IMG/VR virus record: IMGVR_UViG_3300045988_178965
Span: 123,649 to 187,648 of that record
Length of the DNA stretch: 64,000 nucleotides
Source of the DNA: a virus
Reading direction: 5' to 3' (one strand)
Made by a program: the position numbers and the translations under genes. The notes under the pieces were generated by a model. The model was not told where the DNA came from. It did no database searches and saw only the letters and a program-made list of their open reading frames with translations. This document shows, one piece after another, positions 1 through 64,000 of this stretch (its first letter is position 1; each line of letters begins with the position of its first letter).

Positions 1-247
1 ACGAGAGTATGGAATATACGGCAAATTTAATGTTAATGCAACATAAGGGTTGTTCCGGCGGATAGTATCAAATGTACAAAGTAAATCAAAGAATTCGGAG
101 TCATCTTCATACATCATCTGAATTTCCGCAATTCCAGTTTTAGGAATTTCAGGAAATACATACATCTTTTCTCCATTCGGAAACTTTTCAATCAATGGGC
201 GAAAATATAAACCATTAATTGTAGTATTCAATTTAATTGAAATCATT
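1..247 (-). CDS. ribose-phosphate pyrophosphokinase (Prs)-like protein, N-terminal fragment; gene continues past the left edge
   Basis: Edge-truncated, so absent from the ORF track. ATG at 247-245 has AAAGG upstream. My translation is MISIKLNTTINGLYFRPLIEKFPNGEKMYVF...FDTIRRNNPYVALTLNLPYIPYSR. It shows Prs N-domain landmarks: FSDGE-like FPNGE and PYfgYARQD-like PYIPYSR. Confidence 0.5.
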
Positions 248-266
248 TTGAACCTTTCTAAATCAA

Positions 267-1526
267 TCAAAATACTTTAAATTTTGTATTTGTAATCGGT
301 TTGCTTACTAATTTTACATCATCTGAAGATAGAAGTGTAAGTATAACTTCAAATGCAGATTCTGGGATATCTTTGTCAGCACGACGCATAAAAGAGTAAA
401 TACTACTTGCAATATTTTCAATTTCATCATCTGCGACTCGAAGATTACTAATAGTAGAACATCTACCTTTAATATCCAATTCCATTTCTGAAATATCAAA
501 ATACATATACATTTGTGTGCCAATAGAATTGCCGTCTTTATTTGCACGTAGCGAAAAGTCCATCAAATTTAATGATGTTTTTGATGCACCTGGTTTAATA
601 GATATTCCCTTAAGCTCAATAGCAGAGTAATTGGTTATATTGTTTGGAATGCAATACTGAAGTTTTAATCCATATTTATCAAATACATCTTCCAATACAG
701 AAGGAAAATCGCGGCCATTTATAAACAATATACAATCAGTATATTCTAAAGAAGAGGAATATACTTCAGAATTATAACCATCCATCAATTGTTGTACAGT
801 AAAGTCTGGGTAAAGATTTGCTTCCTTAGCAATACTACAAACTACATCAAATGAGGGTTCTTTTAAAAATGAAATCACAGATGCAATTTCTTGAACACGT
901 TCTTTATTGTCAAGCAAATCTTCTAAAACTTGAAGCACAATAGAATCTGACAAAGACTCATATTCATAAGCATAACGAATACGGCTAGGTCGATTGAAAA
1001 AGTATCTATTAATTTGACCCTTTTCATTTGCTGTAAACATAAATAAATTCTTTTTAGAACTTGTCCCATCTACAACGCTCAATAGTCCACTTTGATCTAA
1101 AGGACGTTCAAACATCTTTTCAAATTCATCAATAAAGAATACGCAGCGATCATCGATATTTTCAATGAATTTATCAATGATATTCACATGCTCTGGCAAC
1201 ACAATAATAATAGGATATTCTTTTGATAGTTCAACACAAACCTGCTTGGCCAATAAAGATTTTCCAGAACCTGATTCGCCGTATAATAATACGCCAAGAT
1301 TCTTATCAGTAGCTTTAAATGAATTGATAATTCGATTCATTCGTTCGGTTGAATCGCCATAAATTTTGGAAGGAATTGTTAATGGTTCTGTAGTATTCAA
1401 AAACAATTTGCCTGGAATTGCAGCTGTTGTATAAAATCCAGCTGGCAAATTCTTTTTACAAATATTAAAATCAATATCTTTTCCAAACTCTACAACACCA
1501 TTCGTTACCTGATAAATATTTTGCAT
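267..1526 (-). CDS. AAA+ ATPase
   Basis: Walker A GESGSGKS, Walker B VFFIDEFE, sensor-1-like MFTAN, Arg-finger-like NRPSRIRY. ATG 1526 is preceded by AAGGAAA. Confidence 0.8.
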   Translation of the reverse strand: MQNIYQVTNGVVEFGKDIDFNICKKNLPAGFYTTAAIPGKLFLNTTEPLTIPSKIYGDSTERMNRIINSFKATDKNLGVLLYGESGSGKSLLAKQVCVELSKEYPIIIVLPEHVNIIDKFIENIDDRCVFFIDEFEKMFERPLDQSGLLSVVDGTSSKKNLFMFTANEKGQINRYFFNRPSRIRYAYEYESLSDSIVLQVLEDLLDNKERVQEIASVISFLKEPSFDVVCSIAKEANLYPDFTVQQLMDGYNSEVYSSSLEYTDCILFINGRDFPSVLEDVFDKYGLKLQYCIPNNITNYSAIELKGISIKPGASKTSLNLMDFSLRANKDGNSIGTQMYMYFDISEMELDIKGRCSTISNLRVADDEIENIASSIYSFMRRADKDIPESAFEVILTLLSSDDVKLVSKPITNTKFKVF

Positions 1527-1616
1527 ATTATTTCCTTTATTAATGTTTAAAAATTAATCCAAAAAACTTGGATTTTACGTCAGAAAGTATGAGTCTTATA
1601 AGTGAATATTACTACT

Positions 1617-2042
1617 TTAACATTTTAACTTATGATTTGCAGCCTTAATAATAGCTTCTATGTTAATAAGAGTAGAGCCCTTTGACTCTAAATACCTTTT
1701 TATAATATAATATTTTTCAAAAGAAATGTCATCGAGAATTTTATTAAGCATTTCTGACAATTTAATTTCATACAAAATTGGGGTCTTTATAAAGCAATCA
1801 GCCATTTTAACCTTGACGAAATTATTAAAATCTTGTGTAAAATATTTGCAAAAATGAGAAGCGTCAACAGGAGCAGATGGAATACCTAAAGTTCTTCTAA
1901 TGCCATTCATTATATCTACTGCATTTAAAAAACTAATATCTTTATTATCTTCTAAGAGACTTTCAATCTTTTCTTTAATATTAGAATCAGGATTATCTTT
2001 GATAAAGCTCGAAATACTTCTTAGTATATCTGTTTCATTCAT
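1617..2042 (-). CDS. hypothetical protein
   Basis: The ORF-track start at 2054 is a TTG. The first ATG (2042) follows GGAAA. The gene abuts the stop of the upstream gene (2055). Confidence 0.6.
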   Translation of the reverse strand: MNETDILRSISSFIKDNPDSNIKEKIESLLEDNKDISFLNAVDIMNGIRRTLGIPSAPVDASHFCKYFTQDFNNFVKVKMADCFIKTPILYEIKLSEMLNKILDDISFEKYYIIKRYLESKGSTLINIEAIIKAANHKLKC

Positions 2043-2054
2043 TTTAATTTCCAA

Positions 2055-2783
2055 TTAATATGTGATTTGGCCTGGAGGCACTTCTACAAAAGAACCTTTT
2101 TCATAACCAAATCTATACCAAGTGTTAAACTTTAAATCTTTTACAAATTTTGGATTATGGACTTTACCTACTTCATATTGTGATTCGTCATCATTAATAA
2201 AGATTACATCTGAACTAGACAGTCCTTTGAATTTAGAATTGCCTTTAATAATCAGTGTATTATCTATGCCGGAAAATATTGCTTTCGAATTATTACCAAC
2301 AATATTTACAAGATTGTTATCTCCTGCAATATATACAAAACAATTATCGCCATTTACTGTTACTGTACAATCAGACTCAAGAACGAATACGAAGCAACCT
2401 TCACCAACAGATGTAATGGTAGAATCATCTGATTCTGAAACTATGATATTTTTATATGAAGACGAAAGAATAACTTGATTCCGAGATAAACTATGAGCCA
2501 TAGAAAATGGTTCTGATAAAAATATATCACGATTATCTATATTATTTTCACGATATTCAATATCTTCAACGTCTGTATTGAAAAATAATGACTTAATAGC
2601 ATTTCTAATACAGATAGATAAGCTATTAAGAGATTCTGTAGTTTGATTATTCTTCACATATGCTTTAAGTAGCTTATCAAGATTTATATATTCTTGTGAT
2701 TCAACCAAATCAACAATAAGCATTTCCAAAGAATGTTCATCTTCGATTTTATATCCCAACTCGAGGAAGATATCTTTATTCAT
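2055..2783 (-). CDS. hypothetical protein with C-terminal short beta-strand repeats
   Basis: 242-aa ORF starting at ATG 2783. The C-terminal half is repetitive (VNGDNCFVYIAGDNNLVNIVGNNSKAIFSGIDNTLIIKGNS), which suggests a beta-helix-like fold. No family recognised. Confidence 0.6.
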   Translation of the reverse strand: MNKDIFLELGYKIEDEHSLEMLIVDLVESQEYINLDKLLKAYVKNNQTTESLNSLSICIRNAIKSLFFNTDVEDIEYRENNIDNRDIFLSEPFSMAHSLSRNQVILSSSYKNIIVSESDDSTITSVGEGCFVFVLESDCTVTVNGDNCFVYIAGDNNLVNIVGNNSKAIFSGIDNTLIIKGNSKFKGLSSSDVIFINDDESQYEVGKVHNPKFVKDLKFNTWYRFGYEKGSFVEVPPGQITY

Positions 2784-2791
2784 ATATTTAC

Positions 2792-2998
2792 CTATTTCAA
2801 AACTTTAACTTGTTGCTGCTCTACGTTATGTTTTGTTTGTCTATCTGCAATTTCAATTGACAAAACTGTTATAAACACAAAGAATGCGCCGCTGTATAAT
2901 ACAGCTTTGTATGGGGTTTTACGATAATAACCAAATACAATACCGGCAATTAATCCAGCAATACCCTTACCAATCATTACAATCACATCTGGAGTCAT
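2792..2998 (-). CDS. small membrane protein (2 predicted TM segments)
   Basis: ATG 2998 preceded by AAGGAAG. Hydrophobic stretches IVMIGKGIAGLIAGIVFGYY and AVLYSGAFFVFITVLSI. Confidence 0.6.
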   Translation of the reverse strand: MTPDVIVMIGKGIAGLIAGIVFGYYRKTPYKAVLYSGAFFVFITVLSIEIADRQTKHNVEQQQVKVLK

Positions 2999-3011
2999 TA
3001 TATCTTCCTTA

Positions 3012-3040
3012 TTTAGGAAAGGGGCGATATTACTGCCCCT
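3012..3040 (-). terminator. terminator-like hairpin after 3049..3462
   Basis: aggggc (3020-3025) / gcccct (3035-3040). The minus-sense hairpin is followed by TTTCC. Confidence 0.45.
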
Positions 3041-3048
3041 TTTAGAAG

Positions 3049-3462
3049 TTAGTCTTTATATTTAATTTTAATGCAAAACTTTTCAGCTTTTGCTTTAATT
3101 GGGTTTAAGCGTTTAGCAACTTCTTTAAATAGTTTAGGCTTTTGCATTTTACTATAATCCAATTTATCAAACACCCAATCAATGATAAACATTATAGTAA
3201 GCGTAAAAACACCTATTGCAAGGATAAGAAAACTTATAGCTGAAAGGAAGGGAAAGAAAAAATGAATTCCATGCGTTTTTTCAATTGGCACATCATATAG
3301 CCCTAAATAAACAGAAACGCCAAATCCTATTGTTCCCAATAGAACAATCAAAAGCACAATAAACAAAGGAATCAATTGTCGGCTAAATCGACAAATATCT
3401 TCTGCCGGAGTGCAATAAAAACACATCAATTTATACAACCAACTTTTACGACTTAATTCCAT
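3049..3462 (-). CDS. membrane protein
   Basis: ATG 3462 preceded by AAGGAG. Long hydrophobic segments (LIPLFIVLLIVLLGTIGFGVSVYLGL; FFFPFLSAISFLILAIGVFTLTIMFII). Confidence 0.65.
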   Translation of the reverse strand: MELSRKSWLYKLMCFYCTPAEDICRFSRQLIPLFIVLLIVLLGTIGFGVSVYLGLYDVPIEKTHGIHFFFPFLSAISFLILAIGVFTLTIMFIIDWVFDKLDYSKMQKPKLFKEVAKRLNPIKAKAEKFCIKIKYKD

Positions 3463-3474
3463 TTTAATACTCCT

Positions 3475-3933
3475 TTAAATTCTTAAATATTTATCAGCTT
3501 GATCGAGGTTTTCGTCTAAAATAGATAAATGATTAATATCATTGATAATATCCGACTGTTCAACTTTTAATTCATTTTTATCAAGGTAAAGATTAATGTA
3601 TCTTATCGGCATATTATTTGAGTGGGCTAAAAGATCTAATTGCCGCATCATAAATAGGGAATCCGTAAATACGATTGCCTGAAAGCCATTAGATACGTTC
3701 TCTATTAAATGTCCTGCTTCCATTTTTAAATGATATGGATGCATACTGTATGCAAATGAATCAGACCATATACAGATTTCGTTATTTTCATCTAATCCCA
3801 TCATGTATGAGGCATGAGAATGTATTCTTGAATAAAAATCGCCAGTAACAATATTCAGGCCATCCGAAAACAATACTTCGTCTTCGCATTTAGGGAATTT
3901 AGTCTTTTTTATCTTGAAATAATTATTACTCAT
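3475..3933 (-). CDS. miniaturised ABC/AAA_15-type ATPase-like protein lacking a P-loop
   Basis: The N-terminus FSDGLNIVTGD resembles the strand leading into Walker A, but GxxGxGKS is replaced by GDFYSRIHSH. DSFAYSMHPYH...GFQAIVFTDSLFMM resembles the Walker B/LHP/THS region of OLD/AAA_15-type ABC ATPases. Only 152 aa. Confidence 0.35.
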   Translation of the reverse strand: MSNNYFKIKKTKFPKCEDEVLFSDGLNIVTGDFYSRIHSHASYMMGLDENNEICIWSDSFAYSMHPYHLKMEAGHLIENVSNGFQAIVFTDSLFMMRQLDLLAHSNNMPIRYINLYLDKNELKVEQSDIINDINHLSILDENLDQADKYLRI

Positions 3934-3944
3934 TACTCATCCTT

Positions 3945-4259
3945 TTAATCTTCATACCCAAAATAGCTAATCAAACTATCCATTTTGGAAATAATATTTC
4001 TAGCACCTATTGGATTTTGACTATGGACAGTATAAATAAAGCCTTTAGGGAATTTTAATCCATGATCAATCATCTCATCTTCAAGATGATTAATAAATAC
4101 AATAGCAGTATCATGGTTGCCTAGATCATGATCAAATGCAATTTCCTTAGGCATTCCATAAAGCTCTAAGGCCTTAATTGCTTGAAAGCTATTTCGAGCA
4201 ATAAACCAATTAGGAGTAACAGGAAAACGCTCATCATCAATAAAAAGACGATAATTCAT
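3945..4259 (-). CDS. small receiver/Rossmann-like protein with an acidic pocket (possible cyclic-phosphate-processing receiver-like domain)
   Basis: LFIDDERFP near the N-terminus and FDHDLGN about 40 aa later. I recall this pattern from a phage-borne receiver-like family. From memory only. Confidence 0.3.
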   Translation of the reverse strand: MNYRLFIDDERFPVTPNWFIARNSFQAIKALELYGMPKEIAFDHDLGNHDTAIVFINHLEDEMIDHGLKFPKGFIYTVHSQNPIGARNIISKMDSLISYFGYED

Positions 4260-4272
4260 ATAGTCTCCAAAG

Positions 4273-5232
4273 TTAATTATTGTCTACAAAGATGTCAGGC
4301 ACCAGGCATTTGAAGTAAAGTTCAATTTTCTTTTGAATCTTAATAATCTTCTCTGCGGTTTCATCATAACCATCATAACTATGAAACTTAAAATAACGAT
4401 ACCTGTCTAAATGGCGATTGTTACTATCAATTGCTATTTTGTCTGATCTAAGTATGATTGCCTGTCCAGGGGTTTCAAGTTCTTTAGGGATTGACCCATT
4501 AACCGAATATTTAAACCCCTCTTTAATTGTAGAAATATTGTAATAATAGAATTCTTCCGATGCATAGGATGGGAGCATTTTAAGATCAATGTCCAATCGA
4601 TCCGCGGAAATGTTAGGGAAACCGGAACTTTTAATATCAAATAGCTTCATGCTAAATTTAGAATCTTTTTCTCTTCCTATTCTTCCGGCAAGTGATAGAT
4701 ATAAATGTGAAATCAAGTAGTGAAGAAGTTCTACGGGACTATTTACATCAAATTCAAAGCCCTTAAACTCATGAAAAATATCATAATCAACCAGTTCGTC
4801 CATTGTAATCTCAATGGCACTTTCTATTGTCATCGGATCTTTACGTACCATGTTAGAATCATGAATCCCAATCATATAGGGAAGATACATATTCAAATAT
4901 CCAGAGATAGAATCTTTGCCCCATATGGACTTCGCGATCTCTTGGATATTGGACTCAAAGGTCAGTTTTCCTGTGTATGCTCTTTTTCTTAAGCCCTCTT
5001 CTATGCGTTTAAAAATTTCAGATCTTGGATCTTTCACCTTAGAAAGCTCGTATCTAGATTTTAGAGTAATAAGATGATTTTCTTCAAAGCTACCTAATTT
5101 AATCCCGGCTTTTTCAAGAAAATTCAAATATCCTTCCATGGTATCAAACTTAATTTTTAACTCAGGCCCTTGCCATTCTTTTAATTCCATTGCGTTCGAC
5201 TCAATTTTCCCGAACTCTAAATATTTATCCAT
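4273..5232 (-). CDS. hypothetical protein
   Basis: The ORF-track start at 5238 is GTG. ATG 5232 is preceded by GGAG. 319 aa, no motif recognised. Confidence 0.65.
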   Translation of the reverse strand: MDKYLEFGKIESNAMELKEWQGPELKIKFDTMEGYLNFLEKAGIKLGSFEENHLITLKSRYELSKVKDPRSEIFKRIEEGLRKRAYTGKLTFESNIQEIAKSIWGKDSISGYLNMYLPYMIGIHDSNMVRKDPMTIESAIEITMDELVDYDIFHEFKGFEFDVNSPVELLHYLISHLYLSLAGRIGREKDSKFSMKLFDIKSSGFPNISADRLDIDLKMLPSYASEEFYYYNISTIKEGFKYSVNGSIPKELETPGQAIILRSDKIAIDSNNRHLDRYRYFKFHSYDGYDETAEKIIKIQKKIELYFKCLVPDIFVDNN

Positions 5233-5342
5233 ACACACTCCAATAATAAAATATATTTTTCAATATATTGTTTATTACACTAATAAGTATCACTAATATC
5301 AAAAGCCTTTCATATTTATAAACCTTTGGCATTAATAACCTT

Positions 5343-5372
5343 AAAATAGAAAAGCCCCGACTACAAGTCGGG
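5343..5372 (-). terminator. intrinsic terminator-like hairpin after 5388..5876
   Basis: Stem cccgac/gtcggg (5356-5361/5367-5372), loop tacaa. In the minus sense it is followed by CTTTTCTATTTT. The stem contains CCGAC, as in the repeat family further right. Confidence 0.6.
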
Positions 5373-5387
5373 ACCTCTTAATTTACA

Positions 5388-5876
5388 TTATTGACGTACT
5401 TTAGCTTGTGCAGGAACAGAAACAACTTCGCGTACAATTACTTCTTTTACAACTTCACGTTCTTTATCTTTGGCACAAACATCAACTTCAGTAGAAATTT
5501 TGTCTTCAGCAACGTTTCGGAAATACATTTTTTCAACCACACCTTTTTTGAAGTCAAAATGAACTTGACAAACATTATGTTCACCATCAACTTCAAAGTG
5601 TGTATTGTATTCCCATTTGTTTGCTCGGAAACCACTTGTCCATTGAGGGAATTCACCTAACTTTTCACGAACAGCTGCCTTAGTCATACCAATATGCAAT
5701 CCACGATATGCCGGCAAATGTGCTTCATCGTGTCGACCTGAAGTGCCAAACATACTTTCACGATTGTACATTTGAGAAGCACCTTTTGCATCTTTCAATG
5801 CGTGAAATTTTGGCTCGTTGGCATACACATTAGCAGAAATGGCAATCGCTGCTGCAATCATAAACAATTTTTTCAT
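5388..5876 (-). CDS. secreted protein with BamE/SmpA-OmlA-like motif
   Basis: Signal peptide MKKLFMIAAAIAISANVYA. HIGMTKAAVREKLGEFP resembles the GMTKxQVxxxLGxP motif of BamE-type domains. Confidence 0.45.
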   Translation of the reverse strand: MKKLFMIAAAIAISANVYANEPKFHALKDAKGASQMYNRESMFGTSGRHDEAHLPAYRGLHIGMTKAAVREKLGEFPQWTSGFRANKWEYNTHFEVDGEHNVCQVHFDFKKGVVEKMYFRNVAEDKISTEVDVCAKDKEREVVKEVIVREVVSVPAQAKVRQ

Positions 5877-5892
5877 ATTTTAAAACCTTTCA

Positions 5893-6096
5893 TTAACTTT
5901 CGTAATGCTTCAAAACTTTAACATCTGTACAAGAACCATATCTTGAAAAATACAATTGTTGCAATTCTCTTTTCTTTTCAACGGCTTTGTCATATCCATA
6001 ACATAAACAAATTGTTTTATTGTCAAAGCCGTTTTTACATACGACTACTCTGTACAGATTATCTTCAAAATTAGAAGAAGTAACCAATTGAAGCAC
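5893..6096 (-). CDS. hypothetical small protein (start uncertain)
   Basis: The only available start is GTG at 6096, which overlaps the adhesin gene's 3' end by 26 nt. There is no internal ATG. Confidence 0.3.
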
Positions 6097-7864
6097 CTAC
6101 ACCAATTTTTTCTTGAGTGTTATAGTTAACATGAGCTTTGAATCCCCATTTGCCCATATCAGACAAAGCACTCACACCAACTGCAACGGCTGCTTCATTA
6201 CCATAATAACCAACTGCTGCTGAAACTGCTGATTGTCCAGCATGATGCACTTGCATCAAAGCTGCTGCAGCATTTGCTGTTGCACCAATGGCATTTTGTC
6301 GATCTTCAACTTTATCAAATTTACGTTCCAAAGCAGCAATACTTTGAGTATTCTTCTCAACCGCACCATTCAAACGTTCAATGTTTTGTGTATTTACACC
6401 TACTTGGTTCAATGTTGCTTTGGTTTGATTAGACAGACCAACATTGTAAATTGTGTTCAAACCATTGACTGTTTTGGTAACAGCAATACCATCAACACCT
6501 GTTACAACAGCCTGTTTAGAATCAACAGTATAAATGCTTTGACCATTTGAACCTTTTGTTTCTGTCACAAAAGTATTTTGACCAGCTTTTACTTCTGTTT
6601 TAGCTTTTGCAATTTCAACGTCTTGCTGTTGATTTTTAGCTTTCAGGCCAACAATTTCAGCGTCTTGTTGTTCGTTTTTCACTTTCAAACCAACAATATC
6701 TGCTTTGTTAACATTTACTTGGTTCAATGTCGCTTTGGTTTCGTTTGACAAATCAACTACATAGTCTTGAACAGAATTTGTCAATTTACCCTTGTTAACA
6801 GAGACAGCATTTGAACCTGCTGAAACTGAAGCAGAATCATCTTTTGCAGACAATGTGTAAACGCTTTGGCCATTTGCACCTTTTGTTTCATTAATGGTGA
6901 CATTTTGACCAGCTTTTACTTCGGTTTTAGCTGCTTTTGCTGTTGCTGACAATTGAGCTACGTTTACAACATCGGTATCTTTTGTACCTGCTGAAACATT
7001 GGTAATTTGACGTGTAATACCATTTTCAACATCACCAACAGAAACAGAAGCATAAGTAGAGGTCCAAGGCAAATCTTTAACATTTTTAATTGGTGCATTC
7101 AATGGATTAGCACCAGAAACGCCTTTATCAACAGTTGCTTTTGAATATGAGCCAATAGCAGTTGAGCCTTCAACAGCTGCTTCTGAGTAAGAACCAATCG
7201 CTTGAGCTTCTTTTGCTGAAGCGTTTGCTAAGGTACCTAAAGCAAAAGCGCTTTCATTGGAAGTTTTGGCATAAGAACCAACAGCAATGGAATAATCGGA
7301 ATTTTCTGAAGTGTTAGCACCACGACCAAATGCAATGGATTGAATACCATGTGCTTGAGAATTTACTTGCAATGCTGTTGCATATTTTGCAGTTGCAACA
7401 GAACCATTACCAATTGCAATGGATGCTTCACCATCACCTTTTACACCTGAACCAATCGCAACAGAACCACTACCAGCTGCTGTTGCTTTTGAACCAATTG
7501 CAACAACTCGTGATGCTTCAGTAGAAGAGCGTTCACCAATCACGATTGATGTATCCGCATCTTTACCTGCTGTTGCTTGTGTACCAAAGACAATGGAAGA
7601 ACTACCATGTGATTCTGTACCTGAGCCGATAGCCATAGCATTCAGACCGTTTACAACAACGTCCTGACCAATTGCAACAGTCCCTTGGTTATTTGCCTGT
7701 ACACTGTTATCATGATTGAATGTATTTACACAAATGTTGCCTTCTACGCCACACTTTTGCATGGCGATTGTTTCGGCATCACCTGAATAATTAGTATGCG
7801 GATTTGTATCGGCAAAAACGTTAGTAGCTGCCAGAATAGACATCAGAATAATTGATTTTTTCAT
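6071..7864 (-). CDS. trimeric autotransporter adhesin (YadA-type)
   Basis: Signal peptide [18 protein letters not shown]. Many YadA head repeats (SVAIGxxxxAxGxxSIAIG-type). Duplicated stalk modules ([10 protein letters not shown]...G(A/S)NGQS(V/I)YT; [12 protein letters not shown]). C-terminal YadA anchor AAALMQV...[52 protein letters not shown]. Confidence 0.85.
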
Positions 7865-7928
7865 AAATATAATCCCTTTAAATTAAATTGGCAATTATGC
7901 CGGTTAAATAAACATCAACTACGGTGTT

Positions 7929-8696
7929 TTAAAGCAATAAAGATTTATCGCATTCTTCGATGACTTCGTATTCACATACACGAGCCTTAGAGCCATCATA
8001 ATCAATAGGCACTGATACGAAATTTCTTGGGTTGACGCGAAGTTTGACTAGTCGCCATTTACCATCAGGTGACTGTCCATAACCGCTACTGCGCAAATAT
8101 CGCAATGAGGCAGCATGGAGACCTTTAGAGCATGTTCTATTGTCATCGTCATCAATTTGGTTTCGCGGCATCTTAATCAGGGAACCAATTGAATTATTAA
8201 TGGTTCCTGTATAAGAATCGGTCCAGTCTTCACGAATAACCTTATAACAGATAACATAGCCATCTTTATCAATTTCGATATCATTGTGACCAATGAACGA
8301 ATAGAGATTGTTAATTGTTTTTCGTGACGGATTTTCTTCCAAATTCTCAAGGAATTTAAGGAATGATTCTGGGGCAATTTCATTGTCACCAATTCTACAG
8401 GCGCGACTTACAAATTCTGAAATTTCCTTTTTTACCAATTCAGGTAAATCAGAATCACAAAGTTTGCCTACCAAAATGTCAACTTTATATTTGCCAATAT
8501 AGACATAACGGACTTCTGAAATTTTCAAAAAGGTACGAGCCGCATTTTGGTTTTGATACCAGTCTCTAAGAATTTCATCAAAGTCATTCTTAATAACCGG
8601 AGAGTTGAAGAGTTTTGCTGTCAAAATATTTCCATTATTTTCAACAGCAGTTGCAACAATAAATTTGTCAGGATTGACTGTTACGTTGTAATTCAT
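7929..8696 (-). CDS. rIIB: rIIB-like protein
   Basis: FLENLEENPS, DIEIDKDGY, KMPRNQIDDDDNRTCSKGLH and NPRNFVSVPIDYDGSKARVCEYEVIEE match my recollection of T4 rIIB. It lies immediately downstream of the rIIA-like gene with a 29-nt overlap. Confidence 0.8.
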   Translation of the reverse strand: MNYNVTVNPDKFIVATAVENNGNILTAKLFNSPVIKNDFDEILRDWYQNQNAARTFLKISEVRYVYIGKYKVDILVGKLCDSDLPELVKKEISEFVSRACRIGDNEIAPESFLKFLENLEENPSRKTINNLYSFIGHNDIEIDKDGYVICYKVIREDWTDSYTGTINNSIGSLIKMPRNQIDDDDNRTCSKGLHAASLRYLRSSGYGQSPDGKWRLVKLRVNPRNFVSVPIDYDGSKARVCEYEVIEECDKSLLL

Positions 8697-10677
8697 TATC
8701 TAAACTTTCTATATATTTCAAGAAAACTGAATTTGGATCATTCCACATCGGATACATCTGATCAAGGACTTTCTCAATTTCCATTTTTATCAGAGTCGCC
8801 CCAATCACAATTAATGGATGACTATTATCACCTAGATCGATAGAATCTCCATTGTTAATTACCGAAAGTACAATATCTTTCATACGTTCTTTTAAAAGGG
8901 GCGATATAGTATATATAAAACTGCCCGGGCAAATTGATTCCGAACCAATTGTAGAGGAAAAATTGAATATAGTTTTACCTGGATTTTTACGCATTACAAA
9001 TTTAGCAGCTGCGATAGCTTTTTCTTTCTCTTCATCAGTCATAACTTTAAAAAGTTTCACATAATGTATCTCATGCGGATCTGATGAGTAGAAAGTAAAA
9101 ACATTTTTTAAATTGGAAACTTTAGCAGCAATAAAACCTTTAGGAGTTCCTCTACCAATATAGATATTTCTATCGGGAAAGATCTTTTTAAGAGCCTCCA
9201 TCTTTCTTACATAATGGACACTCTTTGTATTTGGATCCCCAACAATAAAAATATCATTCTCACCGATTTCATCCAATTCATAAACAATCTTATTGGAATT
9301 GTTTGAAGAGTAGAAAACATCTGCTGAGAATTTGATAGGATCACCCTTTTTGACAGGAATCGGTTCTCTATTCTTGCGGTTCAAATATTTTCGAATTTTA
9401 GGATCATCCGGAGTCAAGATATTACATTTCTTACCAATAGACTCCGCAAACTCCTTCAATTCTTTTTCAGGCATATCGATAAAGAATGTGACACCAGGAG
9501 GCATACAGCCTTTTGAAACTGTAATTGCACCATCATCAACCATACTTGTAGGGGCGAAATTTAAAGACTCCTCTTTAATTATCTCGATTAAATGCCCTAC
9601 CATGTATTTCTTGGTATCATTCCATACTCTACTACAATATTTACCGCCATATGTCTGATTCGAAAATGCCCACTTAACACCTTTAAGGAAACCAAAATTA
9701 AATTTATCAAATATGGTTTCAAAAATAGGTCTTGTATCTGACGTAAGCAATAATTTGTATATCCAAGGGGTAGACAAAATTTCTTCTCTAGTCATTGCTT
9801 TGACTTTTGAATCAATTTCGTTTATTTTTTCCTTAAAGATACGAGAAAGTGTTTGTCTTAAAGCATCATCATATGTAACGGTCTCTCTGGACAAGGAGAC
9901 TTTAACATCCTTAATTGGAACATCCATAATAAATATAGTATTGAACGCTATATGTAAATGAGATATTACATAATTCGGTCCACCCACTGACATTCTAAAT
10001 CTTGGAGAGCGATTAGTTTTAGATTTAATCAACCGTAAGCCGTCAACAACCTCAATAGCTTTAGCTGAAACATCTTCGCCATTTAAGTCCGTTAATTTTG
10101 GCAATGGCCAGAATCCGATTAATTCCTCATAACAAACAGGCTCTATTTTACCAACATCGTTCTGCTCAATAGGAATACGAATAGTAGTACCATTTGCGTC
10201 ATCTGTATCTACATTTTCCAGCATAACCTGATAGCTAGGAATGTCGTTATTTTTAGAGGTCATAATGACATTCTTCTTGCTATCTTTTACAGATGTAGCG
10301 ATGAAATAATCGGCATATGCTAACGGGCTTTTAGAGCCAATGCCAAAGCCGCCGATGCTATCATTACTGTCATTTTTAGTAGACTTAAAGAACGTAGTAT
10401 AGATATTTACCATATCATCATATGTCATTCCGACGCCATGATCTTTAATTTCGATATAGTATTCTACACCGTCTTTATGAATAGAAATTTCAACTGGGCC
10501 ATTGTATCCAGATTGACGATTAGCATCATGTGCATTTGCCACAATTTCACGAATCATAGATCTAAATGGATTTGCATACAAATCACCAAATAGACTTCTA
10601 AAAGTTTTTGAGGTTACTTCAATATTATATTTATTCTCAGCTGTTGTTTCAGTCTTATTTTCAGTTTCAATAATCAT
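8668..10677 (-). CDS. rIIA: rIIA-like protein (GHKL/HATPase_c N-terminal domain)
   Basis: MIIETE...LYANPFRSMIREIVANAHDA, IKDHGVGMT and SNDSIGGFGIGSKSPLAYADYF are Bergerat-fold motifs arranged as I recall for T4 rIIA. ATG 10677 is preceded by GGAG. Confidence 0.8.
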   Translation of the reverse strand: MIIETENKTETTAENKYNIEVTSKTFRSLFGDLYANPFRSMIREIVANAHDANRQSGYNGPVEISIHKDGVEYYIEIKDHGVGMTYDDMVNIYTTFFKSTKNDSNDSIGGFGIGSKSPLAYADYFIATSVKDSKKNVIMTSKNNDIPSYQVMLENVDTDDANGTTIRIPIEQNDVGKIEPVCYEELIGFWPLPKLTDLNGEDVSAKAIEVVDGLRLIKSKTNRSPRFRMSVGGPNYVISHLHIAFNTIFIMDVPIKDVKVSLSRETVTYDDALRQTLSRIFKEKINEIDSKVKAMTREEILSTPWIYKLLLTSDTRPIFETIFDKFNFGFLKGVKWAFSNQTYGGKYCSRVWNDTKKYMVGHLIEIIKEESLNFAPTSMVDDGAITVSKGCMPPGVTFFIDMPEKELKEFAESIGKKCNILTPDDPKIRKYLNRKNREPIPVKKGDPIKFSADVFYSSNNSNKIVYELDEIGENDIFIVGDPNTKSVHYVRKMEALKKIFPDRNIYIGRGTPKGFIAAKVSNLKNVFTFYSSDPHEIHYVKLFKVMTDEEKEKAIAAAKFVMRKNPGKTIFNFSSTIGSESICPGSFIYTISPLLKERMKDIVLSVINNGDSIDLGDNSHPLIVIGATLIKMEIEKVLDQMYPMWNDPNSVFLKYIESLDNELQRNSQS

Positions 10678-10710
10678 AATTTCACTCCATTAAAAAATAA
10701 ATATAGTATT

Positions 10711-10747
10711 AAAATAAGATTAAGCGGACAGGAATATATCCTGCCCG
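10711..10747 (-). terminator. intrinsic terminator after the RNAP-A gene
   Basis: gcggacagga (10724-10733) / tcctgcccgc (10738-10747). This is a 10-bp stem whose single mismatch is a G.U pair only in the minus sense. It is followed (minus sense) by TTAATCTTATTTT. Confidence 0.65.
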
Positions 10748-10761
10748 CCGATTAACGCATC

Positions 10762-13700
10762 TTACAGAAAATCGATATCAATTTCCTTAGCTTCTGTCAC
10801 ATTGTTTTCAGAGCTCGAATCAACTTCTTCGATGCTAAGTTGACCAATACATTGATTGTATACATCAAAAGCAGGCTTAATCATTTTGCCTACGAATGTT
10901 TTGTCTACAATCAAATTGAACCACTTAGACACTTCAGGGTCTTTCAAGTCAATAGGCTCGCCATTGTTATCAACGGTTTGACCCTTATTATGCATACGCA
11001 GGAAATCACCAGTAAGCTTAATAAGGTTATGCTGATCGGCCCAAATAGCAATATTAATAATGGTCATAGCTGTTTCACGACTATATCCCATTTCATTCAC
11101 AATTGCCTCTACTACTTCTTTATGAACCGTTTGGTCAGAGCCTAATGTGCCCAACATGAATTTCTGATGTTGAGTTGCACCACCTTTAATATGCTTAATT
11201 GCATTGATAACGTAACGCTCATTGGTTTCAGTGTAGACATGGTCACACTCTTGAGCAAGTTTATCATTAAGTGGGATTTTTACAAACTCTTTGCCAGTTT
11301 TGCCGGAAATGGCACGATAAGCCAAATCGGAATCTTCATTCAGCAATGCCAAATAAAGCTCAATAAGCATACCGAACTGCCAAGAGTTATTAGTGCCGGG
11401 ACCCACAGCTTTCTTCGCATTGGCAGAGTTTGTAATTAAATCAATATAGCTTTCATCACCAGGACGTTTACAATAGGTCGGAGTATAATGCAACTTATAC
11501 TTTTTGGTCCAATCCAATTTCTTAATGCTGTCATATTCTGATTGCAAGAAATCTTCGTCCCATTGATACATCTTATCGGTAATGTTGCTAAGAGTGAACT
11601 CTTTCATCATTTGCTGAGCTTCTTCTGGCAATACAGTAATCTGTAGTAAGTCACCGTCAATATCAGAGTGGCTACCTTTGATTACATCTTTGCCAATCAA
11701 TGCACAATGCAAATTGGATTTGACATCCAGATAATCTTCTAATGCAAAGCCATATTCCTGTTTGAGATAAGTGTCAAACTTGTTTACGTCCCACAATTCT
11801 TTAATCAGCAACTGTGTTTTCCACAAAAACGGTGAACGCAATGTGAAAGCATAGAGCTTCTTAAAGGCCTGAACAATGCCTTGTTCAACCGGCAAATTCT
11901 TGGTTGGATAGACATATTCATGCAAATCGGTATAAATACGATTATTCAATACAACGACAACGCCATCAGGGACGTATACATCGTGCATCTGTTTCATATT
12001 TACGCCGCGCAATCGTGGTGTAATCATGGTTTGAATTAATGTCTGTCCTGAAATCTCTGAAGAATACAGCATAGACTTCAAAGATGCCATGTAATTGCCA
12101 TAAGCGCTTACACGATTTTGGTTGCTCTCATTACGACTCGGAATAATCCGGTAGTAATAAGGTTTACCAAGCAAAGCATTCTGAATAATCTTACAAACTT
12201 CAATCAGAATACCAGGATAAACATACTCGCCATTCGTTTGCTTACTACAGAACATACCCAAAGTTTTAGCATCTGGAATACGGACTAACGTATTTTGACG
12301 CTGTTCGCTTAAATTAATATAGAAGCCTTTATTAAAGTCTTCATCAAGAAGCTTAGAATACAATGGGAAGATAGAGCTATGTTCCAGAATCAAATCTTTT
12401 TCAGAGAAATGATTCTTTAAACTGCTTAATGTATAAACAGGTTTATGCTCAGCAGACACAAAACGGCGCGTCTTATCATTCAAACATTTCATCAACTCAA
12501 TTACAGCTGACTTTTCATCCGGATCAATACAATTGTCCAGAATATATTGTGCCAAACCGGAATCTTTTGTTTGAGAAATATAACGTAAAGCATTAAAGCT
12601 CATCTTTTGGTTTCGAACAACCGTAAAATGGCTACCAATTTCAGTATAGTTAATCTGAATCACACCATACAGACGAGTCTTAAACTCAACTTCCTTACCT
12701 TCACGAATCATCTTAAAGGTTACTTCCGGAATGGATTTAGCAGCAGCGTTAATTTCTTCCTCATCCATAGATGATAAAAGCTTATCGCCAGAGGCTGGAG
12801 TATAATAGCCATATTTCAATGCAAAAGCTGCTTGCATTAAACGTACAGTATTCTCTTTAGCCTTGATACTATTGACACCTGTAAAGATGTCAACTTCCAT
12901 TTCGAAATCATCGGAATAGATATGACCACAAGTCATCATGGTTTTGGTTACACCTTTCAGACCTGTATGAGAAGTGATTCGAGAATTGCCTACTTTGTAA
13001 TAGGCTACGAAATCAATTCGAGCAGAGTTGTTGTAACCATTCTGAGAAACTTTAGTTACCTCAATTTTGACAACATTATCTACTGCAATCGGACGACGAT
13101 CAAATACGCCCAATGTTACAGAGCCATTTCGCGCTGTATATGTTTCGCCTTCTTTAACGAGAATTTCATCGAATTCCGTTTCTTTATGGCGATTCATAAA
13201 TACAATTTGGTTACCAATACGGCGATTGACCTCTAAGTCACCGCCAACTTGATGGTAACTCTCAAAGTCAATATCCTGATAGACAACGATTGCATCTAAG
13301 CCACCATTATCCAAAGGAATATGATCACCGTTTTCGTCGAAAGCAAATGAACCATCAGGGTTAATGGCTGCGTCCTCAATAAACAAAGGTTTATCGGGTT
13401 GCAACACACCAAAATGGTTGCCATTTACGTGAGTTTTCAAACGAGCAGGCAACGCTGAGGCTCTAGGAAAGATAGACGAGAATCCAACAATACGATCTTC
13501 ATTATCATATTCAAAGCCAAATCCAGCGCAAGAAATTTCTGCTTCACCATTAGAGACAACAATTTTGTTGCTTTCAGAAAGCATAGTTTCTGAACCTGGC
13601 ATCAGGTTAAAGCAGTTAGCCATAGCTGTAATGGCTTCCTTGTCGGGGCTTGTAATTACACGTTGATGAACCAAATCACCAATAGGCAAATCACGATTCT

Positions 13701-14202
13701 TATAAACCAAAGATGTTCCAGTATTAGTGCTGTAAGGCGCCCACAAAACAAGAAGATTTGATGATTTCAGATTCGCATTGAAAGCATTCGGGCTTACATA
13801 TTCAACGAAGTTCGTAATCAGCTTAATGTCACGACGAATATAAGTCGTAAAGATTTCGTTGTTCTTCAGAGCATCTTCAAATCGTTCAGCCAGGAAGAAG
13901 TACAACATTTCAAAGTGATTGATCACTTCAATTGGTGCCCGTTTATTAATATGGCGCGAGCAAAATGCAAAATGAGGCCAATGATTCTTTGGATTGAAGA
14001 ATGATTCAGGAATAACAAATTCTGTTTCAACCGTTTTATCATTAATCACATTGATGACTTTAAAGCCGAATGTATCAGACTTAAGTTCAAACTCAATTCG
14101 ACCCTCAGCAGTCAAATGTTCACGGAAAATCGAAAACACTTCTGCTGGTGTAGAGTTTTTGTTGATTACAGGAATTTGTCCATTTGAAATTCTTAAATGC
14201 AT
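10762..14202 (-). CDS. single-chain two-barrel RNA polymerase candidate (fused beta-like + beta'-like DPBB; YonO/crAss gp66-type), copy A
   Basis: Beta-type motif SRITSHTGLKGVTK...TGVNSIKAKENTVRLMQAAF (12943-12984 onward). Beta'-type motifs TLRSPFLWKTQ and GSHSDIDGDLLQI, with DIDGD encoded at 11650-11664. ATG at 14202. Confidence 0.65.
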   Translation of the reverse strand: MHLRISNGQIPVINKNSTPAEVFSIFREHLTAEGRIEFELKSDTFGFKVINVINDKTVETEFVIPESFFNPKNHWPHFAFCSRHINKRAPIEVINHFEMLYFFLAERFEDALKNNEIFTTYIRRDIKLITNFVEYVSPNAFNANLKSSNLLVLWAPYSTNTGTSLVYKNRDLPIGDLVHQRVITSPDKEAITAMANCFNLMPGSETMLSESNKIVVSNGEAEISCAGFGFEYDNEDRIVGFSSIFPRASALPARLKTHVNGNHFGVLQPDKPLFIEDAAINPDGSFAFDENGDHIPLDNGGLDAIVVYQDIDFESYHQVGGDLEVNRRIGNQIVFMNRHKETEFDEILVKEGETYTARNGSVTLGVFDRRPIAVDNVVKIEVTKVSQNGYNNSARIDFVAYYKVGNSRITSHTGLKGVTKTMMTCGHIYSDDFEMEVDIFTGVNSIKAKENTVRLMQAAFALKYGYYTPASGDKLLSSMDEEEINAAAKSIPEVTFKMIREGKEVEFKTRLYGVIQINYTEIGSHFTVVRNQKMSFNALRYISQTKDSGLAQYILDNCIDPDEKSAVIELMKCLNDKTRRFVSAEHKPVYTLSSLKNHFSEKDLILEHSSIFPLYSKLLDEDFNKGFYINLSEQRQNTLVRIPDAKTLGMFCSKQTNGEYVYPGILIEVCKIIQNALLGKPYYYRIIPSRNESNQNRVSAYGNYMASLKSMLYSSEISGQTLIQTMITPRLRGVNMKQMHDVYVPDGVVVVLNNRIYTDLHEYVYPTKNLPVEQGIVQAFKKLYAFTLRSPFLWKTQLLIKELWDVNKFDTYLKQEYGFALEDYLDVKSNLHCALIGKDVIKGSHSDIDGDLLQITVLPEEAQQMMKEFTLSNITDKMYQWDEDFLQSEYDSIKKLDWTKKYKLHYTPTYCKRPGDESYIDLITNSANAKKAVGPGTNNSWQFGMLIELYLALLNEDSDLAYRAISGKTGKEFVKIPLNDKLAQECDHVYTETNERYVINAIKHIKGGATQHQKFMLGTLGSDQTVHKEVVEAIVNEMGYSRETAMTIINIAIWADQHNLIKLTGDFLRMHNKGQTVDNNGEPIDLKDPEVSKWFNLIVDKTFVGKMIKPAFDVYNQCIGQLSIEEVDSSSENNVTEAKEIDIDFL

Positions 14203-14239
14203 CTTTATACCTTTCTAGGGTTAATTACTTACATCCATG

Positions 14240-14269
14240 AAAAGACCGACACTCAATCGAGTGCCGGTC
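14240..14269 (-). terminator. GTGTCGGT/U-tract hairpin element, copy 1
   Basis: Plus strand AAAAGACCGACACTC-aatc-GAGTGCCGGTC. 11-bp stem with one A.C (plus sense) that is G.U in the minus sense. It sits between the stop at 14273 and the RNAP-A start at 14202. Confidence 0.6.
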
Positions 14270-14272
14270 AGC

Positions 14273-14392
14273 TTATTTTTCCTTCATTTTATCGATCCGA
14301 TTTTGAATGGATTTCATTACCCATTTCAAACGGCCCGTAAGAAACTTTATCTTTGCGTAGCTATAGCTTCTTCTTCCTCTATTTGAACGCAT
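14273..14392 (-). CDS. possible small basic protein (39 aa)
   Basis: Not in the track (<60 aa). ATG 14392 lies 1 nt after the Bfd-like stop (TAAAATG). Translation MRSNRGRRSYSYAKIKFLTGRLKWVMKSIQNRIDKMKEK. The stop is followed directly by hairpin copy 1. Confidence 0.3.
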   Translation of the reverse strand: MRSNRGRRSYSYAKIKFLTGRLKWVMKSIQNRIDKMKEK

Positions 14393-14393
14393 T

Positions 14394-14573
14394 TTATTTC
14401 CCTTCCTTTGCTGCTTCTTTGTGCTTTGAAATCAATGAGCAAACCATTTCGTGACAACAGCCACAACAAGTAGTCGCGCCGGTCTCTTTTTGTATTGTTT
14501 CAAGTTCTGCACCATTAACAGCCATAGCGGTAATAGTTTTATCATTAATATTATTGCAAATACAAATAACCAT
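14394..14573 (-). CDS. Bfd-like [2Fe-2S] mini-ferredoxin (59 aa)
   Basis: Not in the track (59 aa). Translation MVICICNNINDKTITAMAVNGAELETIQKETGATTCCGCCHEMVCSLISKHKEAAKEGK. CxCNxIxDKxI ... GxxxCGxC matches E. coli Bfd (MYVCLCNGISDKKI...GNQCGKC). RBS AAGGAAAGG. Confidence 0.75.
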   Translation of the reverse strand: MVICICNNINDKTITAMAVNGAELETIQKETGATTCCGCCHEMVCSLISKHKEAAKEGK

Positions 14574-14601
14574 AAATAACCTTTCCTTAATTAATTATTA
14601 A

Positions 14602-14638
14602 CAAAAGAATTGGCCCCGACACCTTTCGATGCGGGGCC
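14602..14638 (-). terminator. GTGTCGG hairpin element, copy 2
   Basis: ggccccg(acac) (14612-) / cggggcc (-14638). A-tract CAAAAGAA at 14602-14609. Lies upstream of the Bfd-like start. A T-tract on both sides makes it potentially bidirectional. Confidence 0.5.
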
Positions 14639-14728
14639 TTTTCTATCACTAATAAAGGAGTATTAGGGTGCCGTCTTTCCGTCGTCCCTGCGATTGCAAA
14701 CCGTCGCCTACAAGCTGTCAAGAAAGGT

Positions 14729-14737
14729 ATTATAGCA
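14729..14737 (-). promoter_or_regulatory. possible extended -10 promoter element (TGCTATAAT, minus sense)
   Basis: Plus-strand attatagca is minus-sense TGnTATAAT. No good -35. It lies inside the ORF-free GC-rich island. Confidence 0.25.
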
Positions 14738-15070
14738 GGATTTTTCGGAGTCATGGATGATCCTGAACCATGTGCATAAAACTTTATACACTTAATAATG
14801 GGGGGCCCCGATCCAAATACCTTATTGCCGAAAGGAGGTCAATAAGAAATATGGTATTCGGTCTGCGGGGCGGGGAAAGGCTACAGGCGATACTGATATA
14901 TCCGACAGTATATAAAAATAGTCTGATTTATCGCCTGCCACTTTGGGCATATCGAGTAGTCAACACGAACAGAGCCACTGTTATTTAACGACTTACGATT
15001 AATGCGCCAAGTATTGTTCCTCCGGTCACTCCGACCAGAACACACTTGCCACACAAACTTGTTTTATTAA

Positions 15071-15454
15071 TCAGAAGGCATTTTCGCCATTCAAGAATAC
15101 GCCGGTAATTTTAAATTCGCGTTTGCCAAATTCTTCGTCTTCGATTTCGATTGTGCCAACATCATAAATTGTATCAGATTCAGCAAGGCGGCGAATATGC
15201 GAAGGAAGTTCAGCAATACGTTTACCTTCTTTTGTCAGAAGAATATTACAACCCAAATCTTTCAAGTCTTCGTCATCCATATTGGCAATAGACTTGATAT
15301 CTTCGGAGGTTAAGACCATGCGGTCAACTTGGGCACATTCCAATTCTGCAAATTCACGGAATTCTTTATCAGTTGGGGCTGAAAATGTCAGTTCCTGTGC
15401 AATGGCCAAACCAAGTTTAGCATATGCTTTATACAATACATTAGGTGATTTCAT
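15071..15454 (-). CDS. hypothetical acidic protein
   Basis: ATG 15454 preceded by AAAGG. 127 aa, no motif recognised. Confidence 0.65.
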   Translation of the reverse strand: MKSPNVLYKAYAKLGLAIAQELTFSAPTDKEFREFAELECAQVDRMVLTSEDIKSIANMDDEDLKDLGCNILLTKEGKRIAELPSHIRRLAESDTIYDVGTIEIEDEEFGKREFKITGVFLNGENAF

Positions 15455-15471
15455 TGTTTAACCTTTAAAAT

Positions 15472-15936
15472 TTATTTTGATTTAGATTTCAGTTTATAAA
15501 ACACATGCTTACCAATACGGTGCGGTTTAACAGCTCGTGGCGCTGGTCGTTTTCCATTAGAGGAAAAGAAAATAGCTCCCCGGGTATTGTCAGCATGATG
15601 TTTCGCCTTATGAGCTAAATAAACTTCTTGTGCAATTTTTTCAGTCTCTTTATCGTAGCCGGTTTTGGAACGTAGCTTTTTATTACGATACCATTGAAAC
15701 TGTCCACGTTGGGCAATAACACCATTTACCGTATTCGGAAATTCTTTGTGTTTTACACGATTCATGATTACGTGAGCAACTGCTTTCTTTCCTGCTATGG
15801 ATTCGCCGCGAGCTTCGTTATGAATAGCAGTCGCTAAAGCTTTTACTTCGGAAGAAGCTGACTTCTGTTTATTCTCGGCTTTTACATTAAAACTTGCAGC
15901 CAGTAAAATAGCTACAATAAGAAATCGTTTATTCAT
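15472..15936 (-). CDS. secreted SleB-type cell-wall hydrolase (Hydrolase_2 family)
   Basis: AIHNEARGESIAGKKAVAHVIMNRVKHKEFPNTVNGVIAQRGQFQW is the SleB/CwlJ-family signature. The start is reassigned to ATG 15936 (GGAGAG RBS), giving signal peptide MNKRFLIVAILLAASFNVKA. Confidence 0.75.
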   Translation of the reverse strand: MNKRFLIVAILLAASFNVKAENKQKSASSEVKALATAIHNEARGESIAGKKAVAHVIMNRVKHKEFPNTVNGVIAQRGQFQWYRNKKLRSKTGYDKETEKIAQEVYLAHKAKHHADNTRGAIFFSSNGKRPAPRAVKPHRIGKHVFYKLKSKSK

Positions 15937-16117
15937 CTTTGGGCTCTCCATATACAACAATATAGCTCCCACCTGAATGCTGCTCAAGAGCTACAGTCAC
16001 ATTGTTAAACTCATTCTTGATGTTATTTATAACAGTGATAAGTTCATCTGCACTGTAATAAACATCTTCGGAAAGAAACTGTTCAAGGAGACCAATTTCT
16101 TTTGATTTATTAGGCAT
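15929..16117 (-). CDS. hypothetical protein
   Basis: ATG 16117 preceded by GAGG. An 8-nt overlap with the next gene suggests translational coupling. Confidence 0.55.
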   Translation of the reverse strand: MPNKSKEIGLLEQFLSEDVYYSADELITVINNIKNEFNNVTVALEQHSGGSYIVVYGEPKDE

Positions 16118-16258
16118 AATAAGCCGCCTCTTATTGTTTGTAGATTTAAATCCCTACAAGATTATTTTAATTTTCTATTTAACGGAAGGCAAAAAGTGCT
16201 AATAATTTCCGTACTGATAATACAATTAAAAATAGCATAATTGCCTCCGTTATATTAG

Positions 16259-16657
16259 TTACGAACCTTCTGCAATATCAATAATTGCAGATATTTCTTT
16301 CATGATGCGGACATAATACTTAAGCCGTCCAAGAAAGCGTTTTGTAGCTTCACAATCAGGATAGATATTAGTAATAATATCGCTAACACTGTACAAACGA
16401 ATATGATGTTCATATGCTTGATAATAATAATCAAGCAAAATCTTTTCATTGATTCTCGTGTTTTCTTCAATATCACCTTTATGGCCGCAGATAATGCTAG
16501 GACGAATCAAGTCTTTAACCTTGATATCTTCCTTAATGCCAACTGCGCGTCTATTTAACATTCTGATTTTATTGAATTTCATATCTCTGAGAAGCTCTTC
16601 AAATGAATGAATATGCTTAAAGAACTTCTCATTGAATGCACGATTTACAGACTTCAT
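16259..16657 (-). CDS. hypothetical protein
   Basis: The ATG at 16657 overlaps the upstream stop (TAATG). Confidence 0.6.
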   Translation of the reverse strand: MKSVNRAFNEKFFKHIHSFEELLRDMKFNKIRMLNRRAVGIKEDIKVKDLIRPSIICGHKGDIEENTRINEKILLDYYYQAYEHHIRLYSVSDIITNIYPDCEATKRFLGRLKYYVRIMKEISAIIDIAEGS

Positions 16658-17004
16658 TACTCTGATGCCTTTAAATCAGGCAATTGTTCCAAAGCTGTAA
16701 CCGCTTTTACAGCTTTCGCTTCTTTTGGTTTGGAAGCTTCAATTGCCTTATTCATGTGCTGAAACTGCATATCTTCATAGGCAGATTTTGTAATTGCACG
16801 GCACAAAACCTTTGGCTCTTTGCCAGGAACGAGGTCGTTTACACATTCTTCATAAACGGCGCCACCTTTAGAATAGCTGAGCTGAATCCAATGGTCCGTA
16901 TTCAAATAGATGCGTGATGGATCATCGATTTTGTTGCAGGCCGAGAGGCTAGAAATAGCAATAGCGGCTGCCAATACAGCGGATACTTTTTTATTTACTT
17001 GCAT
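16657..17004 (-). CDS. lipoprotein
   Basis: Signal peptide plus lipobox: AAIAISSLSAC. ATG 17004 preceded by GGAG. Confidence 0.7.
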   Translation of the reverse strand: MQVNKKVSAVLAAAIAISSLSACNKIDDPSRIYLNTDHWIQLSYSKGGAVYEECVNDLVPGKEPKVLCRAITKSAYEDMQFQHMNKAIEASKPKEAKAVKAVTALEQLPDLKASE

Positions 17005-17016
17005 AATTTACTCCAT

Positions 17017-17520
17017 TTAAAGTTGATTACGGTAATATTCTCTGACTTCCATCAGAGCCTTACCAAGAAGATTGCGGCCACGCCAATTTCGACGGTCAAG
17101 GATTTCATTACTCATCCAATCCAATTTGACGCCCCAAATTGCATCATACGGCGAACCTTCAACCAATTCGAGGTTATTGGTCCGTAAAAGGATTTCTTTC
17201 AGTGTAGGATTTTGGAATTTGATTTTCAGAATATCAACCATAACTCCATAACGCTTTTCGTCCCATACCTTAGGATCGAAATTTTGTACCGCCCGGCCTA
17301 CCCTTTTGACTTCTGACGCTGATCTAGCCTGAACAATGAGTCTAATTTTGCTCTCATCGCCAAATGTAATAGCTTTCTCAATCATAAACGCCTGCTCAGC
17401 AGTCTTTACATTGTAGCCTTTATACACAAGTGGGCTAAAGTAAAAATTACTAAACGGTGCACCGCCGGTAAAGAACGTTACCATTTTATCAGTATAACGC
17501 ATATTGTTTTTAAGTTGCAC
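17017..17520 (-). CDS. NADAR (YbiA/DUF1768) family protein
   Basis: FFTGGAPFSNFYFSP, TAEQAFMIEKA and SPYDAIWGV match NADAR landmarks. The start is ambiguous: TTG 17532, GTG 17520 after GGAG, or ATG 17499. Confidence 0.75.
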   Translation of the reverse strand: MQLKNNMRYTDKMVTFFTGGAPFSNFYFSPLVYKGYNVKTAEQAFMIEKAITFGDESKIRLIVQARSASEVKRVGRAVQNFDPKVWDEKRYGVMVDILKIKFQNPTLKEILLRTNNLELVEGSPYDAIWGVKLDWMSNEILDRRNWRGRNLLGKALMEVREYYRNQL

Positions 17521-17555
17521 AATTTGCTCCAATGTTTATTAATGAACGGCAAAGA

Positions 17556-17777
17556 CTATTGTTTCTTGTGCTTTCCTGTGATTAATAATCCTACTGCAGC
17601 AATACTGAAGATAGGGAACAATACTGGCCACATTAAACATCCTAGGAAAGCAAACAGTATAACCATAAACTTTTCAAAGGGTTCACTTCCAGATAAATCA
17701 ATGTCTTTGACTCGTATCACAAAACATAGAGCCAAAAAGATTACGCAGCCAATTAAAATGATAAACAATGGGTCCAT
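17556..17777 (-). CDS. small membrane protein
   Basis: ATG preceded by AGGAG. Two hydrophobic helices. Confidence 0.6.
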   Translation of the reverse strand: MDPLFIILIGCVIFLALCFVIRVKDIDLSGSEPFEKFMVILFAFLGCLMWPVLFPIFSIAAVGLLITGKHKKQ

Positions 17778-17805
17778 TTTGATCTCCTAAAAATTTAATA
17801 TTCAT

Positions 17806-17827
17806 TTTACCGACAATTTGCCGACAC
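17806..17827 (-). repeat. GTGTCGG element, copy 3 (two direct half-sites, no hairpin)
   Basis: Plus strand TTTTACCGACAATTTGCCGACAC, immediately after the stop at 17828. CCGACA occurs twice in direct orientation, with no complementary arm. Confidence 0.5.
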
Positions 17828-18076
17828 TTAATCTCTTATGATTTTCTTAATTCCAAATACCAGTGGCTTAAATAAGCCATATGAAATGATCACAGTAAGT
17901 AATACCGGCCAAGCTACAGAAGCCAACATAGACAACCAGATATATTTTTCGATCAGGTCTTCAACATCTTCGCAGCCTTCTTTATTCGCTAATCCATTTT
18001 TATAGGAAACAATAAGTATCCCAATGAAAACAACAAATAAAATAGCTACGATCAGCAGATATATTTTTAAAGCCAT
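17828..18076 (-). CDS. small membrane protein
   Basis: ATG 18076 preceded by AAGG. Two TM-like segments. Confidence 0.6.
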   Translation of the reverse strand: MALKIYLLIVAILFVVFIGILIVSYKNGLANKEGCEDVEDLIEKYIWLSMLASVAWPVLLTVIISYGLFKPLVFGIKKIIRD

Positions 18077-18278
18077 TTTATGTACCTTATTTTAATCTCC
18101 GTTAATAATGAATGCCTGCGTTTATACTCCGCAGGCAAGAGTCAGACACATTCACAGGAGCAGGTCGTCATCCCAAGTCAGGAATAGCATTTCAGCTACT
18201 AGCCTTTGTGACTAAATCATCGGCTCCATTCAACATCTAGTGTTGAATCATACTAGGAAGGAGCTTTTATTACTCCAT

Positions 18279-18309
18279 AAATAAACCGACACCAATATAA
18301 TGGCGTCGG
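18279..18309 (-). terminator. GTGTCGGT/U-tract hairpin element, copy 4
   Basis: ccgacacc (18286-18293) / ggcgtcgg (18302-18309). The one A.C in the plus sense is G.U in the minus sense. It follows the stop at 18324. The minus-sense tail is TTTATTTAT. Confidence 0.6.
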
Positions 18310-18323
18310 CTATATTTAAGGTT

Positions 18324-18602
18324 TTAGTAAAGTGAGAATTTTTCGATCAAATAGACCACAAACTTTCCAGTATGGATCGTTGCAATATGGCCTAAAATGA
18401 CGGAAATAACAAACAATAGTACATTAAACGGCCCATTGTTTCTCAATTTGGAAAAAGCTTTGATGTTGAAAACGCTTTTATGCAAATTCGAAAGAATGAA
18501 ACCGATATATACAGCCAGGAAAATAACATACAGTATGCCTGTGGGGTTATTCACTACGGCATTGTAAATGAAATAATCCCATATATTTGTAAAAACAAAC
18601 AT
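18324..18602 (-). CDS. small membrane protein
   Basis: ATG 18602 preceded by AAGGA. Hydrophobic throughout. Confidence 0.6.
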   Translation of the reverse strand: MFVFTNIWDYFIYNAVVNNPTGILYVIFLAVYIGFILSNLHKSVFNIKAFSKLRNNGPFNVLLFVISVILGHIATIHTGKFVVYLIEKFSLY

Positions 18603-18623
18603 GATAAATCCTTATTAGTTGTC

Positions 18624-18788
18624 TTATGACCTAATTTTAGCAATTAAATCGTTGACTAAACAGAAAACAATAACCGGCAAATTCAGAATAAAGGCAATAA
18701 GAACATAAAAAATAGTACACACGATAATTACTAAAAATACCGGTATAAACGCCAATAATTGAGCAAAGCCAAGCAGGAAGTTCATCAT
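18624..18788 (-). CDS. small membrane protein (54 aa)
   Basis: The track start at 18824 is TTG, inside the upstream gene. ATG 18788 follows GAAGGAA and lies after the upstream stop (18794). Confidence 0.55.
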   Translation of the reverse strand: MMNFLLGFAQLLAFIPVFLVIIVCTIFYVLIAFILNLPVIVFCLVNDLIAKIRS

Positions 18789-18793
18789 AGGGG

Positions 18794-19252
18794 CTATTCC
18801 TTCACAATAATACCATTTCGGCAAATATTTATTTCTACGCCTTCTACAATTTTAGGTGTATAAATGCCTACATACAGTCGACCTTGGAAGTTTCGTACCC
18901 AAGATACAATATATTTCGTTTTAGGAGACATAAACGTATACCGAATATAAGGATCACCATTATTATCCGACACTCTATCAATATGCAACGGGACTTTAAA
19001 ATTCTGCTCAAGATCAGATAAGAACCAATTCAGATTGCCATAAAGAGTTTTGGCATCATAGTTCTTAGAAGCATATTCCATAATAGAATCAAAAATAGGG
19101 TTGCCGCGGAGAGATTTGATATAATCCGCATTGGACAATTCATCAATAAAATTCTCAATAGCGGAAATATATTCTTTACCTACACCAGAGCTCCAGTCAA
19201 TAGGCTTAGAATTAGGGTCGAACATGGTAGAAAACAAGTTTAAAGGAATCAT
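18794..19252 (-). CDS. hypothetical protein
   Basis: ATG 19252 preceded by GGAGG. 152 aa, soluble. Confidence 0.65.
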   Translation of the reverse strand: MIPLNLFSTMFDPNSKPIDWSSGVGKEYISAIENFIDELSNADYIKSLRGNPIFDSIMEYASKNYDAKTLYGNLNWFLSDLEQNFKVPLHIDRVSDNNGDPYIRYTFMSPKTKYIVSWVRNFQGRLYVGIYTPKIVEGVEINICRNGIIVKE

Positions 19253-19304
19253 TTAAAGCCTCCATAGGGCCTTATATAAAGACCCTATAACTTATTATTT
19301 GTAA

Positions 19305-19580
19305 TTACTGCAAATGAACTTCTTCGCCATCACATTCTACACACTCTTCGTCATTACTACCAAACGAAGAGAATAATGATGTAACAGCAGGTGTAATAAT
19401 CCAGATACAGCCAATAAATATTGCAAGTCCAGTAACTAAGGATGCAAATGTAGAGTTGTAGATAAAGCAAATTAAGGAAATACCTAATACTGCGCAAACC
19501 TTAAATATTGAAAGGCGCCCCTGTTGATTGTAGAACAGACGCGCCGCAATAAGATTGAAACGAGATTTCAAAAAGCCCAT
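19305..19580 (-). CDS. small membrane protein with C-terminal CxxC
   Basis: ATG preceded by GGAG. Two TM-like segments, then DEECVECDGEEVHLQ. Confidence 0.6.
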   Translation of the reverse strand: MGFLKSRFNLIAARLFYNQQGRLSIFKVCAVLGISLICFIYNSTFASLVTGLAIFIGCIWIITPAVTSLFSSFGSNDEECVECDGEEVHLQ

Positions 19581-19718
19581 AATATAGCTCCAAATGTAAT
19601 AACTGTAATCAATTTTAGCTATTTAAATACAAATAACAATAGCAAAAAATGATATAAATATAAATGCCCGCGTAATAAGCCTTTAAATAATAGCACTTTA
19701 CAACGGGCCTTTTAATTA

Positions 19719-20060
19719 TTAGATATATTCGTATTTAGAATACAATTTCTTGAACATATCACCAATCGGCCATTGAGCAGGATGATAGACCCATTTCTTA
19801 TTTTCATACTTTTTATAGCCAATCAGTTTCTTCATAATGAACAAAGAACAGCCGAAAATAAGGCCGGTAGCAGCACCAATCACAAAACCAGACATTGTTC
19901 CCGAAACGCCACAAGCAAGGCCAATTAACAAGGAAAAACAAAGGTCTACGTAAGCTTCATAGCCTAAAACCTTATACAAAAGCTCCACATTAGTCTTGGC
20001 CAAGATAGACAATATAGCCAAAGAAGTAATAGCGGAGCCAAACAATATCATAGAAATCAT
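19719..20060 (-). CDS. membrane protein
   Basis: The track start at 20102 is a TTG that reads through repeat copy 5. ATG 20060 is preceded by GGAG. Glycine-rich TM segments. Confidence 0.6.
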   Translation of the reverse strand: MISMILFGSAITSLAILSILAKTNVELLYKVLGYEAYVDLCFSLLIGLACGVSGTMSGFVIGAATGLIFGCSLFIMKKLIGYKKYENKKWVYHPAQWPIGDMFKKLYSKYEYI

Positions 20061-20087
20061 GATAACTCCATATATAATATTTACCAC

Positions 20088-20109
20088 AAAAAACCGACAC
20101 AATATCGAT
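20088..20109 (-). terminator. GTGTCGGT/U-tract element, copy 5 (weak 5-bp hairpin)
   Basis: Plus strand TTACCACAAAAAAACCGACACaatatcgat. The extended match TTACCACAAAANAACCGACAC is shared with copy 6. Confidence 0.5.
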
Positions 20110-20151
20110 TTTATAAATATTCAAAAACTAGTAGCGTAAGAGCTAAAAGAA

Positions 20152-20165
20152 GGGCCCGCCGGCCC
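20152..20165. terminator. GC-rich hairpin with T-tracts on both sides
   Basis: gggcc-cgcc-ggccc. Minus sense is followed by TTCTTTT, plus sense by TTTACCTTTTATT. Confidence 0.45.
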
Positions 20166-20174
20166 CTTTACCTT

Positions 20175-20360
20175 TTATTGGCGTAAAAACCAAAAATAAA
20201 AAACTTCAAAAACAAAGATAGATGCAAAAATTAAACATCCATAAAAGCAAATACAAGCATAAAAAATACAACAACCAAAAAATAAACAACAAACCAAAAC
20301 AAAATAGAATAAACCATAATAAACAAATACACTCCCAAATATAAAATAGAACTTATACAT
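20175..20360 (-). CDS. doubtful F/Y/C-rich hydrophobic ORF
   Basis: The ORF lies in an A/C-rich, G-poor tract that continues beyond it, so the open frame may be purely compositional. A hairpin follows it. Confidence 0.25.
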   Translation of the reverse strand: MYKFYFIFGSVFVYYGLFYFVLVCCLFFGCCIFYACICFYGCLIFASIFVFEVFYFWFLRQ

Positions 20361-20856
20361 CTACATAATACAAAATAGAATCATGTACAAGTATAAATAC
20401 TAATACATCTGTACTTCAATACAATACAGATAAACTTAAATACGAACTGCATTACAATGTACTCTAATATAGACTACATTATATGAGTACGGTCTACATT
20501 ATTGTACAAGCAGAGACTAAATTATACTGAACTCTTCAATACGGACTGCATTACCTATATTGGCTAAATATACATCTTAATACCTATTTATAGGTCTGTG
20601 CACCTACAGGTACATTTTGACACCTGTATAGCCTACAAATAGACTCTGTGCACCTGGTAGTCCAGTCCATTAAAACCCTTGCAAATACTAGCCTTACGGC
20701 TATTGGTTGCATTCTTATTATTCTTAGTATACTTATATCTCTTATGTATTGTATTAGTATTATTTATGCTTTTAATCAATACAAGGACGCGCCCGTCCTG
20801 CCTATATTAACCGTCTATTGACGTCTATATTGACTGCTTATTAGCACTTTTACCAC

Positions 20857-20885
20857 AAAATAACCGACACTTTTCAGACGTCGGT
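20857..20885 (-). terminator. GTGTCGGT/U-tract hairpin element, copy 6
   Basis: Plus strand TACCACAAAATAACCGACacttttcagacGTCGGT. Lies in the ORF-free region. Confidence 0.55.
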
Positions 20886-21166
20886 ATCCGCTAAAGGAGA
20901 AAATGATACTTTAGGAATTATTCTCATTTAGGCCTGTTTTCTGCCTAAAACAGTCCATTTTTGCTGATATACACTGTATTTCTGCAAGAATTTAGCCATT
21001 TTACTACTGATTTTACTATATCATTTATTTCTGAACGAAAAACCTGTATCTATATAAATCAACAACTTAGATAACTTCGCTCCCTTAGCCATATAAAACA
21101 AAATTAATCACTCATTTATTCTTGAACGATATCAACAATTCAACCATTCAAAAGAATAAAATCATA

Positions 21167-21182
21167 AGAAAGGTACCGACAC
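21167..21182 (-). repeat. GTGTCGGT element, copy 7 (weak or no hairpin)
   Basis: Plus strand AGAAAGGTACCGACAC, in the ORF-free region downstream of the SSB-like gene. Confidence 0.4.
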
Positions 21183-21298
21183 AACACGTCAACCAGTCAA
21201 AAAAGACAAAAATACTGGTGCACAAATACATGCACACCAGCATTCAATGGACTATAGATTGATAGGGGCTCGCTTACGCTCGCCCGTATCAGACTCTA

Positions 21299-22687
21299 TT
21301 AGAACGGACCGTCTTCGTCGTCTGCTTGAGGTTTGGTTTCAGTAGGTTGGGCTTGACCACGACGTGGACGTTTGGTTTCTTTGGTTTGAGCAGGTTTCTC
21401 GCCTTCTACTTTAGCAGTATCAGAAAAGATATCTACATCACCCAAGTCCAGACCGTCAACGTTCAGAGCGTCCAAATCAACGTCTGCGGCAACAGTAGTA
21501 GAGCCGGTTTCATTACGGTTGATGATATAACCGTCCATAGTAACGCGTGCTGTAACTACCCATGGTTGACCAGTTTCGTCGTCTTCACGTGGGGTGCGGC
21601 TTTCGAAACCGAGGACGTTATTCTCGGTGAACATGATTTCATCGGCATTGCTGCTTACGAAATCGAATGCTTCGGCGCGAGTTTGTCCACGGCCATTGTT
21701 GCCATTGCTGTACATAACTGCACGTACAGTAACGTCATTACCACGGCTGTCTTTGAAGTTAACGAACTTACGGCAATATTGAGTCGGATTGGTACCTTCT
21801 GTTACTTGAACACCAGCCAGATAGCCATCATGCAATTCGTCTTGCTCCAGGTTTGTCATTTCAGCTTGACCAGTAATAGTCAGACAGAAGTTAGGGGCAA
21901 TACGGCCATATGCACGTGGGGTAGTGCGGACATCAATTTGTTTGCCGTTGCTGGTGGTTTTGTAACTTGCTGCTGCAATCGGTACAATGCAAGGGCTCAG
22001 GCCATTTGCACCAACGTAGATTACAGTAGAAGTCGCAATTGCACCTGCGTCAACCAAGCGTTTGATTTCGGCTTTGTAACCTGCAACGATTTTGGCCATC
22101 ATTTCAGACAGCTGTTGTTCGTTATAGGTTGCGCGTTCACCGTTCTTTTCATAGGCGGTAACGATGCCTTTATCGTGGCTGACGAACGCAGAGCCGGACA
22201 GCAATGCTTCATAACCTTTGGTCAGGCTCAAAGCCTTCAACGCCAGGCCATTTGCCTTCTCATACCATTCGGAACCAAATGCTGGACCTACAGGAACAGG
22301 GAAGTTTGCCAATTTGCCATTTTGAATGCTCAAACCATTGAAGCCTGCATCCAGGAATTCCATAGCATTTGCATTGCTATTACGGACAGACGCAACGATT
22401 TGGTTAGTAGTCATACCTTCAACGTATTGCACACCGTCGTCGGCATTAGTAGCAACCCAGCAGGCACGGCCATTACTACGGCTCATTGGGGTATTTGCAA
22501 TCATGTGCACCAGTTTGTACACGGAAATGCGGTAACCCAGGGCTTCATTCTCGTCTTGGCGAGCGTCCAATACATAGAATGTACGGCGAGATGCTGCCAT
22601 TGGTGTTGCAACCTGACCGCTAACGCTGTGGAATTTGTTACGGCCAGTGTTCAGGGCGCCAGTGTCGATTTGATTCAGTTCGTTCAT
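21299..22687 (-). CDS. abundant DNA-metabolism protein, SSB-like (disordered linker + acidic ...DDEDGPF tip)
   Basis: The tail ...KRPRRGQAQPTETKPQADDEDGPF resembles SSB tips (E. coli ...DDDIPF; T7 gp2.5 acidic tail ending in F). Strong codon bias and visibly higher G+C leave the antisense frame open (21326..22711), as in the capsid genes. The ~400-aa globular part is unrecognised. Confidence 0.4.
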   Translation of the reverse strand: MNELNQIDTGALNTGRNKFHSVSGQVATPMAASRRTFYVLDARQDENEALGYRISVYKLVHMIANTPMSRSNGRACWVATNADDGVQYVEGMTTNQIVASVRNSNANAMEFLDAGFNGLSIQNGKLANFPVPVGPAFGSEWYEKANGLALKALSLTKGYEALLSGSAFVSHDKGIVTAYEKNGERATYNEQQLSEMMAKIVAGYKAEIKRLVDAGAIATSTVIYVGANGLSPCIVPIAAASYKTTSNGKQIDVRTTPRAYGRIAPNFCLTITGQAEMTNLEQDELHDGYLAGVQVTEGTNPTQYCRKFVNFKDSRGNDVTVRAVMYSNGNNGRGQTRAEAFDFVSSNADEIMFTENNVLGFESRTPREDDETGQPWVVTARVTMDGYIINRNETGSTTVAADVDLDALNVDGLDLGDVDIFSDTAKVEGEKPAQTKETKRPRRGQAQPTETKPQADDEDGPF

Positions 22688-22787
22688 GATGATTTTTCCT
22701 TTTTAGGTTGATTGAAATAAAAGATTCTTTCGGTCAAGATTCAGACCATAGAGCTGTTTTGGATTGAGGTCAGCTCTGTTACCTCAT

Positions 22788-22820
22788 AAAAATACCGACA
22801 CGACAATTTCTGCCGCGCCG
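22788..22820 (-). terminator. GTGTCGGT/U-tract hairpin element, copy 8
   Basis: cgacacgaca (22796-22805) / tgccgcgccg (22811-22820). 10 bp with three A.C in the plus sense, all G.U in the minus sense. Lies between the 22829 stop and the 22687 start. Confidence 0.6.
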
Positions 22821-22828
22821 ATATCTTA

Positions 22829-23137
22829 TTATCTCACCTTAATATTTCGCAAATAGGAATCTGCAAAGTTTAGTGAGCGTTCAATGTAAGCTACACTAGG
22901 ATTATTTAGCGCAGTTACATTATTCAGGCTATCAGACAATATCAAGGCACCTGGATTAGACTGTTTAGCGAAAAGAATTGCTTCCAGTTCTGCCGTATTG
23001 TTATCTGATGCAAGAATAGTTTTATGACCATTTACTGCCATATTCAGTGAGCAGTAACCAATTTTCCATCGATTGCCGCCCACTAAACGAGCGTCGCAGT
23101 AAATCTTATCAGGCTGCGGCCGCATTTGCTTCCTCAA
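22829..23137 (-). CDS. small RNase H-like protein
   Basis: IYCDARL (Asp), NNTAELEAILFA (compare RNase HI TNNRMEL) and LILSDSLN (Asp). Only ~100 aa, so the assignment is tentative. Confidence 0.45.
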   Translation of the reverse strand: MRKQMRPQPDKIYCDARLVGGNRWKIGYCSLNMAVNGHKTILASDNNTAELEAILFAKQSNPGALILSDSLNNVTALNNPSVAYIERSLNFADSYLRNIKVR

Positions 23138-24086
23138 TATGTTCTTTCATTGCACGCATAATTACACCTTCTTTAGACTTGCGTCCAAAGTCTTTGGTAG
23201 TTGCTGCGTCCAAGATAGACAGCATTTTACCTAAGGTATAACCGGCAATATCACGAACTGTGCCAAGAATCTTAATTACACCGCCATAGACGTACATAAC
23301 CAAACCTTTGGCCAAGTCCAATACGAACGAGCCGCCAGTTTTACAGCCAACCCAAATCTTATGGGTCCAGCCTTCTTTGTCTTCATCGTCAGTGTTCTTG
23401 ACAATATCAGACAGCAGTTTGCTGAATTTTGCGGATGTTTCTTCGTCAACACCCTCCAATCCTTCATAGAATTGGTTTGCCGCTTCATTCAACACGGCCT
23501 TTTCGGCGGTCAGTGTAGAAACACCAGTTGCGTCAGTAGTACGGTTGTATTTAACCAACGCAGTGAGGTATTCTCCCACATTCTTCAACAGCTCTGGGGT
23601 CACTTCGTCACCCTCAAATGCTAACATTTCGGACTTAATGTCCTCCACGGCGACATTGAACTTGTCGATGTTAGCGAATTTGGCTTCTGCACCGGCGATA
23701 ATTTGGGCGATTGTTTGGGTTTGGGTATTTTGAGTCATGATTTCATTTCCTTTAGCTAAAGTTTCAGATTGGGTTTCAGTTTTCACTTCGGTTTTGGACA
23801 ATTCTTCTGCCCGTTTGAATACAGACAGAGTAACAGGCCCAATTTGCTCCGGATTTTTGAGCTCGGTTCCAGAGATGGTGACCGTAACACCATTATTCTC
23901 AACAAAGCCTTTATGTGTGGCTTCACCTAAGACCGACATCCATAGAACAGCGGTCTCTGTAATTTTCTTTTCAACGGCATTTTTATGAACGCCGGTAAGT
24001 TTTTGATATTGAAGCTCCAATTTATGAAGCTCACCTTGCAATTGAAGCAGGACTTTCTTTGCCTGCTTTTGGTTTTTGATTTCCAT
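23109..24086 (-). CDS. hypothetical protein with N-terminal coiled coil
   Basis: The track start at 24155 is a TTG reading through hairpin copy 9. ATG 24086 is preceded by GGAG. The protein starts MEIKNQKQAKKVLLQLQGELHKLELQ. Confidence 0.6.
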   Translation of the reverse strand: MEIKNQKQAKKVLLQLQGELHKLELQYQKLTGVHKNAVEKKITETAVLWMSVLGEATHKGFVENNGVTVTISGTELKNPEQIGPVTLSVFKRAEELSKTEVKTETQSETLAKGNEIMTQNTQTQTIAQIIAGAEAKFANIDKFNVAVEDIKSEMLAFEGDEVTPELLKNVGEYLTALVKYNRTTDATGVSTLTAEKAVLNEAANQFYEGLEGVDEETSAKFSKLLSDIVKNTDDEDKEGWTHKIWVGCKTGGSFVLDLAKGLVMYVYGGVIKILGTVRDIAGYTLGKMLSILDAATTKDFGRKSKEGVIMRAMKEHIEEANAAAA

Positions 24087-24119
24087 TTCGGACTCCAATA
24101 AAGCAACATGCCTTTCCAC

Positions 24120-24152
24120 AAAAGAACCGACACCAAAACTAATCGGTGCCGG
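24120..24152 (-). terminator. GTGTCGGT/U-tract hairpin element, copy 9
   Basis: Plus strand CCACAAAAGAACCGACACC-aaaactaatc-GGTGCCGG. One A.C in the plus sense is G.U in the minus sense. Confidence 0.6.
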
Positions 24153-24162
24153 CAACTTTTAT

Positions 24163-24459
24163 TCAGATGAGCTCAAAGTAAGGGTCATAAGTAGTACCCT
24201 TATGGACATATTTTCCATCCTCGAGCTCATATACTGTAACGTTCTGCCCCATAGGAAGAGAAGTGTCACAAACATAGATTTTAGTAAAACCCAAAGAGCT
24301 CAAACTTTCGTCCATCTTTTTGTCAGACGAATGTTCGAACATGTCGATCCACTCTGCTTCTAATTTGCCGACGCTGGATTTCAATACGACAGTTTTGCCG
24401 TATGCCCAGTGGCGGATTTGTTTCAGAAAACGGTTGATAGAAGGGTTCTTTTTAGCCAT
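24163..24459 (-). CDS. hypothetical protein
   Basis: ATG 24459 is preceded by GGAGAT. The alternative ATG 24471 lacks an RBS. Confidence 0.6.
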   Translation of the reverse strand: MAKKNPSINRFLKQIRHWAYGKTVVLKSSVGKLEAEWIDMFEHSSDKKMDESLSSLGFTKIYVCDTSLPMGQNVTVYELEDGKYVHKGTTYDPYFELI

Positions 24460-24496
24460 GATTATCTCCATAAAAGGCTGTTAAAATGTTTACCGC

Positions 24497-24525
24497 AAAA
24501 GAACCGACACTAATTATATCGGTTC
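24497..24525 (-). terminator. GTGTCGGT/U-tract hairpin element, copy 10
   Basis: Plus strand TACCGCAAAAGAACCGAcactaattataTCGGTTC (7-bp stem). Confidence 0.6.
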
Positions 24526-24573
24526 AGATACTAGGGTTTAAACCAAGTTACTATTGGCCTTAATTAAAAAACA

Positions 24574-24603
24574 AAATGACCGACACCTCCTCAGATGCCG
24601 GCC
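24574..24603 (-). terminator. GTGTCGGT/U-tract hairpin element, copy 11
   Basis: gaccgaca (24578-) / tgccggcc (-24603). 8 bp with two G.U in the minus sense. It follows the stop at 24612. Confidence 0.6.
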
Positions 24604-24611
24604 ACTACAAA

Positions 24612-24977
24612 TTATTCAATACCAATCAGGTCTTTTGCGAGCTCATTCAGCTCTTTGTCAGATTCATTCATACGAACCATGAATAGACGTAAAGCTGGTG
24701 CAACTGTCAATACAAAGTTCATGATTGTATTGAACTTAGAGGTCCAAACGCGGATTGCTTTGCACGCCCAATCTTTGTTAATTTCGATTGAGACTTCAGC
24801 GCTACCATCTTCATTACCGGATTTCTCCCAATACAGGGTATCCTTGTTGATTTTGGTAGGATTTTTGCCGCTAATGCCTACCATGCTGTTGAATTCGCCC
24901 TCACGAGCAAAATACTCTGCGCCGGCTTCTTGCAAGGCTTTAACTTCTTTCTTAGCAAATTCGATTTTGATTTTCAT
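24612..24977 (-). CDS. hypothetical protein
   Basis: 121-aa ORF. The antisense 24595..24996 ORF is rejected. Confidence 0.6.
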   Translation of the reverse strand: MKIKIEFAKKEVKALQEAGAEYFAREGEFNSMVGISGKNPTKINKDTLYWEKSGNEDGSAEVSIEINKDWACKAIRVWTSKFNTIMNFVLTVAPALRLFMVRMNESDKELNELAKDLIGIE

Positions 24978-25015
24978 ACAATTTCCTTTATATTAGTGAT
25001 TGGGGTTATTCCCAT

Positions 25016-25042
25016 AAAAAGACCGACACAAAAATATCGGCC
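25016..25042 (-). terminator. GTGTCGGT/U-tract hairpin element, copy 12
   Basis: Plus strand AAAAAGACCGAcacaaaaataTCGGCC. One G.U in the minus sense. Confidence 0.6.
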
Positions 25043-25049
25043 CCTTAGG

Positions 25050-25364
25050 TTACAAAATTTCTACCTCAACATCATGAGCTAGAAACGGCATATTCTGTTT
25101 GGCAATCAAGATTGGATTTTGGCCTTCTGTCACATAAATCACATCAGACTCTGTTCGGCCATCAATTAATTCATATGTCACATAATATTGCCAGTCTTGA
25201 CCAATATGGAATGTTGCAACAACTTCACCATTAGAATAGGCCTTTACCATTGCGGCCTCATCCTCTGAGAACTCTATCTCTTTCTTGATCGCATCGATGT
25301 CGAGGCTGGAAACTTCATATTCCTCGTTAAAGAGATTACTTCCAAATACCTTAATGCTATACAT
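25050..25364 (-). CDS. hypothetical protein
   Basis: 104-aa ORF bounded by repeat copies 12 and 13. Confidence 0.6.
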   Translation of the reverse strand: MYSIKVFGSNLFNEEYEVSSLDIDAIKKEIEFSEDEAAMVKAYSNGEVVATFHIGQDWQYYVTYELIDGRTESDVIYVTEGQNPILIAKQNMPFLAHDVEVEIL

Positions 25365-25393
25365 TTTGGATTACTCCATTTATTTATATCGTT

Positions 25394-25406
25394 AAAATAC
25401 CGACAC
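25394..25406 (-). repeat. GTGTCGGT element, copy 13 (no clear hairpin)
   Basis: Plus strand AAAATACCGACAC, ~30 nt upstream of the 25364 start. Confidence 0.45.
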
Positions 25407-25604
25407 AAAAACCGTTGATGTTATGCAACCTATATTCAATACGGAGTTTATAAATGTCCTAGCGTATTTATATGCGTGGTTGCAACATGTTGATACCCTG
25501 TTACCTGTCCAGCGGGTGAAAAAAGGTGGGCCGCCACTGTATTGTAAAAACAACAAAGTAGGGCCCAAAGTTTTTATGGAGGTAAAAAGGATTCAAATGT
25601 TTCC

Positions 25605-25647
25605 AAAAAGAAACCGATACCAAGTGCAACAACGCTCAAGGTATCGG
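25605..25647 (-). terminator. variant hairpin element, copy 14 (CCGATACC)
   Basis: AAAAAGAAA-ccgatacc (25614-25621) / ggtatcgg (25640-25647). Perfect 8-bp stem with an 18-nt loop. Confidence 0.5.
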
Positions 25648-25677
25648 CAAAACTTACAGGGAAATCATATATGTCAT

Positions 25678-25708
25678 AAAATAACCGACATCCTTTTACA
25701 GATGCCGG
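25678..25708 (-). terminator. variant hairpin element, copy 15 (CCGACATC)
   Basis: ccgacatc (25685-25692) / gatgccgg (25701-25708). One G.U in the minus sense. It follows the stop at 25721. Confidence 0.55.
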
Positions 25709-25720
25709 CCATTGTACTGT

Positions 25721-25924
25721 TCAGATAAACGAAAACTCTTCGAATCTAGAAAACCTCAAAGAATTATCATCTTGAATCTCAAAGATTACCATATCATCAT
25801 CTTCTGAATGACTTACAATTACATCCAAGAAGTGCTTCCATATGGAAACCTCTTTATTGTTTCCTAAATCGGCCCTAAGTTCGTCAATAGAGCCGTAGGC
25901 CAATTTAAATTCGAAAGATACCAT
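25721..25924 (-). CDS. hypothetical small protein
   Basis: Start reassigned to ATG 25924 (GGAGG RBS). It shares one nucleotide with the upstream stop (TGATG). Confidence 0.55.
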   Translation of the reverse strand: MVSFEFKLAYGSIDELRADLGNNKEVSIWKHFLDVIVSHSEDDDMVIFEIQDDNSLRFSRFEEFSFI

Positions 25925-26103
25925 CAAACCTCCAGCCCTTTGACTTCGATATCGACGGCACCAACATCTTCCATACATGTGGAGATGCAAACTTGCTCAT
26001 ATACATCATCCCAGTCCATAGGGACTTCATACGAACGAAGGAAATCCTTACGGCTGCCATCTTCCATTGTAAATGTAACCAAAAAATCTGTATATTTTTT
26101 CAT
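25924..26103 (-). CDS. hypothetical small protein
   Basis: Start reassigned to ATG 26103 (GGAGG RBS). The track start at 26148 reads through hairpin copy 16. Confidence 0.55.
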   Translation of the reverse strand: MKKYTDFLVTFTMEDGSRKDFLRSYEVPMDWDDVYEQVCISTCMEDVGAVDIEVKGLEV

Positions 26104-26133
26104 GATGAAACCTCCATTAAAATTATTATCAGT

Positions 26134-26161
26134 AAAAGACCGACACATTCACGCATCGGTC
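26134..26161 (-). terminator. GTGTCGGT/U-tract hairpin element, copy 16
   Basis: Plus strand AAAAGACCGAcacattcacgcaTCGGTC. It follows the stop at 26172. Confidence 0.6.
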
Positions 26162-26171
26162 CGAAATTCTA

Positions 26172-26468
26172 TCAGAACGGGTGATCTTCACTCGCGTTCT
26201 CTTTATGAAACTTCTCTGCATATTGAGAAGCCCACTTATTAGGATTCATGCAACCTTTACCTGGGGTTGCAAACTCATGAACGGCGGAGCAGTAAACTGC
26301 CATACCATCCTGAGTCGGAATCCTACGGAACCAGCCGGGGATGTCCTTTTCAGGCATCTCAACGCCGACTGGCATAATGAAACTTGCGCCACGATACGCA
26401 GCGCTTGCAACATCGCCGGCACAAAGTTGTGCAAACGGTGAATCTGGGGTAATGACGAATTGTCGCAT
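26172..26468 (-). CDS. hypothetical protein ending in ...SEDHPF
   Basis: ATG 26468 preceded by GGAGGG. The C-terminal acidic-Pro-Phe tip is similar to that of the SSB-like protein. Confidence 0.6.
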   Translation of the reverse strand: MRQFVITPDSPFAQLCAGDVASAAYRGASFIMPVGVEMPEKDIPGWFRRIPTQDGMAVYCSAVHEFATPGKGCMNPNKWASQYAEKFHKENASEDHPF

Positions 26469-26482
26469 ACCCTACCCTCCGA

Positions 26483-26515
26483 GAAAGAAAAGAAAACGGT
26501 AGGACGAATCCTACC
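26483..26515 (-). terminator. canonical intrinsic terminator (UUCG tetraloop) after the RNAP-B gene
   Basis: Minus sense GGTAGGA-TTCG-TCCTACC (26498-26515), followed by GTTTTCTTTTCTTTC. Confidence 0.7.
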
Positions 26516-26522
26516 ACCGTTG

Positions 26523-26534
26523 AAAGACCGACAC
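26523..26534 (-). repeat. GTGTCGGT element, copy 17 (no hairpin arm)
   Basis: Plus strand GAAAGACCGACAC, just upstream (minus sense) of the UUCG terminator. Confidence 0.45.
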
Positions 26535-26624
26535 CAGAACCGCTCTACGTGAATACAGCCCCATATCGCTACGGAGCCGTATCCAGCGAGCAGTAACCTT
26601 TGCCAGTTTTTATTGGGTACGGAG

Positions 26625-29600
26625 TTACAGCATGTCGATAGCTTCGTCCATATCAACATCAACTTCATGATAAGACTCAGCTTCAACAGTCTCACCATTA
26701 GCCAAGGCTTCAGCCTCAGCCAATTTAACTTCCGCTACAACCTGAATTTGGGCAATCACTTCACGGCTTAAAGCTTTCAAGATGAAGCTAAATGGAGACT
26801 TGCCGTCCATATCCAAGAGGGCATTAACACCTTTGACATCATCCAGACCAAAGAAGAATGATGTGTTATAAATCTCGGATACATCCTTAGTGTACACATC
26901 AAAGTGTACATTCTTCCAGGTTGCGGTATGAGCCATGCGGACTGCATTGGTTTTATTCCAACGGTAACCTTGCTGACCGCGGCTACGTTTGTCCTCTTCG
27001 AACAGTTCTACAAATGTCTTGGCAATTTCAAACGCCATAGAATCATCCTGAATGAACATCAGTTCGAATGCTTTTTCAAACGCCTCAGTCATGCAGTCAA
27101 TGTCAGTTTCTTTATTGCGAAGGTTCAGATATTCGCAGAAACGCACCATGCCGTTTGAGTGTTTCATGTTCTCAACGACTTCTTTTTGCAACAAGATACC
27201 CATAGCATCAATAGCCAAGTTGGCCATGTCACTATAACCCAGTTTGTTGCGGATCAGATGTGTCAGAGTAATGAGATTATTAGTCTCACTGCCCACACCT
27301 GTCTTAGCCGCAACGATTTCCTCTACCGCTGGTTGAACGTCTTCTTTTCCCCATACCATAACGGATTTCTCACCAATCTCCTTGGTATTCAGAGAAGATA
27401 ACTCATCTTCAACATAAGAGAGTTGCTGTTTGGCAGAGTTGCAGGCCAACAGCTTAGACTCGCTCCATTGCTCTTGGCCTTCATAACCTTTGGCCCAGAA
27501 CAAGGTGAGGCGGTCGCCGTCAGCATCGTCCCTATTGGCCATATGAGAAAGGGCATCAACAAAGACTACTGATTCGCAGATGAAGCGATTCAGCTCCAAT
27601 TCTGCTTCAGAGTCAAAAGACATCAGGGTTTTAACCTTAGCTTCATAGAGGCGGAAGTTATTTTCCATCAAGATTGGAAACTTAATAGCACCCACTTCGC
27701 CTTTCTTAGCAGCCTCTTTGTATTGGCGGTCAGCGGTAATAACCTTAAAGCCGCTTTCAAAGTGATAGCTAACTGGCAGGCTACGACCTTTTGGCAAGCT
27801 GAATTTCAAGCCCTTGTGAGAGCCGAAAGTTTCCTCGATAGCCAGCAGATGTTTGGCATGAGTTTTAACTACTCCTGCAGCTTCCCAAGTTTTAGTGCCA
27901 CGGGTTTTGGCCATCAGCACAATAGAGGCAAGTGACTTGAAGAAATCACCACCAGTAAATTGCAAACCGGAGATATGATCTCCAGTGATTGTTTCCTGTT
28001 TGTCCCAGAATGATGCACCTGGGAATACGAAACTGTGATCACCGGCAATCACCTCGAAGCCACGAGGCATATTTAACAGACCAGGGAAACGACCACAGCC
28101 GTTGAATAAATTAACCAGGAATGTCTTCATCACTGATTGTGAAGATTCATCACCAACAAGTGTGGTGTATTTAACTTGTTCAACTGACAATGAACCATTG
28201 CCAGCAAACATGACAGCAAATCTATCCGCCCACCATGCACGAGTCATAGCCAAGAATTCGTTAGCGGTGCAAGACCAATCTACGTTTTTGGCAGCCGCAA
28301 CAGCTTTAGCTGTTTTACGACCAGTACGGCCAGAAATGAAGGACTTAAATAGTCCCTCACCATATTGACGAATCATTTGATCCGCCAAAAGAACACCGCC
28401 TTCAGCAGAATGAGATACTGCTTCTACAACACCAGCACGCTTCATCTCCAGCAAGCGAACCACTGGAGAGTAAGTAGTATCACCAGCCTTTAACTCAGAC
28501 AGAAGTTCATTCATCAGTGTCATTTCAGGAGACTCAATCTCAATCCCCTCGATCTTATCATTGATGCTTACTTCAGTACCAACGCGACGGTGGCCTTGCA
28601 AAGTGTAAAAGTCGGAGACATAAATCTCTTCTTCGATAACCGCAAAGCTGTACACCAGACCATCTACATTTACGGTCTTAGTGTTCATTGTAATCGCAGT
28701 ATTCGCTGTTTCTCGGAAGTCTGCATCATTCAACAAACGAAGCATAAATTGACTTAAATCGCCACCCATAATTGCATGGGCGACTCCGACCATTTTGGAC
28801 TTCAGCATTGGGCTGATAATATCTACACCCAAATAGTCCACCAAAGCGTCGATGTCGCGGACATTTGTAACAACGCCTTTGGCATGGTGGAACGATACAA
28901 TACGCATAGTGCCGTACTGCTGGACAAGTTCCTTGCGGCCATAACAAGCACCGCCAGCCAAATTCATAGCCAAAGGATGATCTTTGATATCAGCCAAGCT
29001 ATTAACTTTCTCACCATTCTCATTGGTTACAGATAAGAGCACAGCCACCTTGCGAACACCAATGGATACTTTGGTGTCTAAATCCGGATTCAGAATGCCC
29101 CTTGCAATTGCCTTTTTGCAATCATACACCGAAATGTATTTACCAGATTCCTCTGGGTGATTGACGGCAACCATGGTATCAGCCGCCTTGCGAGAGATAA
29201 ACATAGCGTCACCAACTGGCATACCTAATTTCCAGCTGGTGTCAGGACTAGTATTCAGCAAATCGCCTTGCTGAACCTTAACACCTTTAGGAGCAGGCTT
29301 CTCGGACTTAACTACTACAACACCTCCAGGTTTGCGCTTAAGGGCGTCCACCAATTTTACGCCTTCTGTGCCAATACCGGCCAGCCAGTCGATCAAGACG
29401 TCGATGCTTTCGGTAACGGATACAATTCCGTCTTTGTAAGAAACGAAACCGTGACGTGCAACTGTTTCACGGCCAAGCGGGGAATTTACCAAAGATGTAG
29501 CCAAAGTTCCTCTCTGTGCAACTACGCGAACAGAGCCCTTTGACGGACGACGAATATTAATCTCAACCTTGCCCACAATAGGCAGGGATTCACCAGCCTT

Positions 29601-30038
29601 AATCTTGCAAATAGTACGAGCCCATTCTTTAAGGTTAGTTAATTCCTCCTGAGTGGGAGTTTTGCCGGCCTTCACCGACTCCACTCTTTGTACCATAGTT
29701 GGCACACCTTCCACTTCAAAACTATAACTCATTTCATTCTCCTTAGTTTCATTCAAAACGATAGCCTCTACTTCTGCATTGGCCCAAGACAGGGCCTCAG
29801 AACGAGAACCCACTTCCTTGATTGCTACAACAGCCCCGTCTTTAACAACGGCCACGATTTCAGGACGCATAGCAGCGGCTTTGCTATTGCTCAGGGCAAC
29901 AACCTCAATACCAGCTGCGGTACGAATACCAGCTTTGATATGAGCTTTATGCTCGTATTGTTCTACAGCAGCTTCATAAGCTTTGGCAGCAGCAGCGTTT
30001 ACAGTAGTAGTGAAAGTAGAGAATTTAATAGTTGACAT
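26625..30038 (-). CDS. single-chain two-barrel RNA polymerase candidate (YonO/crAss gp66-type), copy B
   Basis: Beta-type motif RIVSFHHAKGVVTNV...ISPMLKSKMVGVAHAIMGG (~28860-28895 onward). Beta'-type motifs GAIKFPILMEN and HMANRDDADGDRLTLFW, with DADGD encoded at 27513-27527. Start reassigned to ATG 30038 (AAAGGAAATCATT-ATG). Confidence 0.65.
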   Translation of the reverse strand: MSTIKFSTFTTTVNAAAAKAYEAAVEQYEHKAHIKAGIRTAAGIEVVALSNSKAAAMRPEIVAVVKDGAVVAIKEVGSRSEALSWANAEVEAIVLNETKENEMSYSFEVEGVPTMVQRVESVKAGKTPTQEELTNLKEWARTICKIKAGESLPIVGKVEINIRRPSKGSVRVVAQRGTLATSLVNSPLGRETVARHGFVSYKDGIVSVTESIDVLIDWLAGIGTEGVKLVDALKRKPGGVVVVKSEKPAPKGVKVQQGDLLNTSPDTSWKLGMPVGDAMFISRKAADTMVAVNHPEESGKYISVYDCKKAIARGILNPDLDTKVSIGVRKVAVLLSVTNENGEKVNSLADIKDHPLAMNLAGGACYGRKELVQQYGTMRIVSFHHAKGVVTNVRDIDALVDYLGVDIISPMLKSKMVGVAHAIMGGDLSQFMLRLLNDADFRETANTAITMNTKTVNVDGLVYSFAVIEEEIYVSDFYTLQGHRRVGTEVSINDKIEGIEIESPEMTLMNELLSELKAGDTTYSPVVRLLEMKRAGVVEAVSHSAEGGVLLADQMIRQYGEGLFKSFISGRTGRKTAKAVAAAKNVDWSCTANEFLAMTRAWWADRFAVMFAGNGSLSVEQVKYTTLVGDESSQSVMKTFLVNLFNGCGRFPGLLNMPRGFEVIAGDHSFVFPGASFWDKQETITGDHISGLQFTGGDFFKSLASIVLMAKTRGTKTWEAAGVVKTHAKHLLAIEETFGSHKGLKFSLPKGRSLPVSYHFESGFKVITADRQYKEAAKKGEVGAIKFPILMENNFRLYEAKVKTLMSFDSEAELELNRFICESVVFVDALSHMANRDDADGDRLTLFWAKGYEGQEQWSESKLLACNSAKQQLSYVEDELSSLNTKEIGEKSVMVWGKEDVQPAVEEIVAAKTGVGSETNNLITLTHLIRNKLGYSDMANLAIDAMGILLQKEVVENMKHSNGMVRFCEYLNLRNKETDIDCMTEAFEKAFELMFIQDDSMAFEIAKTFVELFEEDKRSRGQQGYRWNKTNAVRMAHTATWKNVHFDVYTKDVSEIYNTSFFFGLDDVKGVNALLDMDGKSPFSFILKALSREVIAQIQVVAEVKLAEAEALANGETVEAESYHEVDVDMDEAIDML

Positions 30039-30069
30039 AATGATTTCCTTTTTAAAGATAGCCGTATAT

Positions 30070-30106
30070 AAAAGAACCATATAAGAGACCCGGCTATATC
30101 TCTTAT
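30070..30106 (-). terminator. hairpin + U-tract upstream of RNAP-B (distant relative of the repeat family)
   Basis: ataagaga (30081-30088) / tctcttat (30099-30106). The flanking AAAAGAACC is identical to the A-tract part of copies 9 and 10, but CCGACAC is missing. Confidence 0.45.
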
Positions 30107-30121
30107 AGGCTAGTTTATTTT

Positions 30122-30469
30122 TTATAGGCCTGCTAATTTTGCAGACCCATGAATGTTTTTACCATCCACTTTATGGACGGTAACGACCAGATTATGGCCA
30201 TTAGTGTGCCATGTTCTTGGTCTATTCTTCTTAGCATCGGTAGAACCTTTTGACTTCCACCATTGCTTAGAAGTTTCTGTTTCCAGAAAGAAGATAGTCT
30301 TACTTCCTCCTGCTTCATAGCAAGAGTCAGAAGCTCTCTCGTCAGGTATATCTTCAGAAAGATACACACCTTTTCCCTGAGCGTTTTGTTTGCCAGGGAA
30401 TAGGACGATTTCTTCGCCCTCTTTGACATTAAATATAGACGAAGAACAATGACAAAGGAGGCGTTTCAT
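30122..30469 (-). CDS. hypothetical protein (speculative minimal H-Y-E ADP-ribosyltransferase-like motifs)
   Basis: Start reassigned to ATG 30469 (GGAGAG RBS). LLCHCSS ... GKGVYLSED ... TIFFLETE loosely resemble the HGT / GxGVYFA / E strands of PARP-like ARTs. Very tentative. Confidence 0.25.
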   Translation of the reverse strand: MKRLLCHCSSSIFNVKEGEEIVLFPGKQNAQGKGVYLSEDIPDERASDSCYEAGGSKTIFFLETETSKQWWKSKGSTDAKKNRPRTWHTNGHNLVVTVHKVDGKNIHGSAKLAGL

Positions 30470-30471
30470 GC

Positions 30472-30639
30472 TTACTCTCCTTCGTATTGAGTAAGGATAC
30501 GACACTCTTTCTCAGAGTGTTTTGTTGTAACCTTACAGTGTTGATAATCGCTTCTTCTCATTGCATTGCTAATACCACCGAAAGCGGCATTAATGGAGAT
30601 AATAGCGACGATAGCAATCAGGACATAACGGATTTTCAT
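30472..30639 (-). CDS. small signal-peptide protein (55 aa, 2 Cys)
   Basis: Not in the track. ATG 30639 preceded by AGGAAATCATT. Translation MKIRYVLIAIVAIISINAAFGGISNAMRRSDYQHCKVTTKHSEKECRILTQYEGE. Confidence 0.5.
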   Translation of the reverse strand: MKIRYVLIAIVAIISINAAFGGISNAMRRSDYQHCKVTTKHSEKECRILTQYEGE

Positions 30640-30790
30640 AATGATTTCCTTTCAGAAGAAATAAATAATAAACAAAATAATGAGACAGAATTATCTCATT
30701 TATAATAACACTCTGTATTGAATGCCATTATAGATAAGATAAAAGGATGTGCAGGACTGATATCCCACACGCCCTTAAACATTATTATTA

Positions 30791-30955
30791 TCAGAGATCA
30801 CACTCTCCTTTTTGTTGCTTACAGTATCTGTCTACCGATGTGATAGATGTTTTCTTTACCACATTCTCAGCGGCGTCTTTGGCACCACTGAACATGAAAG
30901 AATAAAAAGAAAAGCAGAAGAATACAGCCGTGATTGCAATGATAAAGTTTTTCAT
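30791..30955 (-). CDS. small signal-peptide protein (54 aa, 2 Cys), paralogue-like
   Basis: Not in the track. ATG 30955 preceded by AAAGGA. Translation MKNFIIAITAVFFCFSFYSFMFSGAKDAAENVVKKTSITSVDRYCKQQKGECDL. Confidence 0.5.
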   Translation of the reverse strand: MKNFIIAITAVFFCFSFYSFMFSGAKDAAENVVKKTSITSVDRYCKQQKGECDL

Positions 30956-31469
30956 GGTTAAGTCCTTTCTTAGACTAAAGAGTAAAATAAAAGATGTAGA
31001 TGAGAGCAGTCCAGTTCACCCCAGGGGGCAAATTCCGGACATACCCCCATCCACAGGAATATCATTAATAGACACCAGGTGATCCCACTCGTTTTATCTC
31101 ATATTTTCCCTCATATTTACCCAGTCAGGTAATATTTTGTAGGCTTAGCTACCCACACGCATTACATCCACATTCCTCATTCATATATCACTCAATATTT
31201 TTAAAATATATTCACACACCAATTACACTCACATCTTCACACACCTCAAGTTTCACACCTTATCATCAACTCATTCTCATTTTTCTTCCAACCAACCCCC
31301 AATCAGTCTTTGCCTATCGGCAAAATGATGGGTCCGCCGCGCCGGGCCATTCTGTGTTTTGGGTCAATCAACCCCCTTGTTTGCCCCAGGGGGCTCAGAT
31401 CAATGGGGTGGGTTTGTTTTTGGGGGCGCCAGCCATTTTAAAATTTTTCTATTTTCAAGGGACAGTTAG

Positions 31470-31498
31470 TTGACTTTTTCTATTGTTTCTGTTCTAAT
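31470..31498 (+). promoter_or_regulatory. sigma70-like promoter for the rightward block
   Basis: TTGACT (31470-31475), 17-bp spacer, TCTAAT (31493-31498). A hairpin agggag/ctccct follows at ~31509-31525. Confidence 0.4.
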
Positions 31499-31578
31499 TA
31501 TTTCTACAGGGAGGGTCGCTCCCTCTTTCTGTCTATTGATCAAGATTTTTTAAAAAGCTTTTTAGAAAGTGATTTGTT

Positions 31579-32085
31579 ATGGCAAATTTGCGACAATCTA
31601 TTTACAGTGGAATGTCTGAGTTTTTGATGCGATCAGAAAAGCAGGCACAATTCACTGCTGCTGCAACTGTTGGGGCTGCTGCCTTCGGCGGATATGGTGT
31701 TGCTAAAGGTGCTGTCTCTGATAACACCACTATGTTTGGTGGTGCTGTCGGTGGTGCAACTTTTGGTGGTGCTGTTGGTGCTGGTTTGGCATATGCTGCA
31801 TCAGGTGCTCATGGGAAGGGTCTTAGGAATGTTCTAAGAAGCCTGAACAACAAAGCTTCAGGGGCTGAGTATGCTGCTGAAGATATGCTTCGACGTACAA
31901 AAGCTTCTAGTATGTCCCCATCCGACTGGGAGGCTTCTGTATTGGCGAAAAAGAACTATCAGTTCGGAGATATGAATTACAACACTGGTGACCTTGTTCA
32001 TTCTGTTAAAGCGAATCGCGGATTCCAAAACGTTTCCATGACAGGAAAGAAAGAATGGGAAGCTTGGTTTGACGGGGCTAAATAA
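31579..32085 (+). CDS. glycine-zipper membrane protein
   Basis: AAATVGAAAFGGYGVAKGAV...FGGAVGGATFGGAVGAGLAYAASGA. Confidence 0.55.
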   Translation: MANLRQSIYSGMSEFLMRSEKQAQFTAAATVGAAAFGGYGVAKGAVSDNTTMFGGAVGGATFGGAVGAGLAYAASGAHGKGLRNVLRSLNNKASGAEYAAEDMLRRTKASSMSPSDWEASVLAKKNYQFGDMNYNTGDLVHSVKANRGFQNVSMTGKKEWEAWFDGAK

Positions 32086-32696
32086 TGGGACTATTTAACA
32101 CATTTAACAGAGAAAGAGCTGCATATCGTTCTGCTATGAGGGCAGCAGACAATTCTCTTCGTAACAAGAGGGCTATGACCAATGCAGGGTTCACACTTGC
32201 TTCTGATGTTAGGGGCAAGGTTGCATCTAAAGCCTTGGCAACTGGTGCTGCTTTTGGTGCGGTTGGATATGCTTATAACACTGCAACTGGTGGTGATCCG
32301 TTTAGTGGTGCAACTAGCGGAATGATGGCAGGTGCTCTTGTTGGTGGTGCACGTGCCGCTGCTTCTCTATCGAGAGCAGGCAGGGATGGACGTATTATCA
32401 AATCGATTAGTCAATTTAATAATCGTGCCAAAAACCCAAGTGCAGCAATGGAAACATCTACATTTTCTCAGGCTCTATTTGGAGACATGAGTGCTTCTAT
32501 TGGAAAATTCAATAATGCCTCAAGAAGTCCTGTTAACAGAACCGCAAACGCAGGTAAAGCTGCTAATATGTCCGGTGCCGGTAGTCGAAACACATATACC
32601 GGTTGGAATGCCAGAGTTGTTGGTGATAACATTACCAATTCCTATGGAAGAAGTCCAGGTAAAGATGGAATGTTTAAACAAACTTGGGGAAAATAA
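32085..32696 (+). CDS. glycine-zipper protein (paralogue-like)
   Basis: LATGAAFGAVGYAYNTATGG...GMMAGALVGGARAAAS. The start overlaps the upstream stop. Confidence 0.55.
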   Translation: MGLFNTFNRERAAYRSAMRAADNSLRNKRAMTNAGFTLASDVRGKVASKALATGAAFGAVGYAYNTATGGDPFSGATSGMMAGALVGGARAAASLSRAGRDGRIIKSISQFNNRAKNPSAAMETSTFSQALFGDMSASIGKFNNASRSPVNRTANAGKAANMSGAGSRNTYTGWNARVVGDNITNSYGRSPGKDGMFKQTWGK

Positions 32697-32699
32697 AAG

Positions 32700-33023
32700 A
32701 TGTCTGAACAAGATGAAAGTACCGTTCTTGGTATAAAAATACCAAAAAGCTTCGGTATTATCGGTGTGTTCTCCGCTCTATGTTCTATTGTTTATGGATC
32801 ATGGATCGGTGCCACCACTATGGCAAGAATGGAGTCTCAACAGGCTGCTATGGCGTCTACGCTTGAGCAAATCAAATTAGATTTGGTCACCAAAAATGAA
32901 TTCGAATCACGCGTTCAGCTTCTGACAAGCGTTATCGACCGGAATAAGGAAGATATTCGTCGTCATGAAGACAGAATTTCGAATCTTGAGAACGTGCACC
33001 GTAGAGGCGATAGAGGCGAATAA
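32700..33023 (+). CDS. i-spanin-like protein (N-terminal TM + coiled coil)
   Basis: TM segment FGIIGVFSALCSIVYGSWIGA, then a heptad-rich region. Its position in the lysis cassette supports the call. Confidence 0.4.
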   Translation: MSEQDESTVLGIKIPKSFGIIGVFSALCSIVYGSWIGATTMARMESQQAAMASTLEQIKLDLVTKNEFESRVQLLTSVIDRNKEDIRRHEDRISNLENVHRRGDRGE

Positions 33024-33040
33024 GATATAAGGGGATTTAT

Positions 33041-33355
33041 ATGGGGACCGTTAAAGGAAACCTTATTGCCTTTATATCAAGGAAACTATTCTTCTCATTG
33101 GTCATATTTGGAGTCTGTGCTTGGCTTCTCTCTGCGGGGAAGCTAAACTCAGATTCCTTTGAGACCATAACTATTTCTATTATAGCTGTTTATTTAACTT
33201 CAAATATCGCAACTAGATATACTGTAACTAAAGGTAAACTTATGGCGGATTTGGCTCAGGTACAACAGTCTGAGCATCATAATAATAATGATGATGGTGA
33301 ACAAACAGAATATGAGGAGTATGTAAAAGAATTAAATGAAGAACCGAAAGGTTAA
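33041..33355 (+). CDS. holin-like protein (2 TM + charged C-terminus)
   Basis: LFFSLVIFGVCAWLLSA and ITISIIAVYLTSNIA, followed by an acidic tail. Lies upstream of the lysozyme. Confidence 0.45.
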   Translation: MGTVKGNLIAFISRKLFFSLVIFGVCAWLLSAGKLNSDSFETITISIIAVYLTSNIATRYTVTKGKLMADLAQVQQSEHHNNNDDGEQTEYEEYVKELNEEPKG

Positions 33356-33394
33356 TTTATGACATTTCTTTGGTATAAAGGAATTTAGATTAAG

Positions 33395-33883
33395 ATGTTA
33401 TTAGAGAGATTAAAACAAAATTCTTCAATTAGAAGGCAATTTGGAGTTCATGGTCGTATAAGGCTGCGCTTTAAGGATGGGAAAGAGGCGTTCATATATA
33501 CTCTGGAATCTCCATGGGATTACAATCCTGATGAACCAAACGGGATTGTTGGTCTCAGTTGCATCAAAGATGGAAGTTATCAGATTGCAATTGAAGAGTC
33601 TCCGGTACATAAAATAAAATTGCCATTCCTTGTTAATCCTAAGAATGGCGTTCAATTAAGACAAAAGAGTGCCATAACAGATAGATGCGGGCATGCTTTT
33701 TGTCATATCGTTGATAAGGATATTTATAGTATATATGGCAGATACATACTAATTGGAGCAGACACGAGATATAATACTCAGGGTTTCTATGAACCAATAG
33801 AGGGTTATAAAGCGTATTCATTGCTGATGAAATATCTGGAAGAGACTAATGATATGGAGGTAAAAATAACGTGGGTGAACTAA
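33395..33883 (+). CDS. DUF5675-like protein
   Basis: YTLESPW...N....SCIKDGSY resembles the DUF5675 pattern that I recall next to phage lysins. From memory only. Confidence 0.35.
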   Translation: MLLERLKQNSSIRRQFGVHGRIRLRFKDGKEAFIYTLESPWDYNPDEPNGIVGLSCIKDGSYQIAIEESPVHKIKLPFLVNPKNGVQLRQKSAITDRCGHAFCHIVDKDIYSIYGRYILIGADTRYNTQGFYEPIEGYKAYSLLMKYLEETNDMEVKITWVN

Positions 33884-34368
33884 TTAGAGACTTTAGCCAT
33901 AATTGCGTAAGGCTTACTGAGCACTTTGAAGGCACAGTATTACATAAGTATGATGATGGTGTTGGTAAAATCACTATTGGTATAGGTCATATGATTAAAC
34001 CTGGTGAGACATTTCCTGAAAAGATAACCGCAGAATTTGCGAAAGAGTTGTTGATGAAGGACTTGCAGGTTGCAAAGAATGCAATATTAAAGAACGTGAA
34101 AGTTCCATTGAATCAATGCCAATTCGATGCACTTGGTGTATTTATCTTTAATGTTGGCGCAAATGCCTTTGCAAACTCCACACTATTGAAAAAATTAAAC
34201 TCTAAGGATTACGATGGTGCATCCAAAGAGTTTATAAGATGGAATAAAGGAAGAGTAAAAGGTGTTCTCTCAGAGATGCCTGGACTTACAAGACGCAGAG
34301 TTGCAGAACAGAAATTATTTAGCGCTGACCCGTCTGCAACTGATCCATTAAAATTTCTTGTTAAATAA
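33871..34368 (+). CDS. GH24 (T4-type) lysozyme / endolysin
   Basis: The HFEGTVLHKYDDGVGKITIGIGH segment places Glu, Asp (+9) and Thr (+15) exactly as in T4 lysozyme E11/D20/T26. GTG start after GGAGG. Confidence 0.85.
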   Translation: MGELIRDFSHNCVRLTEHFEGTVLHKYDDGVGKITIGIGHMIKPGETFPEKITAEFAKELLMKDLQVAKNAILKNVKVPLNQCQFDALGVFIFNVGANAFANSTLLKKLNSKDYDGASKEFIRWNKGRVKGVLSEMPGLTRRRVAEQKLFSADPSATDPLKFLVK

Positions 34369-34373
34369 AAATA

Positions 34374-34399
34374 AGCTCCAGGGTATTAATCCTGGAGCT
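34374..34399. terminator. bidirectional terminator between convergent genes
   Basis: agctccagg (34374-34382) / cctggagct (34391-34399), loop gtattaat. A/T-tracts on both sides. Confidence 0.7.
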
Positions 34400-34408
34400 A
34401 TTTATTTA

Positions 34409-35272
34409 TTAACCAATAGGGTTTGAACGAAATGATGTTGAGAAGGAATCCATAACCTCTCTATATACAAGAGGAAGATTTTTTACAACTCTAGACTCTG
34501 TTGAGTCGTCAATCTCTTTGATTACTAGATTTGACGCTGAGAACTTATTCTCTAGGTCTCTTATTGAGTCTTCGCCGAACTGTACAGCAAGGAACTTCAT
34601 TAAGTCTGTCGATTCTTTAAATGGGTTTTCTTCGCCATTACCTAGATGATCATCAATCTCTGCTATTAGAGATTTTGGCATACATAAATTGATTTTAATC
34701 TCTTTATGTGGAATCCATTTAATTCCTCTATTGTAATTAATCGCAGTGTTTACTAGCATTGCAACCAACTCTTTAGGAGGAACTACATAACCATCAAGGC
34801 TTTGTTCTACTACAGCTGTATAGTTGGTTCTGTATTCACCAACAGCAATTTTTCGAAGGTAAGGAATCGGTTTGTCTTTAAGTTCATCGTATGGTTGTTT
34901 GTATGTGTAACGATAAACTGGGTATTCGATAATCACGGCGCTTAAGAAGTATTTGTTTTCTAACTCTTCAATACCGCGCATTGAGGTTCTCTCTTCTTTG
35001 TTTACCATGTAGATCAATGGGTAAATATTCACTTCATTGCAAGAGAACAGAGGGTTGCGCATCTTTTGCTCATAGAAAATACGGCCGACCTCATTATTTA
35101 CGGTCTCATTTGAAGCCCATACATCGCGGACACCGGTAACATCATTATAGGCGATACGTGGAGTTAGGCACATTGCACATGTTGCGCCAAGGTTGTAATA
35201 AGTGATACGTTCTGGTTGTGATTGAAAAAACTGGTCTTGAAGAAATTCGCTTTTACTCATGTTTAAATACAT
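34409..35272 (-). CDS. hypothetical protein (isolated leftward gene inside the rightward block)
   Basis: 287-aa ORF. Alternative ATG at 35260. No motif recognised. Confidence 0.6.
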   Translation of the reverse strand: MYLNMSKSEFLQDQFFQSQPERITYYNLGATCAMCLTPRIAYNDVTGVRDVWASNETVNNEVGRIFYEQKMRNPLFSCNEVNIYPLIYMVNKEERTSMRGIEELENKYFLSAVIIEYPVYRYTYKQPYDELKDKPIPYLRKIAVGEYRTNYTAVVEQSLDGYVVPPKELVAMLVNTAINYNRGIKWIPHKEIKINLCMPKSLIAEIDDHLGNGEENPFKESTDLMKFLAVQFGEDSIRDLENKFSASNLVIKEIDDSTESRVVKNLPLVYREVMDSFSTSFRSNPIG

Positions 35273-35483
35273 TCCATATTATTGTTATTATTATTTTGTA
35301 TAGAAAAATGTTTCCGACTTCACCTTACTATAAGGACTGTATTATACTAAAAAATGAGGTAAAAGTCAAATTTTTTACAATCATTTATTTTATTAAAAAT
35401 CAATTACTTATATAGATAATAAATATTTTACACTTTCTTTACACTTTATATGTGTTATAAAATGTAAATTTTACAAATAATGC

Positions 35484-35512
35484 TTGACATTTATACCCAA
35501 AATCCGTATAAT
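35484..35512 (+). promoter_or_regulatory. perfect consensus sigma70 promoter
   Basis: TTGACA (35484-35489), 17-bp spacer, TATAAT (35507-35512). Confidence 0.75.
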
Positions 35513-35518
35513 ATAGCC

Positions 35519-36290
35519 TATAATATTTATGACGGAATGTGCTGAGTCGGGATAATCTACGGCATCCGGCCTTCAAGAGATATTATCTTACTGTGAACTA
35601 GTCCTAGAGAAATCTAAATAACCTCGAGAGACGGGGTCGGATGAAGCAGTAATGAAACTCCTAGATGTGGGCAAGCCTAACCGAAGGAGTCGATCGAAAA
35701 CTCGTTGTTGAAGTAGCGTAAGCTCCCTGACACTAATCATAGTAATACGAGAGGTGGCGAGTATAAATAAATTTCCTGTTATGCAGTGGATTGTAACCGA
35801 TATTAATCGGCCACATGGGAAGATGAAACATCTCTGGTCTTGTAGAGATAGCATATTGAGCTACAAGATGATACCGAAAGGTATGACTATAAATGGAAGT
35901 ATTAACGGTCCAAGGTATTCCTTGGAGGGTCAAAAAGGGTGAAGAAAAAGCCTAGGATATAGCTCTCTTACAATTAGGGTTATATCAGTAAGACATCTAC
36001 GTTGTACAACATGGCTAGATCGGGTTATTTTATTAAGCCACTTGCTTTGGTTAGGCCTAACTGTATCTAAATATATCATATGTCTAAAAAATAATAGATG
36101 GCCGCTGCGATGCGGCCCTATATTAAAAATAATAGATCAAAATTACAGATAATACATAGGCTGCGTGATGCAGCCCTAAGATCAATAGAGAAATGAACAT
36201 AAGCTTAGGATACTTACTTAAGCTTGTTATAGTCTACAATTATATTTGATAATATTTGGAGGTAGCTTGATGCTACCTCCTATTTTATTT
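35519..36290 (+). ncRNA. candidate large structured non-coding RNA (family unknown; 3' end uncertain: 36118, 36176 or 36290)
   Basis: No credible ORF for ~1.08 kb downstream of the consensus promoter. Many hairpins: atacc-GAAA-ggtat 35871-35884; ccaagg/ccttgg 35910-35925; atctct/agagat 35829-35849; actcct/aggagt 35658-35690. Possible long-range pairing gcctaacc 35675-35682 with ggttaggc 36049-36056. The region ends in three hairpins. Confidence 0.4.
36258..36290 (+). terminator. intrinsic terminator
   Basis: ggaggtagc (36258-36266) / gctacctcc (36272-36280), loop ttgat, followed by TATTTTATTT. Confidence 0.7.
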
Positions 36291-36595
36291 GCAAGAAAAA
36301 CTTACTTAAGCAAATAATACTTACTGCTTCCTGTATTGGAAGTATTCTATGAAAGATTTTAGAGATGTTCTGCTAAATCGTGGTTACACTGTCAGATTTA
36401 GTTCCTAGGTCATATATCCAGTTATTGCCTATGACCATGATTTAGCCTATACTAAATTATTTGATAGTAAAATAGAAATTCGGATTCTATCCAAGATAAT
36501 ACGAGTCTATTACCTGCATATATTTTCATCCTATTCGTTTTCAGTATTGCATGGTAAGAATAAGAATAATAATTTAACTCAGGATAATTAGTTTA

Positions 36596-37936
36596 ATGGC
36601 TATTCCAAATAAAGAAATACAAGAAATGTTTGATCTGTCTGCAGGTATTATCTCTGCTCATGAAATGAGAGAAAAAGAGAAGACAAAAGAGAAGACAGAA
36701 GTTGAAAAAACAGTATCTATGATACAAGAAACAGAATCAAAATCTATTCCGATTTTATTCTCATCTAGAGGTATAAAAGTAGTTGATAATAAAATCACAA
36801 GAGCTAGATATTTAGATGCATTATCGCTAGATGATAAACTATACGAGAGTATTGTACTTACAGAATCTGAGGCATTAGCTTTCAGTACCAGCTTAAGACG
36901 ATCAACCGATGGTGGTATCTCAACATACTCTCCAATGATCTGTAGAGGACAAAACTGCAAGGTTAAAGAAACATGCTTAACTGGAGACTCAATGGTCTCT
37001 ATGCATGACGGTAAACAAGTAAGAATTGATCGTATTAAAAGTGGCGATAAAATTATTTCGTTCAATACAAAAACAAAATGTATTGAACGGGACACTGTAT
37101 ATGCAACGACATATGTTGGCGAAGAGTTGGTGTATGAAATCACCACTACTGCCGGTCATTGCATTAAGGCGACATCGAATCATCAGTTTTTTGCAATAAA
37201 AGGACGAGGTTCAAAATTCAAGTTCTTATCAATTGATGATGGACTTACAGTAGGCAGCAAGCTGGTGTATGAAGATCTCTTCAGCGAAGAGGAGAATTCA
37301 TATGGGGATTGCTTAATTACCAAGATTGAATCCATAGAAGCTATTGGTGTTCTTCCAGTTTATGATATTCAAGTCTTTAAAAACTCTAATTTCTTTGCAG
37401 AAGGGTTGCTAGTCCATAACTGCCAGTTGTATAAGATGAACAAAGCTCCAGTCGGAGCCCCATGTATTTATGAGCAAGACTATTTGCGTAGTCAAACTGA
37501 AAGATACTTCGAAGAATTCAATGTTCAACCAGATAGCCCAACTGAAATGCAAATGGTCGCAGAACTTGCGGAAATTGACCTTTATGAAAGAAGGGTTACA
37601 CAAATCTTATCATTAACTCACCAAGACTTTAGTCAGGAAGATATGATGGGATTTGATGCTGCAGGGAATATGATTGCGCGTGACGACATCTCAAGATACC
37701 TAAACATCAAAGAGAAATTGAAAAACCGAAGAAGCAAACTTCTAGAGTCATTAATGGCGACAAGGAAAGAGCGGGCAAAGATTGCAGTACAGGCATCAGG
37801 ATCTGCTATTGGAAGTGGAAGTCAATCGCTCAAAGATAAACTTGATATGCTTACTGCTGCAACACGAGGGCAGTATGTCGATCCATCAGTGATAAATGGT
37901 TCAAAAAATGACACAAATCAAAAAGGTTCTAAATAA
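36596..37936 (+). CDS. intein-containing Zn-ribbon protein at the head of the packaging module (possible small terminase; function uncertain)
   Basis: The exteins carry CRGQNC-x5-[intein]-C-x14-C. The C-terminal part is coiled-coil-like. First gene of the packaging/head operon. Confidence 0.35.
   Translation: MAIPNKEIQEMFDLSAGIISAHEMREKEKTKEKTEVEKTVSMIQETESKSIPILFSSRGIKVVDNKITRARYLDALSLDDKLYESIVLTESEALAFSTSLRRSTDGGISTYSPMICRGQNCKVKETCLTGDSMVSMHDGKQVRIDRIKSGDKIISFNTKTKCIERDTVYATTYVGEELVYEITTTAGHCIKATSNHQFFAIKGRGSKFKFLSIDDGLTVGSKLVYEDLFSEEENSYGDCLITKIESIEAIGVLPVYDIQVFKNSNFFAEGLLVHNCQLYKMNKAPVGAPCIYEQDYLRSQTERYFEEFNVQPDSPTEMQMVAELAEIDLYERRVTQILSLTHQDFSQEDMMGFDAAGNMIARDDISRYLNIKEKLKNRRSKLLESLMATRKERAKIAVQASGSAIGSGSQSLKDKLDMLTAATRGQYVDPSVINGSKNDTNQKGSK
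36974..37420 (+). mobile_element. mini-intein (149 aa, no endonuclease domain)
   Basis: Starts at Cys (TGC 36974; CLTGDSMV). Block B is TSNH. Ends LLVHN (AAC 37418-37420), followed by +1 Cys (37421). Confidence 0.8.
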
Positions 37937-38423
37937 AGGTAGGCGCAACAAAAAGAGAAGCTTACCTAAGCCTAAGCATACAAAAGAAGAGCATATAAAA
38001 AAGAACGGCGCCTATTTCAATAAAGGCAAGAGATATCGTTCTGGAAAATACTTCTCAAATAAGGCCGGCAAAGAGGTTGAATATCGAAGCCTATATGAAT
38101 ATGCATTTTATAAAGGCATGGACTCTGATAATAGCGTTATCAAATATATCGTAGAGCCAATGAAGATTCCATACACAGACAGCTCTGGACTGAGAAGAAA
38201 TTACATCCCTGACGTATTGGTCTTATATACAACCGGAAAGATGGAGTTATGTGAAATAAAACCATCGTCAGCGAAAAAGGCTATAAATGTGCAACTAAAA
38301 GCAAGGGCTGCTGTTGCATATCTCAAAGATAATGCCATCAATGCAAAATACAGGTTTATTACAGAGAAAGAAATATTTGAAAAAGACGGCGATTATCGCA
38401 AATTGCTTAAGGAAGTATCATGA
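37896..38423 (+). CDS. TnsA-N-like PD-(D/E)xK nuclease
   Basis: EYRSLYEYAFY...VIKYIVEPMKIPY...RNYIPDVLVLYTTGKMELCEIKPSS is the TnsA endonuclease-N pattern (YxPD ... ExK). The start is uncertain (37896 or 37908). Confidence 0.55.
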   Translation: MVQKMTQIKKVLNKGRRNKKRSLPKPKHTKEEHIKKNGAYFNKGKRYRSGKYFSNKAGKEVEYRSLYEYAFYKGMDSDNSVIKYIVEPMKIPYTDSSGLRRNYIPDVLVLYTTGKMELCEIKPSSAKKAINVQLKARAAVAYLKDNAINAKYRFITEKEIFEKDGDYRKLLKEVS

Positions 38424-40108
38424 AACCATTTAGCAATGTCATCTCACTTGACTTTGAGACGACTTCTACAAATCCAGAGGAAAGAATTAAAGACGTAAGG
38501 GATGGCGTTGTTAAATCAAGACACAAGGCAAGAATATGGTCTGTTGGTTTGGCAACGAGATCCGATGGATCAGAGGCCATATTTAATCCACCTAAAGAGC
38601 AGCTAGAGTCTGAGAAGATTGCACTAAATAAAAGAGGCTTCTATGCCGAAAACCAAGAGTGGCAAACATACATATCAGGTAGAAAGAAACCGTCTTCTGC
38701 AGAGCTTCTATTTGAAGCATCCGACAGGGCAATCCTTAAACATTTAGATGATAGTCTTACATTCGGTAACTCCGGAATGGTACTTGTACAGAACTTAGGA
38801 TTTGAACGTGCCTTTTACGCAAGCCTAGATGGTTCGTCATCATCAAGATTAATGAACCAGATGTATGAGCGTTCTCCAGACGGACAAACAAAACTTTATT
38901 CGCCGTCAGAAGCAGTAAAAGCAAGAGCCGCAGCAAAGGACGCTAAAACGCTCTCAGATTTAGATGCGGCTATGGATAAGGTAATTGATGCCTATAAGAA
39001 AGTAGACGCCTCTGTGATGAAATATGACGCAGAGAGAGCGGTTAAAGGCGGTTTACCAATGTTCTATGCAGCAGACCTTATGGATTTTACAAAGGCAACA
39101 TTCGTAAAGGCTGCAGCGCAAGGACACATACCAGAAATATACAAAGACATGGGTCATAATGTAGACTTCCTTGCAAAACTATTCTTGGGCGAAAAAGAAA
39201 CACACGGTGCATTATCAGATGCTAGGCAACAAATAAGACTGTTCGACAAGATTACAAACCTAAGGGAAGAGCTAATCTCAGGCAATATATCCGAGGAAAG
39301 CACTGGTATTTTCAATAAAATGAAGATGGCATCAGGTGTCGCTAGGGAGATGCAAGCAGCTAAGTCAATAGTATCAAATATAGAAAAGCTAAAAGAATCA
39401 GGCAGTTGGGACTCAAAGCAAAAGATAGATACTGTAAAAGTACCATTTATAAATTCATTAACCGGAGAGTCTGGACATATAGATGTACCTAGATTCTCAA
39501 GAGATATATCAAATGAGCGTGGCCTTACAAACTTTCTGTCAATGGCTAAAGAGAGATATGGAAATACTAAGGCATATGCGGAATTGGAAAATATAATTAA
39601 GCCAGCACAAGGCAATCCTGAGGTTGCCCAAGATTTGCTTAGAAATCCTGATTCTACATTCAGAATAGGTGTAGAGAACTCGAACAATTCAGAGCTTCTT
39701 GACAAGATACTTGCTGGTGAAAAATTGACAGACGATGAATTAATAAAGATACGAGATCTCAATGTATCGTCTGGGTCTGAACGAACATTATCTGAATTTG
39801 CTGAGAATACATATAGAAAAGTCAGAAATAGTCATGAAGTGTTAAGATCGATACTTCCAGAAAATCATAGGGTTGGGATACCTGCAGTCGGATTAGCCGC
39901 AGCGGGCGGATTGTTGTATATGATGGGAGACTCTTTTGACGATGATATGAGAGTTAAGAAATTAAGAGACAGACAAGAAAGACTGGATTTTAAACAGTAT
40001 AATGACCCAACATTTAATAAATTTTCTGCATTGGATTATTCTATGGTAGCACCAGCTGGATATATGGAAGCACAATATAAGGAGTCTAGAAGAGCATATG
40101 AGTATTGA
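38420..40108 (+). CDS. DEDDh (DnaQ-like) 3'-5' exonuclease domain protein with a C-terminal hydrophobic segment
   Basis: ExoI ISLDFETTS, ExoII-like QNLGFERAF, ExoIII HGALSDARQQIRLFD. A TM-like segment VGIPAVGLAAAGGLLYMMG lies near the C-terminus. Confidence 0.6.
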   Translation: MKPFSNVISLDFETTSTNPEERIKDVRDGVVKSRHKARIWSVGLATRSDGSEAIFNPPKEQLESEKIALNKRGFYAENQEWQTYISGRKKPSSAELLFEASDRAILKHLDDSLTFGNSGMVLVQNLGFERAFYASLDGSSSSRLMNQMYERSPDGQTKLYSPSEAVKARAAAKDAKTLSDLDAAMDKVIDAYKKVDASVMKYDAERAVKGGLPMFYAADLMDFTKATFVKAAAQGHIPEIYKDMGHNVDFLAKLFLGEKETHGALSDARQQIRLFDKITNLREELISGNISEESTGIFNKMKMASGVAREMQAAKSIVSNIEKLKESGSWDSKQKIDTVKVPFINSLTGESGHIDVPRFSRDISNERGLTNFLSMAKERYGNTKAYAELENIIKPAQGNPEVAQDLLRNPDSTFRIGVENSNNSELLDKILAGEKLTDDELIKIRDLNVSSGSERTLSEFAENTYRKVRNSHEVLRSILPENHRVGIPAVGLAAAGGLLYMMGDSFDDDMRVKKLRDRQERLDFKQYNDPTFNKFSALDYSMVAPAGYMEAQYKESRRAYEY

Positions 40109-41222
40109 TAAAGCTCAACTTTGGGGCCAAATAGGCCTAGAATCAAATGGTGGCTTTTTTGGCAGAAAAAGTACAAAAGAAAAAGAAGCAATAAAAACAT
40201 CAAGACGACTATTCGAGAATAGTTTAGGACATGGTAATCATCCTATAAAATGGTCTTCAAATCTATACCGTAAGAATGCGGGCGCAGACTATGCGGACGT
40301 TAAAAGGATGATGGATGCAACAGATCCTCTTACCAAGGGTTCAATCGGAACTGCATTAAAGGCTGAGGCAATAACAAATTCTAGGAATAGGACTGCGGCA
40401 GAACGAATATTCGGCGCAGCACCAGGTTCAAGTAAATATAATTCCACTCAGCCAATAAGAGGCGGTGGTATAAATAACATATACGCATTTAATAGCTACG
40501 AATCGTTTGCAACCGCCGGTATGATGGACCACTTAGGTAGGGCTAGTAAATTCTTAGGTGGTTATGGTCTAAAAGATGACCTTATGAACTCCGTAGGTCT
40601 GATGACAAAACATCAAAAATCAATCATTGCATCATCAGCTACAAAGGCAACAGATAAGCTATTTGCGGGCCTTGCACCTACTATTGGTGGTATGTTTGCA
40701 CTTGCAGAAGCGTCTGACTACATTGTAGGGAATAAAGAATCAACCATTACAGATAACGCTGCCACATCTGTTGCAGGAATGGCTGCATCACTGGCATTAG
40801 GTACATATGGTTTCCGTGTAGGTAAAGAATTAACACACGCAGGAACATCGCTACTAAAAGGTGTACCAATCGTAGGTAAGATTGGTAGAGGAACAGCCGG
40901 TGAAGCTCTTGGTGCAGCAGGAAGAATTAGAGGTGCAGCAAAACTTGCAACTGGTACTGTTGGCGGATTAATTACAGGTGGCGGCTTAATGCTTGCCACA
41001 GATGCAGTAGTAGGCTTAGCAAAAAGTATGGCTGATAGGGACAATAGGATATTACAAATAAGAAACTCTCTATTCTCACCTACAACTGGTAATACGTCAG
41101 TTAATACGGCACAACTTGCAACCAGTAGGCAGAGGGCATTTGCAAAACTTTCAAAATCATCTCTGAACGATAAGGGCTATATTCTTGGAAATGAGGCTGC
41201 GATTTTAAAAGGTATTTTTTAA
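40098..41222 (+). CDS. glycine-rich protein with glycine-zipper-like C-terminal half
   Basis: GTAGEALGAAGRIRGAAKLATGTVGGLITGGGLMLATDAVVGLA. Confidence 0.5.
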   Translation: MSIDKAQLWGQIGLESNGGFFGRKSTKEKEAIKTSRRLFENSLGHGNHPIKWSSNLYRKNAGADYADVKRMMDATDPLTKGSIGTALKAEAITNSRNRTAAERIFGAAPGSSKYNSTQPIRGGGINNIYAFNSYESFATAGMMDHLGRASKFLGGYGLKDDLMNSVGLMTKHQKSIIASSATKATDKLFAGLAPTIGGMFALAEASDYIVGNKESTITDNAATSVAGMAASLALGTYGFRVGKELTHAGTSLLKGVPIVGKIGRGTAGEALGAAGRIRGAAKLATGTVGGLITGGGLMLATDAVVGLAKSMADRDNRILQIRNSLFSPTTGNTSVNTAQLATSRQRAFAKLSKSSLNDKGYILGNEAAILKGIF

Positions 41223-44200
41223 TGGAAAATTTAGATAAAAACACTGATCATATCAGAACTGATATAGGCGATAACGAGGATAAAAAACCTACGTCATCGC
41301 TTATACAGCTATATGAGATGCCATGGAGAGAGTATCTAAAGCATAAGAATTATGACAAAGATATTAACAATATGTGCAAGAATTGCCAAAGAGAGCAAAT
41401 TAAAAAGTACGGCGAAATTACAATTAAGTGTTCAGGGCCAAAAGATATCAGTGTTCTGGACCAAAATATTGTAGCCAACTTAGACAAAGAAGAGCTTGAC
41501 GAAATTAAGCAGGCGATGGATCCAGTGTACTGGGCAGAGAAAAATATCGATATAAATCAACCGGATCCAACAAAACGTTTATATGTTAATCGCTGGTATC
41601 AATCTATGCAAATTAAATGTTCTGCGTCTAAAAAGGCAATCCGATGTGGACGACGATCCGGCAAATCGTACGGCCTTGGTATTGATATCGCAAACAGACT
41701 TGTTCAAAACAGCAACTATCAAATTCTCGTAGTAACACCATTCCTGTCTCAAGCAAAAGAGCTCACAAACGTAGTTAAGAAAATTCTACGATCATTAGGT
41801 GCCACAATAGGTACATGGGATGATTTGGTGGAGAGATCTGTTACATCTCCGTATCAAGAGATACAGATGAAGAATGGATCAACATTCAAAGCATTTACAG
41901 CCGGTAACGATAACGCAAACGCTGTACGTGGACAAGGTGCCCACCTTATCATTATTGACGAGGCCGACTTCTTAACACAAGAAGCATTCGACTCTATTAC
42001 GGCCATTCTTATGGATAAGCCCAATACGGAAATTATCTGTACATCAACACCAATGGGCGAGGGGTTGCTATATAAATTTGCAAACTCAAAAGACTATAAA
42101 GAGTTCCATTTTCCATCATTCGTTATTCCGCACTACAATGACGATATGGATAGAGAGTTTAGAAACTCACTGTCTATGATGGCATATATCCAAGAGATTT
42201 GTCTAAGAGAAAATGAGGAAGTATTAACTAAATCCGGCAAAAAATACATACAAGATATTAAGGCTGGCGACATAGTATTTGATAAAAATATGAACCCTGT
42301 TAAAGTGTGGCAATCTGCCAGAAAAACAGGACATAAAGAAATACTTAAAACGACCGTAAATATTCCAGACATTATTTTATATACGACTCCTGACCATAAA
42401 TTCCCAAATAGAAATAATGAGAGGACCTGCATTTCAGAATTGTCTGAATTAGAGGTTTATAGGACTCCATATAAAAATAATTCAAAAGATGAAATCCTAG
42501 CCAGGTTAATAGGATATAATCTCGGTGATGGAACAATAACTTCTACGAGATTCGACTCATATTGGTATTCTTCCGAGAGGGAGGATATGTTTTTAGTTTC
42601 TGAAGATATACGTAGATTATGGCCAAATTTAAAAGCGAGTGTTTTGGAATATTTAGTTAGAAATAGTCACAAAGAAGACGCTCTAGTAAAAGTTGACGGA
42701 ATGAGATATTCTGTATCTGCGAGCAATGAGGCTACCAAATATTTAATGGATTTAGGCATGGTTCGCGGCAAAAAAGTCGAACAGGAATTTAATGTCCCTG
42801 AATTTGTATTAAATGGCAGTGAGTCGGTGAAAATTGAATTCATAGCTGCGCTATTTGGAGCGGAAGGGTCTACGCCAAGAGTTGATAAAAATGGCAAGAC
42901 TTCATGTACAGTCTCTCTATCTATGTCAAAAAGAATTGGTGTAAATGGATTGCCGTTTTTTAATAATTTAAAGGCGATTCTTTCCGACATAGGAATACAA
43001 AGCTCTGTGGCATATCGCAATGTAGGAATGAATACCATCTATACGCTATATGTTCTAAGTTCTCCAGAAAATTTGTTAAGATTTCATAGCAAAGTTGGCT
43101 ACAGGTATTGCGTTAGAAAAGAGCTCGAGTCTCTGTACATGTCTGCGTATATTTCGTACAAAAACAAAAAATCTGAAGACAAGACCTTGTTTATAGAGAA
43201 ATGTAGAAATATGAAGGCATCTGGAATGACAATTGACGATATCTTCAATCATTTCAATAAAGAGTATCCTAAGAGTTATATAGGCAAGGCTATACACAGA
43301 GATAGGAATAACCCAAGAGCTGCAGATGTGATGACATACAGTTCGTTTAAGGAAAGAAATGTAACTGATAGGGGCAGCATTTTTATAGAGATATTGTCAA
43401 AAGAATTGGTCGATAGTGCCAATACATACAACATTGGCGTATCGTCAGATGATAGCTCTTATATACTTTACAATGGTGTAAGAACATTCAACTGTGCAGA
43501 GTTTGGTCTATCAGATAATTCTGTTTTCGATACAGACCTTGTAAATAGAAGTACATCAATAGGAACGTCAGAATCTCTACATGATGTCATCGCAAACAGA
43601 AATAGATACATAGTTTCACTTGGATGCGACTGGAATGCCGACAAAGTAGGTACACGTATTTGTGTTATTGCATACGATAAGATTGAGCGTAAAATTATCA
43701 TAGCGAACCTATCAAATGTAAGACGAGAAGGGTGGACACAGGTAGCGGCAATAGACAAAATTGTTGAACTAAACCGTTTATATACACCAGACTACATTTA
43801 TGTCGATGAGGGGTTTGGCGAAGCTAACGTTCAACAGTTAAAACTGATTGCCGTAAACCTATTTGGTAAAGTACCTGCTGATCATCCAGATTTGAAACTA
43901 AGAGACGTCGTGCCGGTCAACTTTTCATCAACCCTAGAATTGCGTGACGTAATGACTGGCGAGATTCGTAAAAAATACTTCAAGAATTTTATAGTTGAAA
44001 CAACAAAACGCGCATTAGAAACAGGACTGCTTGCATTCAAGGATCCAATATCTACACCTATTGTAGAGCAGATGAAAAACTATATTGTAAAATCCAGAGC
44101 AGCTAATGGTAGAGAAGTCTATGAAGCTAAAAATAGCGAAATAGGTGACCACGATTTAGATGCATTTATGATTGCATTAGCGGGGCTACAACTAAATGAA

Positions 44201-44473
44201 AACTCAATTCTTGACACTAGGCGTTATTCAAATGTTACAATATTGCCACTTGAAAAACGCGGTATCGAAGCGTATAATGGTTCGGATAAAATAGAAAAAC
44301 GCTCATATGGAAACGAGGACAAATATCATCGTACAGTCCGTGTTGCACCAGGAATAAGTAGACGCTCGTCTATATCTGGCGGACCTATGGGCAACAGAGG
44401 AAGATTGTCTAGAGAGACAGCTTCTACGTTTATGAATAGGTATCGGACTACCATGAGGTCAAAATCTAGATAA
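41222..44473 (+). CDS. terL: terminase large subunit (intein-interrupted)
   Basis: Walker A RCGRRSGKS, Walker B HLIIIDEADF, coupling motif ICTSTP. After intein removal the junction reads MAYIQEI-CAEFG. The nuclease half has acidic motifs (LGCDWN, YVDEGFGE, IGDHDLDAF). Confidence 0.85.
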   Translation: MENLDKNTDHIRTDIGDNEDKKPTSSLIQLYEMPWREYLKHKNYDKDINNMCKNCQREQIKKYGEITIKCSGPKDISVLDQNIVANLDKEELDEIKQAMDPVYWAEKNIDINQPDPTKRLYVNRWYQSMQIKCSASKKAIRCGRRSGKSYGLGIDIANRLVQNSNYQILVVTPFLSQAKELTNVVKKILRSLGATIGTWDDLVERSVTSPYQEIQMKNGSTFKAFTAGNDNANAVRGQGAHLIIIDEADFLTQEAFDSITAILMDKPNTEIICTSTPMGEGLLYKFANSKDYKEFHFPSFVIPHYNDDMDREFRNSLSMMAYIQEICLRENEEVLTKSGKKYIQDIKAGDIVFDKNMNPVKVWQSARKTGHKEILKTTVNIPDIILYTTPDHKFPNRNNERTCISELSELEVYRTPYKNNSKDEILARLIGYNLGDGTITSTRFDSYWYSSEREDMFLVSEDIRRLWPNLKASVLEYLVRNSHKEDALVKVDGMRYSVSASNEATKYLMDLGMVRGKKVEQEFNVPEFVLNGSESVKIEFIAALFGAEGSTPRVDKNGKTSCTVSLSMSKRIGVNGLPFFNNLKAILSDIGIQSSVAYRNVGMNTIYTLYVLSSPENLLRFHSKVGYRYCVRKELESLYMSAYISYKNKKSEDKTLFIEKCRNMKASGMTIDDIFNHFNKEYPKSYIGKAIHRDRNNPRAADVMTYSSFKERNVTDRGSIFIEILSKELVDSANTYNIGVSSDDSSYILYNGVRTFNCAEFGLSDNSVFDTDLVNRSTSIGTSESLHDVIANRNRYIVSLGCDWNADKVGTRICVIAYDKIERKIIIANLSNVRREGWTQVAAIDKIVELNRLYTPDYIYVDEGFGEANVQQLKLIAVNLFGKVPADHPDLKLRDVVPVNFSSTLELRDVMTGEIRKKYFKNFIVETTKRALETGLLAFKDPISTPIVEQMKNYIVKSRAANGREVYEAKNSEIGDHDLDAFMIALAGLQLNENSILDTRRYSNVTILPLEKRGIEAYNGSDKIEKRSYGNEDKYHRTVRVAPGISRRSSISGGPMGNRGRLSRETASTFMNRYRTTMRSKSR
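42200..43492 (+). mobile_element. intein with LAGLIDADG homing endonuclease (431 aa)
   Basis: Cys1 at TGT 42200 (CLRENEEVLTKSG). Block B is TPDH. LAGLIDADG motifs LIGYNLGDGTI and FIAALFGAEGS. Ends ...ILYNGVRTFN (AAC 43490-43492) with +1 Cys. The penultimate residue is Phe rather than His. Confidence 0.8.
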
Positions 44474-44489
44474 GAGGAATCTTCTAACT

Positions 44490-44909
44490 ATGGATTACAA
44501 TCTAATCAGAATTACTGATAGCACCGTTTTGTCGGATGCCGGTATTTGCTACTATGACCCGATAGAAGAGGTTATCAAAGAAATTGGTTCTGGATACATG
44601 ATGGGGACAAATCCAACATCCCCAGTAATCCATAAGCTAATGCTGGTAATTAAGAACGGTTCTATCAAAAAGGTTAATATTAAGATAGTCAAAAATAAAG
44701 AGCTAGAATCTTTATTTGATATTAAAATTTTACCTGGGGTTACCGCCCCAGGGATTTCTTCCTTTGCCGATATTGATGCTTTTAATGATCTTGAAATTTC
44801 TGACGGCCTACAGCCATATTCGCTTATCCCATTTCATGTATACATTAAAACGAAAGGCCCTATCAACGCCTTGCTAAATGCACCATTGGAGCTTACATAT
44901 GAGTTCTAG
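44490..44909 (+). CDS. hypothetical protein
   Basis: 139-aa ORF in the co-directional array. Confidence 0.6.
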   Translation: MDYNLIRITDSTVLSDAGICYYDPIEEVIKEIGSGYMMGTNPTSPVIHKLMLVIKNGSIKKVNIKIVKNKELESLFDIKILPGVTAPGISSFADIDAFNDLEISDGLQPYSLIPFHVYIKTKGPINALLNAPLELTYEF

Positions 44910-45165
44910 TTTTACAGTAAAAGAAGTAAGCTCTATACTTGAAGAGCTTGTAGTTGCAAAATCTGAATTATTAGGTAAGCTTAAAGATGTAAAAGTTACA
45001 GCGACAAATGAGCGCGACCCAGACGTTATGACTGCTGTAAGAAACCTTTACGGTGAAGAAGCAGTCAAGGATGGTAAGGTGTCTATCTCATTTGAGATGG
45101 TCGCCCAATGTATTGATATCGTTAGGCGTGCTGGGAAGGCAAAGGCTGCGGAGCTAATTAAATGA
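44899..45165 (+). CDS. hypothetical protein
   Basis: ATG 44899 is preceded by GGAG. The track start at 44878 is less likely. Confidence 0.55.
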   Translation: MSSSFTVKEVSSILEELVVAKSELLGKLKDVKVTATNERDPDVMTAVRNLYGEEAVKDGKVSISFEMVAQCIDIVRRAGKAKAAELIK

Positions 45166-45734
45166 TTGAATTATGGGGCTCACAAAGTCAAAATACAATT
45201 GTGGACCAACAGAGGGCTGAATTGTATATGAGGATATTTCAGTATGCCTCATCAGACTTTACAAATAATCAGGATATAAAGACATTTGCTGATGATGTTA
45301 TAAAATGGGCAAAATCGGTTGAGAATAGAATGAAGCAGTTTGAGAAGGATTTAAATACCCATACTCATAAGATACCTGCTCATACTCATCAGGTTCCGCC
45401 GCATACACATTTGATATTGCCACATGTACATCCAACAGCATGGGGTCCAAGTGGGCCAAATGTGCCAAGTCCAACAGATACAGGGACTTTGTCTACAACA
45501 GGTGTCAATCAAGAATTTGAATCAATTAAACCAACTAAAGAGTTAAAATGGAGAGATGGACAGGTACCTAATGCGTACCAAAATACATCTGGCGCCACTA
45601 CAAACCTTGATAATAAAGTTATATCTGGTTCGGGTGTTATAGGCGACTCAAATGTCCATCAAAGACGTTCTACGCCATTGGATAAGGCATATACACCTAA
45701 CATACCTCCATATTTACTACCAACATCAGTATAG
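45162..45734 (+). CDS. HxH-repeat (metal-binding fibre/needle-like) protein
   Basis: NTHTHKIPAHTHQVPPHTHLILPHVHP contains four HxH motifs at 7-residue spacing (45360-45431). ATGA overlap with the upstream gene. Confidence 0.4.
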   Translation: MIELWGSQSQNTIVDQQRAELYMRIFQYASSDFTNNQDIKTFADDVIKWAKSVENRMKQFEKDLNTHTHKIPAHTHQVPPHTHLILPHVHPTAWGPSGPNVPSPTDTGTLSTTGVNQEFESIKPTKELKWRDGQVPNAYQNTSGATTNLDNKVISGSGVIGDSNVHQRRSTPLDKAYTPNIPPYLLPTSV

Positions 45735-45741
45735 GATATAA

Positions 45742-47652
45742 ATGGAATTAAGCAGAAAAGTTAATCCAACCGCAAGCACAACATACGCCGTTGCATATGC
45801 ACAGCTTATTGTTGATCACTTCTCAAAGGCACTGCAGGAAAACGGCTGCTTAATACAAGTTCCTGTTGGATTATATATACAGTTTGATGATCAATATAAT
45901 AGATTAGTAGATTACATAGAGAGTGCATTAAATGCTGGGAACATTGATAATGACGGTAATGGTGACAAACTTGATGATGTCGTTCATCCTGACGGGGCTA
46001 TTAACCCTAAACATCTAGCCGCAATAAAGAGTGCCATTAGAAAAGCGAGTAATGATTGTTTCGCTTGTAATATTGAAAAACCAAAATTTGATTTCAGCGG
46101 CATATTCGGAAACTTGCTAAAAGATATTACAACTTCTCTCGATCAATTTAAAAATATAGGGAAGTTTAATAAGGCATCTGTTTGCCAATACGCATTCTTT
46201 CTATCATACTTATGTCTTCCAGATCTGCTAAAATTAATAGCATTAATACTTGCTGCAATCGTAAAGACAACCCAAAATATACAGCTACCAAGATTGACTA
46301 TTGCTGTATTTATTAACGCAATTCTTGGAGCAATCATAGAGGCGTTAGTTAAGAATATTTCTATATTGGCAAGATTTGCACTTACGCCGGTTTTATGTAT
46401 CCTAGATTCTATAGACTCTATCATTGACCAATTACCAACACCTGAAAATATCCGCAGTACAAGCGCGGAAGATTTAAAGAAATTGGGTGTTAATGATAAG
46501 TTTATGGAGGGCAAGTACGACACAAATCTCAAGAAAAAGACACAAGAGATTAGGCAGCAATACACATCAAGAGTAAACAAATACGCTGAAAAAGCTGAGA
46601 CAAATACCCGTAAGTACGTAGAAGAAATAATGGGTCCACTTCAAGAAACAATCAATAGAAGTGTTGAGTCCCTAAACAATTCAATATCAGAACTTACAGG
46701 ACTGCTTAATCATTTTAGTTGTGAGCCTGCACGCTCTGGATTGACAATTTCTCAATACTTGAGTAATCTATCTGAATTAATGGCAATGGCAAATCTGCTG
46801 AGATATATTGTCAGAATGAAATCCGGAAAATCGGCAATTGAGAAAGTGTGTAACGCACCATCTGGGCAACAAAATTTTGGCGAGGATAATGATACATCTA
46901 GCATAGATGGAAACCTTTCTATAGGTAACATTGGCTCAGTAATAGCTGATACAATCGGCACGGATATTGACTTAATTACCGATGAAAATGGTAATGCTAT
47001 TGCAGTTGCGATAAAAGATAACAATGATGAAAACAAAAGCAATTTGTCATTCTATTCTTGTAATTTGGATGATTTTGCAAGGTCAGTAACTGTTCCGGGA
47101 TTAATTGAAGAGATTTCTAAATATGACTTTCCAAATATCAAGATTGATGAATGGAATCCTTCTCCATGGAAAGTTACTATAATTCCCGATTCAAAATATG
47201 ACTACGGCCGCCCCAATACATCTATTATCCCATTGGTCATCAATACAGATGATCCAAACTGGAGCATCCCTAAACACATACAAAATGTTATAGGCTTCAT
47301 CGATAAATACAATGGGGCAACAGACCCTTCTAGAACATCAAACGATATTACATTTATAGATGAAGATTTGAATAAAATCATCAAAGATAGACAAATAAGA
47401 ACTGAAGATGATAATATTGTTGATGGTTTGACAGATTCAGCTGTAAGAATTGTAAACGAGGACGGAAGTGTCAAAATTATCGATTCGACTGGACGTATTC
47501 AAACAAACAACGGTGCGCCAACGCCAACAGCAGTTGAAAGCGTAGAAAGATTAATTGCCAATTTCAGTAAGTCAAATGGTGTAGATTCATCACTTGGACA
47601 ACTAGACTGTATCAAGGATATAGAGAACGTCCTTAATAAACTCGGAGACTAA
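45742..47652 (+). CDS. large hypothetical virion/morphogenesis protein with a central hydrophobic region
   Basis: 636 aa. Hydrophobic block ...YAFFLSYLCLPDLLKLIALILAAIV...TIAVFINAILGAIIEALV. Confidence 0.55.
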   Translation: MELSRKVNPTASTTYAVAYAQLIVDHFSKALQENGCLIQVPVGLYIQFDDQYNRLVDYIESALNAGNIDNDGNGDKLDDVVHPDGAINPKHLAAIKSAIRKASNDCFACNIEKPKFDFSGIFGNLLKDITTSLDQFKNIGKFNKASVCQYAFFLSYLCLPDLLKLIALILAAIVKTTQNIQLPRLTIAVFINAILGAIIEALVKNISILARFALTPVLCILDSIDSIIDQLPTPENIRSTSAEDLKKLGVNDKFMEGKYDTNLKKKTQEIRQQYTSRVNKYAEKAETNTRKYVEEIMGPLQETINRSVESLNNSISELTGLLNHFSCEPARSGLTISQYLSNLSELMAMANLLRYIVRMKSGKSAIEKVCNAPSGQQNFGEDNDTSSIDGNLSIGNIGSVIADTIGTDIDLITDENGNAIAVAIKDNNDENKSNLSFYSCNLDDFARSVTVPGLIEEISKYDFPNIKIDEWNPSPWKVTIIPDSKYDYGRPNTSIIPLVINTDDPNWSIPKHIQNVIGFIDKYNGATDPSRTSNDITFIDEDLNKIIKDRQIRTEDDNIVDGLTDSAVRIVNEDGSVKIIDSTGRIQTNNGAPTPTAVESVERLIANFSKSNGVDSSLGQLDCIKDIENVLNKLGD

Positions 47653-47654
47653 TA

Positions 47655-49415
47655 ATGAAAAATGAAGATATAGGCATTCTTTTGAATACTAATTATTCTT
47701 CAAATCCAAAGGTAATTAAGGATGCTTTAAGTAGCAAAGCCCTAGGTATAAAAAGACAGTCCTTATCAAACCCAGGGCTGTCTTATTTTGGCAAAAGAAC
47801 CAGCGGATTTAACGATACAATTTACAGTGGCTTTAAAAACCATGAGTATGACCTATTTGAATACTCTAGAATTATAGATACAGAAGCTATTGTTGCAAAA
47901 GCATTTGAGCGTCAACGTGCATTAATATTTAAAAACGGATATTATTTCGAATCTAATAATCCAAAGAATGTTGAATACATAAAATCCAGGATTAGAGAAA
48001 TAGAATATGTGACAGGACTTACATTCAGAAACTTCATCGAAGAGATGGCGTATAATCTTGTAATGTTCCATAACTCATATATCTTAATGGTTCGAAATGA
48101 GAAGAAGTCAACTGGCGAAACAGTTAATGTTGGCAATAAAGAACTTGAACCTATTGCCGGATGGTTTAACTTACCTACCGAAACGATTCAGCGTAAACTA
48201 AAAGAAAATGGTGACGTTGAAATGTATAAGCAATATATAGATCCGGCCACATTTAGACTATTCTCACCAGAAAAAGTTAGACATCTGAAATACAATGCAC
48301 GCTCAGGATTTACAATGGGTACACCTCCATTGGAGGCGGTAAAAGATGATATCCTTGCATTAAGACGAATAGAAGAATCTGTAGAGACTCTAATATATAA
48401 GGGAATATTCCCTATGATTCATGTTAAAGTCGGGACAGAAAGTAACCCTGCTAAAATACTTGTTGACGGAAGTGATGAAGTCGAGAAGATGGGTTATGTA
48501 ATGCAAGAATTGGATGAATACGGTGGCATTACAACAAGTGAGCGTGTAGAAGTTAAAGCAATCGGCTCGGAATCATTAGCACTGCGTGTAGAAAGTTACC
48601 TAGAGTATTTTAAAGACCGAGTAATGCTAGGTCTAGGTGTCTCAGATATCGATATGGGTATTGGAGATTCATCTGGCAAAGCAACAGGTCAAATCATCTC
48701 ACAAACGCTAAAAGAAGCAGTGATTAATAAACAGGATGCAATTTCCGAGTTTATTACACACGTTCTATTCAAACCTCTACTTGTAGAGTCTGGGATGTAC
48801 GATGCAGAGTATCTGATTCCAGAAGAAGACCTGGTTAAATTTAAGTTTAATCATGTAGACCAAGATGCGCGTATTAAAATAGAATCACACATTCTTAATA
48901 TGTTTAATAGTGGTCTTTTATCTATAAATGAAGCAAGACTTGAGATTGGCTACAAAGAGATTGGTGATAAAGAAATCTCTAGAATCGGCAAAGATAAGGA
49001 AATGATACTTCCTACATATCAAGTCGAAACAGCTAAAGTTGCTGCCGCAGCAGCAGCGCAATCTAAAAAAGAAAATAGCTCCGGCAATAAAACTAAAGCC
49101 GACGGTGCTAAAAAGGCATCAGCATCTAAAACCAATCCTAAGAATCAATTTAGTGATTCATTGTCCGATTCTCTATTCCCAATAGAAGAAATTAGAGCAG
49201 CAATGCCAAATAAAGCATTACTATCTGAATATATTGAGAATCATATAAAATTGGTTGTTGACATATCTGATTCACAAATGGATAATAACGTAAAAGATAT
49301 TGTTTCTGTCTTCTCTGACTCCTTATATTTAGCAGGTCAGTCTGAAGATATTTCAGATTCAGAGATAGAAGATTTACTTATTAGAATGTATGAGCTAGTC
49401 GGAGGAGAACAATGA
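47655..49415 (+). CDS. putative portal protein
   Basis: 586 aa, immediately upstream of the protease-scaffold and capsid genes. Acidic C-terminus. The call rests on size and position; motif recognition is weak. Confidence 0.55.
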   Translation: MKNEDIGILLNTNYSSNPKVIKDALSSKALGIKRQSLSNPGLSYFGKRTSGFNDTIYSGFKNHEYDLFEYSRIIDTEAIVAKAFERQRALIFKNGYYFESNNPKNVEYIKSRIREIEYVTGLTFRNFIEEMAYNLVMFHNSYILMVRNEKKSTGETVNVGNKELEPIAGWFNLPTETIQRKLKENGDVEMYKQYIDPATFRLFSPEKVRHLKYNARSGFTMGTPPLEAVKDDILALRRIEESVETLIYKGIFPMIHVKVGTESNPAKILVDGSDEVEKMGYVMQELDEYGGITTSERVEVKAIGSESLALRVESYLEYFKDRVMLGLGVSDIDMGIGDSSGKATGQIISQTLKEAVINKQDAISEFITHVLFKPLLVESGMYDAEYLIPEEDLVKFKFNHVDQDARIKIESHILNMFNSGLLSINEARLEIGYKEIGDKEISRIGKDKEMILPTYQVETAKVAAAAAAQSKKENSSGNKTKADGAKKASASKTNPKNQFSDSLSDSLFPIEEIRAAMPNKALLSEYIENHIKLVVDISDSQMDNNVKDIVSVFSDSLYLAGQSEDISDSEIEDLLIRMYELVGGEQ

Positions 49416-51079
49416 GGCCTTTTAATGACCGATTTGAGACAACTGCGAGGGTAAGTGTAGGAGAAGAAATTCAGCAAAGAATTTCAGATTCCTTATCTAA
49501 CGGTGCCAAAGTAAAAAGTATTACTGTTAAAATGGAGGCAACTCATTCCGGTCGTCCAAATGGTAATAATTGGATATACACTCCACGAGGCATGGTTGAG
49601 GGATATCGATCATTTGTGTCCCCTGTATTTAAACCAGTAACTGAAGAACACAATCCAGACTCTAGAACACTAGGAAGAGTCATCTCGTCTAAATATGTTA
49701 AGTACGAGAATTTCAGTGATTCATTTAATAACCTTTCTCCTGTAGAATATCTGGGTAAAGCAAAAGAGCTTGGCCTAGATAAACAATACAAAGGAAAAAG
49801 TTATAAAGGTCTTGGTCATATCGAGCTTGTTGCGAAGATTACGGATAAAGAAGCAATAGACAAGATTCTAGATGGAGAATTTGGATTTGTTTCTGTGGAC
49901 GGTAGAGTAGAAGAAGCATATTGCTCTATTTGTTCAACAAAGGTAAATTCACCTAATCGCTGCGAACATAGACGTGGCGTTAAATATGGGAATGAGAAAT
50001 GCTATTATGTCGGAGGCAAAATGCACTTCGATCATATATCATATGTTGCTACACCAGCTGACAGTAACGCCGTTGCGACATTAATTCGGGATAGTAAAAA
50101 TAGTCAATCCCATCTACAGATATTAGATTTTGAAATAGAAAAAGGTAAACAGATGACAGTAGAAATCCAAGACATCAATAAGTCTAGTGAAGCTCTTGTC
50201 GAATATGCCAAAACTCTGGGGATTAAAGACTATAAGCTTCCCTCTGAGGAAGGCTTAACCGTTCTGGATTATGTTTTTGGCGAACAAAAAACTTTCCCAA
50301 TTGCAGACAAATTGGAAGCTGCATTGGCTAAGTCGTTCTTCACTACTAAAATTTCCGACTCGGGCGATAAAGAATCAATCGTAACTTTGATTGACGAAAA
50401 ATTACAAGAGCTGGGCGTTGAAGATTACGAGCAGGTAATCGCAGATGCAGTTAAGGCCAGCGAGGCTGAACCGGTTCCAGAAAAAGTTTCGGACAATGTT
50501 GAGCCAGGCCAAGCGCAAGTCGAATTCGACCAAGAAGCATTTGCAGAGAAACTTGCTGTTGCAATCTCAGACAAGCTCCAAGCTCTTATTACAGGTAATG
50601 CAAACGGCTACCTGAACTCACAAAACAAAGTGTTGCGCCAAGAGTTGGCTAACAAAACTATCGAGCTTGTTAAAGTTCAAGACTCGCTGAAAAAATCTGT
50701 TATTTCACAGATTTCAGCTATTGAAAAAATTTCAGATTCTGCTAAAATTGAAGAACTGGAAAAACGAAGCCTTGAATCTCTTTCTGATAAACTAAAAGAT
50801 CTTCAAGCTGCTAATACCGAAGTTCCTGAAAAGGTCTCTGATTCAGCAGGAGAAGGCGATAAAGAGAAAGAGCCATTAGAAAAAGGTTCCGTTAAAATCG
50901 AAGATAGCGTCGACAAAACTGCTACTGACAAACAACCTGAGCAGGTTAAAATTGAAGACTCACTAATTTTCGAAAACAAAACTGAAGCTCAAAAAGAATT
51001 CTTAAAGGTTCTTAATGAAGAGGGTGCTGCAGCAGCTAAAGCGTTTGCAGCAAAAGTAAAAATTAAAAGCGAAAGCTAA
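49412..51079 (+). CDS. prohead protease (HK97/S78-like)-scaffold fusion
   Basis: TEEHN (His), GFVSVDG (Ser) and HISYVATPADSNA resemble the S78 pattern (...H..., SiGf, EvSlVxxPAn). There is an inserted CSIC...CEH cluster. The C-terminal ~300 aa are acidic coiled coil. Confidence 0.55.
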   Translation: MRPFNDRFETTARVSVGEEIQQRISDSLSNGAKVKSITVKMEATHSGRPNGNNWIYTPRGMVEGYRSFVSPVFKPVTEEHNPDSRTLGRVISSKYVKYENFSDSFNNLSPVEYLGKAKELGLDKQYKGKSYKGLGHIELVAKITDKEAIDKILDGEFGFVSVDGRVEEAYCSICSTKVNSPNRCEHRRGVKYGNEKCYYVGGKMHFDHISYVATPADSNAVATLIRDSKNSQSHLQILDFEIEKGKQMTVEIQDINKSSEALVEYAKTLGIKDYKLPSEEGLTVLDYVFGEQKTFPIADKLEAALAKSFFTTKISDSGDKESIVTLIDEKLQELGVEDYEQVIADAVKASEAEPVPEKVSDNVEPGQAQVEFDQEAFAEKLAVAISDKLQALITGNANGYLNSQNKVLRQELANKTIELVKVQDSLKKSVISQISAIEKISDSAKIEELEKRSLESLSDKLKDLQAANTEVPEKVSDSAGEGDKEKEPLEKGSVKIEDSVDKTATDKQPEQVKIEDSLIFENKTEAQKEFLKVLNEEGAAAAKAFAAKVKIKSES

Positions 51080-51100
51080 ATATACGGAGAATAATCCATA

Positions 51101-51979
51101 ATGTTTCAATATCAAAACGTAGCTGCTAATGCTCCTAAAACTAAACACTACGGACATCACAACTGGGCAACCCCTAATGTTATGTTCTCAGAAGGTATGC
51201 ATCCTGCTGGTCAATTTATGCCAGCACCTTATTTGCCACTTATTCGTGTACCTTCCAAAGATATCAAAACTCACGTTGTAATTTCTACTGGTAAAGTAGT
51301 TGCATTCGATAGTAATGGTTATCTGGTTCCTGCCGGTATCCTGGAATCTGATGCTACTTACACCGACTTGGACGTTCAAGAAGGTATCATCGGTCCTGAT
51401 GGTCAACCTGTTGCAGCTGGCGATAAAGTTAAAGACAAACTGACTGCCGCAAATCTGACTGTTTCCGCTCCTGTTGGTGTTGCATTGTATGACTTCTGGC
51501 GTCATCCAGGTGGCGACGGTATCAACCCTGCTCACTTCAACTACCAAAACCTGAACTATCAACATCGCGTTCAATTCGTATGTGACTACATGATTGAATT
51601 GCCACTGGTTGAATCTGACGCTGAATACGAAAAAGCTCCTTTGAAAGGTATTTCTGCCTTCATCGCTGCTAAAGGTCCAAATGCTGGTAACGGTACTCTT
51701 GCTGACTTCACCACTGTTAAACCTGGTGACTTTGTAACCTTCGACAAAAACTCTAACATGATTGTTGCTCAATCTACAGTTGCCAAAGAGAAAGTTCTTG
51801 GTCAAGTTCTGCAAGTTGTTAAACCACAAGAAGACAGTCTATTAAAACTGGTTCGTACTAGCTCTGCTGGCGGTCATGACTTGGATAAAATGCCAGGTAC
51901 TGCTACTAAAGGTGCTGAACATAAAGTTGCTTACTCTAACGGTTACGGCCTGGTTCGCGTTAACCTGATCAACCGCTAA
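51101..51979 (+). CDS. abundant head protein (decoration or second capsid protein)
   Basis: Strong codon bias like the MCP, with an open antisense frame at 51188..51829. Lies directly upstream of the MCP. Confidence 0.45.
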   Translation: MFQYQNVAANAPKTKHYGHHNWATPNVMFSEGMHPAGQFMPAPYLPLIRVPSKDIKTHVVISTGKVVAFDSNGYLVPAGILESDATYTDLDVQEGIIGPDGQPVAAGDKVKDKLTAANLTVSAPVGVALYDFWRHPGGDGINPAHFNYQNLNYQHRVQFVCDYMIELPLVESDAEYEKAPLKGISAFIAAKGPNAGNGTLADFTTVKPGDFVTFDKNSNMIVAQSTVAKEKVLGQVLQVVKPQEDSLLKLVRTSSAGGHDLDKMPGTATKGAEHKVAYSNGYGLVRVNLINR

Positions 51980-52006
51980 TCTAACACATAGGAATAAATA
52001 AATAAT

Positions 52007-53263
52007 ATGTCTAAAAAATTCGACAAAACTTACGCACAAGAATCTCAAAGCATTCAATTTATTCGTGGCCTGTTTGACAATGGCGGTAAAACTGTAGATG
52101 GTGAACAAATCTCCATCAGTGACGCTATGACAGGTAACATCGAAAGCCTTAAAGTTTCTGACGCTTTTGCTACCCCTAACTTCCCGATTGCCTTCAAACG
52201 TGTAATCGAAGAATTCGTCATCGACGCGATTGAGCCAAACCTTATTGGTCACAAATTACTGCAAACCATTCATATCGATCCTAATATCACCCAAGTAAAC
52301 GTTAGCACTTACGGTGCTATTGAAGTTGGTGACAACTCTGTTGCAGAGGGTGGTGAATACCCAGAAGTTAGCACCACTAACGGTGGTGGTCAACTCTTCG
52401 CTGGTGTTGGCAAATACGGTAACCGTATGCGCATCACCGAAGAAATGTTGCGTAACTCTCAATGGGACGTGATTGCATTCCACCTGACTCGTCTTGGTCG
52501 TGCTATGGCTCGTGCCAAAGAGCAAAACATCTTCCGCATGATTAACTCTGCCGGTGTTGTTGTATTCGACAATGACAATCCTAACCAATCTATCCTGGGT
52601 CGTACTACCGGCCGTGATATTTCTGGTGCTGGTAACGGTTCTTTCACCGCTGATGATATGTATGATATGTATGCTAATATGCTGGAACGTGGTTACAAAC
52701 CTAACGTAATCCTGTGCCACCCATTGGCTTGGGCTACATTCACTAAAGACCCAGTTCTGCGTGAATATGCTCTGAAAAATGGCTCTCTGGACAATTGGTT
52801 TACCAGCATGCCTAGCCAAAAAATCGGTGGTGATGTTCCAGAAGCTTACCGTCGTTTCAGCCGTATGTCTGGTCGTCCAGCTACTCCGCTGACTACTGAA
52901 GAGCGCGTTGGTACTCAAGATACTCCATTCCAATTCCCGTCATACTTCCCTGGTACTCAAGGTATCACTATTATGACTTCTCATTATGTTCCATTCGATG
53001 CAGAGAAGAAAACCACTTCTATCATCATGTTGGATACCAATGAATTGGGCGCAATCTTCGTTCAAGAAGAACCTACTGTTGATCAATGGGATGACCCAGC
53101 ACGTGATATCCAAAACATCAAAATCCGTGAACGTTATGGTCTGGCACTGTTCAACGATGGTCAAGCAGTTTCTATTGCTAAGAACGTAAGCATCGAACCT
53201 AACGAAGTTGTTCTGCCTCCTCAAGCAGTCGTTAGCGATTTGCCACGTATTCAACGCAAGTAA
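52007..53263 (+). CDS. major capsid protein (HK97-fold type)
   Basis: 418 aa, strongest codon bias in the window, followed by a strong terminator. Position after the protease-scaffold. Segments such as GKYGNRMRITEEMLRNSQWDVIAFHLTRLGRAMARAKEQ are typical of HK97-like MCPs. Confidence 0.7.
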   Translation: MSKKFDKTYAQESQSIQFIRGLFDNGGKTVDGEQISISDAMTGNIESLKVSDAFATPNFPIAFKRVIEEFVIDAIEPNLIGHKLLQTIHIDPNITQVNVSTYGAIEVGDNSVAEGGEYPEVSTTNGGGQLFAGVGKYGNRMRITEEMLRNSQWDVIAFHLTRLGRAMARAKEQNIFRMINSAGVVVFDNDNPNQSILGRTTGRDISGAGNGSFTADDMYDMYANMLERGYKPNVILCHPLAWATFTKDPVLREYALKNGSLDNWFTSMPSQKIGGDVPEAYRRFSRMSGRPATPLTTEERVGTQDTPFQFPSYFPGTQGITIMTSHYVPFDAEKKTTSIIMLDTNELGAIFVQEEPTVDQWDDPARDIQNIKIRERYGLALFNDGQAVSIAKNVSIEPNEVVLPPQAVVSDLPRIQRK

Positions 53264-53310
53264 TTTTTCAAAACTAAGTATATAATATACTCATAGTTGA
53301 TTAAACAACA

Positions 53311-53350
53311 TGGGGGTAGGGTTAGAACTCCCTGCCCCCATTTTTTATTT
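53311..53350 (+). terminator. strong intrinsic terminator after the capsid gene
   Basis: gggggtaggg (53312-53321) / ccctgccccc (53330-53339) with one G.U, followed by ATTTTTTATTT. Confidence 0.8.
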
Positions 53351-53359
53351 GGTGATTTA

Positions 53360-53938
53360 ATGAAAGCATTACAAGCAAAAGTAAAATTATTGACACAGAC
53401 GTTCTTGTTTGGCGAAAAGATTCATATGCGTCGCGGCCAAGAAGTTGTATATGACCTGTCTAAATTGACCATTGGTGATCTAGAAATCCTGGCATATCAC
53501 ATTCATAGAGGCGAGATCGAGTCAAACATTCCGTCTGAAAAATTTATTGAGAGAGCCGGTGCACTCCGAAAGGAAGTTCAACAAGGTAAATACGATAATC
53601 TATTGAAAATAGAGGACACTGAAGAAGTGCGTATTCTTGATGCCGAAATTGAACTGGAAGATGGAACTAAAACCACTCTTGCCGCTCTAGAAGAGTCTCA
53701 AAAAGAAGACCCTAGAGTTAAGTTTATTCAAGACAAAATTCTTGATGCCTCAACAGCTCTGGCTATGGTTGCAGCTAAAAACATCCCAGATGTTGACCTG
53801 GATATCCTTGACTTTGCTAAAACTTCAGAAGTTAACGGCAAAAACAGAAAAGGCGTATTGTCATCTATTGATTCAGAAATTAAACGTCTTAAAGAATCTG
53901 CTTTGCCTCAAGATAAAGTCGAAGAAGAAAAAGAGTAA
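53360..53938 (+). CDS. hypothetical acidic protein
   Basis: The track start at 53297 reads through the terminator. ATG 53360 (MKALQAKV...) is chosen instead. Confidence 0.6.
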   Translation: MKALQAKVKLLTQTFLFGEKIHMRRGQEVVYDLSKLTIGDLEILAYHIHRGEIESNIPSEKFIERAGALRKEVQQGKYDNLLKIEDTEEVRILDAEIELEDGTKTTLAALEESQKEDPRVKFIQDKILDASTALAMVAAKNIPDVDLDILDFAKTSEVNGKNRKGVLSSIDSEIKRLKESALPQDKVEEEKE

Positions 53939-53963
53939 CTAATTAAATATTGGATAGCAAATA

Positions 53964-55064
53964 ATGTCAGACAAACTAACAGTAGAAAAGGCTCTAAACA
54001 CACAAGAGCAACTTGAATTCATGCCTCTTAAAGGGTCTTTAAGGATTAAGTTGTCTGAACCGGTGAGCCTAGAATCTTTGAAGCCTCATATTGCTATCCT
54101 TAGAGTCGGTAAAGCATCTGGATTAAAAGAGCTTAAAAAGTCTTATAGCGATGCCTATAAGGCTGACCGCTCTGCTTATATTGACTTTGAGGTTTCTGTA
54201 GACGGCACAGAGGTTACAATAACCCCTATTCATCCGTTTGAAGAATTATCGGACTATGCCCTATATATCACTAGGGACATTAAATCTACATCGATGGAGA
54301 TTCTTCTTGATGGAGAGCCTGTCGATAATTATATTGAAGTAAATCCTCCAGTTGAAAGTGTTGTCGAAATTGCTCCAGTTGGAAAACCGTTTACAAGGGG
54401 CGGAAAGAAATACCTTCTAGCCGATATCTATGTATCCGGAAGAAAAGTAAAAGAGAAGGACATTCTCAATTTAGAGGAAGGCTTTACAGTAGAAGAGTCC
54501 AAAATAACAATTAAAGATTCTTCACGTATTGGCGTTATTAAAATAACTCCAACTGTAAAATCAGAATCTGAACACGACTACATTCTAAAATTCAAAACTG
54601 GCCAAAAGCATCCTATTGAAGATATAACTCCAGAGGGCACTTCATCTAAGATTACAGCAGATAGACTCTATGAGTTTTATCAAAATCCATATGATATGAT
54701 CCTTAATACAAAGTCAGGAAAGACTAACCTTAAGGGTATTAATTCTACGGAAGTCAAAGATAAACCAGATGAGATTCAGCCGAATATTGAGATTAGACTT
54801 CCAAATAAAATTATCTTTAATTTTGACAAAGAGTTGGCAGATGTGCCAACCGATTTAGCTGAATTTGATTTTGATATCACAGAGGCATTTGGTAATCAAC
54901 ATCTAGGACCAATGGGTCTTTTTAAAGAGGATGCATCATACATCCTTGAATTTTCTACTATCAGAAGAAATAAGTCTCTTCAGATTGAAGTTATTGAAAA
55001 TACCGATGAAGAGCCACATGATAAATATGAGCTGAGGTGGAAGCATGAGCCTGATTCACAGTAA
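53964..55064 (+). CDS. putative virion structural protein
   Basis: 366-aa ORF in the late array. No motif recognised. Confidence 0.5.
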
Positions 55065-56529
55065 TACTTTAGCCGGTCCAAATTGGAAAGAACCAGACTC
55101 TGGTACCGGTATTCAATCTGGTAGGGTGTACAATACGGTTGGTACATTTGCCATCCCATCTGTCCATGCATCATTCGAAGGTTTTGAAGGGCCTAAGAAG
55201 AATAAGATTCTAATATATGATACAAAACCAGGCGCTAAAAAAAGACTTCTAAAGACAGAGCTTGCATATAGAGAACCGTTCCATTCGTTCAAATATTTTG
55301 AAGCATTAGGTTCAACATACGGGATGCACGAAATTATCAATGAAAGAGAGACTATGGGTGAAGACCCGTCTCCAATCGTTGAGAGATGGAAGTCTGAGCC
55401 AATATATATAGAGCGATACTCTTCAATGCGCCCATCTGTAACACTAAACTACAATAATAGTGATGAAGACCTATGCGGCTTTATGGAAGAAATTGTAAAG
55501 TCTACAGAGGCTAAGGATAACGGGTTTAAAATATCATTTGAAGAATTTGCAAAAGAAATAGATGGAAGAAAGTATATAGAGTTCCATATCGGCGAATTTC
55601 ATCTTCTTCCAAATACGCCATTAGCAATACATCGCTGCAACTTGTCTGCAGATATACTTACCTTTAAAAAGAGTCTAGCTGCATTTAAGGGTAGTGATTC
55701 CTTAAAGTCTGACGTTGTTCAGGTTCCTAGAATCTCCCCTACATCGAATCATTTTTTAGAATTCTATATTGGAATTGCAAGAATGAAAGACAGCTCAGTT
55801 AGACCAAAAGAGTTTAACGAGAAAGAGCTTAACATCCGCCACCCTAATAACATTGAGGGAGGGGCGCAGATAAGATGGAAATCTTTAACTGAGTTATGTA
55901 TGGAATGGGTAAGAGTATATGACGGCACAGATTTAAAGAGATTATTAAGCAAAGATATATATAGTTCCGGGCATTATGTGTTAAACACAAGATGCCGTAT
56001 TGATATAGAGAAATTAAAAGCTCATCTTTCTACATTAGATTTAGCACAAGAATCTAAATTGATAATCCATCCACCATCTTTTAATATCTTAGGGTTCGAT
56101 ACTATCAATCTATTAAAAGAGCCAAGGTATTCTAGACTTATTTCAAGACTTGATAAAGTAGAGTTTGACGTCCAAAGAAACTATAAGAGTAATGGTGGTT
56201 TTCACTACAAGATAATGGTTCATAATGAAGACAAATCGGTCTTATTATTTTCAGAATCCACAGATGCAGAAGTAGGTATTTTTATGCTGGAAAATTCCGG
56301 TGTGTCTGCAAACAGAGGTGCATGGAGATGGTCAAATCTTCATGGAAGAGACATTGGCGGTTTACATATACCGTTCAGCAACTCCTACGTTCATAATGCC
56401 GGTATTGATACCGAGCTATATGGTAAAATTACATATACATTCAATGAGTCGGTGTCGGAATGGTTAAGCCGCTACCGCAAGATACATATAACATTAGAAA
56501 CAAACGATGGGACCTTATTAAATGGCTAA
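55045..56529 (+). CDS. putative virion structural protein
   Basis: 494-aa ORF. ATG preceded by GAGGTGGA. Confidence 0.5.
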
Positions 56530-57049
56530 TATCGAAGTTCGACTATCAACTGGTAGTACCACATCAACCAATCTGACAGAGCCAAACAAATCTATTGGCG
56601 GCAAAATGGCAAAGAGTGCAAACGAGAATGTTTCGTATATTCTTGGTCAAAACAGCATGGTTATTAATAACCTATGGGATGATATCACACAGCTGGATAG
56701 TGAAAATGGTACATCAGATTACAGATGCGTTTATATCTATAATAACCCTGTTGGCTCTAGAAAGGGCCCGGCTATGGGTATGAAACTCATCTTATCTTCA
56801 AACTCATATGCAAAATTCCAAGTAGGTAAAACTCCATTACCAAACTCTGACGCAAATATCATTCTAGATGAGAACTCTGCTCCACTAAGCATCTCATTTG
56901 AAGATCATACAAAGGATGACCCGTTATTAATCGGAACATTGCAGCCTGGTGAATTTCAGGCAGTATGGTTTAAACGAACACCAACAAACGTGTCAGGTGC
57001 TGGTGAAGTTAGAGAATTTATGGACTTTACACTTACTGCAAGTGCATAA
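56522..57049 (+). CDS. putative virion structural protein
   Basis: 175-aa ORF overlapping the upstream stop. Confidence 0.5.
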   Translation: MANIEVRLSTGSTTSTNLTEPNKSIGGKMAKSANENVSYILGQNSMVINNLWDDITQLDSENGTSDYRCVYIYNNPVGSRKGPAMGMKLILSSNSYAKFQVGKTPLPNSDANIILDENSAPLSISFEDHTKDDPLLIGTLQPGEFQAVWFKRTPTNVSGAGEVREFMDFTLTASA

Positions 57050-57067
57050 TATAAAAAGGGGCTGGTA

Positions 57068-58840
57068 ATGGCGCAGATACTAGACTACACGCCAGATAGT
57101 GTAGAAATTGATGGCATTATTCAGCGTTATTTTGACATCTATTTGCCAGCCAATTTTGATGATCAAATGGAAGAGAAGGGGAACAACCCCTTCTATTCTG
57201 TTAATGGCATGATGGAAATGTTGGATCAGACCGACATTAATAACGCCAGAGAAGTTATACAATTAACCGAGGGATATTTCAAAGATATCCTGAATTCAAA
57301 GTATTACGAGTATTTTATTGCAGACGCTGTAGGCCGTAAGAAATACATCTTCCAAAAGGCTGGTGCTATTCTAGGCACAAAAGTTATTTCCAGCACAGGA
57401 AATCCTGGCTCTGTTGACCAAAAGTATTCCTTTGAGAGCGATAATCCGCTTATGTCGTTCGCCGATTTGATTAATGAAGATGGCCCTAGTTATATACAGG
57501 CACGAGATATCGACTACGATAGACAGGCCACATATTCCGCAAATATTGCGGCACATCGCACTTTTGATACTGATGAAAATAATAGTTTTGACGGATCGCT
57601 TTATGTTGCTGTTACAGGAGATGAGGTAAGCAAATACTATATTGAACTTCCTCTTCTAATAATGCGTAATAATATTCCAATGCACGATTCGGATTTGCAG
57701 AAGTTAAAAGAATATAGCCAAAAGGTTGCTGGCGGCAAATTAGAACTTGAGGTTTCAGTAACGCCATATACAGTGCTATATGTAGACGAAGTTCCTGGTT
57801 CTGAAGAACAAATCCCATACTCAAATAACCCGAATGACGGAGAAAGATATATTGCCTCTGAGCAAGGAAGATACAACTCTAGAATGGATTTCTACGTCAG
57901 AGCTGCTGATGGTCTTGTTGCAGATATTATTTCCGGCTTAAATAATAACAGTATTGATAACACTGAGCTCCTAAGAGCAGTCAAGGAGATCTTTTACGTC
58001 GGGCAGGATATTAGAATGTTTGGCTCAAGTAATTCATATGAATTAACAGGCATCATTGAAAAAATATTTATAGACGGCGGCAGAGTTAAGATAAGAATTA
58101 AATCTACACTTAATTCAGGAGGTTTTACATTAAGACCTATTACTGGCACATCCTCTAAAATACTTGGCATAGCATCTTCTAGTATTAGGGTTGGTATTAG
58201 CAATCCTTCTAAAAATATTGGTGGTAAATCCGAGAGGGGCAAATCAACTAGAAACTCCAAAGGTTCAGCAATTAAGGCTACCAATATCTACTCTGCGGTT
58301 GAAAATCGTTCAGATGCTTTAAAATCATTCCCAAGTCAATTCCTTGGTCCAAAATACGAAGACATCGAGAAGGCTGTAAATGAAGAAAAGGCAAGGGTGG
58401 AGCGAGAAAGACGCGAGGCAGCTGAACGGAATAGAAGACAGTACAGATGGGGTTCTTCCCAATACTACCAAGAACCAATTGACTATCAGAATATCTTGAT
58501 AGAGGGATTTAATACTTTGGCTAATGCATTTACAGGCGACGAAAAAGCTGCTGTAAATAAACGCTTTAACGCCATGGTTGATCCGCAATTGAAAAAGGAT
58601 AGAGATAGATTCTTCGAGATTATATCGGCTAAGATTACTCCAAAAGAAAATCTATCAGCTTCGCTTAAGGATCTGTATACATTTGATGCTGCTAGAATTA
58701 GGTTCTTCAAGGCGTATGATATCGCCGTTATAAAAATCAATATACTTTATAATCCAGCTAGTGCCACATATGCTCGCGCAGGAGCCCTTAATGAATTTGA
58801 CCTTACAGGATTTAAGATTGGCTTAAAAATATCAAGATAG
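57068..58840 (+). CDS. putative virion structural protein
   Basis: 590-aa ORF. ATG preceded by AAGGGG. Confidence 0.5.
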   Translation: MAQILDYTPDSVEIDGIIQRYFDIYLPANFDDQMEEKGNNPFYSVNGMMEMLDQTDINNAREVIQLTEGYFKDILNSKYYEYFIADAVGRKKYIFQKAGAILGTKVISSTGNPGSVDQKYSFESDNPLMSFADLINEDGPSYIQARDIDYDRQATYSANIAAHRTFDTDENNSFDGSLYVAVTGDEVSKYYIELPLLIMRNNIPMHDSDLQKLKEYSQKVAGGKLELEVSVTPYTVLYVDEVPGSEEQIPYSNNPNDGERYIASEQGRYNSRMDFYVRAADGLVADIISGLNNNSIDNTELLRAVKEIFYVGQDIRMFGSSNSYELTGIIEKIFIDGGRVKIRIKSTLNSGGFTLRPITGTSSKILGIASSSIRVGISNPSKNIGGKSERGKSTRNSKGSAIKATNIYSAVENRSDALKSFPSQFLGPKYEDIEKAVNEEKARVERERREAAERNRRQYRWGSSQYYQEPIDYQNILIEGFNTLANAFTGDEKAAVNKRFNAMVDPQLKKDRDRFFEIISAKITPKENLSASLKDLYTFDAARIRFFKAYDIAVIKINILYNPASATYARAGALNEFDLTGFKIGLKISR

Positions 58841-58849
58841 GGCTATAAT

Positions 58850-60430
58850 ATGATAATCATTTTTAACGAAAGTCTGAGTTCTGAGCATTTAGCCCTAGCT
58901 AGACATCAAAATAACTCAATCAAAGTTCCTCTTACTATATATTATTCAAATATAGAGCAATATAGATTTTCTTCCGGGTTCAATATAGACACGGGCAGAA
59001 TCGTTGTTCAGAAGTATAGGGATTATTTCTGGATTAATAAGCCAGAGCCGCCAATGCGATATTTTTGTGGATATCGTATAGGAGTAAAAATATCCTCTTC
59101 TGAACAGAGGTACCTTGCGGGATATAGTGTAAAATTCTCGCAAAGAACTGAGTATAAATATAGAAGTATGTTTAAAAGATACTTCCTATTTGGCGAGAGG
59201 ATTAAATACAACTATAAGGCTGGATACAGGTTTAAACTTGGCAGAACTAGAATTAAACTTAATTATCGTATAGCCTTTAGGGTAGTTAATGCAAAGAGAG
59301 ATCCGTTATTCTTAAACTATAAATGCCCTTACAGATATAGTAGGAGAAGCGAAACTCAATTTAGGTATACAGACTATTTCAATGTAATCCTTATTAATAG
59401 GATGGAGCAAAATTATAGGGCCGGATATAGACATAGCGTATCTAAATTTGTATTCCCAAGAAAATACAATAAGAACGCCGCCGGTGCCAATACAACAATT
59501 GCAGAATTACCAATCCCATGGAAAGTCATCAAACAAAATGATGGCTCAAGCGGTATCAGGATTGCATTGGATAAAGAGAAATTAAACCTAGGTACAGATG
59601 GCATAAGAATCTACTTAAACTTCCCTCCGAAATATATAAATTACTGTGCAGTAATGAGGGATAGATTTGAGAAGCTATCAGGTAAAAGTGAACGTCCACA
59701 CAAAGACCCAATTCAACCTCCACCACCGCCTCCTCCTCCAGAGAAAATGAAAGATGGTCCTTATGTAATTGACCATAAATTTAGGTTTGAATCTATAAAT
59801 GTGAGAGGACCTTCTGAGACAGAGGTTCCACCTCCTCCTGTGTACCGTGGAGAGCCAGAGCCTGAACCAAGGCCAGAACCTGCTCCTGAACGCCGAGAGG
59901 AACCTGCTCCTGTAGAACCTTCTCCTACTCACCCTGAGCCCGAACCAGAGCCAGCACCACCTTCAAGACATGAGCCTGAGCCTTCTGCTCCTGAGCCTAT
60001 GTCTCCTGAACCTGCGCCTGAACATCGTGAAGAGCCGGCTCCAACCACTCCTACCGAGCCTGCTCCTGAGCGTAGAGAAGAGCCTGCACCTACCGAACCT
60101 GCTCCTGCTAGTCCTGCCGATTCCGAAACTGTTGCAGAAGACCGTGGAATTACTATTCAGGCTGTGCATGAAGTTGAGGACCTGCCAAGCTACAACACTC
60201 GTAATTCTTCGGACAATATGAGTAACCTTGGTTATACAATTGATAAGTATGGCAATTATCCAGCCATACCGCCTATTACTAAGTATATTGTAGCTGAGGA
60301 TACTCCTGATGAACTTAAGGAAAACCTTCCATTGACACTTGATAATGAAGGTTCAGTGCTCAAGTGGGTAACACAAGAAGATCCCGAAACAGCACAGTCA
60401 GAAAGCTATTGGGCTGTAGATTACCAATAG
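58850..60430 (+). CDS. modular virion/fibre-like protein: basic Y/R-rich repeats, proline-rich spacer, shared C-terminal domain
   Basis: See the repeat feature 59714-60118. The C-terminus (60221-60427) is homologous to the C-terminus of the next gene. Confidence 0.5.
   Translation: MIIIFNESLSSEHLALARHQNNSIKVPLTIYYSNIEQYRFSSGFNIDTGRIVVQKYRDYFWINKPEPPMRYFCGYRIGVKISSSEQRYLAGYSVKFSQRTEYKYRSMFKRYFLFGERIKYNYKAGYRFKLGRTRIKLNYRIAFRVVNAKRDPLFLNYKCPYRYSRRSETQFRYTDYFNVILINRMEQNYRAGYRHSVSKFVFPRKYNKNAAGANTTIAELPIPWKVIKQNDGSSGIRIALDKEKLNLGTDGIRIYLNFPPKYINYCAVMRDRFEKLSGKSERPHKDPIQPPPPPPPPEKMKDGPYVIDHKFRFESINVRGPSETEVPPPPVYRGEPEPEPRPEPAPERREEPAPVEPSPTHPEPEPEPAPPSRHEPEPSAPEPMSPEPAPEHREEPAPTTPTEPAPERREEPAPTEPAPASPADSETVAEDRGITIQAVHEVEDLPSYNTRNSSDNMSNLGYTIDKYGNYPAIPPITKYIVAEDTPDELKENLPLTLDNEGSVLKWVTQEDPETAQSESYWAVDYQ
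59714..60118 (+). repeat. proline-rich tandem-repeat coding region
   Basis: Contains an uninterrupted run of 8 Pro (PPPPPPPP), then EPEPEPRPEPAPERREEPAPVEPSP...PEPAPEHREEPAPTTPTEPAPERREEPAPTEPAP. The EPAPE(R/H)REEPAP unit occurs three times. Confidence 0.8.
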
Positions 60431-60479
60431 TATTTTACTAGCAACTACAGTCTAGGTAGACTATAATTGGAATATCAAT

Positions 60480-61793
60480 ATGATTTTTACAAAAAACAAA
60501 GCTCTGCTCGATTTTTTTATTTTCGATAGTACATACAGGCATAATATGGTCTATGAAATATCTGGGGAGGAAGAAGATATAGGCCTAGTTGACTATACTA
60601 TGTTTGAACCAGACAATGATGGTGACTATCCGAGCTATATCGCTAAAAAATCAAGCAATGGCAAAGATTTAGTATATCATCCTATAACTAAGACATGGGT
60701 TGAAGTCGGCTCATTTAAACAGCCATCAGAAAGATACACAGCAAGAGTGTATGGTAAGACCAGGGACATTGTATGCTGGGATAATACATATGGATGTTTT
60801 ATAGTGGGTGGCTATGAAAGAACGCATGGGGATAAGTTGGACTATTTCAAGGCGCTTCCACAATGGACAAGAGCAAGAACCTCCTACGTAGAAAACTGGA
60901 GGTATATTCCTGTAGGGTATCACTTTAAAGAGACTTTTCATAAGGTAAAATATCCTAGATTTGTTGGATACTTTACAGAAAAGAGCGAAGATTCTGAAGG
61001 ATGGAGTTCTGGATTCTTCCATCTCAAAAATACAAAAACCTACACTGTTCCAACAGTGTCTGGTAGTCCAAATGGAGAAAAGCCATCTGATGATGCAGTA
61101 TATGACTGGTGGGATGGCAAATGGGTTGCACCTGGAAAATATAGACTCCCTGGAAAGCTTGATGAGAAAGACCTGGGCGAATATGGCTGGAGAGTGTGGG
61201 ACACTGCACTTGGCATTTATCGAAAACCAAGAGATTGGGTTGATAAAAATTGGCTAGATGATTATTCTGAACTTATTGTTGATGGAACAGTTGCTTATGG
61301 TGGCCATATCATCCCGGCGTATAACATGTGGGCATATGCCCTCGGTATTCAGGGTGACAAATATGTTGGCGCAAGGGCCGATGGAAATTACGCAGAAGGG
61401 GCAGAAGAGCAGCGGGCTAAACTCATTGAGTATATGAAGGGTGAAGGGCCAAAGGCTACTAATCCTAACCTTGCGCCTAAGCTTACAGACCAGAATGCTG
61501 TTGTCGAGAAAGTTGCAAAATCTGGTTATGATACAGGTTACTCACGTGAATCCTATTCAGTAGTGCAGATGAAGGGATATGGCTACACACCTAATAAGTT
61601 TGGTAGGTATGATGCGATTGCACCTATTACCAAATGGGTTGCAGGACCTGATACGCCTGAGTGGTTGAAGCGTCTACTACCAGCATATTCTGATGCTAAG
61701 CAATCAGAGGTTGAGTGGGTAGTTCAAACTGACCCTGATAATCCAGGTCAACAAGGTTATTGGGCAGTTAGCAAAGTGCGTGTTAAACAATAA
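60480..61793 (+). CDS. virion/fibre-like protein sharing a C-terminal domain with the upstream gene
   Basis: GYGYTPNKFGRYDAIAPITKWVAGPDTPEWLKRLLP...VEWVVQTDPDNPGQQGYWAV versus LGYTIDKYGNYPAIPPITKYIVAEDTPDELKENLP...LKWVTQEDPETAQSESYWAV. Confidence 0.5.
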   Translation: MIFTKNKALLDFFIFDSTYRHNMVYEISGEEEDIGLVDYTMFEPDNDGDYPSYIAKKSSNGKDLVYHPITKTWVEVGSFKQPSERYTARVYGKTRDIVCWDNTYGCFIVGGYERTHGDKLDYFKALPQWTRARTSYVENWRYIPVGYHFKETFHKVKYPRFVGYFTEKSEDSEGWSSGFFHLKNTKTYTVPTVSGSPNGEKPSDDAVYDWWDGKWVAPGKYRLPGKLDEKDLGEYGWRVWDTALGIYRKPRDWVDKNWLDDYSELIVDGTVAYGGHIIPAYNMWAYALGIQGDKYVGARADGNYAEGAEEQRAKLIEYMKGEGPKATNPNLAPKLTDQNAVVEKVAKSGYDTGYSRESYSVVQMKGYGYTPNKFGRYDAIAPITKWVAGPDTPEWLKRLLPAYSDAKQSEVEWVVQTDPDNPGQQGYWAVSKVRVKQ

Positions 61794-61804
61794 TTAAGGT
61801 TAAT

Positions 61805-62785
61805 ATGGAAACAAGAGACCCACAAAACACACCTACTGGTTTAACAGGTGAATCGGGCGATACTAGAGACCGAGGCTCTCCAGGAGCGATAGTAGGTGAA
61901 ATAAAACCTATTCCCGAGTATGTTAAGTATGGAGATGTGCCATTTATAGCCGAAGATAACGATGGGTTATTTTTATATATCCCATCTGTTATTCCACCAG
62001 AAGAAGCAACAGAAGAGCAGATCGCGTCATATCTTAAAACTCTTTCACCTATTTCAATCTCTATTTATAGATACAATAGTTTCCCAGTGGATACTACGCA
62101 GATTATTCGCGGAGAGAAGTGGGTTGACTCGAAAGTCTATGACCCTGGCGTTCTATATAACTTAGAGGCCAAGAAGATTGACATTAAAGAGGAAAGTATC
62201 GTTCTTGCAAATAAACAGCCGCGCGGCCTGGAATCAGATACATTCGAGGTTAAATTCTCTGAACCTAATAATTGCTGCTTAGATAAATCTGTATTGAACA
62301 AAGAATCTTCAAATGGATGTACAATTATTAAAGCAGACATTGAATACAAAGTAACTGGAGGAAATTATGATCCTACAGTTACGTGTTCAAGAATAGAGGC
62401 AGAAGGCTTAATAGATAGCTTAAACTCTATAGGTGCAATCGTAGGTATTCAGGACGGATTTAATGTTGGTGGTATAGAATGGTGGCTCATTGATTCTGGT
62501 AAAGTTACAGATAATTCTGGTAACGTTATTAGATACCCAGACCAGTTTGCAAGAACTGAGTCTTATAATTTTAATCCTGGCAATGCGTTTGAAAATGACT
62601 CTCGCAAGTCAGAGGTTAAAGTTGAAGTGCCTCCTCCAACAATTAGCGTAGAATTTAATCCTACAGTTCCATCTAAGCCGACTCCAGTTAAACCTACGCC
62701 TTTATCAACAGACTCTGACGACGCAAGAAGATTTGTAAATCTTGATTTCGTAAGAGATAGATATCTACCAGGATTTAGAAGATGA
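61805..62785 (+). CDS. putative tail fibre/spike-associated protein with a short collagen-like N-terminus
   Basis: TGLTGESGDTRDRGSPGAIVG has G-X-Y periodicity. 326 aa. Confidence 0.4.
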   Translation: METRDPQNTPTGLTGESGDTRDRGSPGAIVGEIKPIPEYVKYGDVPFIAEDNDGLFLYIPSVIPPEEATEEQIASYLKTLSPISISIYRYNSFPVDTTQIIRGEKWVDSKVYDPGVLYNLEAKKIDIKEESIVLANKQPRGLESDTFEVKFSEPNNCCLDKSVLNKESSNGCTIIKADIEYKVTGGNYDPTVTCSRIEAEGLIDSLNSIGAIVGIQDGFNVGGIEWWLIDSGKVTDNSGNVIRYPDQFARTESYNFNPGNAFENDSRKSEVKVEVPPPTISVEFNPTVPSKPTPVKPTPLSTDSDDARRFVNLDFVRDRYLPGFRR

Positions 62786-63435
62786 GTAGAGAACTTGAGT
62801 TAAAGCCGTGGCTAATAAGAAGCGGCAAGGTGTTAAATTCAGACGGATGGGTTTTAGACTTATTTGCATCTGTTAATCCCAGACTCGAAAAAGAGCTTAA
62901 GGATAACAATGTAGACATAAAAGATGCATGTGCAGTTACTAAAGTTTATACCAATCCATCTCAAACCAATTCCTTTAAATATAATACAATGGCTGAAATT
63001 GTTACTGATGGTTGTCACCTTGCAAATAAGGATGGAGACCCATTAACGATACTGTTCTCATACGGAAGAGTCGATCTGGCACTTTTAGAGTTTTCACAAA
63101 CTGAAACTGTCGGAGTGCCGGACGTACCATTTATTGTAAAAGAAAATACAGAATCCGGTATTAAGGCTGCATATTTTAATTTAGTCGATAGTGTCGAATT
63201 TATCGAAGATGTATCCGGACAAGAAGGTGTCAAAAAATGGAAGGTAACAATAAAACCTGATAATAAGGCAGCAATTTTTACAAGATGGGAAAAGAACGTA
63301 AGAAGATACTATAACGAATTTATAGTATATGCTAGGCAATACAAAGAATCTGATAACTTTAACAGTTCAGAACATCTTGGAGATCAGGCCGGAGGATCAA
63401 CAGAGGCTTCTGGTCCTATTACAGAATCTCCATAA
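62782..63435 (+). CDS. hypothetical virion protein
   Basis: ATGA overlap with the upstream gene. 217 aa. Confidence 0.5.
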   Translation: MSRELELKPWLIRSGKVLNSDGWVLDLFASVNPRLEKELKDNNVDIKDACAVTKVYTNPSQTNSFKYNTMAEIVTDGCHLANKDGDPLTILFSYGRVDLALLEFSQTETVGVPDVPFIVKENTESGIKAAYFNLVDSVEFIEDVSGQEGVKKWKVTIKPDNKAAIFTRWEKNVRRYYNEFIVYARQYKESDNFNSSEHLGDQAGGSTEASGPITESP

Positions 63436-63458
63436 TTTAAGACGTCAGGAAGGATATA

Positions 63459-64000
63459 ATGTCAGAAAGAAAGTTAAGGCCAATAGATTGGAAGAAAACT
63501 GACTCCGAAAACTTTTCAGAATTAATGGCCCAAGGGTTTGCTGATAGGAATATGGAATACCTTCCTGGCGGACTTGTTTTGAAGAAGCCCATATTGGTAG
63601 AAGATGAACATGGATCAAGTGAGATACAGGTTATCGGAATACCATTTAAAAATGTATTCGGTAAAACAAAATTCAGGTATAATCGAATAAGACTGTCAGA
63701 CTTCGAATATGCAAATAAACAGCTTATTGGAGACAAAATATCCCCAATAAGACTAAAAGAGCTAAATGATGACGAGTCTGTTCTTGTAGAGACTAAGAAG
63801 GTTTTATCAAAAAGGCTATCAATACTGCCACAAAGATTTGTACTAGAGCTTATAGAAAAAGAGCTAAAAGAATCTGGGGATCCTAGATATAAATACAAGT
63901 TCTATTTTAATATACCTGAAACAGACTTTACGGATAAAGAAAACGGATTATCGATAATCAACGATAAAGACGTATTCGTGTATGTTGAGAAAACAAATGT
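63459..64000 (+). CDS. hypothetical protein, 5' part (runs off the right edge)
   Basis: Not in the track (no stop in the window). ATG 63459 is preceded by AGGAAGGA. Translation MSERKLRPIDWKKTDSENFSELMAQGFADRNMEYLPGG... stays open to position 64000. The listed antisense ORF 63437..63898 is low-complexity. Confidence 0.6.
   Translation, partial: MSERKLRPIDWKKTDSENFSELMAQGFADRNMEYLPGGLVLKKPILVEDEHGSSEIQVIGIPFKNVFGKTKFRYNRIRLSDFEYANKQLIGDKISPIRLKELNDDESVLVETKKVLSKRLSILPQRFVLELIEKELKESGDPRYKYKFYFNIPETDFTDKENGLSIINDKDVFVYVEKTN

Follow-up and report, generated by a model that had tools for sequence, protein, structure and literature searches.

Does a single viral gene encode both catalytic barrels of a multisubunit-type RNA polymerase (RNAP)? 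The question is raised by an open reading frame (ORF) of 1,146 amino acids in which two separated groups of RNAP-like motifs can be recognized. We examined this ORF in the window, the whole 64,000-nucleotide stretch of viral DNA that was analyzed, for which a near match was not found in the phage collection. An earlier reading of the sequence alone had placed a fused beta/beta'-type polymerase of this length here, and the ORF list shows an intact frame at that position, on the minus strand, starting with ATG and uninterrupted in the window phage (Table 1). The analysis described below indicates that this gene very probably encodes a single-chain RNA polymerase carrying both catalytic barrels. 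To our knowledge, few single-chain two-barrel RNAPs have been characterized: YonO, crAss gp66, and P23-45 gp64 and gp96. Such enzymes inform the origin and minimal size of the multisubunit transcription machine.

Table 1. Positions of the candidate polymerase gene, its predicted parts, and neighboring features in the window
Feature	Position	Strand	Basis
Single-chain two-barrel RNA polymerase candidate, whole ORF, 1,146 aa	10762..14202	-	ORF list, homologues, AlphaFold model, Foldseek RNAP matches
Family-specific N-terminal region, residues 1-300, with PGSE..K and PAR254LKTH motifs	13303..14202	-	Conserved columns, R254 invariant
Putative beta-type barrel region, residues ~300-460 (limits inferred)	12823..13305	-	Invariant R408, G414, K416, K447
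Core beta-type motif R408..K420, RITSHTGLKGVTK	12943..12981	-	ORF translation, 61-member conservation
Putative beta'-type barrel region, residues ~729-860	11623..12018	-	Invariant residues, hhalign, beta'/QDE-1 among Foldseek matches
DIDGD, predicted Mg2+-binding triad D847, D849, D851	11650..11664	-	Invariant in 61/61; relatives interrupted between DxD and GD
Long helix 919-955 with A929-K930-x-x-V-G934-x-x-T937, proposed bridge helix	11338..11448	-	37-residue helix in model; K930, T937 invariant
I-K1003-H1004-x-x-G-G motif	11179..11199	-	K1003 invariant, H1004 in 55/61
Hairpin GACCGGCACTC-GATT-GAGTGTCGGTC then TTTT, 38 nt upstream of ATG	14240..14269	-	Last copy of repeated intergenic signal
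Terminator-like hairpin GGCGGGCAGGA-TATAT-TCCTGTCCGCT, 13 nt past stop codon	10723..10749	-	Hairpin search
rIIA, directly downstream of polymerase ORF	8668..10677	-	PHROG match, 6e-56
rIIB, directly downstream of polymerase ORF	7929..8696	-	PHROG match, 3.5e-53
Second two-barrel RNAP candidate, remote paralogue	26625..30080	-	Translation, 81 homologues, hhalign

Predicted fold and profile searches

The AlphaFold model of the protein (pLDDT 84.4, pTM 0.79) was compared by Foldseek to both PDB and BFVD structures. Matches 1 to 24 in PDB were all second-largest RNAP subunits of the beta/Rpb2 type (E values of 2e-6 to 3e-4), taken from bacteria, archaea, Pol I, Pol III, the plastid enzyme, and ASFV, with 7d58_B giving the best score (E 2.3e-6). 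These were followed by a beta' subunit (5vo8_D, E 2.7e-4) and then by QDE-1 (7y7t_A, E 2.4e-3, 834 columns). In BFVD, fragments of the Acinetobacter phage ME3 orthologue ranked first, and a full-length match was obtained to a tail-protein-fused phage RNAP annotated as "minor tail protein" (A0A8S5SD80_1, TMq of 0.41 over 1,210 columns). Further full-length BFVD matches were to crAss-like virion proteins (cr50_1, E 2e-5), to poxvirus and giant-virus Rpb2 homologues, and, weakly, to P23-45 gp64 (A7XX94, E 7.8e-3). TM-scores were low (0.2 to 0.4), which is normal when multidomain proteins match over only part of their length, and E values were moderate. Nothing other than beta/Rpb2, beta', QDE-1, and phage single-chain RNAPs reached significance in either database, which agrees with the fold that had been proposed from the motifs; in the predicted structure, the catalytic core appears to be formed by two double-psi beta-barrel domains.

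Scans of the protein against Pfam, PHROGs, and NCBIfam gave nothing above noise, and even at E values up to 10 there was no Pfam match, including to PF05183 (RdRP) and the RNAP domains. No match was found among PDB sequences by phmmer with the single sequence or by hmmsearch with profiles of 21 and 59 sequences. Membership in the YonO/RdRP-like family (PF05183) was rejected, since Pfam gave no match and the family profile reached a Prob of only 0.2% against YonO in hhalign, with no detectable relation in sequence; the same held for the "YonO-like" RNAP gp99 of 0305phi8-36 (Prob of 0.3%). For the cellular enzymes, RpoB and RpoC alignments were assembled from 80 proteobacterial genome loci (67 to 74 sequences each). 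The 61-member profile of the family met RpoB at the right site with a nonsignificant E of 0.16 and met RpoC at the DxDGD..EAQ site with an E of 0.0083, not significant alone. The segment SDIDGDLLQITVLPEEAQ was set by hhalign on the E. coli beta' catalytic segment with E values of 0.066 and 0.008, also not significant alone. When single E. coli sequences were used, RpoB gave nothing convincing and RpoC gave a local DxDGD match only. The single-sequence RpoB alignment put the beta motif on residues 197 to 276 (PGSETML..PARLKTH, E 0.69), a placement that was rejected in favor of residues 405 to 460, since residue identity and spacing match and K416 and K447 are invariant there. In the comparison with beta and beta' profiles, neither E value (0.16 and 0.008) was significant alone, and the case therefore rests on the predicted fold together with motif conservation.

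Invariant residues and interrupted relatives

Each motif string quoted in that reading was recovered in the ORF translation at its given place. The beta-type strings are SRITSHTGLKGVTK (residues 407 to 420) and TGVNSIKAKENTVRLMQAAF (residues 441 to 460), and the beta'-type strings are TLRSPFLWKTQ (residues 787 to 797) and GSHSDIDGDLLQI (residues 843 to 855); the distance between the two groups, put at about 440 residues, was counted as 439. By coordinate arithmetic, D847 to D851 correspond to nucleotides 11664 to 11650, exactly where DIDGD had been located. The motifs exceed what chance would provide, because approximately 184 homologue clusters (at 50% identity) exist and the motif residues are the invariant columns of the 61-sequence alignment described below. 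All of the clusters are annotated as hypothetical, and the family has no name in the databases and literature searched. The gene is a single-copy core gene in phages of approximately 170 to 240 kb. Three distant members of 762 to 789 amino acids (P0161, P0162, and P0164) gave no significant Pfam match, and P0161 had no match in a search of the phage collection.

Conservation was scored over 61 diverse full-length relatives, whose pairwise identities range from 50% down to approximately 15%. Fifteen positions were invariant in all 61: R254, R408, G414, K416, and K447, and, in the C-terminal half, R789, P791, W794, D847, D849, G850, D851, K930, T937, and K1003. The N-terminal region containing R254 matched nothing in any profile library scanned. 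The beta-type barrel opens with a first strand group, GG(D/E)LE (residues 320 to 324), followed by a beta-rich insert of approximately 75 residues, with strands predicted across residues 322 to 441 of the model. Its catalytic half reads R408-I-T-S-H-T-G414-L-K416-G-V-T-K420 ... V-D438-I-F-T-G-V-N-S-I-K447-A-K449-E-N451, with spacing equal to that of E. coli beta GRHGNKGVISK...VDIVLNPLGVPSRMN. Two conserved basic residues in the beta-type barrel are a feature of the two-barrel superfamily (PMC7824862), and here R408, K416, and K447 are invariant and collinear with E. coli beta GRHGNKGVISK..PSRMN; the DxDxD triad of the superfamily is likewise present in 61 of 61 members as D847, D849, and D851. 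The beta'-type region holds G733..K737-Q738 (K737 kept in 58 and Q738 in 56 of the 61 members), R789-S-P791-F-L-W794, and S846-D847-I-D849-G850-D851, in the order and with the spacing found in E. coli beta'. From its position after DxDGD, as in beta', we infer that helix 919-955 is the bridge helix. The I-K1003-H1004-x-x-G-G motif is possibly a trigger-loop-like element, since it presumably resembles the FHIGG of the beta' trigger loop.

In some relatives the gene is split, and the ORF fragments end or start exactly at RxP-F, DxD-GD, and AKxAVGx-GT, the hyphen marking the break. In ME3, the gap contains an endonuclease gene and a group I intron (RF00028 match at the Rfam gathering score), and the exon continues in frame across the interruption, from gp152 into gp154, with RNPS-LWRTQ as the predicted exon junction. 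The split versions are therefore intron interruptions and not subunits. Homing elements target essential conserved sites, and the intron insertions inside DxD-GD independently mark the active site. Taken together, the Foldseek matches, the invariant catalytic residues, and the conserved bridge-helix-like element uphold the fused beta/beta'-type two-barrel reading, and it is highly probable that the protein folds as a two-barrel RNAP and that its active site is intact. As far as the model can establish it, the catalytic fold is well supported, and the family appears to be new within a known kind of enzyme.

Gene surroundings and the second polymerase-like ORF

The label "copy A" given to this gene had implied a duplicate. 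A second large ORF in the window is indeed paralogous, but it is recognizable as such only by profile-profile comparison; BLASTP between the two detected no similarity. The true start of the second ORF is likely M15, giving 26625-30038 and 1,137 amino acids, and its 81 close homologues are of approximately 1,137 amino acids. A shallow copy-A profile matched the copy-B family weakly by hhalign (E 0.003), and the 61-member profile matched it with a Prob of 93.8 and an E of 1.7e-7; this alignment spans 881 columns and brings all motifs into register. The five motifs of the second ORF, RIVSFHHAKGVV, VDIISPMLKSK, RDDADGD, AKTGVGSETNN, and MKHSNG, occur in the same order as in copy A, with the bridge-helix-like motif of copy A co-aligning with AKTGVGSETNN and its KH..GG motif with MKHSNG. 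The AlphaFold model of the second ORF, made from a shallow alignment, had a pLDDT of 41. In ME3, neither tblastn nor an HMM search of every ORF of 400 or more amino acids recovered a copy-B equivalent; ME3 gp187 (1,183 aa) was considered and rejected, as it looks like a tail fiber. ME3 has only the copy-A type of RNAP, and this type is therefore the core polymerase of the lineage. In a comparative survey, ME3 falls in a group without a listed phage RNAP of the two-barrel superfamily (PMC7824862). The structural genes of ME3 are annotated as 0305phi8-36-like.

The adjacency to rIIA and rIIB that had been pointed out is real in the window but is not kept in more distant relatives: it was absent from a 46%-identical relative, a 27%-identical relative, and ME3. 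Since it is not conserved, this neighborhood carries no functional weight. The polymerase ORF is free-standing and fused to no structural domain. It closes a run of small early-type genes that read in the same direction, and it lies on the nonstructural arm, across from the terminase-portal-capsid module. Thirteen sequence-conserved signals consisting of a hairpin and a T run (CCGRCA-loop-TGTCGGT-TTTT) separate the two polymerase genes, and hairpins bracket the copy-A gene. The relatives L009 and L010 show no enrichment of the exact TGTCGGTNWTTT motif; L009 carries the cognate variant CGRCAC-loop-GTGTCGA-TTTT. A scan for sigma-70 promoters around the gene and in the divergent region found sites no more common than in shuffled sequence.

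Proposed role and comparison with known systems

In the proposed enzyme, the N-terminal half would form the beta-type barrel, with R408, K416, and K447 holding the NTP phosphates and the RNA 3' end, and the C-terminal half would form the beta'-type barrel, with D847, D849, and D851 binding the catalytic Mg2+ ions, followed by the bridge-like helix and then the KH..GG element. The enzyme is probably a DNA-dependent transcriptase. It would be synthesized in the infected cell, not packaged, and, by comparison with YonO and gp64, would transcribe middle or late genes of the phage without need of the host polymerase. We assign a probability of roughly 0.6 to this full statement: a two-barrel, DNA-dependent, nonvirion RNAP with a middle or late role. 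More tentatively, the family may be an unrecognized single-chain lineage that keeps more of the beta/beta' apparatus than YonO within approximately 1,150 residues (GxKGV, (K/R)xN, the barrel 1 insert, the bridge helix, and KH..GG), acting in the window phage as one of two diverged paralogues in a host-independent transcription cascade in which the 13 hairpin/T-run signals might serve as enzyme-specific promoters or terminators.

A packaged enzyme, entering the cell together with the DNA and transcribing the earliest genes, like gp66, gp96, and the phiKZ virion RNAP, with the second ORF as the postinfection polymerase, is an unlikely reading that draws on the virion- or tail-associated nature of the best full-length BFVD neighbors (A0A8S5SD80_1 and crAss-like cr50_1) and on the presence of two paralogous RNAPs in the window. 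In phiKZ-like jumbo phages and P23-45, an RNAP pair accompanies a virion/nonvirion division (PMC7824862; 10.1101/2022.12.01.518664). Arguing against packaging, though not decisively, are the location of the gene away from the structural module and free of any structural-domain fusion, its place at the end of the early-type array, and the fact that ME3 has the copy-A type only, a sole phage RNAP being more often nonvirion. It is quite improbable that the two-barrel fold serves something other than DNA-dependent transcription, such as a QDE-1-like RdRP, a primase-like enzyme, or a maker of small RNAs or nucleotides in phage-host conflict. The template does not follow from the fold by itself, Foldseek lists QDE-1 as a match, and database entries for YonO-type proteins often carry the label "RNA-dependent RNA polymerase"; however, cellular DNA-dependent beta subunits scored approximately 1,000-fold better than QDE-1, PF05183 gave no signal, the gene is kept as a single-copy core gene, and the characterized phage members of the superfamily are all reported to be DNA transcriptases (YonO, PMC5467207; gp66, 10.1101/2020.03.07.982082; gp64/gp96, 10.1101/2022.12.01.518664). 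The reading of a noncatalytic or chance look-alike, a large phage protein with fortuitous DxDGD and GxKG strings, which would fit its recognition by no profile library and the chance DxDxD strings in several large ME3 proteins, is already close to refuted, since 61 members at 15 to 50% identity all share precisely these residues, the fold matches RNAP subunits only, introns target the motifs, and a paralogue has all five motifs in the same order.

The family adds approximately 184 clusters that profile libraries miss, with one cultivable representative, ME3. An active enzyme would mean that ME3-like and related human-associated phages (approximately 185 kb) transcribe at least part of their genomes without the host enzyme. 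This would bear on rifampicin-phage combinations and on the annotation of "dark" genes in large phages, and a compact beta/beta'-like polymerase would become available to structural biology and biotechnology.

Cellular beta and beta' subunits provided the best Foldseek PDB matches, and copy A shares with them GxKGV..K, VDI....(K/R).N, KQ, RxPxL(H/W), DxDGD..EAQ, and the bridge helix in the same order. Copy A differs from them in being one chain of approximately 40% of the size of beta plus beta' (1,146 versus 1,342 plus 1,407 aa), without Pfam RNAP domains or signs of an alpha-, omega-, or sigma-dependent architecture. Split beta/beta' polypeptides are also found in jumbo phages of the phiKZ/AR9 type (PMC7598289). 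YonO of the Bacillus prophage SPbeta is a PF05183-like single-chain two-barrel RNAP, reported to transcribe SPbeta late genes independently of host RNAP (PMC5467207). Like YonO, copy A has both barrels in one phage-encoded polypeptide, and in both cases the gene is split by introns or nucleases in some phages (SPbeta-like phages for YonO). The two have no detectable sequence relation, however, and copy A is 37% longer (1,146 versus 839 aa), close to the approximately 40% given in the earlier reading. Its HxGxKGVxK...VDI...K.K.N and DxDGD..VxP..EAQ are much closer to those of cellular enzymes, and unlike YonO it appears to have a beta-rich insert in barrel 1 and KH..GG after the bridge helix.

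The virion RNAP gp66 of crAss-like phage phi14:2 (10.1101/2020.03.07.982082) and gp96 of Thermus phage P23-45, a tail-tape-measure-fused RNAP of 5,002 aa (10.1101/2022.12.01.518664), are also single-chain two-barrel phage RNAPs with a DxDxD site, and the full-length structures in BFVD that match copy A best belong to relatives of these classes. They have no sequence similarity to it, and they are parts of giant virion proteins delivered with the DNA, whereas copy A is free-standing on the nonstructural arm. In P23-45, gp64 is a nonvirion RNAP that transcribes early and middle genes (10.1101/2022.12.01.518664). It is a weak structural match to copy A, has no sequence similarity to it, and comes from an unrelated phage lineage and host, but it is likewise a free-standing single-chain two-barrel RNAP, acting after infection, in a phage with two such polymerases. 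The polymerase pair of P23-45 comes nearest to the arrangement of two paralogues seen in the window.

Predicted fold and conserved residues

Copy A, the single-chain RNA polymerase (RNAP) candidate, was an uninterrupted ORF in the window's ORF list. The four peptide strings that the sequence-only reading had picked out in it were all found, at residues 407-420, 441-460, 787-797, and 843-855, and the DIDGD codons lay where that reading had placed them. Its proposed check, AlphaFold followed by Foldseek, matched the predicted model to second-largest RNAP subunits, beta', QDE-1, and phage RNAPs. The AlphaFold2 model, built with a 21-sequence alignment, had a mean pLDDT of 84.4 and a pTM of 0.79. 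When this model was compared to the PDB, hits 1 to 24 were solely second-largest RNAP subunits (E 2.3e-6 to 2.7e-4; human and yeast Pol III, Pol I, tobacco plastid PEP, Thermus, E. coli, archaea, and ASFV), followed by bacterial beta' chains and then QDE-1 (E 2.4e-3, ~840 aligned columns), and no unrelated folds were present among the significant PDB matches. In BFVD, two fragments from Acinetobacter phage vB_AbaM_ME3 (ME3) were on top (2.4e-45 and 1.2e-9), full-length matches of ~1200 columns were obtained to unnamed viral proteins and an uncultured-siphovirus "minor tail protein" (TMq 0.41), and crAss-like virion proteins, poxvirus and giant-virus Rpb2 homologues, and P23-45 gp64 appeared lower; the named viral matches were nearly all RNAP related. 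TM-scores were low, as expected because these are partial superpositions of multidomain proteins.

In the model, a beta-rich block (residues 322-441) has the beta-type motif at its end, a mixed block (730-857) closes with DxDGD, and a 37-residue helix (919-955) with the AK..VG..T motif lies at the expected bridge-helix position. This predicted secondary structure fits the two-barrel assignment. Across 61 aligned full-length members, which were as little as ~15% identical to the query, 15 positions were invariant (R254; R408, G414, K416, K447; R789, P791, W794; D847, D849, G850, D851; K930, T937, K1003) and G321, G733, K737, Q738, P745, and H1004 were nearly so. The motifs were also collinear with those of E. 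coli RpoB and RpoC, at similar spacing, and the residues named by the sequence-only reading are therefore the catalytic-type invariants of the family. The predicted fold and the identity and order of the motifs support that reading's proposal of a fused beta/beta' enzyme, with copy A as a predicted single-chain beta/beta'-type two-barrel RNAP.

Motifs of copy A and their counterparts in E. coli RNAP and in copy B
Comparison	Copy A	Counterpart
RpoB, beta-type	RITSHTGLKGVTK-(16)-VDIFTGVNSIKAKEN	GRHGNKGVISK-(15)-VDIVLNPLGVPSRMN
E. coli, beta'-type	G..MKQ	GKQGRFRQ
E. coli, beta'-type	RSPFLW	RAPTLH
E. coli, beta'-type	SDIDGDLLQITVLPEEAQ	20-residue segment
Copy B	RITSHTGLKGV	RIVSFHHAKGV
Copy B	VDIFTGVNSIKAK	VDIISPMLKSK
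Copy B	SDIDGD	DDADGD
Copy B	AKKAVGPGTNN	AKTGVGSETNN
Copy B	AIKHIKGG	NMKHSNG

Interrupted genes in relatives

Many relatives of copy A are annotated as fragments. When the fragment ends were mapped onto copy A, recurrent break points were located after R789-x-P791 (RxP/F), inside the aspartate triad after D849 (DxD/GD; N-terminal fragments end ...SDVD and C-terminal ones begin ..GDH..), and after AKxAVGx (935/936; AKxAVGx/GT). The interrupted relatives include ME3 (locus L001, 10296-11632) and the protein records P0046/P0048/P0051/P0055, P0003/P0004/P0010/P0014, and P0050/P0053. In ME3, the polymerase gene is split into two "hypothetical" ORFs, gp152 and gp154, with the endonuclease gene gp153 between them, and a match in the gap that holds gp153 reached the gathering score of RF00028, the group I intron model (51 bits, E 9e-10). 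The frame is already open ahead of the start annotated for gp154 (SLWRTQLVRVKIW...), directly after gp152 ...VRNPS; that start is placed too far downstream. Homing introns and inteins insert where essential genes are most conserved, and the interruption sites would be an independent marker of the copy A active site.

Other insertions were also seen. A polymerase homologue at a further locus (L024), which exceeds the window gene in length by ~320 bp, contains a borderline group II intron D1-D4 match (12669-12826; 32.2 bits versus a gathering score of 32). In the window, residues 536-626 of the large terminase subunit form a LAGLIDADG homing-endonuclease domain, which suggests an intein.

Genome setting, copy B, and a repeated hairpin

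The G+C content of the window is 30-46%, and GC skew switches sign near 31-32 kb. Left of ~31 kb, nearly all genes are on the minus strand, small, and mostly without assigned function; this arm holds two large ORFs, rIIA/rIIB, a cell-wall hydrolase, a YadA-like adhesin, and an AAA ATPase. Right of ~36.6 kb are plus-strand genes including the large terminase with its LAGLIDADG insertion, portal, and major head protein, and copy A therefore lies on the non-structural arm. In all contexts compared, the neighbours of the polymerase gene were small, co-directional genes within the non-structural region. As the sequence-only reading had noted, rIIA and rIIB are beside copy A; both were located 3' of it on the same strand. 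This adjacency was retained in near-identical contigs and was absent in the 46%-identical relative (L009), in a 27% relative, and in ME3, which has rII at 83-86 kb and its polymerase gene at 222-227 kb. Near-full-length IMG/VR contigs bearing relatives measured 170-186 kb.

Features of the window
Feature	Position	Strand	Detail
Copy A	10762..14202	-	ATG start, 1146 aa
D847-D851 codons	11664..11650	-	DIDGD
rIIA	8668-10677	-	PHROG 6e-56
rIIB	7929-8696	-	PHROG 3.5e-53
Upstream hairpin	14269-14244	-	then T run; 38 nt before ATG
Downstream hairpin	10749-10723	-	just past stop codon
Repeated element, examples	14240-14269; 25017-25028; 26522-26533	-	first includes upstream hairpin
39-aa ORF	14273-14392	-	very basic (MRSNRGRRSYSYAKIKFLTGRLKWVMKSIQNRIDKMKEK); immediately upstream of copy A, before hairpin
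Copy B	26625-30080	-	1151 aa; 1137 aa from likely start M15
Adhesin	6071-7864	-	YadA-like trimeric autotransporter; head, stalk, membrane anchor
Adhesin neighbour	5388-5876	-	faint BamE match in contig gene table
ORF-free region	31083-31578		496 bp
287-aa gene	34409-35272	-	
Sigma-70 promoter	35273-35438	-	near consensus, TTGACT-17 nt-TATAAT; upstream of 287-aa gene
Large terminase subunit	41222-44473	+	1083 aa

Several neighboring features were recorded. Tad2-like, NADAR, and cREC_REC Pfam matches, families tied to phage-host conflict, lie near the polymerase in two relatives (L009 9647-9910; L007 6701-7186 and 19944-20258). The adhesin and its BamE-like neighbor are also paired in the 46% relative (L009 18023-20325), and the pair points to a Gram-negative host. 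The ORF-free region, where gene orientation and GC skew switch, has an A+C-rich stretch almost without G and repeated CACAC and TCACA words, and is a possible origin or control region. The first 21 bases of the 39-aa ORF recur at the matching position in close relatives, and in L009 at another (21375).

Copy B, the second large ORF, showed no BLAST similarity to copy A and no profile-library match. When the 61-member copy A profile was compared to the copy B family with hhalign, the two aligned over 881 columns (Prob 93.8%, E 1.7e-7) with five motifs co-aligned in order, and copy B is therefore a remote paralogue of copy A. Its AlphaFold model, from a shallow alignment, was unusable (pLDDT 41). 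Copy B was detected only in the close clade (~170-188 kb contigs) and has no counterpart in ME3, which makes the ME3-type enzyme the core polymerase for the lineage at large. This phage thus appears to carry a second, diverged polymerase beside the core ME3-type enzyme.

Hairpins flank the copy A gene, and the upstream one is a copy of a repeated element. Its TGTCGGTNWTTT occurs 14 times in the window versus 2.7 expected, with 13 of the 14 copies on the minus (sense) strand, all within 14240-26533, between the two polymerase genes. In most copies it makes up the 3' arm of a CCGRCA...TGTCGGT hairpin, after which come T's and (A/G)TGG, and the element is intergenic, 27-204 nt ahead of the next start codon. 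The 46% relative has a cognate, CGRCAC-loop-GTGTCGA-TTTT-GATTAA, in its own small-gene array (L009 1650-5564); that the sequence is kept in diverged phages suggests that it is specifically recognised, whether as a terminator, a promoter, or a processing site. Sigma-70-like sites, scanned around the copy A gene and the divergent region, were no more frequent than in shuffled sequence. Judging from the near-consensus promoter before the 287-aa gene, at least some genes look host transcribed.

Relation to known single-chain polymerases

Copy A had no match in Pfam, PHROGs, or NCBIfam, and none among PDB sequences with the single protein or with 21- or 59-sequence profiles. The HMM comparison with RNAP profiles proposed by the sequence-only reading was thus negative in Pfam and remained below significance with hhalign against alignments of 67 RpoB and 74 RpoC sequences from genome loci: the best RpoC alignment was the DxDGD..EAQ site (E 0.0083), and the best RpoB alignment paired residues 301-342 with beta 797-835, the first beta-barrel strands (E 0.16). 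The family profile also gave no hhalign match to YonO, the single-chain RNAP of SPbeta, or to 0305phi8-36 gp99 (annotated PF05183-like). Copy A therefore belongs to a separate sequence family. A word-indexed search returned 20 homologue clusters and an exhaustive profile search 184 at 50% identity (E<=1e-3; 96 of them at E<=1e-30), any names being "hypothetical." In the phage collection, copy A matched ME3 (two records, 234.9 kb) at 26.5% identity over 95% of the query and, partially, the unannotated PBAB25 record. Contigs of 118,794 and 187,648 bp (samples ERR589435, SAMEA2738078) encode an identical protein, and at the DNA level none of 50,697 phage records was a near match to the window.

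The phage RNAPs of the single-chain two-barrel kind that have been characterised are YonO (PMC5467207), crAss gp66 (10.1101/2020.03.07.982082), and P23-45 gp96 and gp64 (10.1101/2022.12.01.518664). A survey of 224 jumbo phages placed ME3 in group 2.2 and double-barrel RNAPs solely in group 1 and in a pair of phages from group 3 (PMC7824862). The ME3 genome announcement mentions no RNA polymerase, and no publication naming the copy A family was found in the literature searched, whose coverage was incomplete; an earlier description may exist elsewhere. By sequence, the family appears to be new and separate from YonO; it has a cultivable representative (ME3), and the genome that carries copy A also holds a diverged paralogue (copy B). 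Compared to YonO, to which it gave no hhalign match, copy A is longer (1146 versus 839 aa), and the sequence-only reading's "about 40%" is correct because YonO has 839 aa.

Follow-up and report, generated by a model that had tools for sequence, protein, structure and literature searches.

A repeated intergenic element confined to one strand and one gene block of an uncultured phage may combine a terminator hairpin with a phage-polymerase promoter

About 17 copies of a conserved element recur in the 180-kb genome of an uncultured phage that has two unusual RNA polymerase genes; all of them lie on the minus strand in the 14.2-26.5 kb block between the two large polymerase-like genes (coordinates are those of the window, the whole 64,000-nucleotide stretch of DNA analyzed here). 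The reading that we favor, to which we give about an even chance, is a composite cassette: the RNA terminator hairpin of the preceding gene would share sequence with a phage-polymerase promoter in the DNA, from which transcription would start near G17. The initial annotation had listed four alternatives without ranking them (a promoter or terminator of a phage polymerase, an RNA-processing or stability site, and a protein-binding site); its sequence-specific recognition holds, and the comparative data would narrow the options to a composite of terminator hairpin and promoter-like motif. If the promoter part is true, a phage-polymerase promoter becomes directly testable.

The core GTGTCGGT occurs 13 times in the window, on the minus strand every time and always within 14245-26534, against a chance expectation of 0.44 copies, and 13 copies were reached in none of 100 shuffles. 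Likewise GTGTCGGTNNTTTT, with one mismatch allowed, gave 13 matches, exclusively on the minus strand. A position weight matrix built from relatives alone, with the window excluded, returned 15 matches of at least 16 bits, 15 of 15 on the minus strand (Table 1), to which two degenerate copies are added; no match of at least 12 bits appeared in the window on the plus strand or outside the 14.2-26.5 kb block, and shuffled sequence topped out at about 15 bits. The family first described is real, therefore, with a copy at every coordinate that had been given (those at 17806 and 14602 being degenerate), above chance and on one strand only. A GTGTCGG near 56450 that had been put down to chance indeed lies in coding sequence on the plus strand (56452), below threshold, and the looser relatives claimed at 5343 and 30070 turned out to be ordinary terminator-like hairpins of less than 8 bits.

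In the gene sense the consensus reads CCGRYRY-loop-GTGTCGGT-NN-TTTT-R-TG-R-n-AAA, with 18 conserved positions at fixed spacing (T8 93%, T11-14 88-91%, T16 81%, G17 87%). The 3′ arm is invariant over about 95 unique copies from 10 genomes, conservation runs past the T tract into T16, G17 and R18, hairpin-less copies are conserved as well, and ordinary terminators, free of the motif and diverse in sequence, occur after the capsid gene, after RNAP2 and within the block (Table 1). Hence the element can be regarded as recognized by its sequence and not as an ordinary terminator, in line with the original proposal.

Table 1. Copies of the element and associated features in the window (G1, first motif position of matrix matches)
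Feature	Coordinates	Strand	G1	Sequence and hairpin (kcal/mol)	Bits	Placement and remarks
Element 1	26517..26534	-	26534	motif only, GTGTCGGTCTTTCAACGG; no hairpin	20.7	91 nt past stop of the 26625-30038 gene; 66 nt ahead of start at 26468; ordinary hairpin next (26518-26495); hairpin-less in relatives carrying the junction (L059, L060, L061)
Element 2	26129..26160	-	26146	hairpin ACCGATGC/GTGTCGGT + CTTTTACTG; -9.9	28.4	26 nt past a stop; 43 nt ahead of a start
Element 3	25674..25709	-	25691	variant with ATGTCGGT; strong hairpin, -15.3	18.5	30 nt past a stop; conserved in 7 genomes
Element 4	25603..25648	-	25620	variant with GTATCGGT; long hairpin, -17.7	19.6	small-RNA candidate directly downstream
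Element 5	25389..25406	-	25406	motif only; hairpin absent	27.3	42 nt before start 25364; 6 relatives with related hairpin-less copy and identical upstream caacggttttGTGTCGGT, including L066 and L068 (most distant of the clade)
Element 6	25012..25041	-	25029	hairpin, -10.9; full consensus GTGTCGGTCTTTTTATGG	34.2	21 nt past a stop; 52 nt ahead of a start
Element 7	24569..24606	-	24586	strong hairpin, -15.1; RTGG part lost	20.3	stop-proximal
Element 8	24493..24523	-	24510	hairpin, -8.7	26.9	start codon at 51 nt
Element 9	24116..24153	-	24133	11-bp hairpin, -18.0; full consensus	29.3	30 nt past a stop; 47 nt ahead of a start
Element 10	22784..22822	-	22801	12-bp hairpin, -16.2; three G.U pairs	30.1	two-sided change in stem extension among relatives
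Element 11	21165..21182	-	21182	motif only; T tract weakened	20.3	separate ordinary terminator hairpin upstream (21245-21210)
Element 12	20853..20885	-	20870	hairpin, -12.1; full consensus	29.5	within 938-nt noncoding stretch
Element 13	20083..20109	-	20100	weak A/U-rich hairpin, -4.0	21.3	40 nt before start 20060; hairpin absent in L059, L060, L061; separate ordinary terminator upstream (20167-20150)
Element 14	18275..18311	-	18292	strong hairpin, -17.7	26.4	stop-proximal; about 40 nt upstream of conserved 150-nt noncoding RNA
Element 15	17803..17827	-		degenerate, GTGTCGGCAAATTGTCGGTAAAATG; no T tract, no hairpin	10.7	score in chance range
Element 16	14598..14635	-		degenerate, GTGTCGGGGCCAATTCTTTTGTT; hairpin, -10.6, ending GTGTCGGGG; T tract displaced		overlaps end of doubtful 55-aa ORF
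Element 17	14235..14269	-	14252	11-bp hairpin, -16.5; GTGTCGGTCTTTTCATGG	21.1	50 nt ahead of start of the 10762-14202 polymerase gene
RNAP1 gene	26625..30038	-				1137-aa two-barrel RNAP-like protein, very divergent; adjoins the element block on its upstream side; lacks an element
RNAP2 gene	10762..14202	-				1146-aa predicted single-chain two-barrel RNA polymerase; last gene with the element
Small-RNA candidate	25604-25519					order: element, RNA, ordinary terminator
Structured RNA, 150 nt	18252-18104					order: element, RNA, ordinary terminator
Ordinary terminator	53312-53350					after capsid gene
Promoter	35484-35512			perfect TTGACA-17-TATAAT		

About 13 of the window's listed copies have the hairpin, in agreement with the earlier count, and 66 unique hairpin-bearing copies from the window and its relatives were used for the wobble statistics. 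In 57% of copies, against 6% of shuffled controls, the whole 7-nt arm is paired. The wobbles are distributed asymmetrically: opposite U, the base of the 5′ arm is G in 41 and in 30 of the 66 copies (two positions), opposite G it is U in 13 to 19, and opposite C5 it is G in 58 and A in only 4, so that G.U wobbles are common and hardly any variation is seen at the single arm position at which a transition breaks pairing. This pattern argues for pairing of RNA over DNA and supports selection of the hairpin in the sense strand, that is, in the minus-sense nucleic acid, where the mismatches had originally been read as G.U pairs, a reading that holds statistically. It had also been said that the 5′ arm varies in sequence and stays complementary; the complementarity stands, whereas the variation was overstated, since in the 7-bp core the arm changes almost only through wobble-preserving transitions. 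Two-sided changes are confined to stem extensions and between-clade comparisons, and position 7 holds a C-G pair in this clade, a U.G pair in L192 and a U-A pair in the GTGTCGA clades; the loop varies widely in length, and its sequence is unconserved. Family-wide compensatory change of this kind marks the hairpin as an integral part of the element, as a purely terminator-type signal would likewise predict.

The four copies reported without a hairpin (26534, 25406, 21182, and 17827) indeed have none, and three hairpin-less copies in the window have their own ordinary terminator just upstream. Among unique copies the 5′ arm is no better than chance in 23 of 95 (about 20% of copies are without hairpin), and hairpin-less copies are kept at orthologous sites, those of this clade's most distant relatives included; in L192 they make up half. 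While 70% of full-hairpin copies begin 20-33 nt past a stop codon, this is true of only 6 of 19 hairpin-less ones. The latter tend to lie at a constant distance, 40-52 nt, upstream of a start codon, often with no stop nearby. In every hairpin class, distances from G1 to the start cluster at 40-56 nt. In the window the distance is 40-52 nt for 9 of 17 copies and 66-822 nt for the remaining 8, so the placement 20-45 nt upstream of the next start, which had been claimed for most copies, applies to the former and fails for the latter. A point against a promoter role is that stop-proximal copies such as 24586 and 25691 keep most of the motif though the next gene is not close. In orthologues of 20100 the sequence before the motif is replaced, whereas that of the motif and of the leader after it is kept. 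Moreover, breakpoints between mosaic relatives coincide exactly with the motif, L059 at 14674 and L060 at 13564 having the downstream sequence in common and unrelated sequence upstream, and some gaps hold tandem copies. On these comparisons, the linear motif is selected independently of the hairpin as well, and the hairpin goes with the upstream gene, the motif with the downstream gene. Because the motif would be paired in certain transcripts and unpaired in the rest, recognition in DNA would fit better than recognition in RNA.

In the cassette that we propose, CCGRYRY-loop-GTGTCGG(T) would fold in the transcript into a hairpin of 7-12 bp, rich in G.U pairs, with a U-rich tail behind it, serving as an intrinsic terminator or 3′-end stabilizer of the gene just upstream. 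In DNA, GTGTCGGT-NN-TTTT-R-T-G-R would be a promoter, its activity being what we infer wholly from sequence, for a phage-encoded two-barrel RNA polymerase, either RNAP2 or RNAP1, the latter encoded at the head of the block. GTGTCGGT, spanning roughly -16 to -9, would be the specificity element, melting would occur in the T-rich stretch, and the conserved T16/G17 pyrimidine-purine step would be the start, which matches the preference of multisubunit RNAPs for a pyrimidine at -1 and a purine at +1. The resulting leader would be 24-36 nt long and purine-rich, often with a stem-loop first and then the ribosome-binding site; a hairpin of -5 kcal/mol or stronger begins at positions 15-21 in 31 of 81 distinct downstream sequences. 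Since the 3′ arm and the U tract would reuse promoter bases, a single unit of about 45 nt could do both jobs, ending one transcription unit and starting the next. Every related phage repeats these roughly 20 bp between numerous small genes, and the elements may therefore double as crossover points in the shuffling of gene cassettes. Such an arrangement resembles the PeSL cassettes of T4-like phages, in which a stem-loop overlaps an early promoter and gene shuffling is mediated (PMC2839356; PMC4122927). In Thermus phage P23-45, two two-barrel RNAPs have a separate repeated promoter motif each, and a conserved 26-nt motif stands at 7 terminators (PMC10770324). The element's layout of a conserved 8-mer, 2 nt and a U run is also like that of sequence-specific terminators, a point against the composite.

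A live though rather unlikely rival to the composite is a signal without promoter function at which a phage two-barrel RNAP would terminate or pause in a sequence-specific way; the elongating polymerase would read GTGTCGGT and the U run, the hairpin would add ordinary intrinsic termination, and leaky stops in series would set up an expression gradient or delay along the block, ending at RNAP2. The element, with its succession of conserved 8-mer, 2 nt and T run, is laid out much like T7 RNAP class II signals. The form of hairpin plus U tract, the several copies that pass a terminator scan, the hairpin copies beginning right past stop codons, the hairpin selected in transcript sense and co-evolving with its conserved arm, and the terminator motif of P23-45 with its two-barrel RNAPs (PMC10770324) all favor it. 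However, about 15 serial stops, the 68-76 nt gaps holding no further conserved motif, would leave the downstream genes promoterless, and the two noncoding RNA units would have terminators at both ends; the fixed position of hairpin-less copies before starts, the conserved T16, G17 and R18 beyond the U tract, and the ordinary terminators used in the same block also speak against it. Live as well, though somewhat less probable still, is an RNA processing or stability site, at which an endoribonuclease or RNA-binding protein of phage or host would recognize the hairpin and the following GGU-NN-UUUU-R-UG and the polycistronic transcript would be cut into units, the upstream piece keeping a protective 3′ hairpin and the downstream piece beginning at a fixed distance from the ribosome-binding site; known parallels are the intergenic RNase III sites of T7. 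Selection of structure at the RNA level, the fixed start-codon distance with adjacent stop codons, and the hairpins from positions 15-21, as at a new 5′ end, are consistent with it, and a conserved host enzyme would be in keeping with how well the motif is preserved among divergent phages. One protein is nonetheless unlikely to accept GUGUCGG both paired, as in hairpin copies, and single-stranded; the loops vary widely in length and are not conserved in sequence, a Pfam scan of 20 block proteins found no nuclease or RNA-binding domain, and no Rfam family matched.

A promoter for the host polymerase, in which T-R-T-G would serve as extended -10 or "-16 region" ahead of a weak, A-rich -10, and GTGTCGGT the site of a phage activator or alternative sigma in the style of the T4 MotA box, seems improbable. 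T14-R15-T16-G17 does fit the TRTG motif of Gram-positive promoters, positions 20-24 are A-rich, some copies read TGnTAGAAT or TGnTAAAAT, and elsewhere the phage has a perfect consensus promoter (Table 1). Yet conservation is poor at the two defining positions of a -10 (A at 20 in 62%, T at 24 in 30%), with GGAAAG, GAGGGA or GGGAGA there in many copies, no -35 element lies at the proper distance, and with a start about 7 nt past the "-10" the leaders would be no longer than 9-21 nt; the number of sigma-70-like matches in the region is that expected by chance (49 vs. 47.5), and the same Pfam scan found no sigma-like domain. We consider very improbable a recombination linker or small mobile element without a direct role in transcription, likened to REP/MITE elements, integron attC sites or DNA uptake sequences. 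The mosaic junctions and tandem copies described above would suit it, but the copies keep strictly to one strand, one block and intergenic positions at fixed spacing to start codons, their loops vary in length, their wobbles favor RNA pairing, and no recombinase gene is evident; in a search of one genome per bacterial or archaeal species, the matches listed were scattered and single, with no genome enriched among them.

The presence of two phage RNAPs, assumed at the outset, is borne out at different levels. RNAP2 is modelled with confidence as a two-barrel RNAP: its AF2 model (pLDDT 83.6) gave 44 Foldseek matches at E<=1e-3, all to second-largest RNAP subunits, and it also matches the crAss-like phi14:2 vRNAP (6vr4), the motifs R..SH.GLKGVTK and SD.DGD being invariant or nearly so. 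For RNAP1, with only 9 homologues among 1.84 billion representatives, the AF2 model was unusable (pLDDT 39.6); DxDGD (D838, D840, G841, D842) is invariant in its family, and hhalign aligned it with the RNAP2 family over 183 columns of the catalytic region (95.3% probability, E 2e-8), this profile match being the sole ground on which it is called a putative polymerase. Across relatives in which identity drops to 26% for RNAP1 and to 46% for RNAP2, the motif hardly changes. The promoter specificity of T7-like phages shifts far faster than this, which counts against the promoter reading: a conserved host factor could instead explain such stability. RNAP1 homologues of as little as 26% identity (L192, L193, L194) are followed directly by arrays of the same motif, and L195, the most distant homologue at 18% identity, carries a different repeat, AGTTGAGATATATA.

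The element lies in the genome of a large tailed phage whose genes run leftward from ~31 kb to position 1, including rIIA, rIIB and genes for an AAA ATPase and a YadA-like adhesin, and rightward from 31.6 kb, including those for terminase, portal and major capsid protein. Close sequenced relatives were found among 50,697 phage records neither by megablast with the element block nor by tblastn with RNAP1, the product of 26625-30038 (-). Distant matches, to the jumbo phages Acinetobacter ME3 and Bacillus 0305phi8-36, are limited to the capsid protein, which is distantly related to theirs, and to RNAP2, the product of 10762-14202 (-). The relatives used here, from IMG/VR and other assemblies, are contigs of ~172-188 kb, and a Pfam scan gave no match for most proteins of the element block. 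The adhesin ORF at 6071-7864 (-) encodes 597 aa with YadA head, stalk and membrane-anchor domains, which is a trimeric autotransporter adhesin and unusual in a phage; a YadA-type ORF also occurs in the distant relative L069, there adjoining a BamE-like gene, and the two hint at a host with an outer membrane.

The sequence GTGTCGGT occurs 13 times in the window, on the minus strand only and between 14245 and 26534, whereas 0.44 occurrences are expected by chance, and two further listed copies, 17827 and 14622 (copies are named by the coordinate of G1, the first base of the hairpin 3′ arm), are degenerate. A weight matrix built from the relatives only gave 15 window matches of at least 16 bits, each on the minus strand within 14252-26534, and none of at least 12 bits on the plus strand or outside the block in the window; shuffled sequences peak at ~15 bits. 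The consensus of 113 copies from window and relatives reads G1 T2 G3 T4 C5 G6 G7 T8 (93%), N9 N10, T11-T14 (88-91%), R15, T16 (81%), G17 (87%), R18 and then an A-rich stretch, where T8 and T11-T14 form a U-rich tract directly 3′ of the stem. A copy is present at every coordinate for which the initial annotation had listed one, and the confinement that it had described was recovered in a wider scan, with one strand and one block in the window and the strict pattern restricted to the block in whole ~180-kb relatives; the "looser relatives" that it had placed at 5343 and 30070 turned out to be ordinary hairpins. Rfam 15 has no match to the element, either at gathering threshold over the whole window or at E<=1 over 14000-31600. 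The signal is real, non-random and biologically meaningful. A dispersed repeat (REP, MITE, uptake sequence or attC) was rejected, as the copies are confined to a single strand and a single block and no host-genome enrichment is seen among the listed matches. GTGTCGGT resembles AAGTGCGGT, the uptake sequence of Haemophilus, and a DNA uptake sequence or host repeat is excluded by the same confinement and by a scan of bacterial genomes, in which the strict pattern gave, among the matches listed, isolated single matches only. Opposite-strand motif matches upstream of RNAP1 in relatives fall in genes or within the HOLDH RNA and are not elements.

Read in transcript sense, 12-13 of the 17 window copies fold into a stem-loop at -4 to -18 kcal/mol, stems frequently reach 11-12 bp, and several copies passed a terminator scan. 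A 7-nt 5′ arm fully pairing with G1-G7 is present in 57% of 83 distinct copies vs 6% of shuffled controls, and in ~20% of the 83 no 5′ arm is better than chance. Since the variable loop length caused MAFFT to misalign the 5′ arms, pair statistics were anchored on the arms. The base opposite U4 is G in 41 and A in 25 copies, that opposite U2 is G in 30 and A in 31, and U stands opposite G3, G1, G7 and G6 in 9-19 of 66 copies; opposite C5, where the sense-strand pair would be lost by a transition, G stands in 58 of 66 copies and A in just 4. On the other strand the wobbles become A.C mismatches, ~1.8 per stem. This asymmetry places the pairing in the sense strand, as the initial annotation had proposed for the minus (gene) sense; its description of a 5′ arm that varies but stays complementary holds as to complementarity and fails as to free variation, the core changing by wobble only. 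Stem extensions also change on both sides among orthologues, for example from A-U to C-G in copies orthologous to 22801. The clearest two-sided change, between clades, lies at position 7, where the pair is C-G (56) or U.G (14) in this clade, U.G in L192, a contig with a distant RNAP1 homologue, and U-A in 12 of 13 copies from two clades with the motif GTGTCGA. The wobble pattern and the two-sided changes show that the hairpin is under selection and belongs to the function. An operator for a dimeric DNA-binding protein was rejected, the arm spacing being widely variable and the wobbles being mismatches in other-strand DNA.

Comparison of orthologous sites indicates that the linear motif is selected independently of this hairpin. 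Six relatives, the most distant of the clade among them, have hairpin-less copies that are preceded by caacggttttGTGTCGGT and related to 25406, and in those relatives that have the junction behind the upstream large gene, the copy nearest to that gene is hairpin-less too. Half of the copies in L192 lack a hairpin, yet motif, T tract and TGA are kept. An intrinsic terminator requires a stem, and hairpin-less copies are kept at orthologous sites all the same. The hairpin-less copies 21182, 20100 and 25406 each have a terminator hairpin of unrelated sequence a short way upstream (see table), and motif-free ordinary terminators are likewise found behind the capsid and RNAP2 genes, so that termination in this phage does not need GTGTCGG.

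The distance from G1 to the next start falls at 40-52 nt in 9 of the 17 window copies; in 7 of the 17, G1 lies 21-32 nt behind the preceding stop. A gap of ~70 nt holds a single element that satisfies both spacings together, and in wider gaps a first element follows the stop and a second precedes the start. Among 91 distinct copies, 70% of those with a full hairpin are stop-proximal (20-33 nt) vs 6 of 19 hairpin-less ones, and a start-proximal cluster at 40-56 nt is common to all copy classes. From 26.5 to 20 kb an element lies 40-114 nt upstream of every gene that is free of overlap with the preceding one; the RNAP1 gene has none upstream and the RNAP2 gene has one, 50 nt before its start. 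Orthologues of 20100 conserve the motif together with the leader that reaches to the start codon, with the upstream sequence replaced, and elsewhere two elements have common downstream and unrelated upstream sequences, which places a junction at the motif. The elements thus also mark recombination breakpoints. From position and conservation, the hairpin belongs with the upstream gene and the motif with the downstream gene.

The block sits exactly between the RNAP1 and RNAP2 genes. Homologues of RNAP2 reach down to 27% identity, with R..SH.GLKGVTK and SD.DGD invariant or nearly so, and its AlphaFold model (pLDDT 83.6) matches 44 chains at E<=1e-3, every one a second-largest RNAP subunit, as well as the crAss-like phi14:2 virion RNAP; a two-barrel RNAP fold is confidently predicted. 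RNAP1 belongs to a very rare family (9 matches among 1.84 billion representative proteins), in which DxDGD is invariant, and its AlphaFold model is unusable (pLDDT 39.6). Searches of Pfam, PHROGs and PDB sequences gave no match for either large protein, and direct BLASTP between the two was not significant. Alignment of the family profiles over the catalytic region reached 95.3% probability (E 2e-8), a match that appeared only after distant homologues from an exhaustive search had been added, the first comparison with a shallow RNAP1 alignment giving 0.4%. With RNAP1 as a profile-level homologue, this one phage would carry two very divergent single-chain two-barrel RNAP-like genes. A YonO-like enzyme in 0305phi8-36 was noted by Iyer et al. 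(PMC7824862), and the sequence of the YonO promoter was, according to the paper characterising that enzyme, yet to be established (PMC5467207).

Relatives at 71-74% RNAP1 identity keep the motif without change, and a clade at 46% RNAP2 identity has the form (A)GTCGRCAC-loop-GTGTCGA-T tract-GATTAAA. Contigs with RNAP1 homologues of 31% and 26% identity carry similar arrays immediately behind that gene; down to this 26% the motif accompanies RNAP1 homologues with G7->A as its sole change, in a sample of few clades and with a motif that changes very little. The contig of the most distant RNAP1 homologue (L195, 18% identity) is without the element and has a twice-repeated AGTTGAGATATATA instead. 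GTGTCG elements are also absent from two phages at 27-29% RNAP2 identity (L070 and L071), which have ordinary, varied terminators and, between genes, a repeat common to both, GGTTGAACCC(C)TTAYG, that follows T-rich sequence and may be the equivalent signal of their clade. In the window, CTCCGTA occurs twice (26624-26618 and 26576-26570, minus strand) past the stop codon of the RNAP1 gene and ahead of the first element; similar (A/G)CTCCG(T/C) repeats follow the homologous gene in L193, L194 and L195, including the clade without GTGTCG elements.

Downstream of the motif, 31 of 81 distinct sequences have a hairpin of -5 kcal/mol or lower starting at positions 15-21, and the z-score of the downstream hairpin averages -0.76, with 31% below -1.5. 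T16/G17 is a pyrimidine-purine step followed by purine-rich bases. Two noncoding units of the block share the order element, RNA, ordinary terminator. Downstream hairpins, T16/G17 step and noncoding-unit layout are suggestive of an RNA 5′ end near G17. One unit is a small-RNA candidate, conserved in relatives down to 71% RNAP1 identity, whose UUUUACCUCCAU is complementary to Shine-Dalgarno sequences. The other, a structured RNA, is >85% identical across clades whose proteins share only ~46% identity, is preceded by an element in each clade, has an ordinary terminator at its end (TGCCTGCG...CGCAGGCA) and matches no Rfam family. A further ~1 kb of A/T-rich noncoding sequence, 20170-21180 (-), holds two elements and several short imperfect direct repeats, such as CTTMAATACGRACTGCATTAC twice, 99 nt apart, and may be a replication origin or contain further noncoding RNAs.

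Noncoding RNAs and motif-free terminator hairpins, in coordinates of the window
Feature	Coordinates	Strand	Remarks
Terminator hairpin before hairpin-less copy 25406	25535-25519	-	unrelated to the element
Terminator hairpin before hairpin-less copy 21182	21245-21210	-	unrelated to the element
Terminator hairpin before hairpin-less copy 20100	20167-20150	-	unrelated to the element
Small-RNA candidate, ~85 nt	25604-25519	-	5′ stem-loop, invariant single-stranded UUUUACCUCCAU, ordinary covarying terminator hairpin
Structured noncoding RNA, ~150 nt	18252-18104	-	four predicted stems, three to four covarying pairs
HOLDH large noncoding RNA (RF02997)	35520-35884	+	full-length Rfam match, 374.6 bits, E 3.6e-101

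The reading that fits best, which we hold with moderate confidence, is a composite cassette. A hairpin formed in the RNA would terminate or stabilise the transcript of the upstream gene. In the DNA, the hairpin 3′ arm and the U tract would double as a promoter read by a phage two-barrel polymerase, and, as a by-product, the element would be a crossover site in the shuffling of cassettes. The element is a variant within known kinds of elements and not a new category. A close counterpart is the promoter-early stem-loop (PeSL) cassette of T4-like phages, in which overlap between the stem-loop and an early promoter is common (Arbiol et al. 2010, PMC2839356; Comeau et al. 2014, PMC4122927). Each of the two is a conserved composite that separates small orphan genes in a hyperplastic early region, both have a stem-loop terminator that overlaps or adjoins a promoter (a putative one in our case) followed by a Shine-Dalgarno sequence and start codon, with the motif here serving as 3′ arm and G1 lying 40-56 nt before the start, and in both gene cassettes are shuffled by crossovers at the elements, here visible as mosaic junctions at the motif. 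PeSLs differ in having a host sigma-70 consensus, whereas our element, placed between two phage polymerase genes, has no -35, keeps its putative -10 positions at 62% and 30%, and shows sigma-70-like matches at chance. They also differ in that the conserved sequence here is the hairpin 3′ arm plus U tract in a unit of ~45 nt, whereas PeSL stem-loops are not so sequence-conserved and vary in position within the promoter. The composite cassette could thus be seen, by analogy, as PeSL logic carried over to a non-sigma-70 signal.

The scheme of transcription would also resemble that of Thermus phage P23-45, which has mapped transcript ends, two single-chain two-barrel RNAPs with repeated motifs of their own, 14 AT-rich and 7 GC-rich promoters, and a conserved 26-nt motif at 7 terminators that suggests unusual termination (PMC10770324). 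Each phage has two divergent two-barrel polymerases, with one polymerase gene inside an early block served by a repeated motif. This likeness is one of layout; promoter and terminator motifs are described as separate in P23-45, whereas both aspects fall in one element here. The polymerases are not close relatives, RNAP1 and RNAP2 having no sequence match to any PDB chain.

The promoter half of the composite cassette has what a phage-RNAP promoter would show, in that a phage RNAP is encoded and an asymmetric motif of one orientation stands at a fixed distance upstream of genes. T7-like promoters consist of an upstream specificity part and an A/T-rich part before the start, with a purine-rich initial transcript, and stem-loop leaders are common. 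The element is like them in this layout, as putatively read, and in being ~18-20 bp long, asymmetric, highly conserved and repeated before many genes in one orientation; it differs in that no T7-family polymerase is encoded, the candidate enzymes being two-barrel RNAPs, and in its unrelated motif sequence. We know of no T7 promoters built into terminator hairpins. The virion RNAP of N4 uses hairpin promoters with a 5-7 bp stem and 3-nt loop on the template DNA strand, and the likeness here is a conserved hairpin-associated sequence at early genes for a (candidate) phage polymerase, with ~17 copies vs 3 in N4. An N4-type hairpin promoter was rejected, since the loop length varies widely, 20% of copies are hairpin-less and the pairing falls in the sense (non-template) strand.

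The main rival, which we consider rather unlikely, is a sequence-specific terminator. The element does resemble a rho-independent terminator, with a G+C-containing stem-loop and U-rich tail in the sense strand just after stops, but it is conserved past the U tract and kept even without a stem. Ordinary terminators have, to our knowledge, no arm invariant across many sites or genomes; T7 class II terminators do have the form of a conserved 7-mer plus U run. Recognition of the sequence in termination would suit both the co-evolution of hairpin and motif and the stability of the motif while the polymerases diverge, and the 26-nt terminator motif of P23-45 is a precedent (PMC10770324); it would leave the genes without promoters and the hairpin-less copies before start codons unexplained. 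An RNA-processing site would agree with the spacing but not with the mix of copies in which the motif is paired and copies in which it is not, and we regard this reading as decidedly unlikely.

A long shot is a coupled stop-restart signal, at which a DNA-dependent two-barrel RNAP would release its transcript at the hairpin and U tract and, without leaving the DNA, restart a few bases further on at T16/G17. A similar mechanism operates at the gene-end/gene-start junctions of non-segmented negative-strand RNA viruses. Such coupling would explain why terminator and start are fused as one co-evolving unit, why a hairpin arm doubles as recognition sequence and why the motif stays constant despite diverging polymerases; in a weaker form of the idea, the non-template strand would extrude a hairpin that the polymerase recognises as its promoter. 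Longer odds still attach to a host-polymerase promoter with an activator site, an idea prompted by a TRTG match, as a host sigma-70 or extended -10 promoter is rejected for most copies. Least probable is a pure recombination repeat, which we hold to be highly improbable.

Few transcription enzymes are as poorly understood as the single-chain two-barrel RNAPs of phages (for example YonO, the crAss-like vRNAP and the P23-45 pair), and the value of the finding lies in a precise, testable candidate signal for this class. The signal, GTGTCGGT-NN-TTTT-R-TG-R, is sharply defined and highly repeated, comes with natural "mutants" (copies with and without a hairpin, and G7A variants with a compensating change in the arm) and has two candidate enzymes encoded beside it, so that two recombinant proteins and a handful of synthetic templates make it possible to test how such a polymerase chooses its start or stop sites. 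Early orphan genes that are shuffled where they share a regulatory cassette, as described for T4-like phages, are also shown here for an unrelated lineage of uncultured large phages represented by metagenome assemblies only. If true, a fused terminator-promoter design would offer synthetic biology a very compact insulating part.

Several observations concern the region to the right of the block. The intergenic stretch from which leftward and rightward genes diverge (31000-31580) is without ORFs and rich in G/T repeats (GGTGTGTGAA, GTGTGAAGATGTGAGTG). Directly upstream of the HOLDH RNA lies a perfect TTGACA-17-TATAAT promoter at 35484-35512 (+); a literature search on HOLDH found no relevant paper, and the RNA is also found in relatives. 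The helicase-like gene at 36596-37936 (+) has a homologue with Hint/intein domains in L067, L068 and L192, and the neighbouring gene carries the N-terminal domain of a TnsA-like endonuclease.

Follow-up and report, generated by a model that had tools for sequence, protein, structure and literature searches.

The uncultivated phage of about 185 kb analyzed herein carries two very distantly related genes for single-chain two-barrel RNA polymerase (RNAP)-like proteins, copies A and B, and the locus raises the question of whether copy B is a genuine polymerase and how transcription might be shared between the two. Copy B (1137 aa) is encoded on the minus strand at 26625..30038 of the 64,000-nt stretch of DNA investigated (hereafter the window), and copy A, a slower-evolving paralogue of 1146 aa, at 10762..14202 on the same strand.

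Gene assignment and active-site motifs of copy B

The longest open frame of copy B covers 26625..30080 (minus strand). Since the homologues of copy B are 1135-1137 aa in length and an RBS-like AAAGGAAATCATT lies upstream of the ATG at 30038, the 1137-aa start was judged to be the right one. The initial annotation had described a protein of about this size with the motif order of copy A, and both the reading frame and the quoted peptides were indeed located: RIVSFHHAKGVVTNV at residues 379-393, ISPMLKSKMVGVAHAIMGG at 408-426, GAIKFPILMEN at 783-793, and ANRDDADGDRLTLFW at 834-848. The distance given there between the beta- and beta'-type motifs, about 455 aa, corresponds to 453 aa between K387 and D840, and the DADGD was verified at 27513-27527 on the minus strand.

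The motif of the beta-type barrel (DPBB-B; RIVSFHHAKGVV ... VDIISPMLKSKMVGVAHAIMGG) spans residues 379-426 (28761..28904, minus strand), within which R379, S382, K387, K413, and G418 were invariant in the family alignment. The basic pair of this barrel, R379 and K387 in copy B and R408 and K416 in copy A, was likewise invariant, and its spacing of 8 residues equals that of K1065 and K1073 in GDKMAGRHGNKGV of E. coli RpoB; this spacing and the KGV context were common to copies A and B and the E. coli beta subunit. The beta'-type barrel (DPBB-A; residues 786-842; 27513..27683, minus strand) contains K-F-P ... N-R-D-D-A-D-G-D, of which K786, P788, D838, D840, G841, and D842 were invariant in the family alignment, and the triad D838-A-D840-G-D842 was retained in all 10 sequences compared, the most distant of which is 19% identical. 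K786-F-P788, for which copy A has R-S-P, is placed 49 residues ahead of the triad start D838. When the filter of Chaban et al. (2024), namely [RK]xP followed after 20-100 residues by DxDxD, was applied as [RK]xP-x(20-100)-DxDGD, copies A and B were the only ORFs in the window that passed.

Downstream of the triad, residues 910-963 (27150..27311, minus strand) comprise a bridge-helix-like AAKTGVGSETNNLITLTHLIRN and a trigger-loop-like QKEVVENMKHSNG, with K912, G916, T919, Q951, and K959 invariant in the family alignment. This region was aligned by hhalign with AKKAVGPGTNN and INAIKHIKGG of copy A, so that AK.G...TNN and Q..V..(M/I)KH..G are conserved in both proteins; the likeness to the RpoC counterparts, ARKGLADTALKTANSGY and MRTFHIGG, is at the motif level only. 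The catalytic residues of both barrels, the [RK]xP, and the bridge- and trigger-like motifs of copy B were thus invariant across relatives of 19-86% identity, and, when tabulated, these motifs lined up with those of E. coli RpoB/RpoC and of gp64/gp96 from Thermus phage P23-45. In both copies DPBB-B precedes DPBB-A within one polypeptide, which is the order of single-chain enzymes.

Database relatives and structural model

Copy B has 81 close homologues (71-100% identity), all annotated as hypothetical, and only 5 distant relatives were found among 1.84 billion representatives. Neither copy gave a match in Pfam or PHROGs, nor a PDB sequence match with single sequences or profiles. The hhalign comparisons of the A and B families with P23-45 gp64/gp96 reached a probability of at most 3.7%, without any significant match, and those with E. 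coli RpoB/RpoC were also below significance. In these comparisons, only the DxDGD neighborhood was aligned, for RpoC with both families, for gp64 with the B family, and for gp96 with the A family, and the remaining pairings with gp64, gp96, or RpoB brought unrelated stretches together; the best local match of copy B on RpoC, in a non-significant comparison, was NADFDGD.

The AF2 model of copy B was of low overall confidence (pLDDT 53.7, pTM 0.46), with pLDDT values of 70-89 in the DPBB-B core (residues 323-480). An earlier AF2 model built from a shallow alignment was useless. In a Foldseek search of BFVD, the model gave two significant matches (E = 1.4e-5 and 2.7e-4) to large uncharacterized phage proteins that carry either no name or the label 'minor tail protein', followed by LEF-9 (E = 3e-3), DNA-directed RNAPs of nudivirus and Myoviridae, and crAss-like giant proteins (E = 0.3-2 for these last weak matches). 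When the PDB was searched by fold, RNAP beta'/Rpb1 chains made up about 45 of the 50 best-ranked hits, all with E values of 0.08 or higher.

On the basis of the motifs and fold matches, together with the profile-profile homology described below, copy B was assigned as an RNAP paralogue of copy A and is best explained as a genuine and probably active single-chain two-barrel (double-psi beta-barrel) RNAP. The motifs and the homology are directly visible in the alignments, and catalytic activity is what we infer.

Relationship between copies A and B

Copy A contains the motifs in the order of copy B (RITSHTGLKGVTK, NSIKAKENTVRLMQ, LRSPFLW, and HSDIDGDLL), its triad being DIDGD, and R408, S411, K416, G417, V418, T419, K420, and K447 were invariant in its family. 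The two proteins had been described as barely alignable by eye, in good agreement with BLASTP, which found no match between them (best E = 1.2). The pairwise HMM comparison proposed at that stage gave a clear result: hhalign aligned the B family with the A family with a probability of 95.7% and E = 8.4e-9 (193 columns), and under relaxed settings the collinear alignment extended to 886 columns (E = 7.5e-7), the beta motif remaining in register. These alignments identify copies A and B as remote, ancient paralogues.

The G+C-richness of copy B noted in the initial annotation is real but moderate, with GC and GC3 of 0.45 and 0.43 in copy B versus 0.38 and 0.35 in copy A; GC3 of the far-left genes was 0.19-0.33. 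Both values of copy B are the highest in the window, and its GC is near that of the major capsid gene.

Conservation of the B-A interval

Three lineages of phages, 170-186 kb in size, carry genes B and A on the same IMG/VR contigs, with identities to the present pair of 78-88% for B and 80-99% for A, 34-35% and 49-50%, and 27-29% and 45-46%, respectively; B therefore diverges faster than A. In all three lineages, B is followed by 12-16 kb of small genes and then by A, in the same order and on the same strand. Such co-occurrence and synteny, which can be read directly from the contigs, mark B, A, and the intervening genes as a conserved module at the level of genome sequence. The interval also holds anti-defence-type genes, namely NADAR in the present phage, a Tad2-like gene in L010, and Macro in L006. 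These phages recur in metagenomes, including human microbiome samples of IMG/VR.

Copy B stands first in its arm, with the terminase, portal, and capsid genes in the opposite one, and it has this position in the relatives L002, L004, and L030 as well. At the head of this arm lies a conserved non-coding block (CCTGGTGTCTAT..ATG..GGGGGTATGTCCGGAATTTGCCCCCTGG; 31015..31093, minus strand), in which the invariant runs are longer than anywhere else in the non-coding region among 9 lineage-1 genomes and which is near-identical in lineage 3, though B there is only 28% identical. Between the block and B are three small leader ORFs (30122..30955, minus strand), two of them with hydrophobic signal-peptide-like N-termini, and small ORFs also occur upstream of B in L030, L002, and L004. 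A scan of the B strand ahead of the gene revealed no sigma-70-type consensus promoter.

Among 50,697 phage records, the only homologue of copy A was gp152+gp154 of Acinetobacter phage ME3, annotated as hypothetical, and an HMM search found no copy B in this phage. In the most likely model, A is the older and more widespread enzyme of the pair.

A hairpin cassette confined to the B-A interval

The 8-mer GTGTCGGT was found 13 times as an exact match (starts at 14245, 18285, 20093, 20863, 21175, 22794, 24126, 24503, 24579, 25022, 25399, 26139, and 26527), always on the minus strand and within 14245-26534, versus 0.44 expected; none of 100 shuffles reached 13. With the T-tract and TGG/TGA that follow, these copies define a cassette zone at 14244..26545 (minus strand). 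The first cassette (26495..26534, minus strand) is placed 91 nt past the B stop, with an ordinary hairpin and T-tract (26495-26518) directly after, and the last (GACCGGCACTCGATTGAGTGTCGGTC + TTTTCATGG; 14244..14269, minus strand; dG -20.2) 42 nt upstream of the copy A start. The element is absent upstream of copy B, and A and the genes between are marked by it, as the initial annotation had it.

In 10-11 of the 13 copies, GTGTCGGT constitutes the 3' arm of a hairpin with a stem of 8-14 bp and a loop of mostly 4-8 nt (dG -12 to -20 for most), and the cassettes were the top-ranked terminator-like sites. The 3' arm was invariant (13/13) while the 5' arm varied, and some copies kept the motif and T-tract without a hairpin. 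The cassettes at 24503 and 24579 are in tandem with no ORF between them. When the window and its relatives were considered together, 23 of 37 sites paired at no fewer than 7 of the 8 motif positions (2/37 in shuffled controls), and the pair at motif position 7 was C-G in lineages 1 and 2 and T-A in lineage 3 (11/11), which constitutes a compensatory change. In lineage 3, where B is most divergent, the motif reads GTGTCGAY with the 5' arm changed to match. Many G.U wobbles in the stems allow pairing on the sense strand or in the RNA but not on the other strand. Structure and covariation of the cassette are thus matters of direct observation.

In all lineages, the cassettes are confined to the B-to-A interval, and the first of them lies 67-300 nt past the B stop (67 nt in lineage 3 and about 290 nt in L004). 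In other lineage-1 genomes a cassette occurs about 50-64 nt before A. The last cassette in lineages 2 and 3 is 2-4 kb upstream of A, and therefore a cassette immediately before A is not a constant feature. The cassette is absent around A in ME3-like contigs with A only, including Acinetobacter phage ME3 itself. Hairpins outside the zone in the same genome have unrelated sequences; that at 10724..10749 (minus strand), a hairpin and T-tract 13 nt past the copy A stop, lacks the conserved sequence, so that the motif is not a general property of the terminator-like hairpins of this genome.

The promoter of N4 is a short hairpin on the template strand with a 5-7 bp stem and a 3-nt loop. An N4-type hairpin promoter does not fit the cassette in view of its stems of 8-14 bp, its loops of mostly 4-8 nt, and the G.T wobbles, which would become A.C mismatches on the template strand. 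As an intrinsic terminator, which needs no particular stem sequence, the cassette would be atypical, since the 3' arm is invariant, other hairpins differ, and some copies are stemless. In the cascade considered in the initial annotation, B transcribes the genes marked by the motif. A tie to B is supported by comparative data, namely the position after the B stop, the change of motif, and the absence where no B is detectable; a plain promoter box is not, since the motif in most copies forms the 3' side of a stem-loop that runs into a T-tract, which is a terminator shape. Such a shape is readable by any bacterial RNAP, so that the cassette need not be a B signal. Most likely the cassette serves for termination or attenuation at the RNA level, and its invariant 3' arm and T-tract are probably also a sequence-specific signal for B, for promotion or initiation or as a polymerase-specific terminator.

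Proposed transcription model and its alternatives

The reading that we favor, with a probability of roughly 60%, combines a probably active RNAP B, a B-A module punctuated by cassettes, and a temporal division of labor between B and A, which by analogy with P23-45, N4, and phiKZ is the most likely arrangement. A short leader operon ending with B would be expressed first, probably by the host RNAP, and its transcription would end at the hairpins just past B. B would then act on the cassette-marked block, including or leading into gene A, and A would finally transcribe later genes. In this model we infer the enzyme that recognizes the cassette, the sequence of steps in the cascade, and the targets of A; the B-linked early transcription module and the two-polymerase cascade are plausible but unproven. 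The initial annotation had assigned the rightward late block to copy A. No link between the two was found; the search yielded no candidate promoter motif for the supposed targets of A and no motif shared within that block.

A more far-reaching interpretation, which we consider only tentatively, is that an older A-only lineage acquired B together with the cassette as an early transcription module that is self-contained and independent of the host. The cassette would then be a dual signal, the RNA hairpin and U-tract stopping the host RNAP and perhaps A, and the invariant 3' arm, T-tract, and TGR serving as a promoter or start site for B. If this were true, no polymerase but the fast-evolving one of the phage itself could read the early anti-defence block, and signal and polymerase would co-evolve (GTGTCGGT vs GTGTCGAY). 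It seems unlikely that B is instead a virion-packaged RNAP, as in N4, crAss-like phages, phiKZ, and P23-45 (gp96), which would be injected to transcribe the cassette block and A on entry, its own gene being expressed late. Such a role would suit the at-once-useful anti-defence-type genes (NADAR, Tad2-like, Macro) of the block, the faster evolution of B, its capsid-like GC and window-high GC3, the failure to find a sigma-70 consensus upstream of B on its strand, and the second-best BFVD match, an N-terminal segment of the large 'minor tail protein' comparable to the tape-measure-fused RNAP of P23-45. Known virion RNAP genes, however, sit in late or structural modules; B heads an early-type arm, co-directional with early genes and opposite the structural arm, it is free-standing and unfused to a virion protein, and no late-promoter motif was common to B and the structural arm.

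The cassettes could also be ordinary RNA elements (intrinsic terminators, attenuators, or mRNA-stability hairpins) read by any polymerase and without a link to B, with B and A splitting the genome otherwise, e.g., into middle and late genes. This is doubtful: the hairpin and U-tract shape, the G.U wobbles pointing to RNA-level function, and the tandem copies at 24503/24579 without an intervening ORF agree with it, but a plain terminator needs no invariant 3' arm beside a drifting 5' arm, the other terminator-like hairpins of the genome have unrelated sequences, some copies with motif and T-tract lack the hairpin, and the zone starts right past B in all lineages and is missing from A-only phages. 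That A or B is no transcriptase at all, but primase-like, an RNA-dependent polymerase (QDE-1-like), a PolD-like DNA polymerase, or an inactive relic, is highly improbable. Although RNA-dependent RNAPs and archaeal PolD also belong to the two-barrel superfamily, both families kept all the catalytic residues despite long divergence, the trigger-loop- and bridge-helix-like motifs are retained, and the fold matches are RNAPs rather than PolD. The heterodimer of A and B offered as an alternative in the initial annotation is the faintest of the possibilities, since each protein has both barrels complete with the full catalytic set; the two always occur together in the 170-186 kb phages, as a heterodimer would, but ME3 carries A alone, and the genes lie 12-16 kb apart and evolve at unequal rates.

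Comparison with known systems

The initial annotation knew of no phage with two single-chain two-barrel RNAPs, but Thermus phage P23-45 is one, employing them in a cascade, and many viral genomes encode two such enzymes (Chaban et al., 2024, PMC10770324). Its virion RNAP (P23-45 gp96, fused to the tape measure) transcribes the gene of the second, non-virion RNAP (gp64), the enzymes use different promoters, and one of them has a conserved 26-nt terminator motif (PMC10770324). The present phage resembles P23-45 in having two ancient paralogues of this type in one genome, and a cascade, here only proposed, in which one RNAP transcribes the gene of the other, distinct DNA signals including a conserved-sequence terminator (here a candidate), and divergent early and late arms are further points of comparison. 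Unlike those of P23-45, both enzymes here are free-standing, of similar size (1137 and 1146 aa), not tail-fused, and without significant sequence similarity to gp64/gp96, and the signal is a hairpin/U-tract cassette.

By published description, A and B also resemble YonO of the Bacillus prophage SPbeta and the YonO-like enzymes of 0305phi8-36 and c-st, which are single chains of about 100-130 kDa with both DPBBs, encoded by tailed phages and far removed from the cellular enzymes (Forrest et al., 2017, PMC5467207; Iyer et al., 2021, PMC7824862). The YonO phages are, in contrast, described with one such enzyme, and the Pfam, PHROG, and BLAST searches with A and B revealed no link. The order of DPBB-B and DPBB-A in one chain is shared with the virion RNAP gp66 of crAss-like phi14:2 and eukaryotic QDE-1. 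The gp66 is part of a packaged protein of about 2,200 aa encoded in the structural module, whereas copy B is a protein of its own, encoded in the early arm. The virion and non-virion RNAPs of phiKZ/AR9 represent two phage two-barrel sets with a temporal division of labor like the one proposed here, but they consist of 4-5 polypeptides closer to bacterial beta/beta', and A and B are each a single chain. In T7, the host RNAP makes the phage RNAP, and an early terminator is followed by phage promoters. The B arm recalls this logic in that the polymerase gene heads the arm, with a terminator-like hairpin next and a repeated conserved signal directly after; T7 RNAP is, however, an unrelated right-hand single-subunit enzyme, the only phage RNAP there, and its promoters are not hairpins.

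Implications

Single-chain two-barrel RNAPs are minimal relatives of cellular RNA polymerases, and few of them have been studied (YonO, crAss gp66, P23-45 gp64/gp96, and QDE-1). Judging from the sequence comparisons, A and B are two further families of these enzymes, the two-polymerase phage itself being already known. Neither family is picked up by Pfam, PHROGs, PDB sequence search, or BLAST, and both were missed by two expert surveys, since ME3 is absent from the listed phages with two-barrel RNAPs (Iyer et al., 2021, PMC7824862) and neither DADGD nor DIDGD occurs among the entries of Supplementary Data 4 (Chaban et al., 2024, PMC10770324). ME3, as a cultured A-only relative, provides an experimental entry to the A family. 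Moreover, because a short and sharply defined candidate signal co-varies with one enzyme, the specificity of a minimal two-barrel RNAP would be directly testable in vitro.

Genomic organization and distribution of the two polymerase-like genes

The window is a portion of a tailed-phage genome with two arms on opposite strands, the right one (+ strand) carrying genes for the portal, the major capsid protein and an intein-containing large terminase, and the left one (- strand) small genes together with an AAA ATPase, a GHKL ATPase, a NADAR protein and a cell-wall hydrolase. The left arm also carries the two-barrel RNA polymerase (RNAP)-like gene B (26625-30038, -; 1137 aa) and its paralogue A (10762-14202, -; 1146 aa), which were the only ORFs of the window to pass the filter [RK]xP-x(20-100)-DxDGD. 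The B reading frame, the peptides quoted for it in the initial annotation and DADGD at 27513-27527 were all verified, and its start was placed at 30038 rather than at 30080, to which the open frame at its longest extends, because the homologues span 1135-1137 aa. The third-position G+C content (GC3) of the - strand genes in window 1-31000 was 0.43 for B, 0.36-0.50 for the genes at 21-25 kb, 0.35 for A and 0.19-0.33 for the far-left genes; the compositional shift is thus an arm-wide gradient and not a trait of B alone.

Several other elements were recognized. A trimeric autotransporter adhesin resembling YadA, in which head, stalk and membrane anchor are all present, is encoded at 6071-7864 (-), and also in a relative (L010, 18023-19816), pointing to a Gram-negative host. 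On the + strand, the Rfam HOLDH RNA (RF02997) was matched over its full length at 35520-35884 (374.6 bits; gathering score, 319.4), in a gap that separates lysis-side genes from packaging genes, and two intein-type insertions were found, one with an Intein_splicing/Hint domain within a 446-aa ORF (36596-37936) and the other with a LAGLIDADG domain within the large terminase (41222-44473).

In IMG/VR, relatives of B and A share contigs in three lineages, with identities to B and A of 78-88% and 80-99% in lineage 1, 34-35% and 49-50% in lineage 2, and 27-29% and 45-46% in lineage 3, respectively, so that B diverges faster than A in every lineage. The genomes with both genes measure 170-186 kb in all three. 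B stands at the head of one arm after a few small ORFs, with lysis or structural genes on the other strand, and A follows 12-16 kb downstream on the strand of B. The A family also occurs without B, in contigs of 230-243 kb and in a cultured phage, ME3 of Acinetobacter (L061; NC_041884, 222114-226849), in which the 'hypothetical' A homologue consists of gp152 and gp154, interrupted by the endonuclease gene gp153. An HMM search over all ME3 ORFs matched this homologue (E = 6e-177 and 3e-80) and found no B. ME3 further encodes a small 'baculo_LEF5_C superfamily' protein (L060, 187426-187638); LEF-5 serves the baculovirus RNAP as a TFIIS-like factor.

Sequence and structural evidence for B as an RNA polymerase

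Neither A nor B was matched by Pfam or PHROGs, nor was any member of the A- and B-family alignments matched by Pfam; PDB sequence searches with single sequences and profiles gave no match, and 50,697 phage records contained no tblastn match to B. A word-indexed search yielded 81 B homologues (71-100% identity), each 'hypothetical', on contigs of up to ~188 kb. Five full-length distant relatives (22-37% identity) were all that HMMER added when run exhaustively over 1.84 billion representatives, and a third homologue search with the diverse B profile recovered the same 81 close relatives and nothing further.

In the diverse B alignment, the invariant residues were R379, S382, K387, K413 and G418; K786 and P788; D838, D840, G841 and D842; K912, G916 and T919; and Q951 and K959. 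These columns are precisely those predicted for a two-barrel polymerase. When the motifs of B were mapped beside those of E. coli RpoB/RpoC and gp64/gp96 of Thermus phage P23-45, R379..K387 fell, at identical spacing, on the basic residue pair of the beta barrel (GDKMAGRHGNKGV), and K-F-P...DADGD on NRAPTLH...NADFDGD; at the motif level only, AAKTGVGSETNN corresponded to a bridge-helix-like segment and ENMKHSNG to a trigger-loop-like segment (RpoC MRTFHIGG). Alignment of the A and B families by hhalign with single sequences of gp64, gp96, RpoB and RpoC was in no case significant, the active site being in register in just half of the eight comparisons; the placement of the RpoB barrel on A residues 165-276, not 405-460 (E = 0.6), was taken as noise. 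A chance occurrence of the motifs was ruled out by their invariance, collinearity and synteny.

AlphaFold2 modelling on the shallow B alignment was not usable (pLDDT 39), and the diverse alignment gave a model with a pLDDT of 53.7 and a pTM of 0.46, with residues 323-480 at 70-89. Foldseek of this model against the PDB returned nothing at E <= 1e-3; chains of the RNAP beta'/Rpb1 type, among them AR9 nvRNAP and plant Pol IV, made up about 45 of the best 50 matches, all of them above that value. In BFVD, the two matches below 1e-3 were to an unnamed protein (E = 1.4e-5) and to a large 'minor tail protein', of which the first segment was matched (2.7e-4); nudivirus LEF-9 ranked next (3e-3), ahead of 'DNA-directed RNA polymerase' entries from nudiviruses and Myoviridae and of giant proteins of the crAss-like type. 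We consider B very likely to be an RNAP (probability about 0.9), chiefly because of the invariant motif set and, to a lesser degree, the fold matches.

A and B as ancient paralogues

The two proteins had been described as barely alignable, and BLASTP between them indeed gave no match. The pairwise HMM comparison that had been proposed bore out their relationship, as hhalign of the diverse B alignment against A gave a probability of 95.7% (E = 8.4e-9) over 193 columns that begin at the DxDGD barrel and take in the bridge-like and trigger-like helices. The probability was 0.6% when the shallow B alignment (>=71% identity) was used, which identified alignment diversity as the limiting factor. A relaxed alignment was collinear over 886 columns (residues 78-1131 vs 89-1144; E = 7.5e-7), pairing MRIVSFHHAKGVV with SRITSHTGLKGVT and VDIISPMLKSK with VDIFTGVNSIKAK, which indicates that A and B are homologous over most of their length and are very old paralogues. 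An A + B heterodimer was also considered and rejected.

A hairpin cassette between B and A

The 8-nt motif GTGTCGGT was strongly enriched and restricted to one strand and one zone. It proved not to be the plain promoter box it had been taken for, but mostly the 3' arm of a hairpin: 10-11 of the 13 copies fold in this way, with stems of 8-14 bp and, in most, a dG of -12 to -20, ahead of a T-tract and then TGG/TGA, and the cassettes were the top-ranked sites of a terminator scan. Some copies lack the stem but keep both motif and T-tract. At least seven of the eight motif positions were paired at 23/37 sites in the window and relatives, vs 2/37 shuffled controls. The 5' arm is variable and often pairs via G.U wobbles, which would be A.C mismatches on the opposite strand; the structure is thus selected on the sense strand or in RNA. 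An N4-type template-strand hairpin promoter was rejected.

Lineage 2 retains the motif as RTGTCGGY, and lineage 3, with the most divergent B, has GTGTCGAY, with T instead of C as the partner base of the 5' arm in 11/11 cases, a compensatory change. In every lineage, judged from ~20 kb around each RNAP gene, the cassettes are limited to the interval from 67-300 nt after the B stop to a point at or before A. No cassette was found around A in ME3-like contigs, and terminator-like hairpins beyond the zone, e.g. directly after A, are unrelated to it in sequence. Two cassettes at 24503-24586 (-) lie 76 nt apart with no intervening ORF, which is hard to square with each serving just one downstream gene.

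The invariance of the 3' arm while the 5' arm is free argues that this arm and the T-tract carry a sequence-specific signal besides the RNA hairpin, whether a B promoter, a B-specific terminator, or both. A conserved 26-nt terminator motif has been described in P23-45 (Chaban et al., 2024; PMC10770324).

Proposed transcription program

Upstream of B, an ~80-nt non-coding block at 31015-31093 (-; CCTGGTGTCTAT..GGGGGTATGTCCGGAATTTGCCCCCTGG) heads the B arm and holds the longest invariant runs of the region across nine lineage-1 genomes. Its counterpart in lineage 3 (L030, about 7640-7710) is almost identical though B is only 28% identical, and GCCCCCTNGG occurs in two copies per genome at the block in most genomes checked. 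The block had no Rfam match and may be an origin, a packaging site or a control region of the B operon. Searches for a promoter-like motif common to the right (late) arm or to the far-left genes found none; T4-late-like TATAAATA sites were dispersed within genes, and a sigma-70 scan was uninformative (49 sites vs 47.5 expected).

Anti-defence-type domains (NADAR, Tad2-like and Macro) are encoded in the B-to-A block or, in relatives, upstream of A (window 17017-17532, -; L010 9647-9910; L006 1725-2264), which fits an early, host-takeover gene class. The main rival reading, that B is an injected virion RNAP, draws on these same genes in the block, on the fast evolution of B and on its high GC, and is opposed by the B gene being free-standing and sitting in the early arm. 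The most economical model, by analogy with T7 and P23-45, would instead have B made first, as the last gene of a short leader operon, with transcription stopping at the hairpins at 26495-26534 past B; B would then act on the cassette-marked early block, including or leading into A; and later classes would be served by A, which is the older enzyme and the more widespread. What the data show is the identity of the enzymes, their paralogy and their synteny, and how the cassette folds, covaries and is confined; enzyme activity, the reader of the cassette, the maker of B and the targets of A are inferred. The two-polymerase observation of the initial annotation was upheld and its interpretation in part, the last step of the cascade, transcription of the late arm by A, being so far without support, as no motif connects the two.

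The earlier view that no described phage has two single-chain two-barrel RNAPs was wrong, as P23-45 has two that form a cascade, and two RNAPs are encoded by many viral genomes (Chaban et al., 2024; PMC10770324). The catalogue of that study contains no DADGD or DIDGD entries, the A and B families are not in the jumbo-phage survey covering ME3 (Iyer et al., 2021; PMC7824862), and neither had a match in any profile library tried. What is new here is therefore two enzyme families, both free-standing, and a distinctive hairpin cassette linked to one of them.
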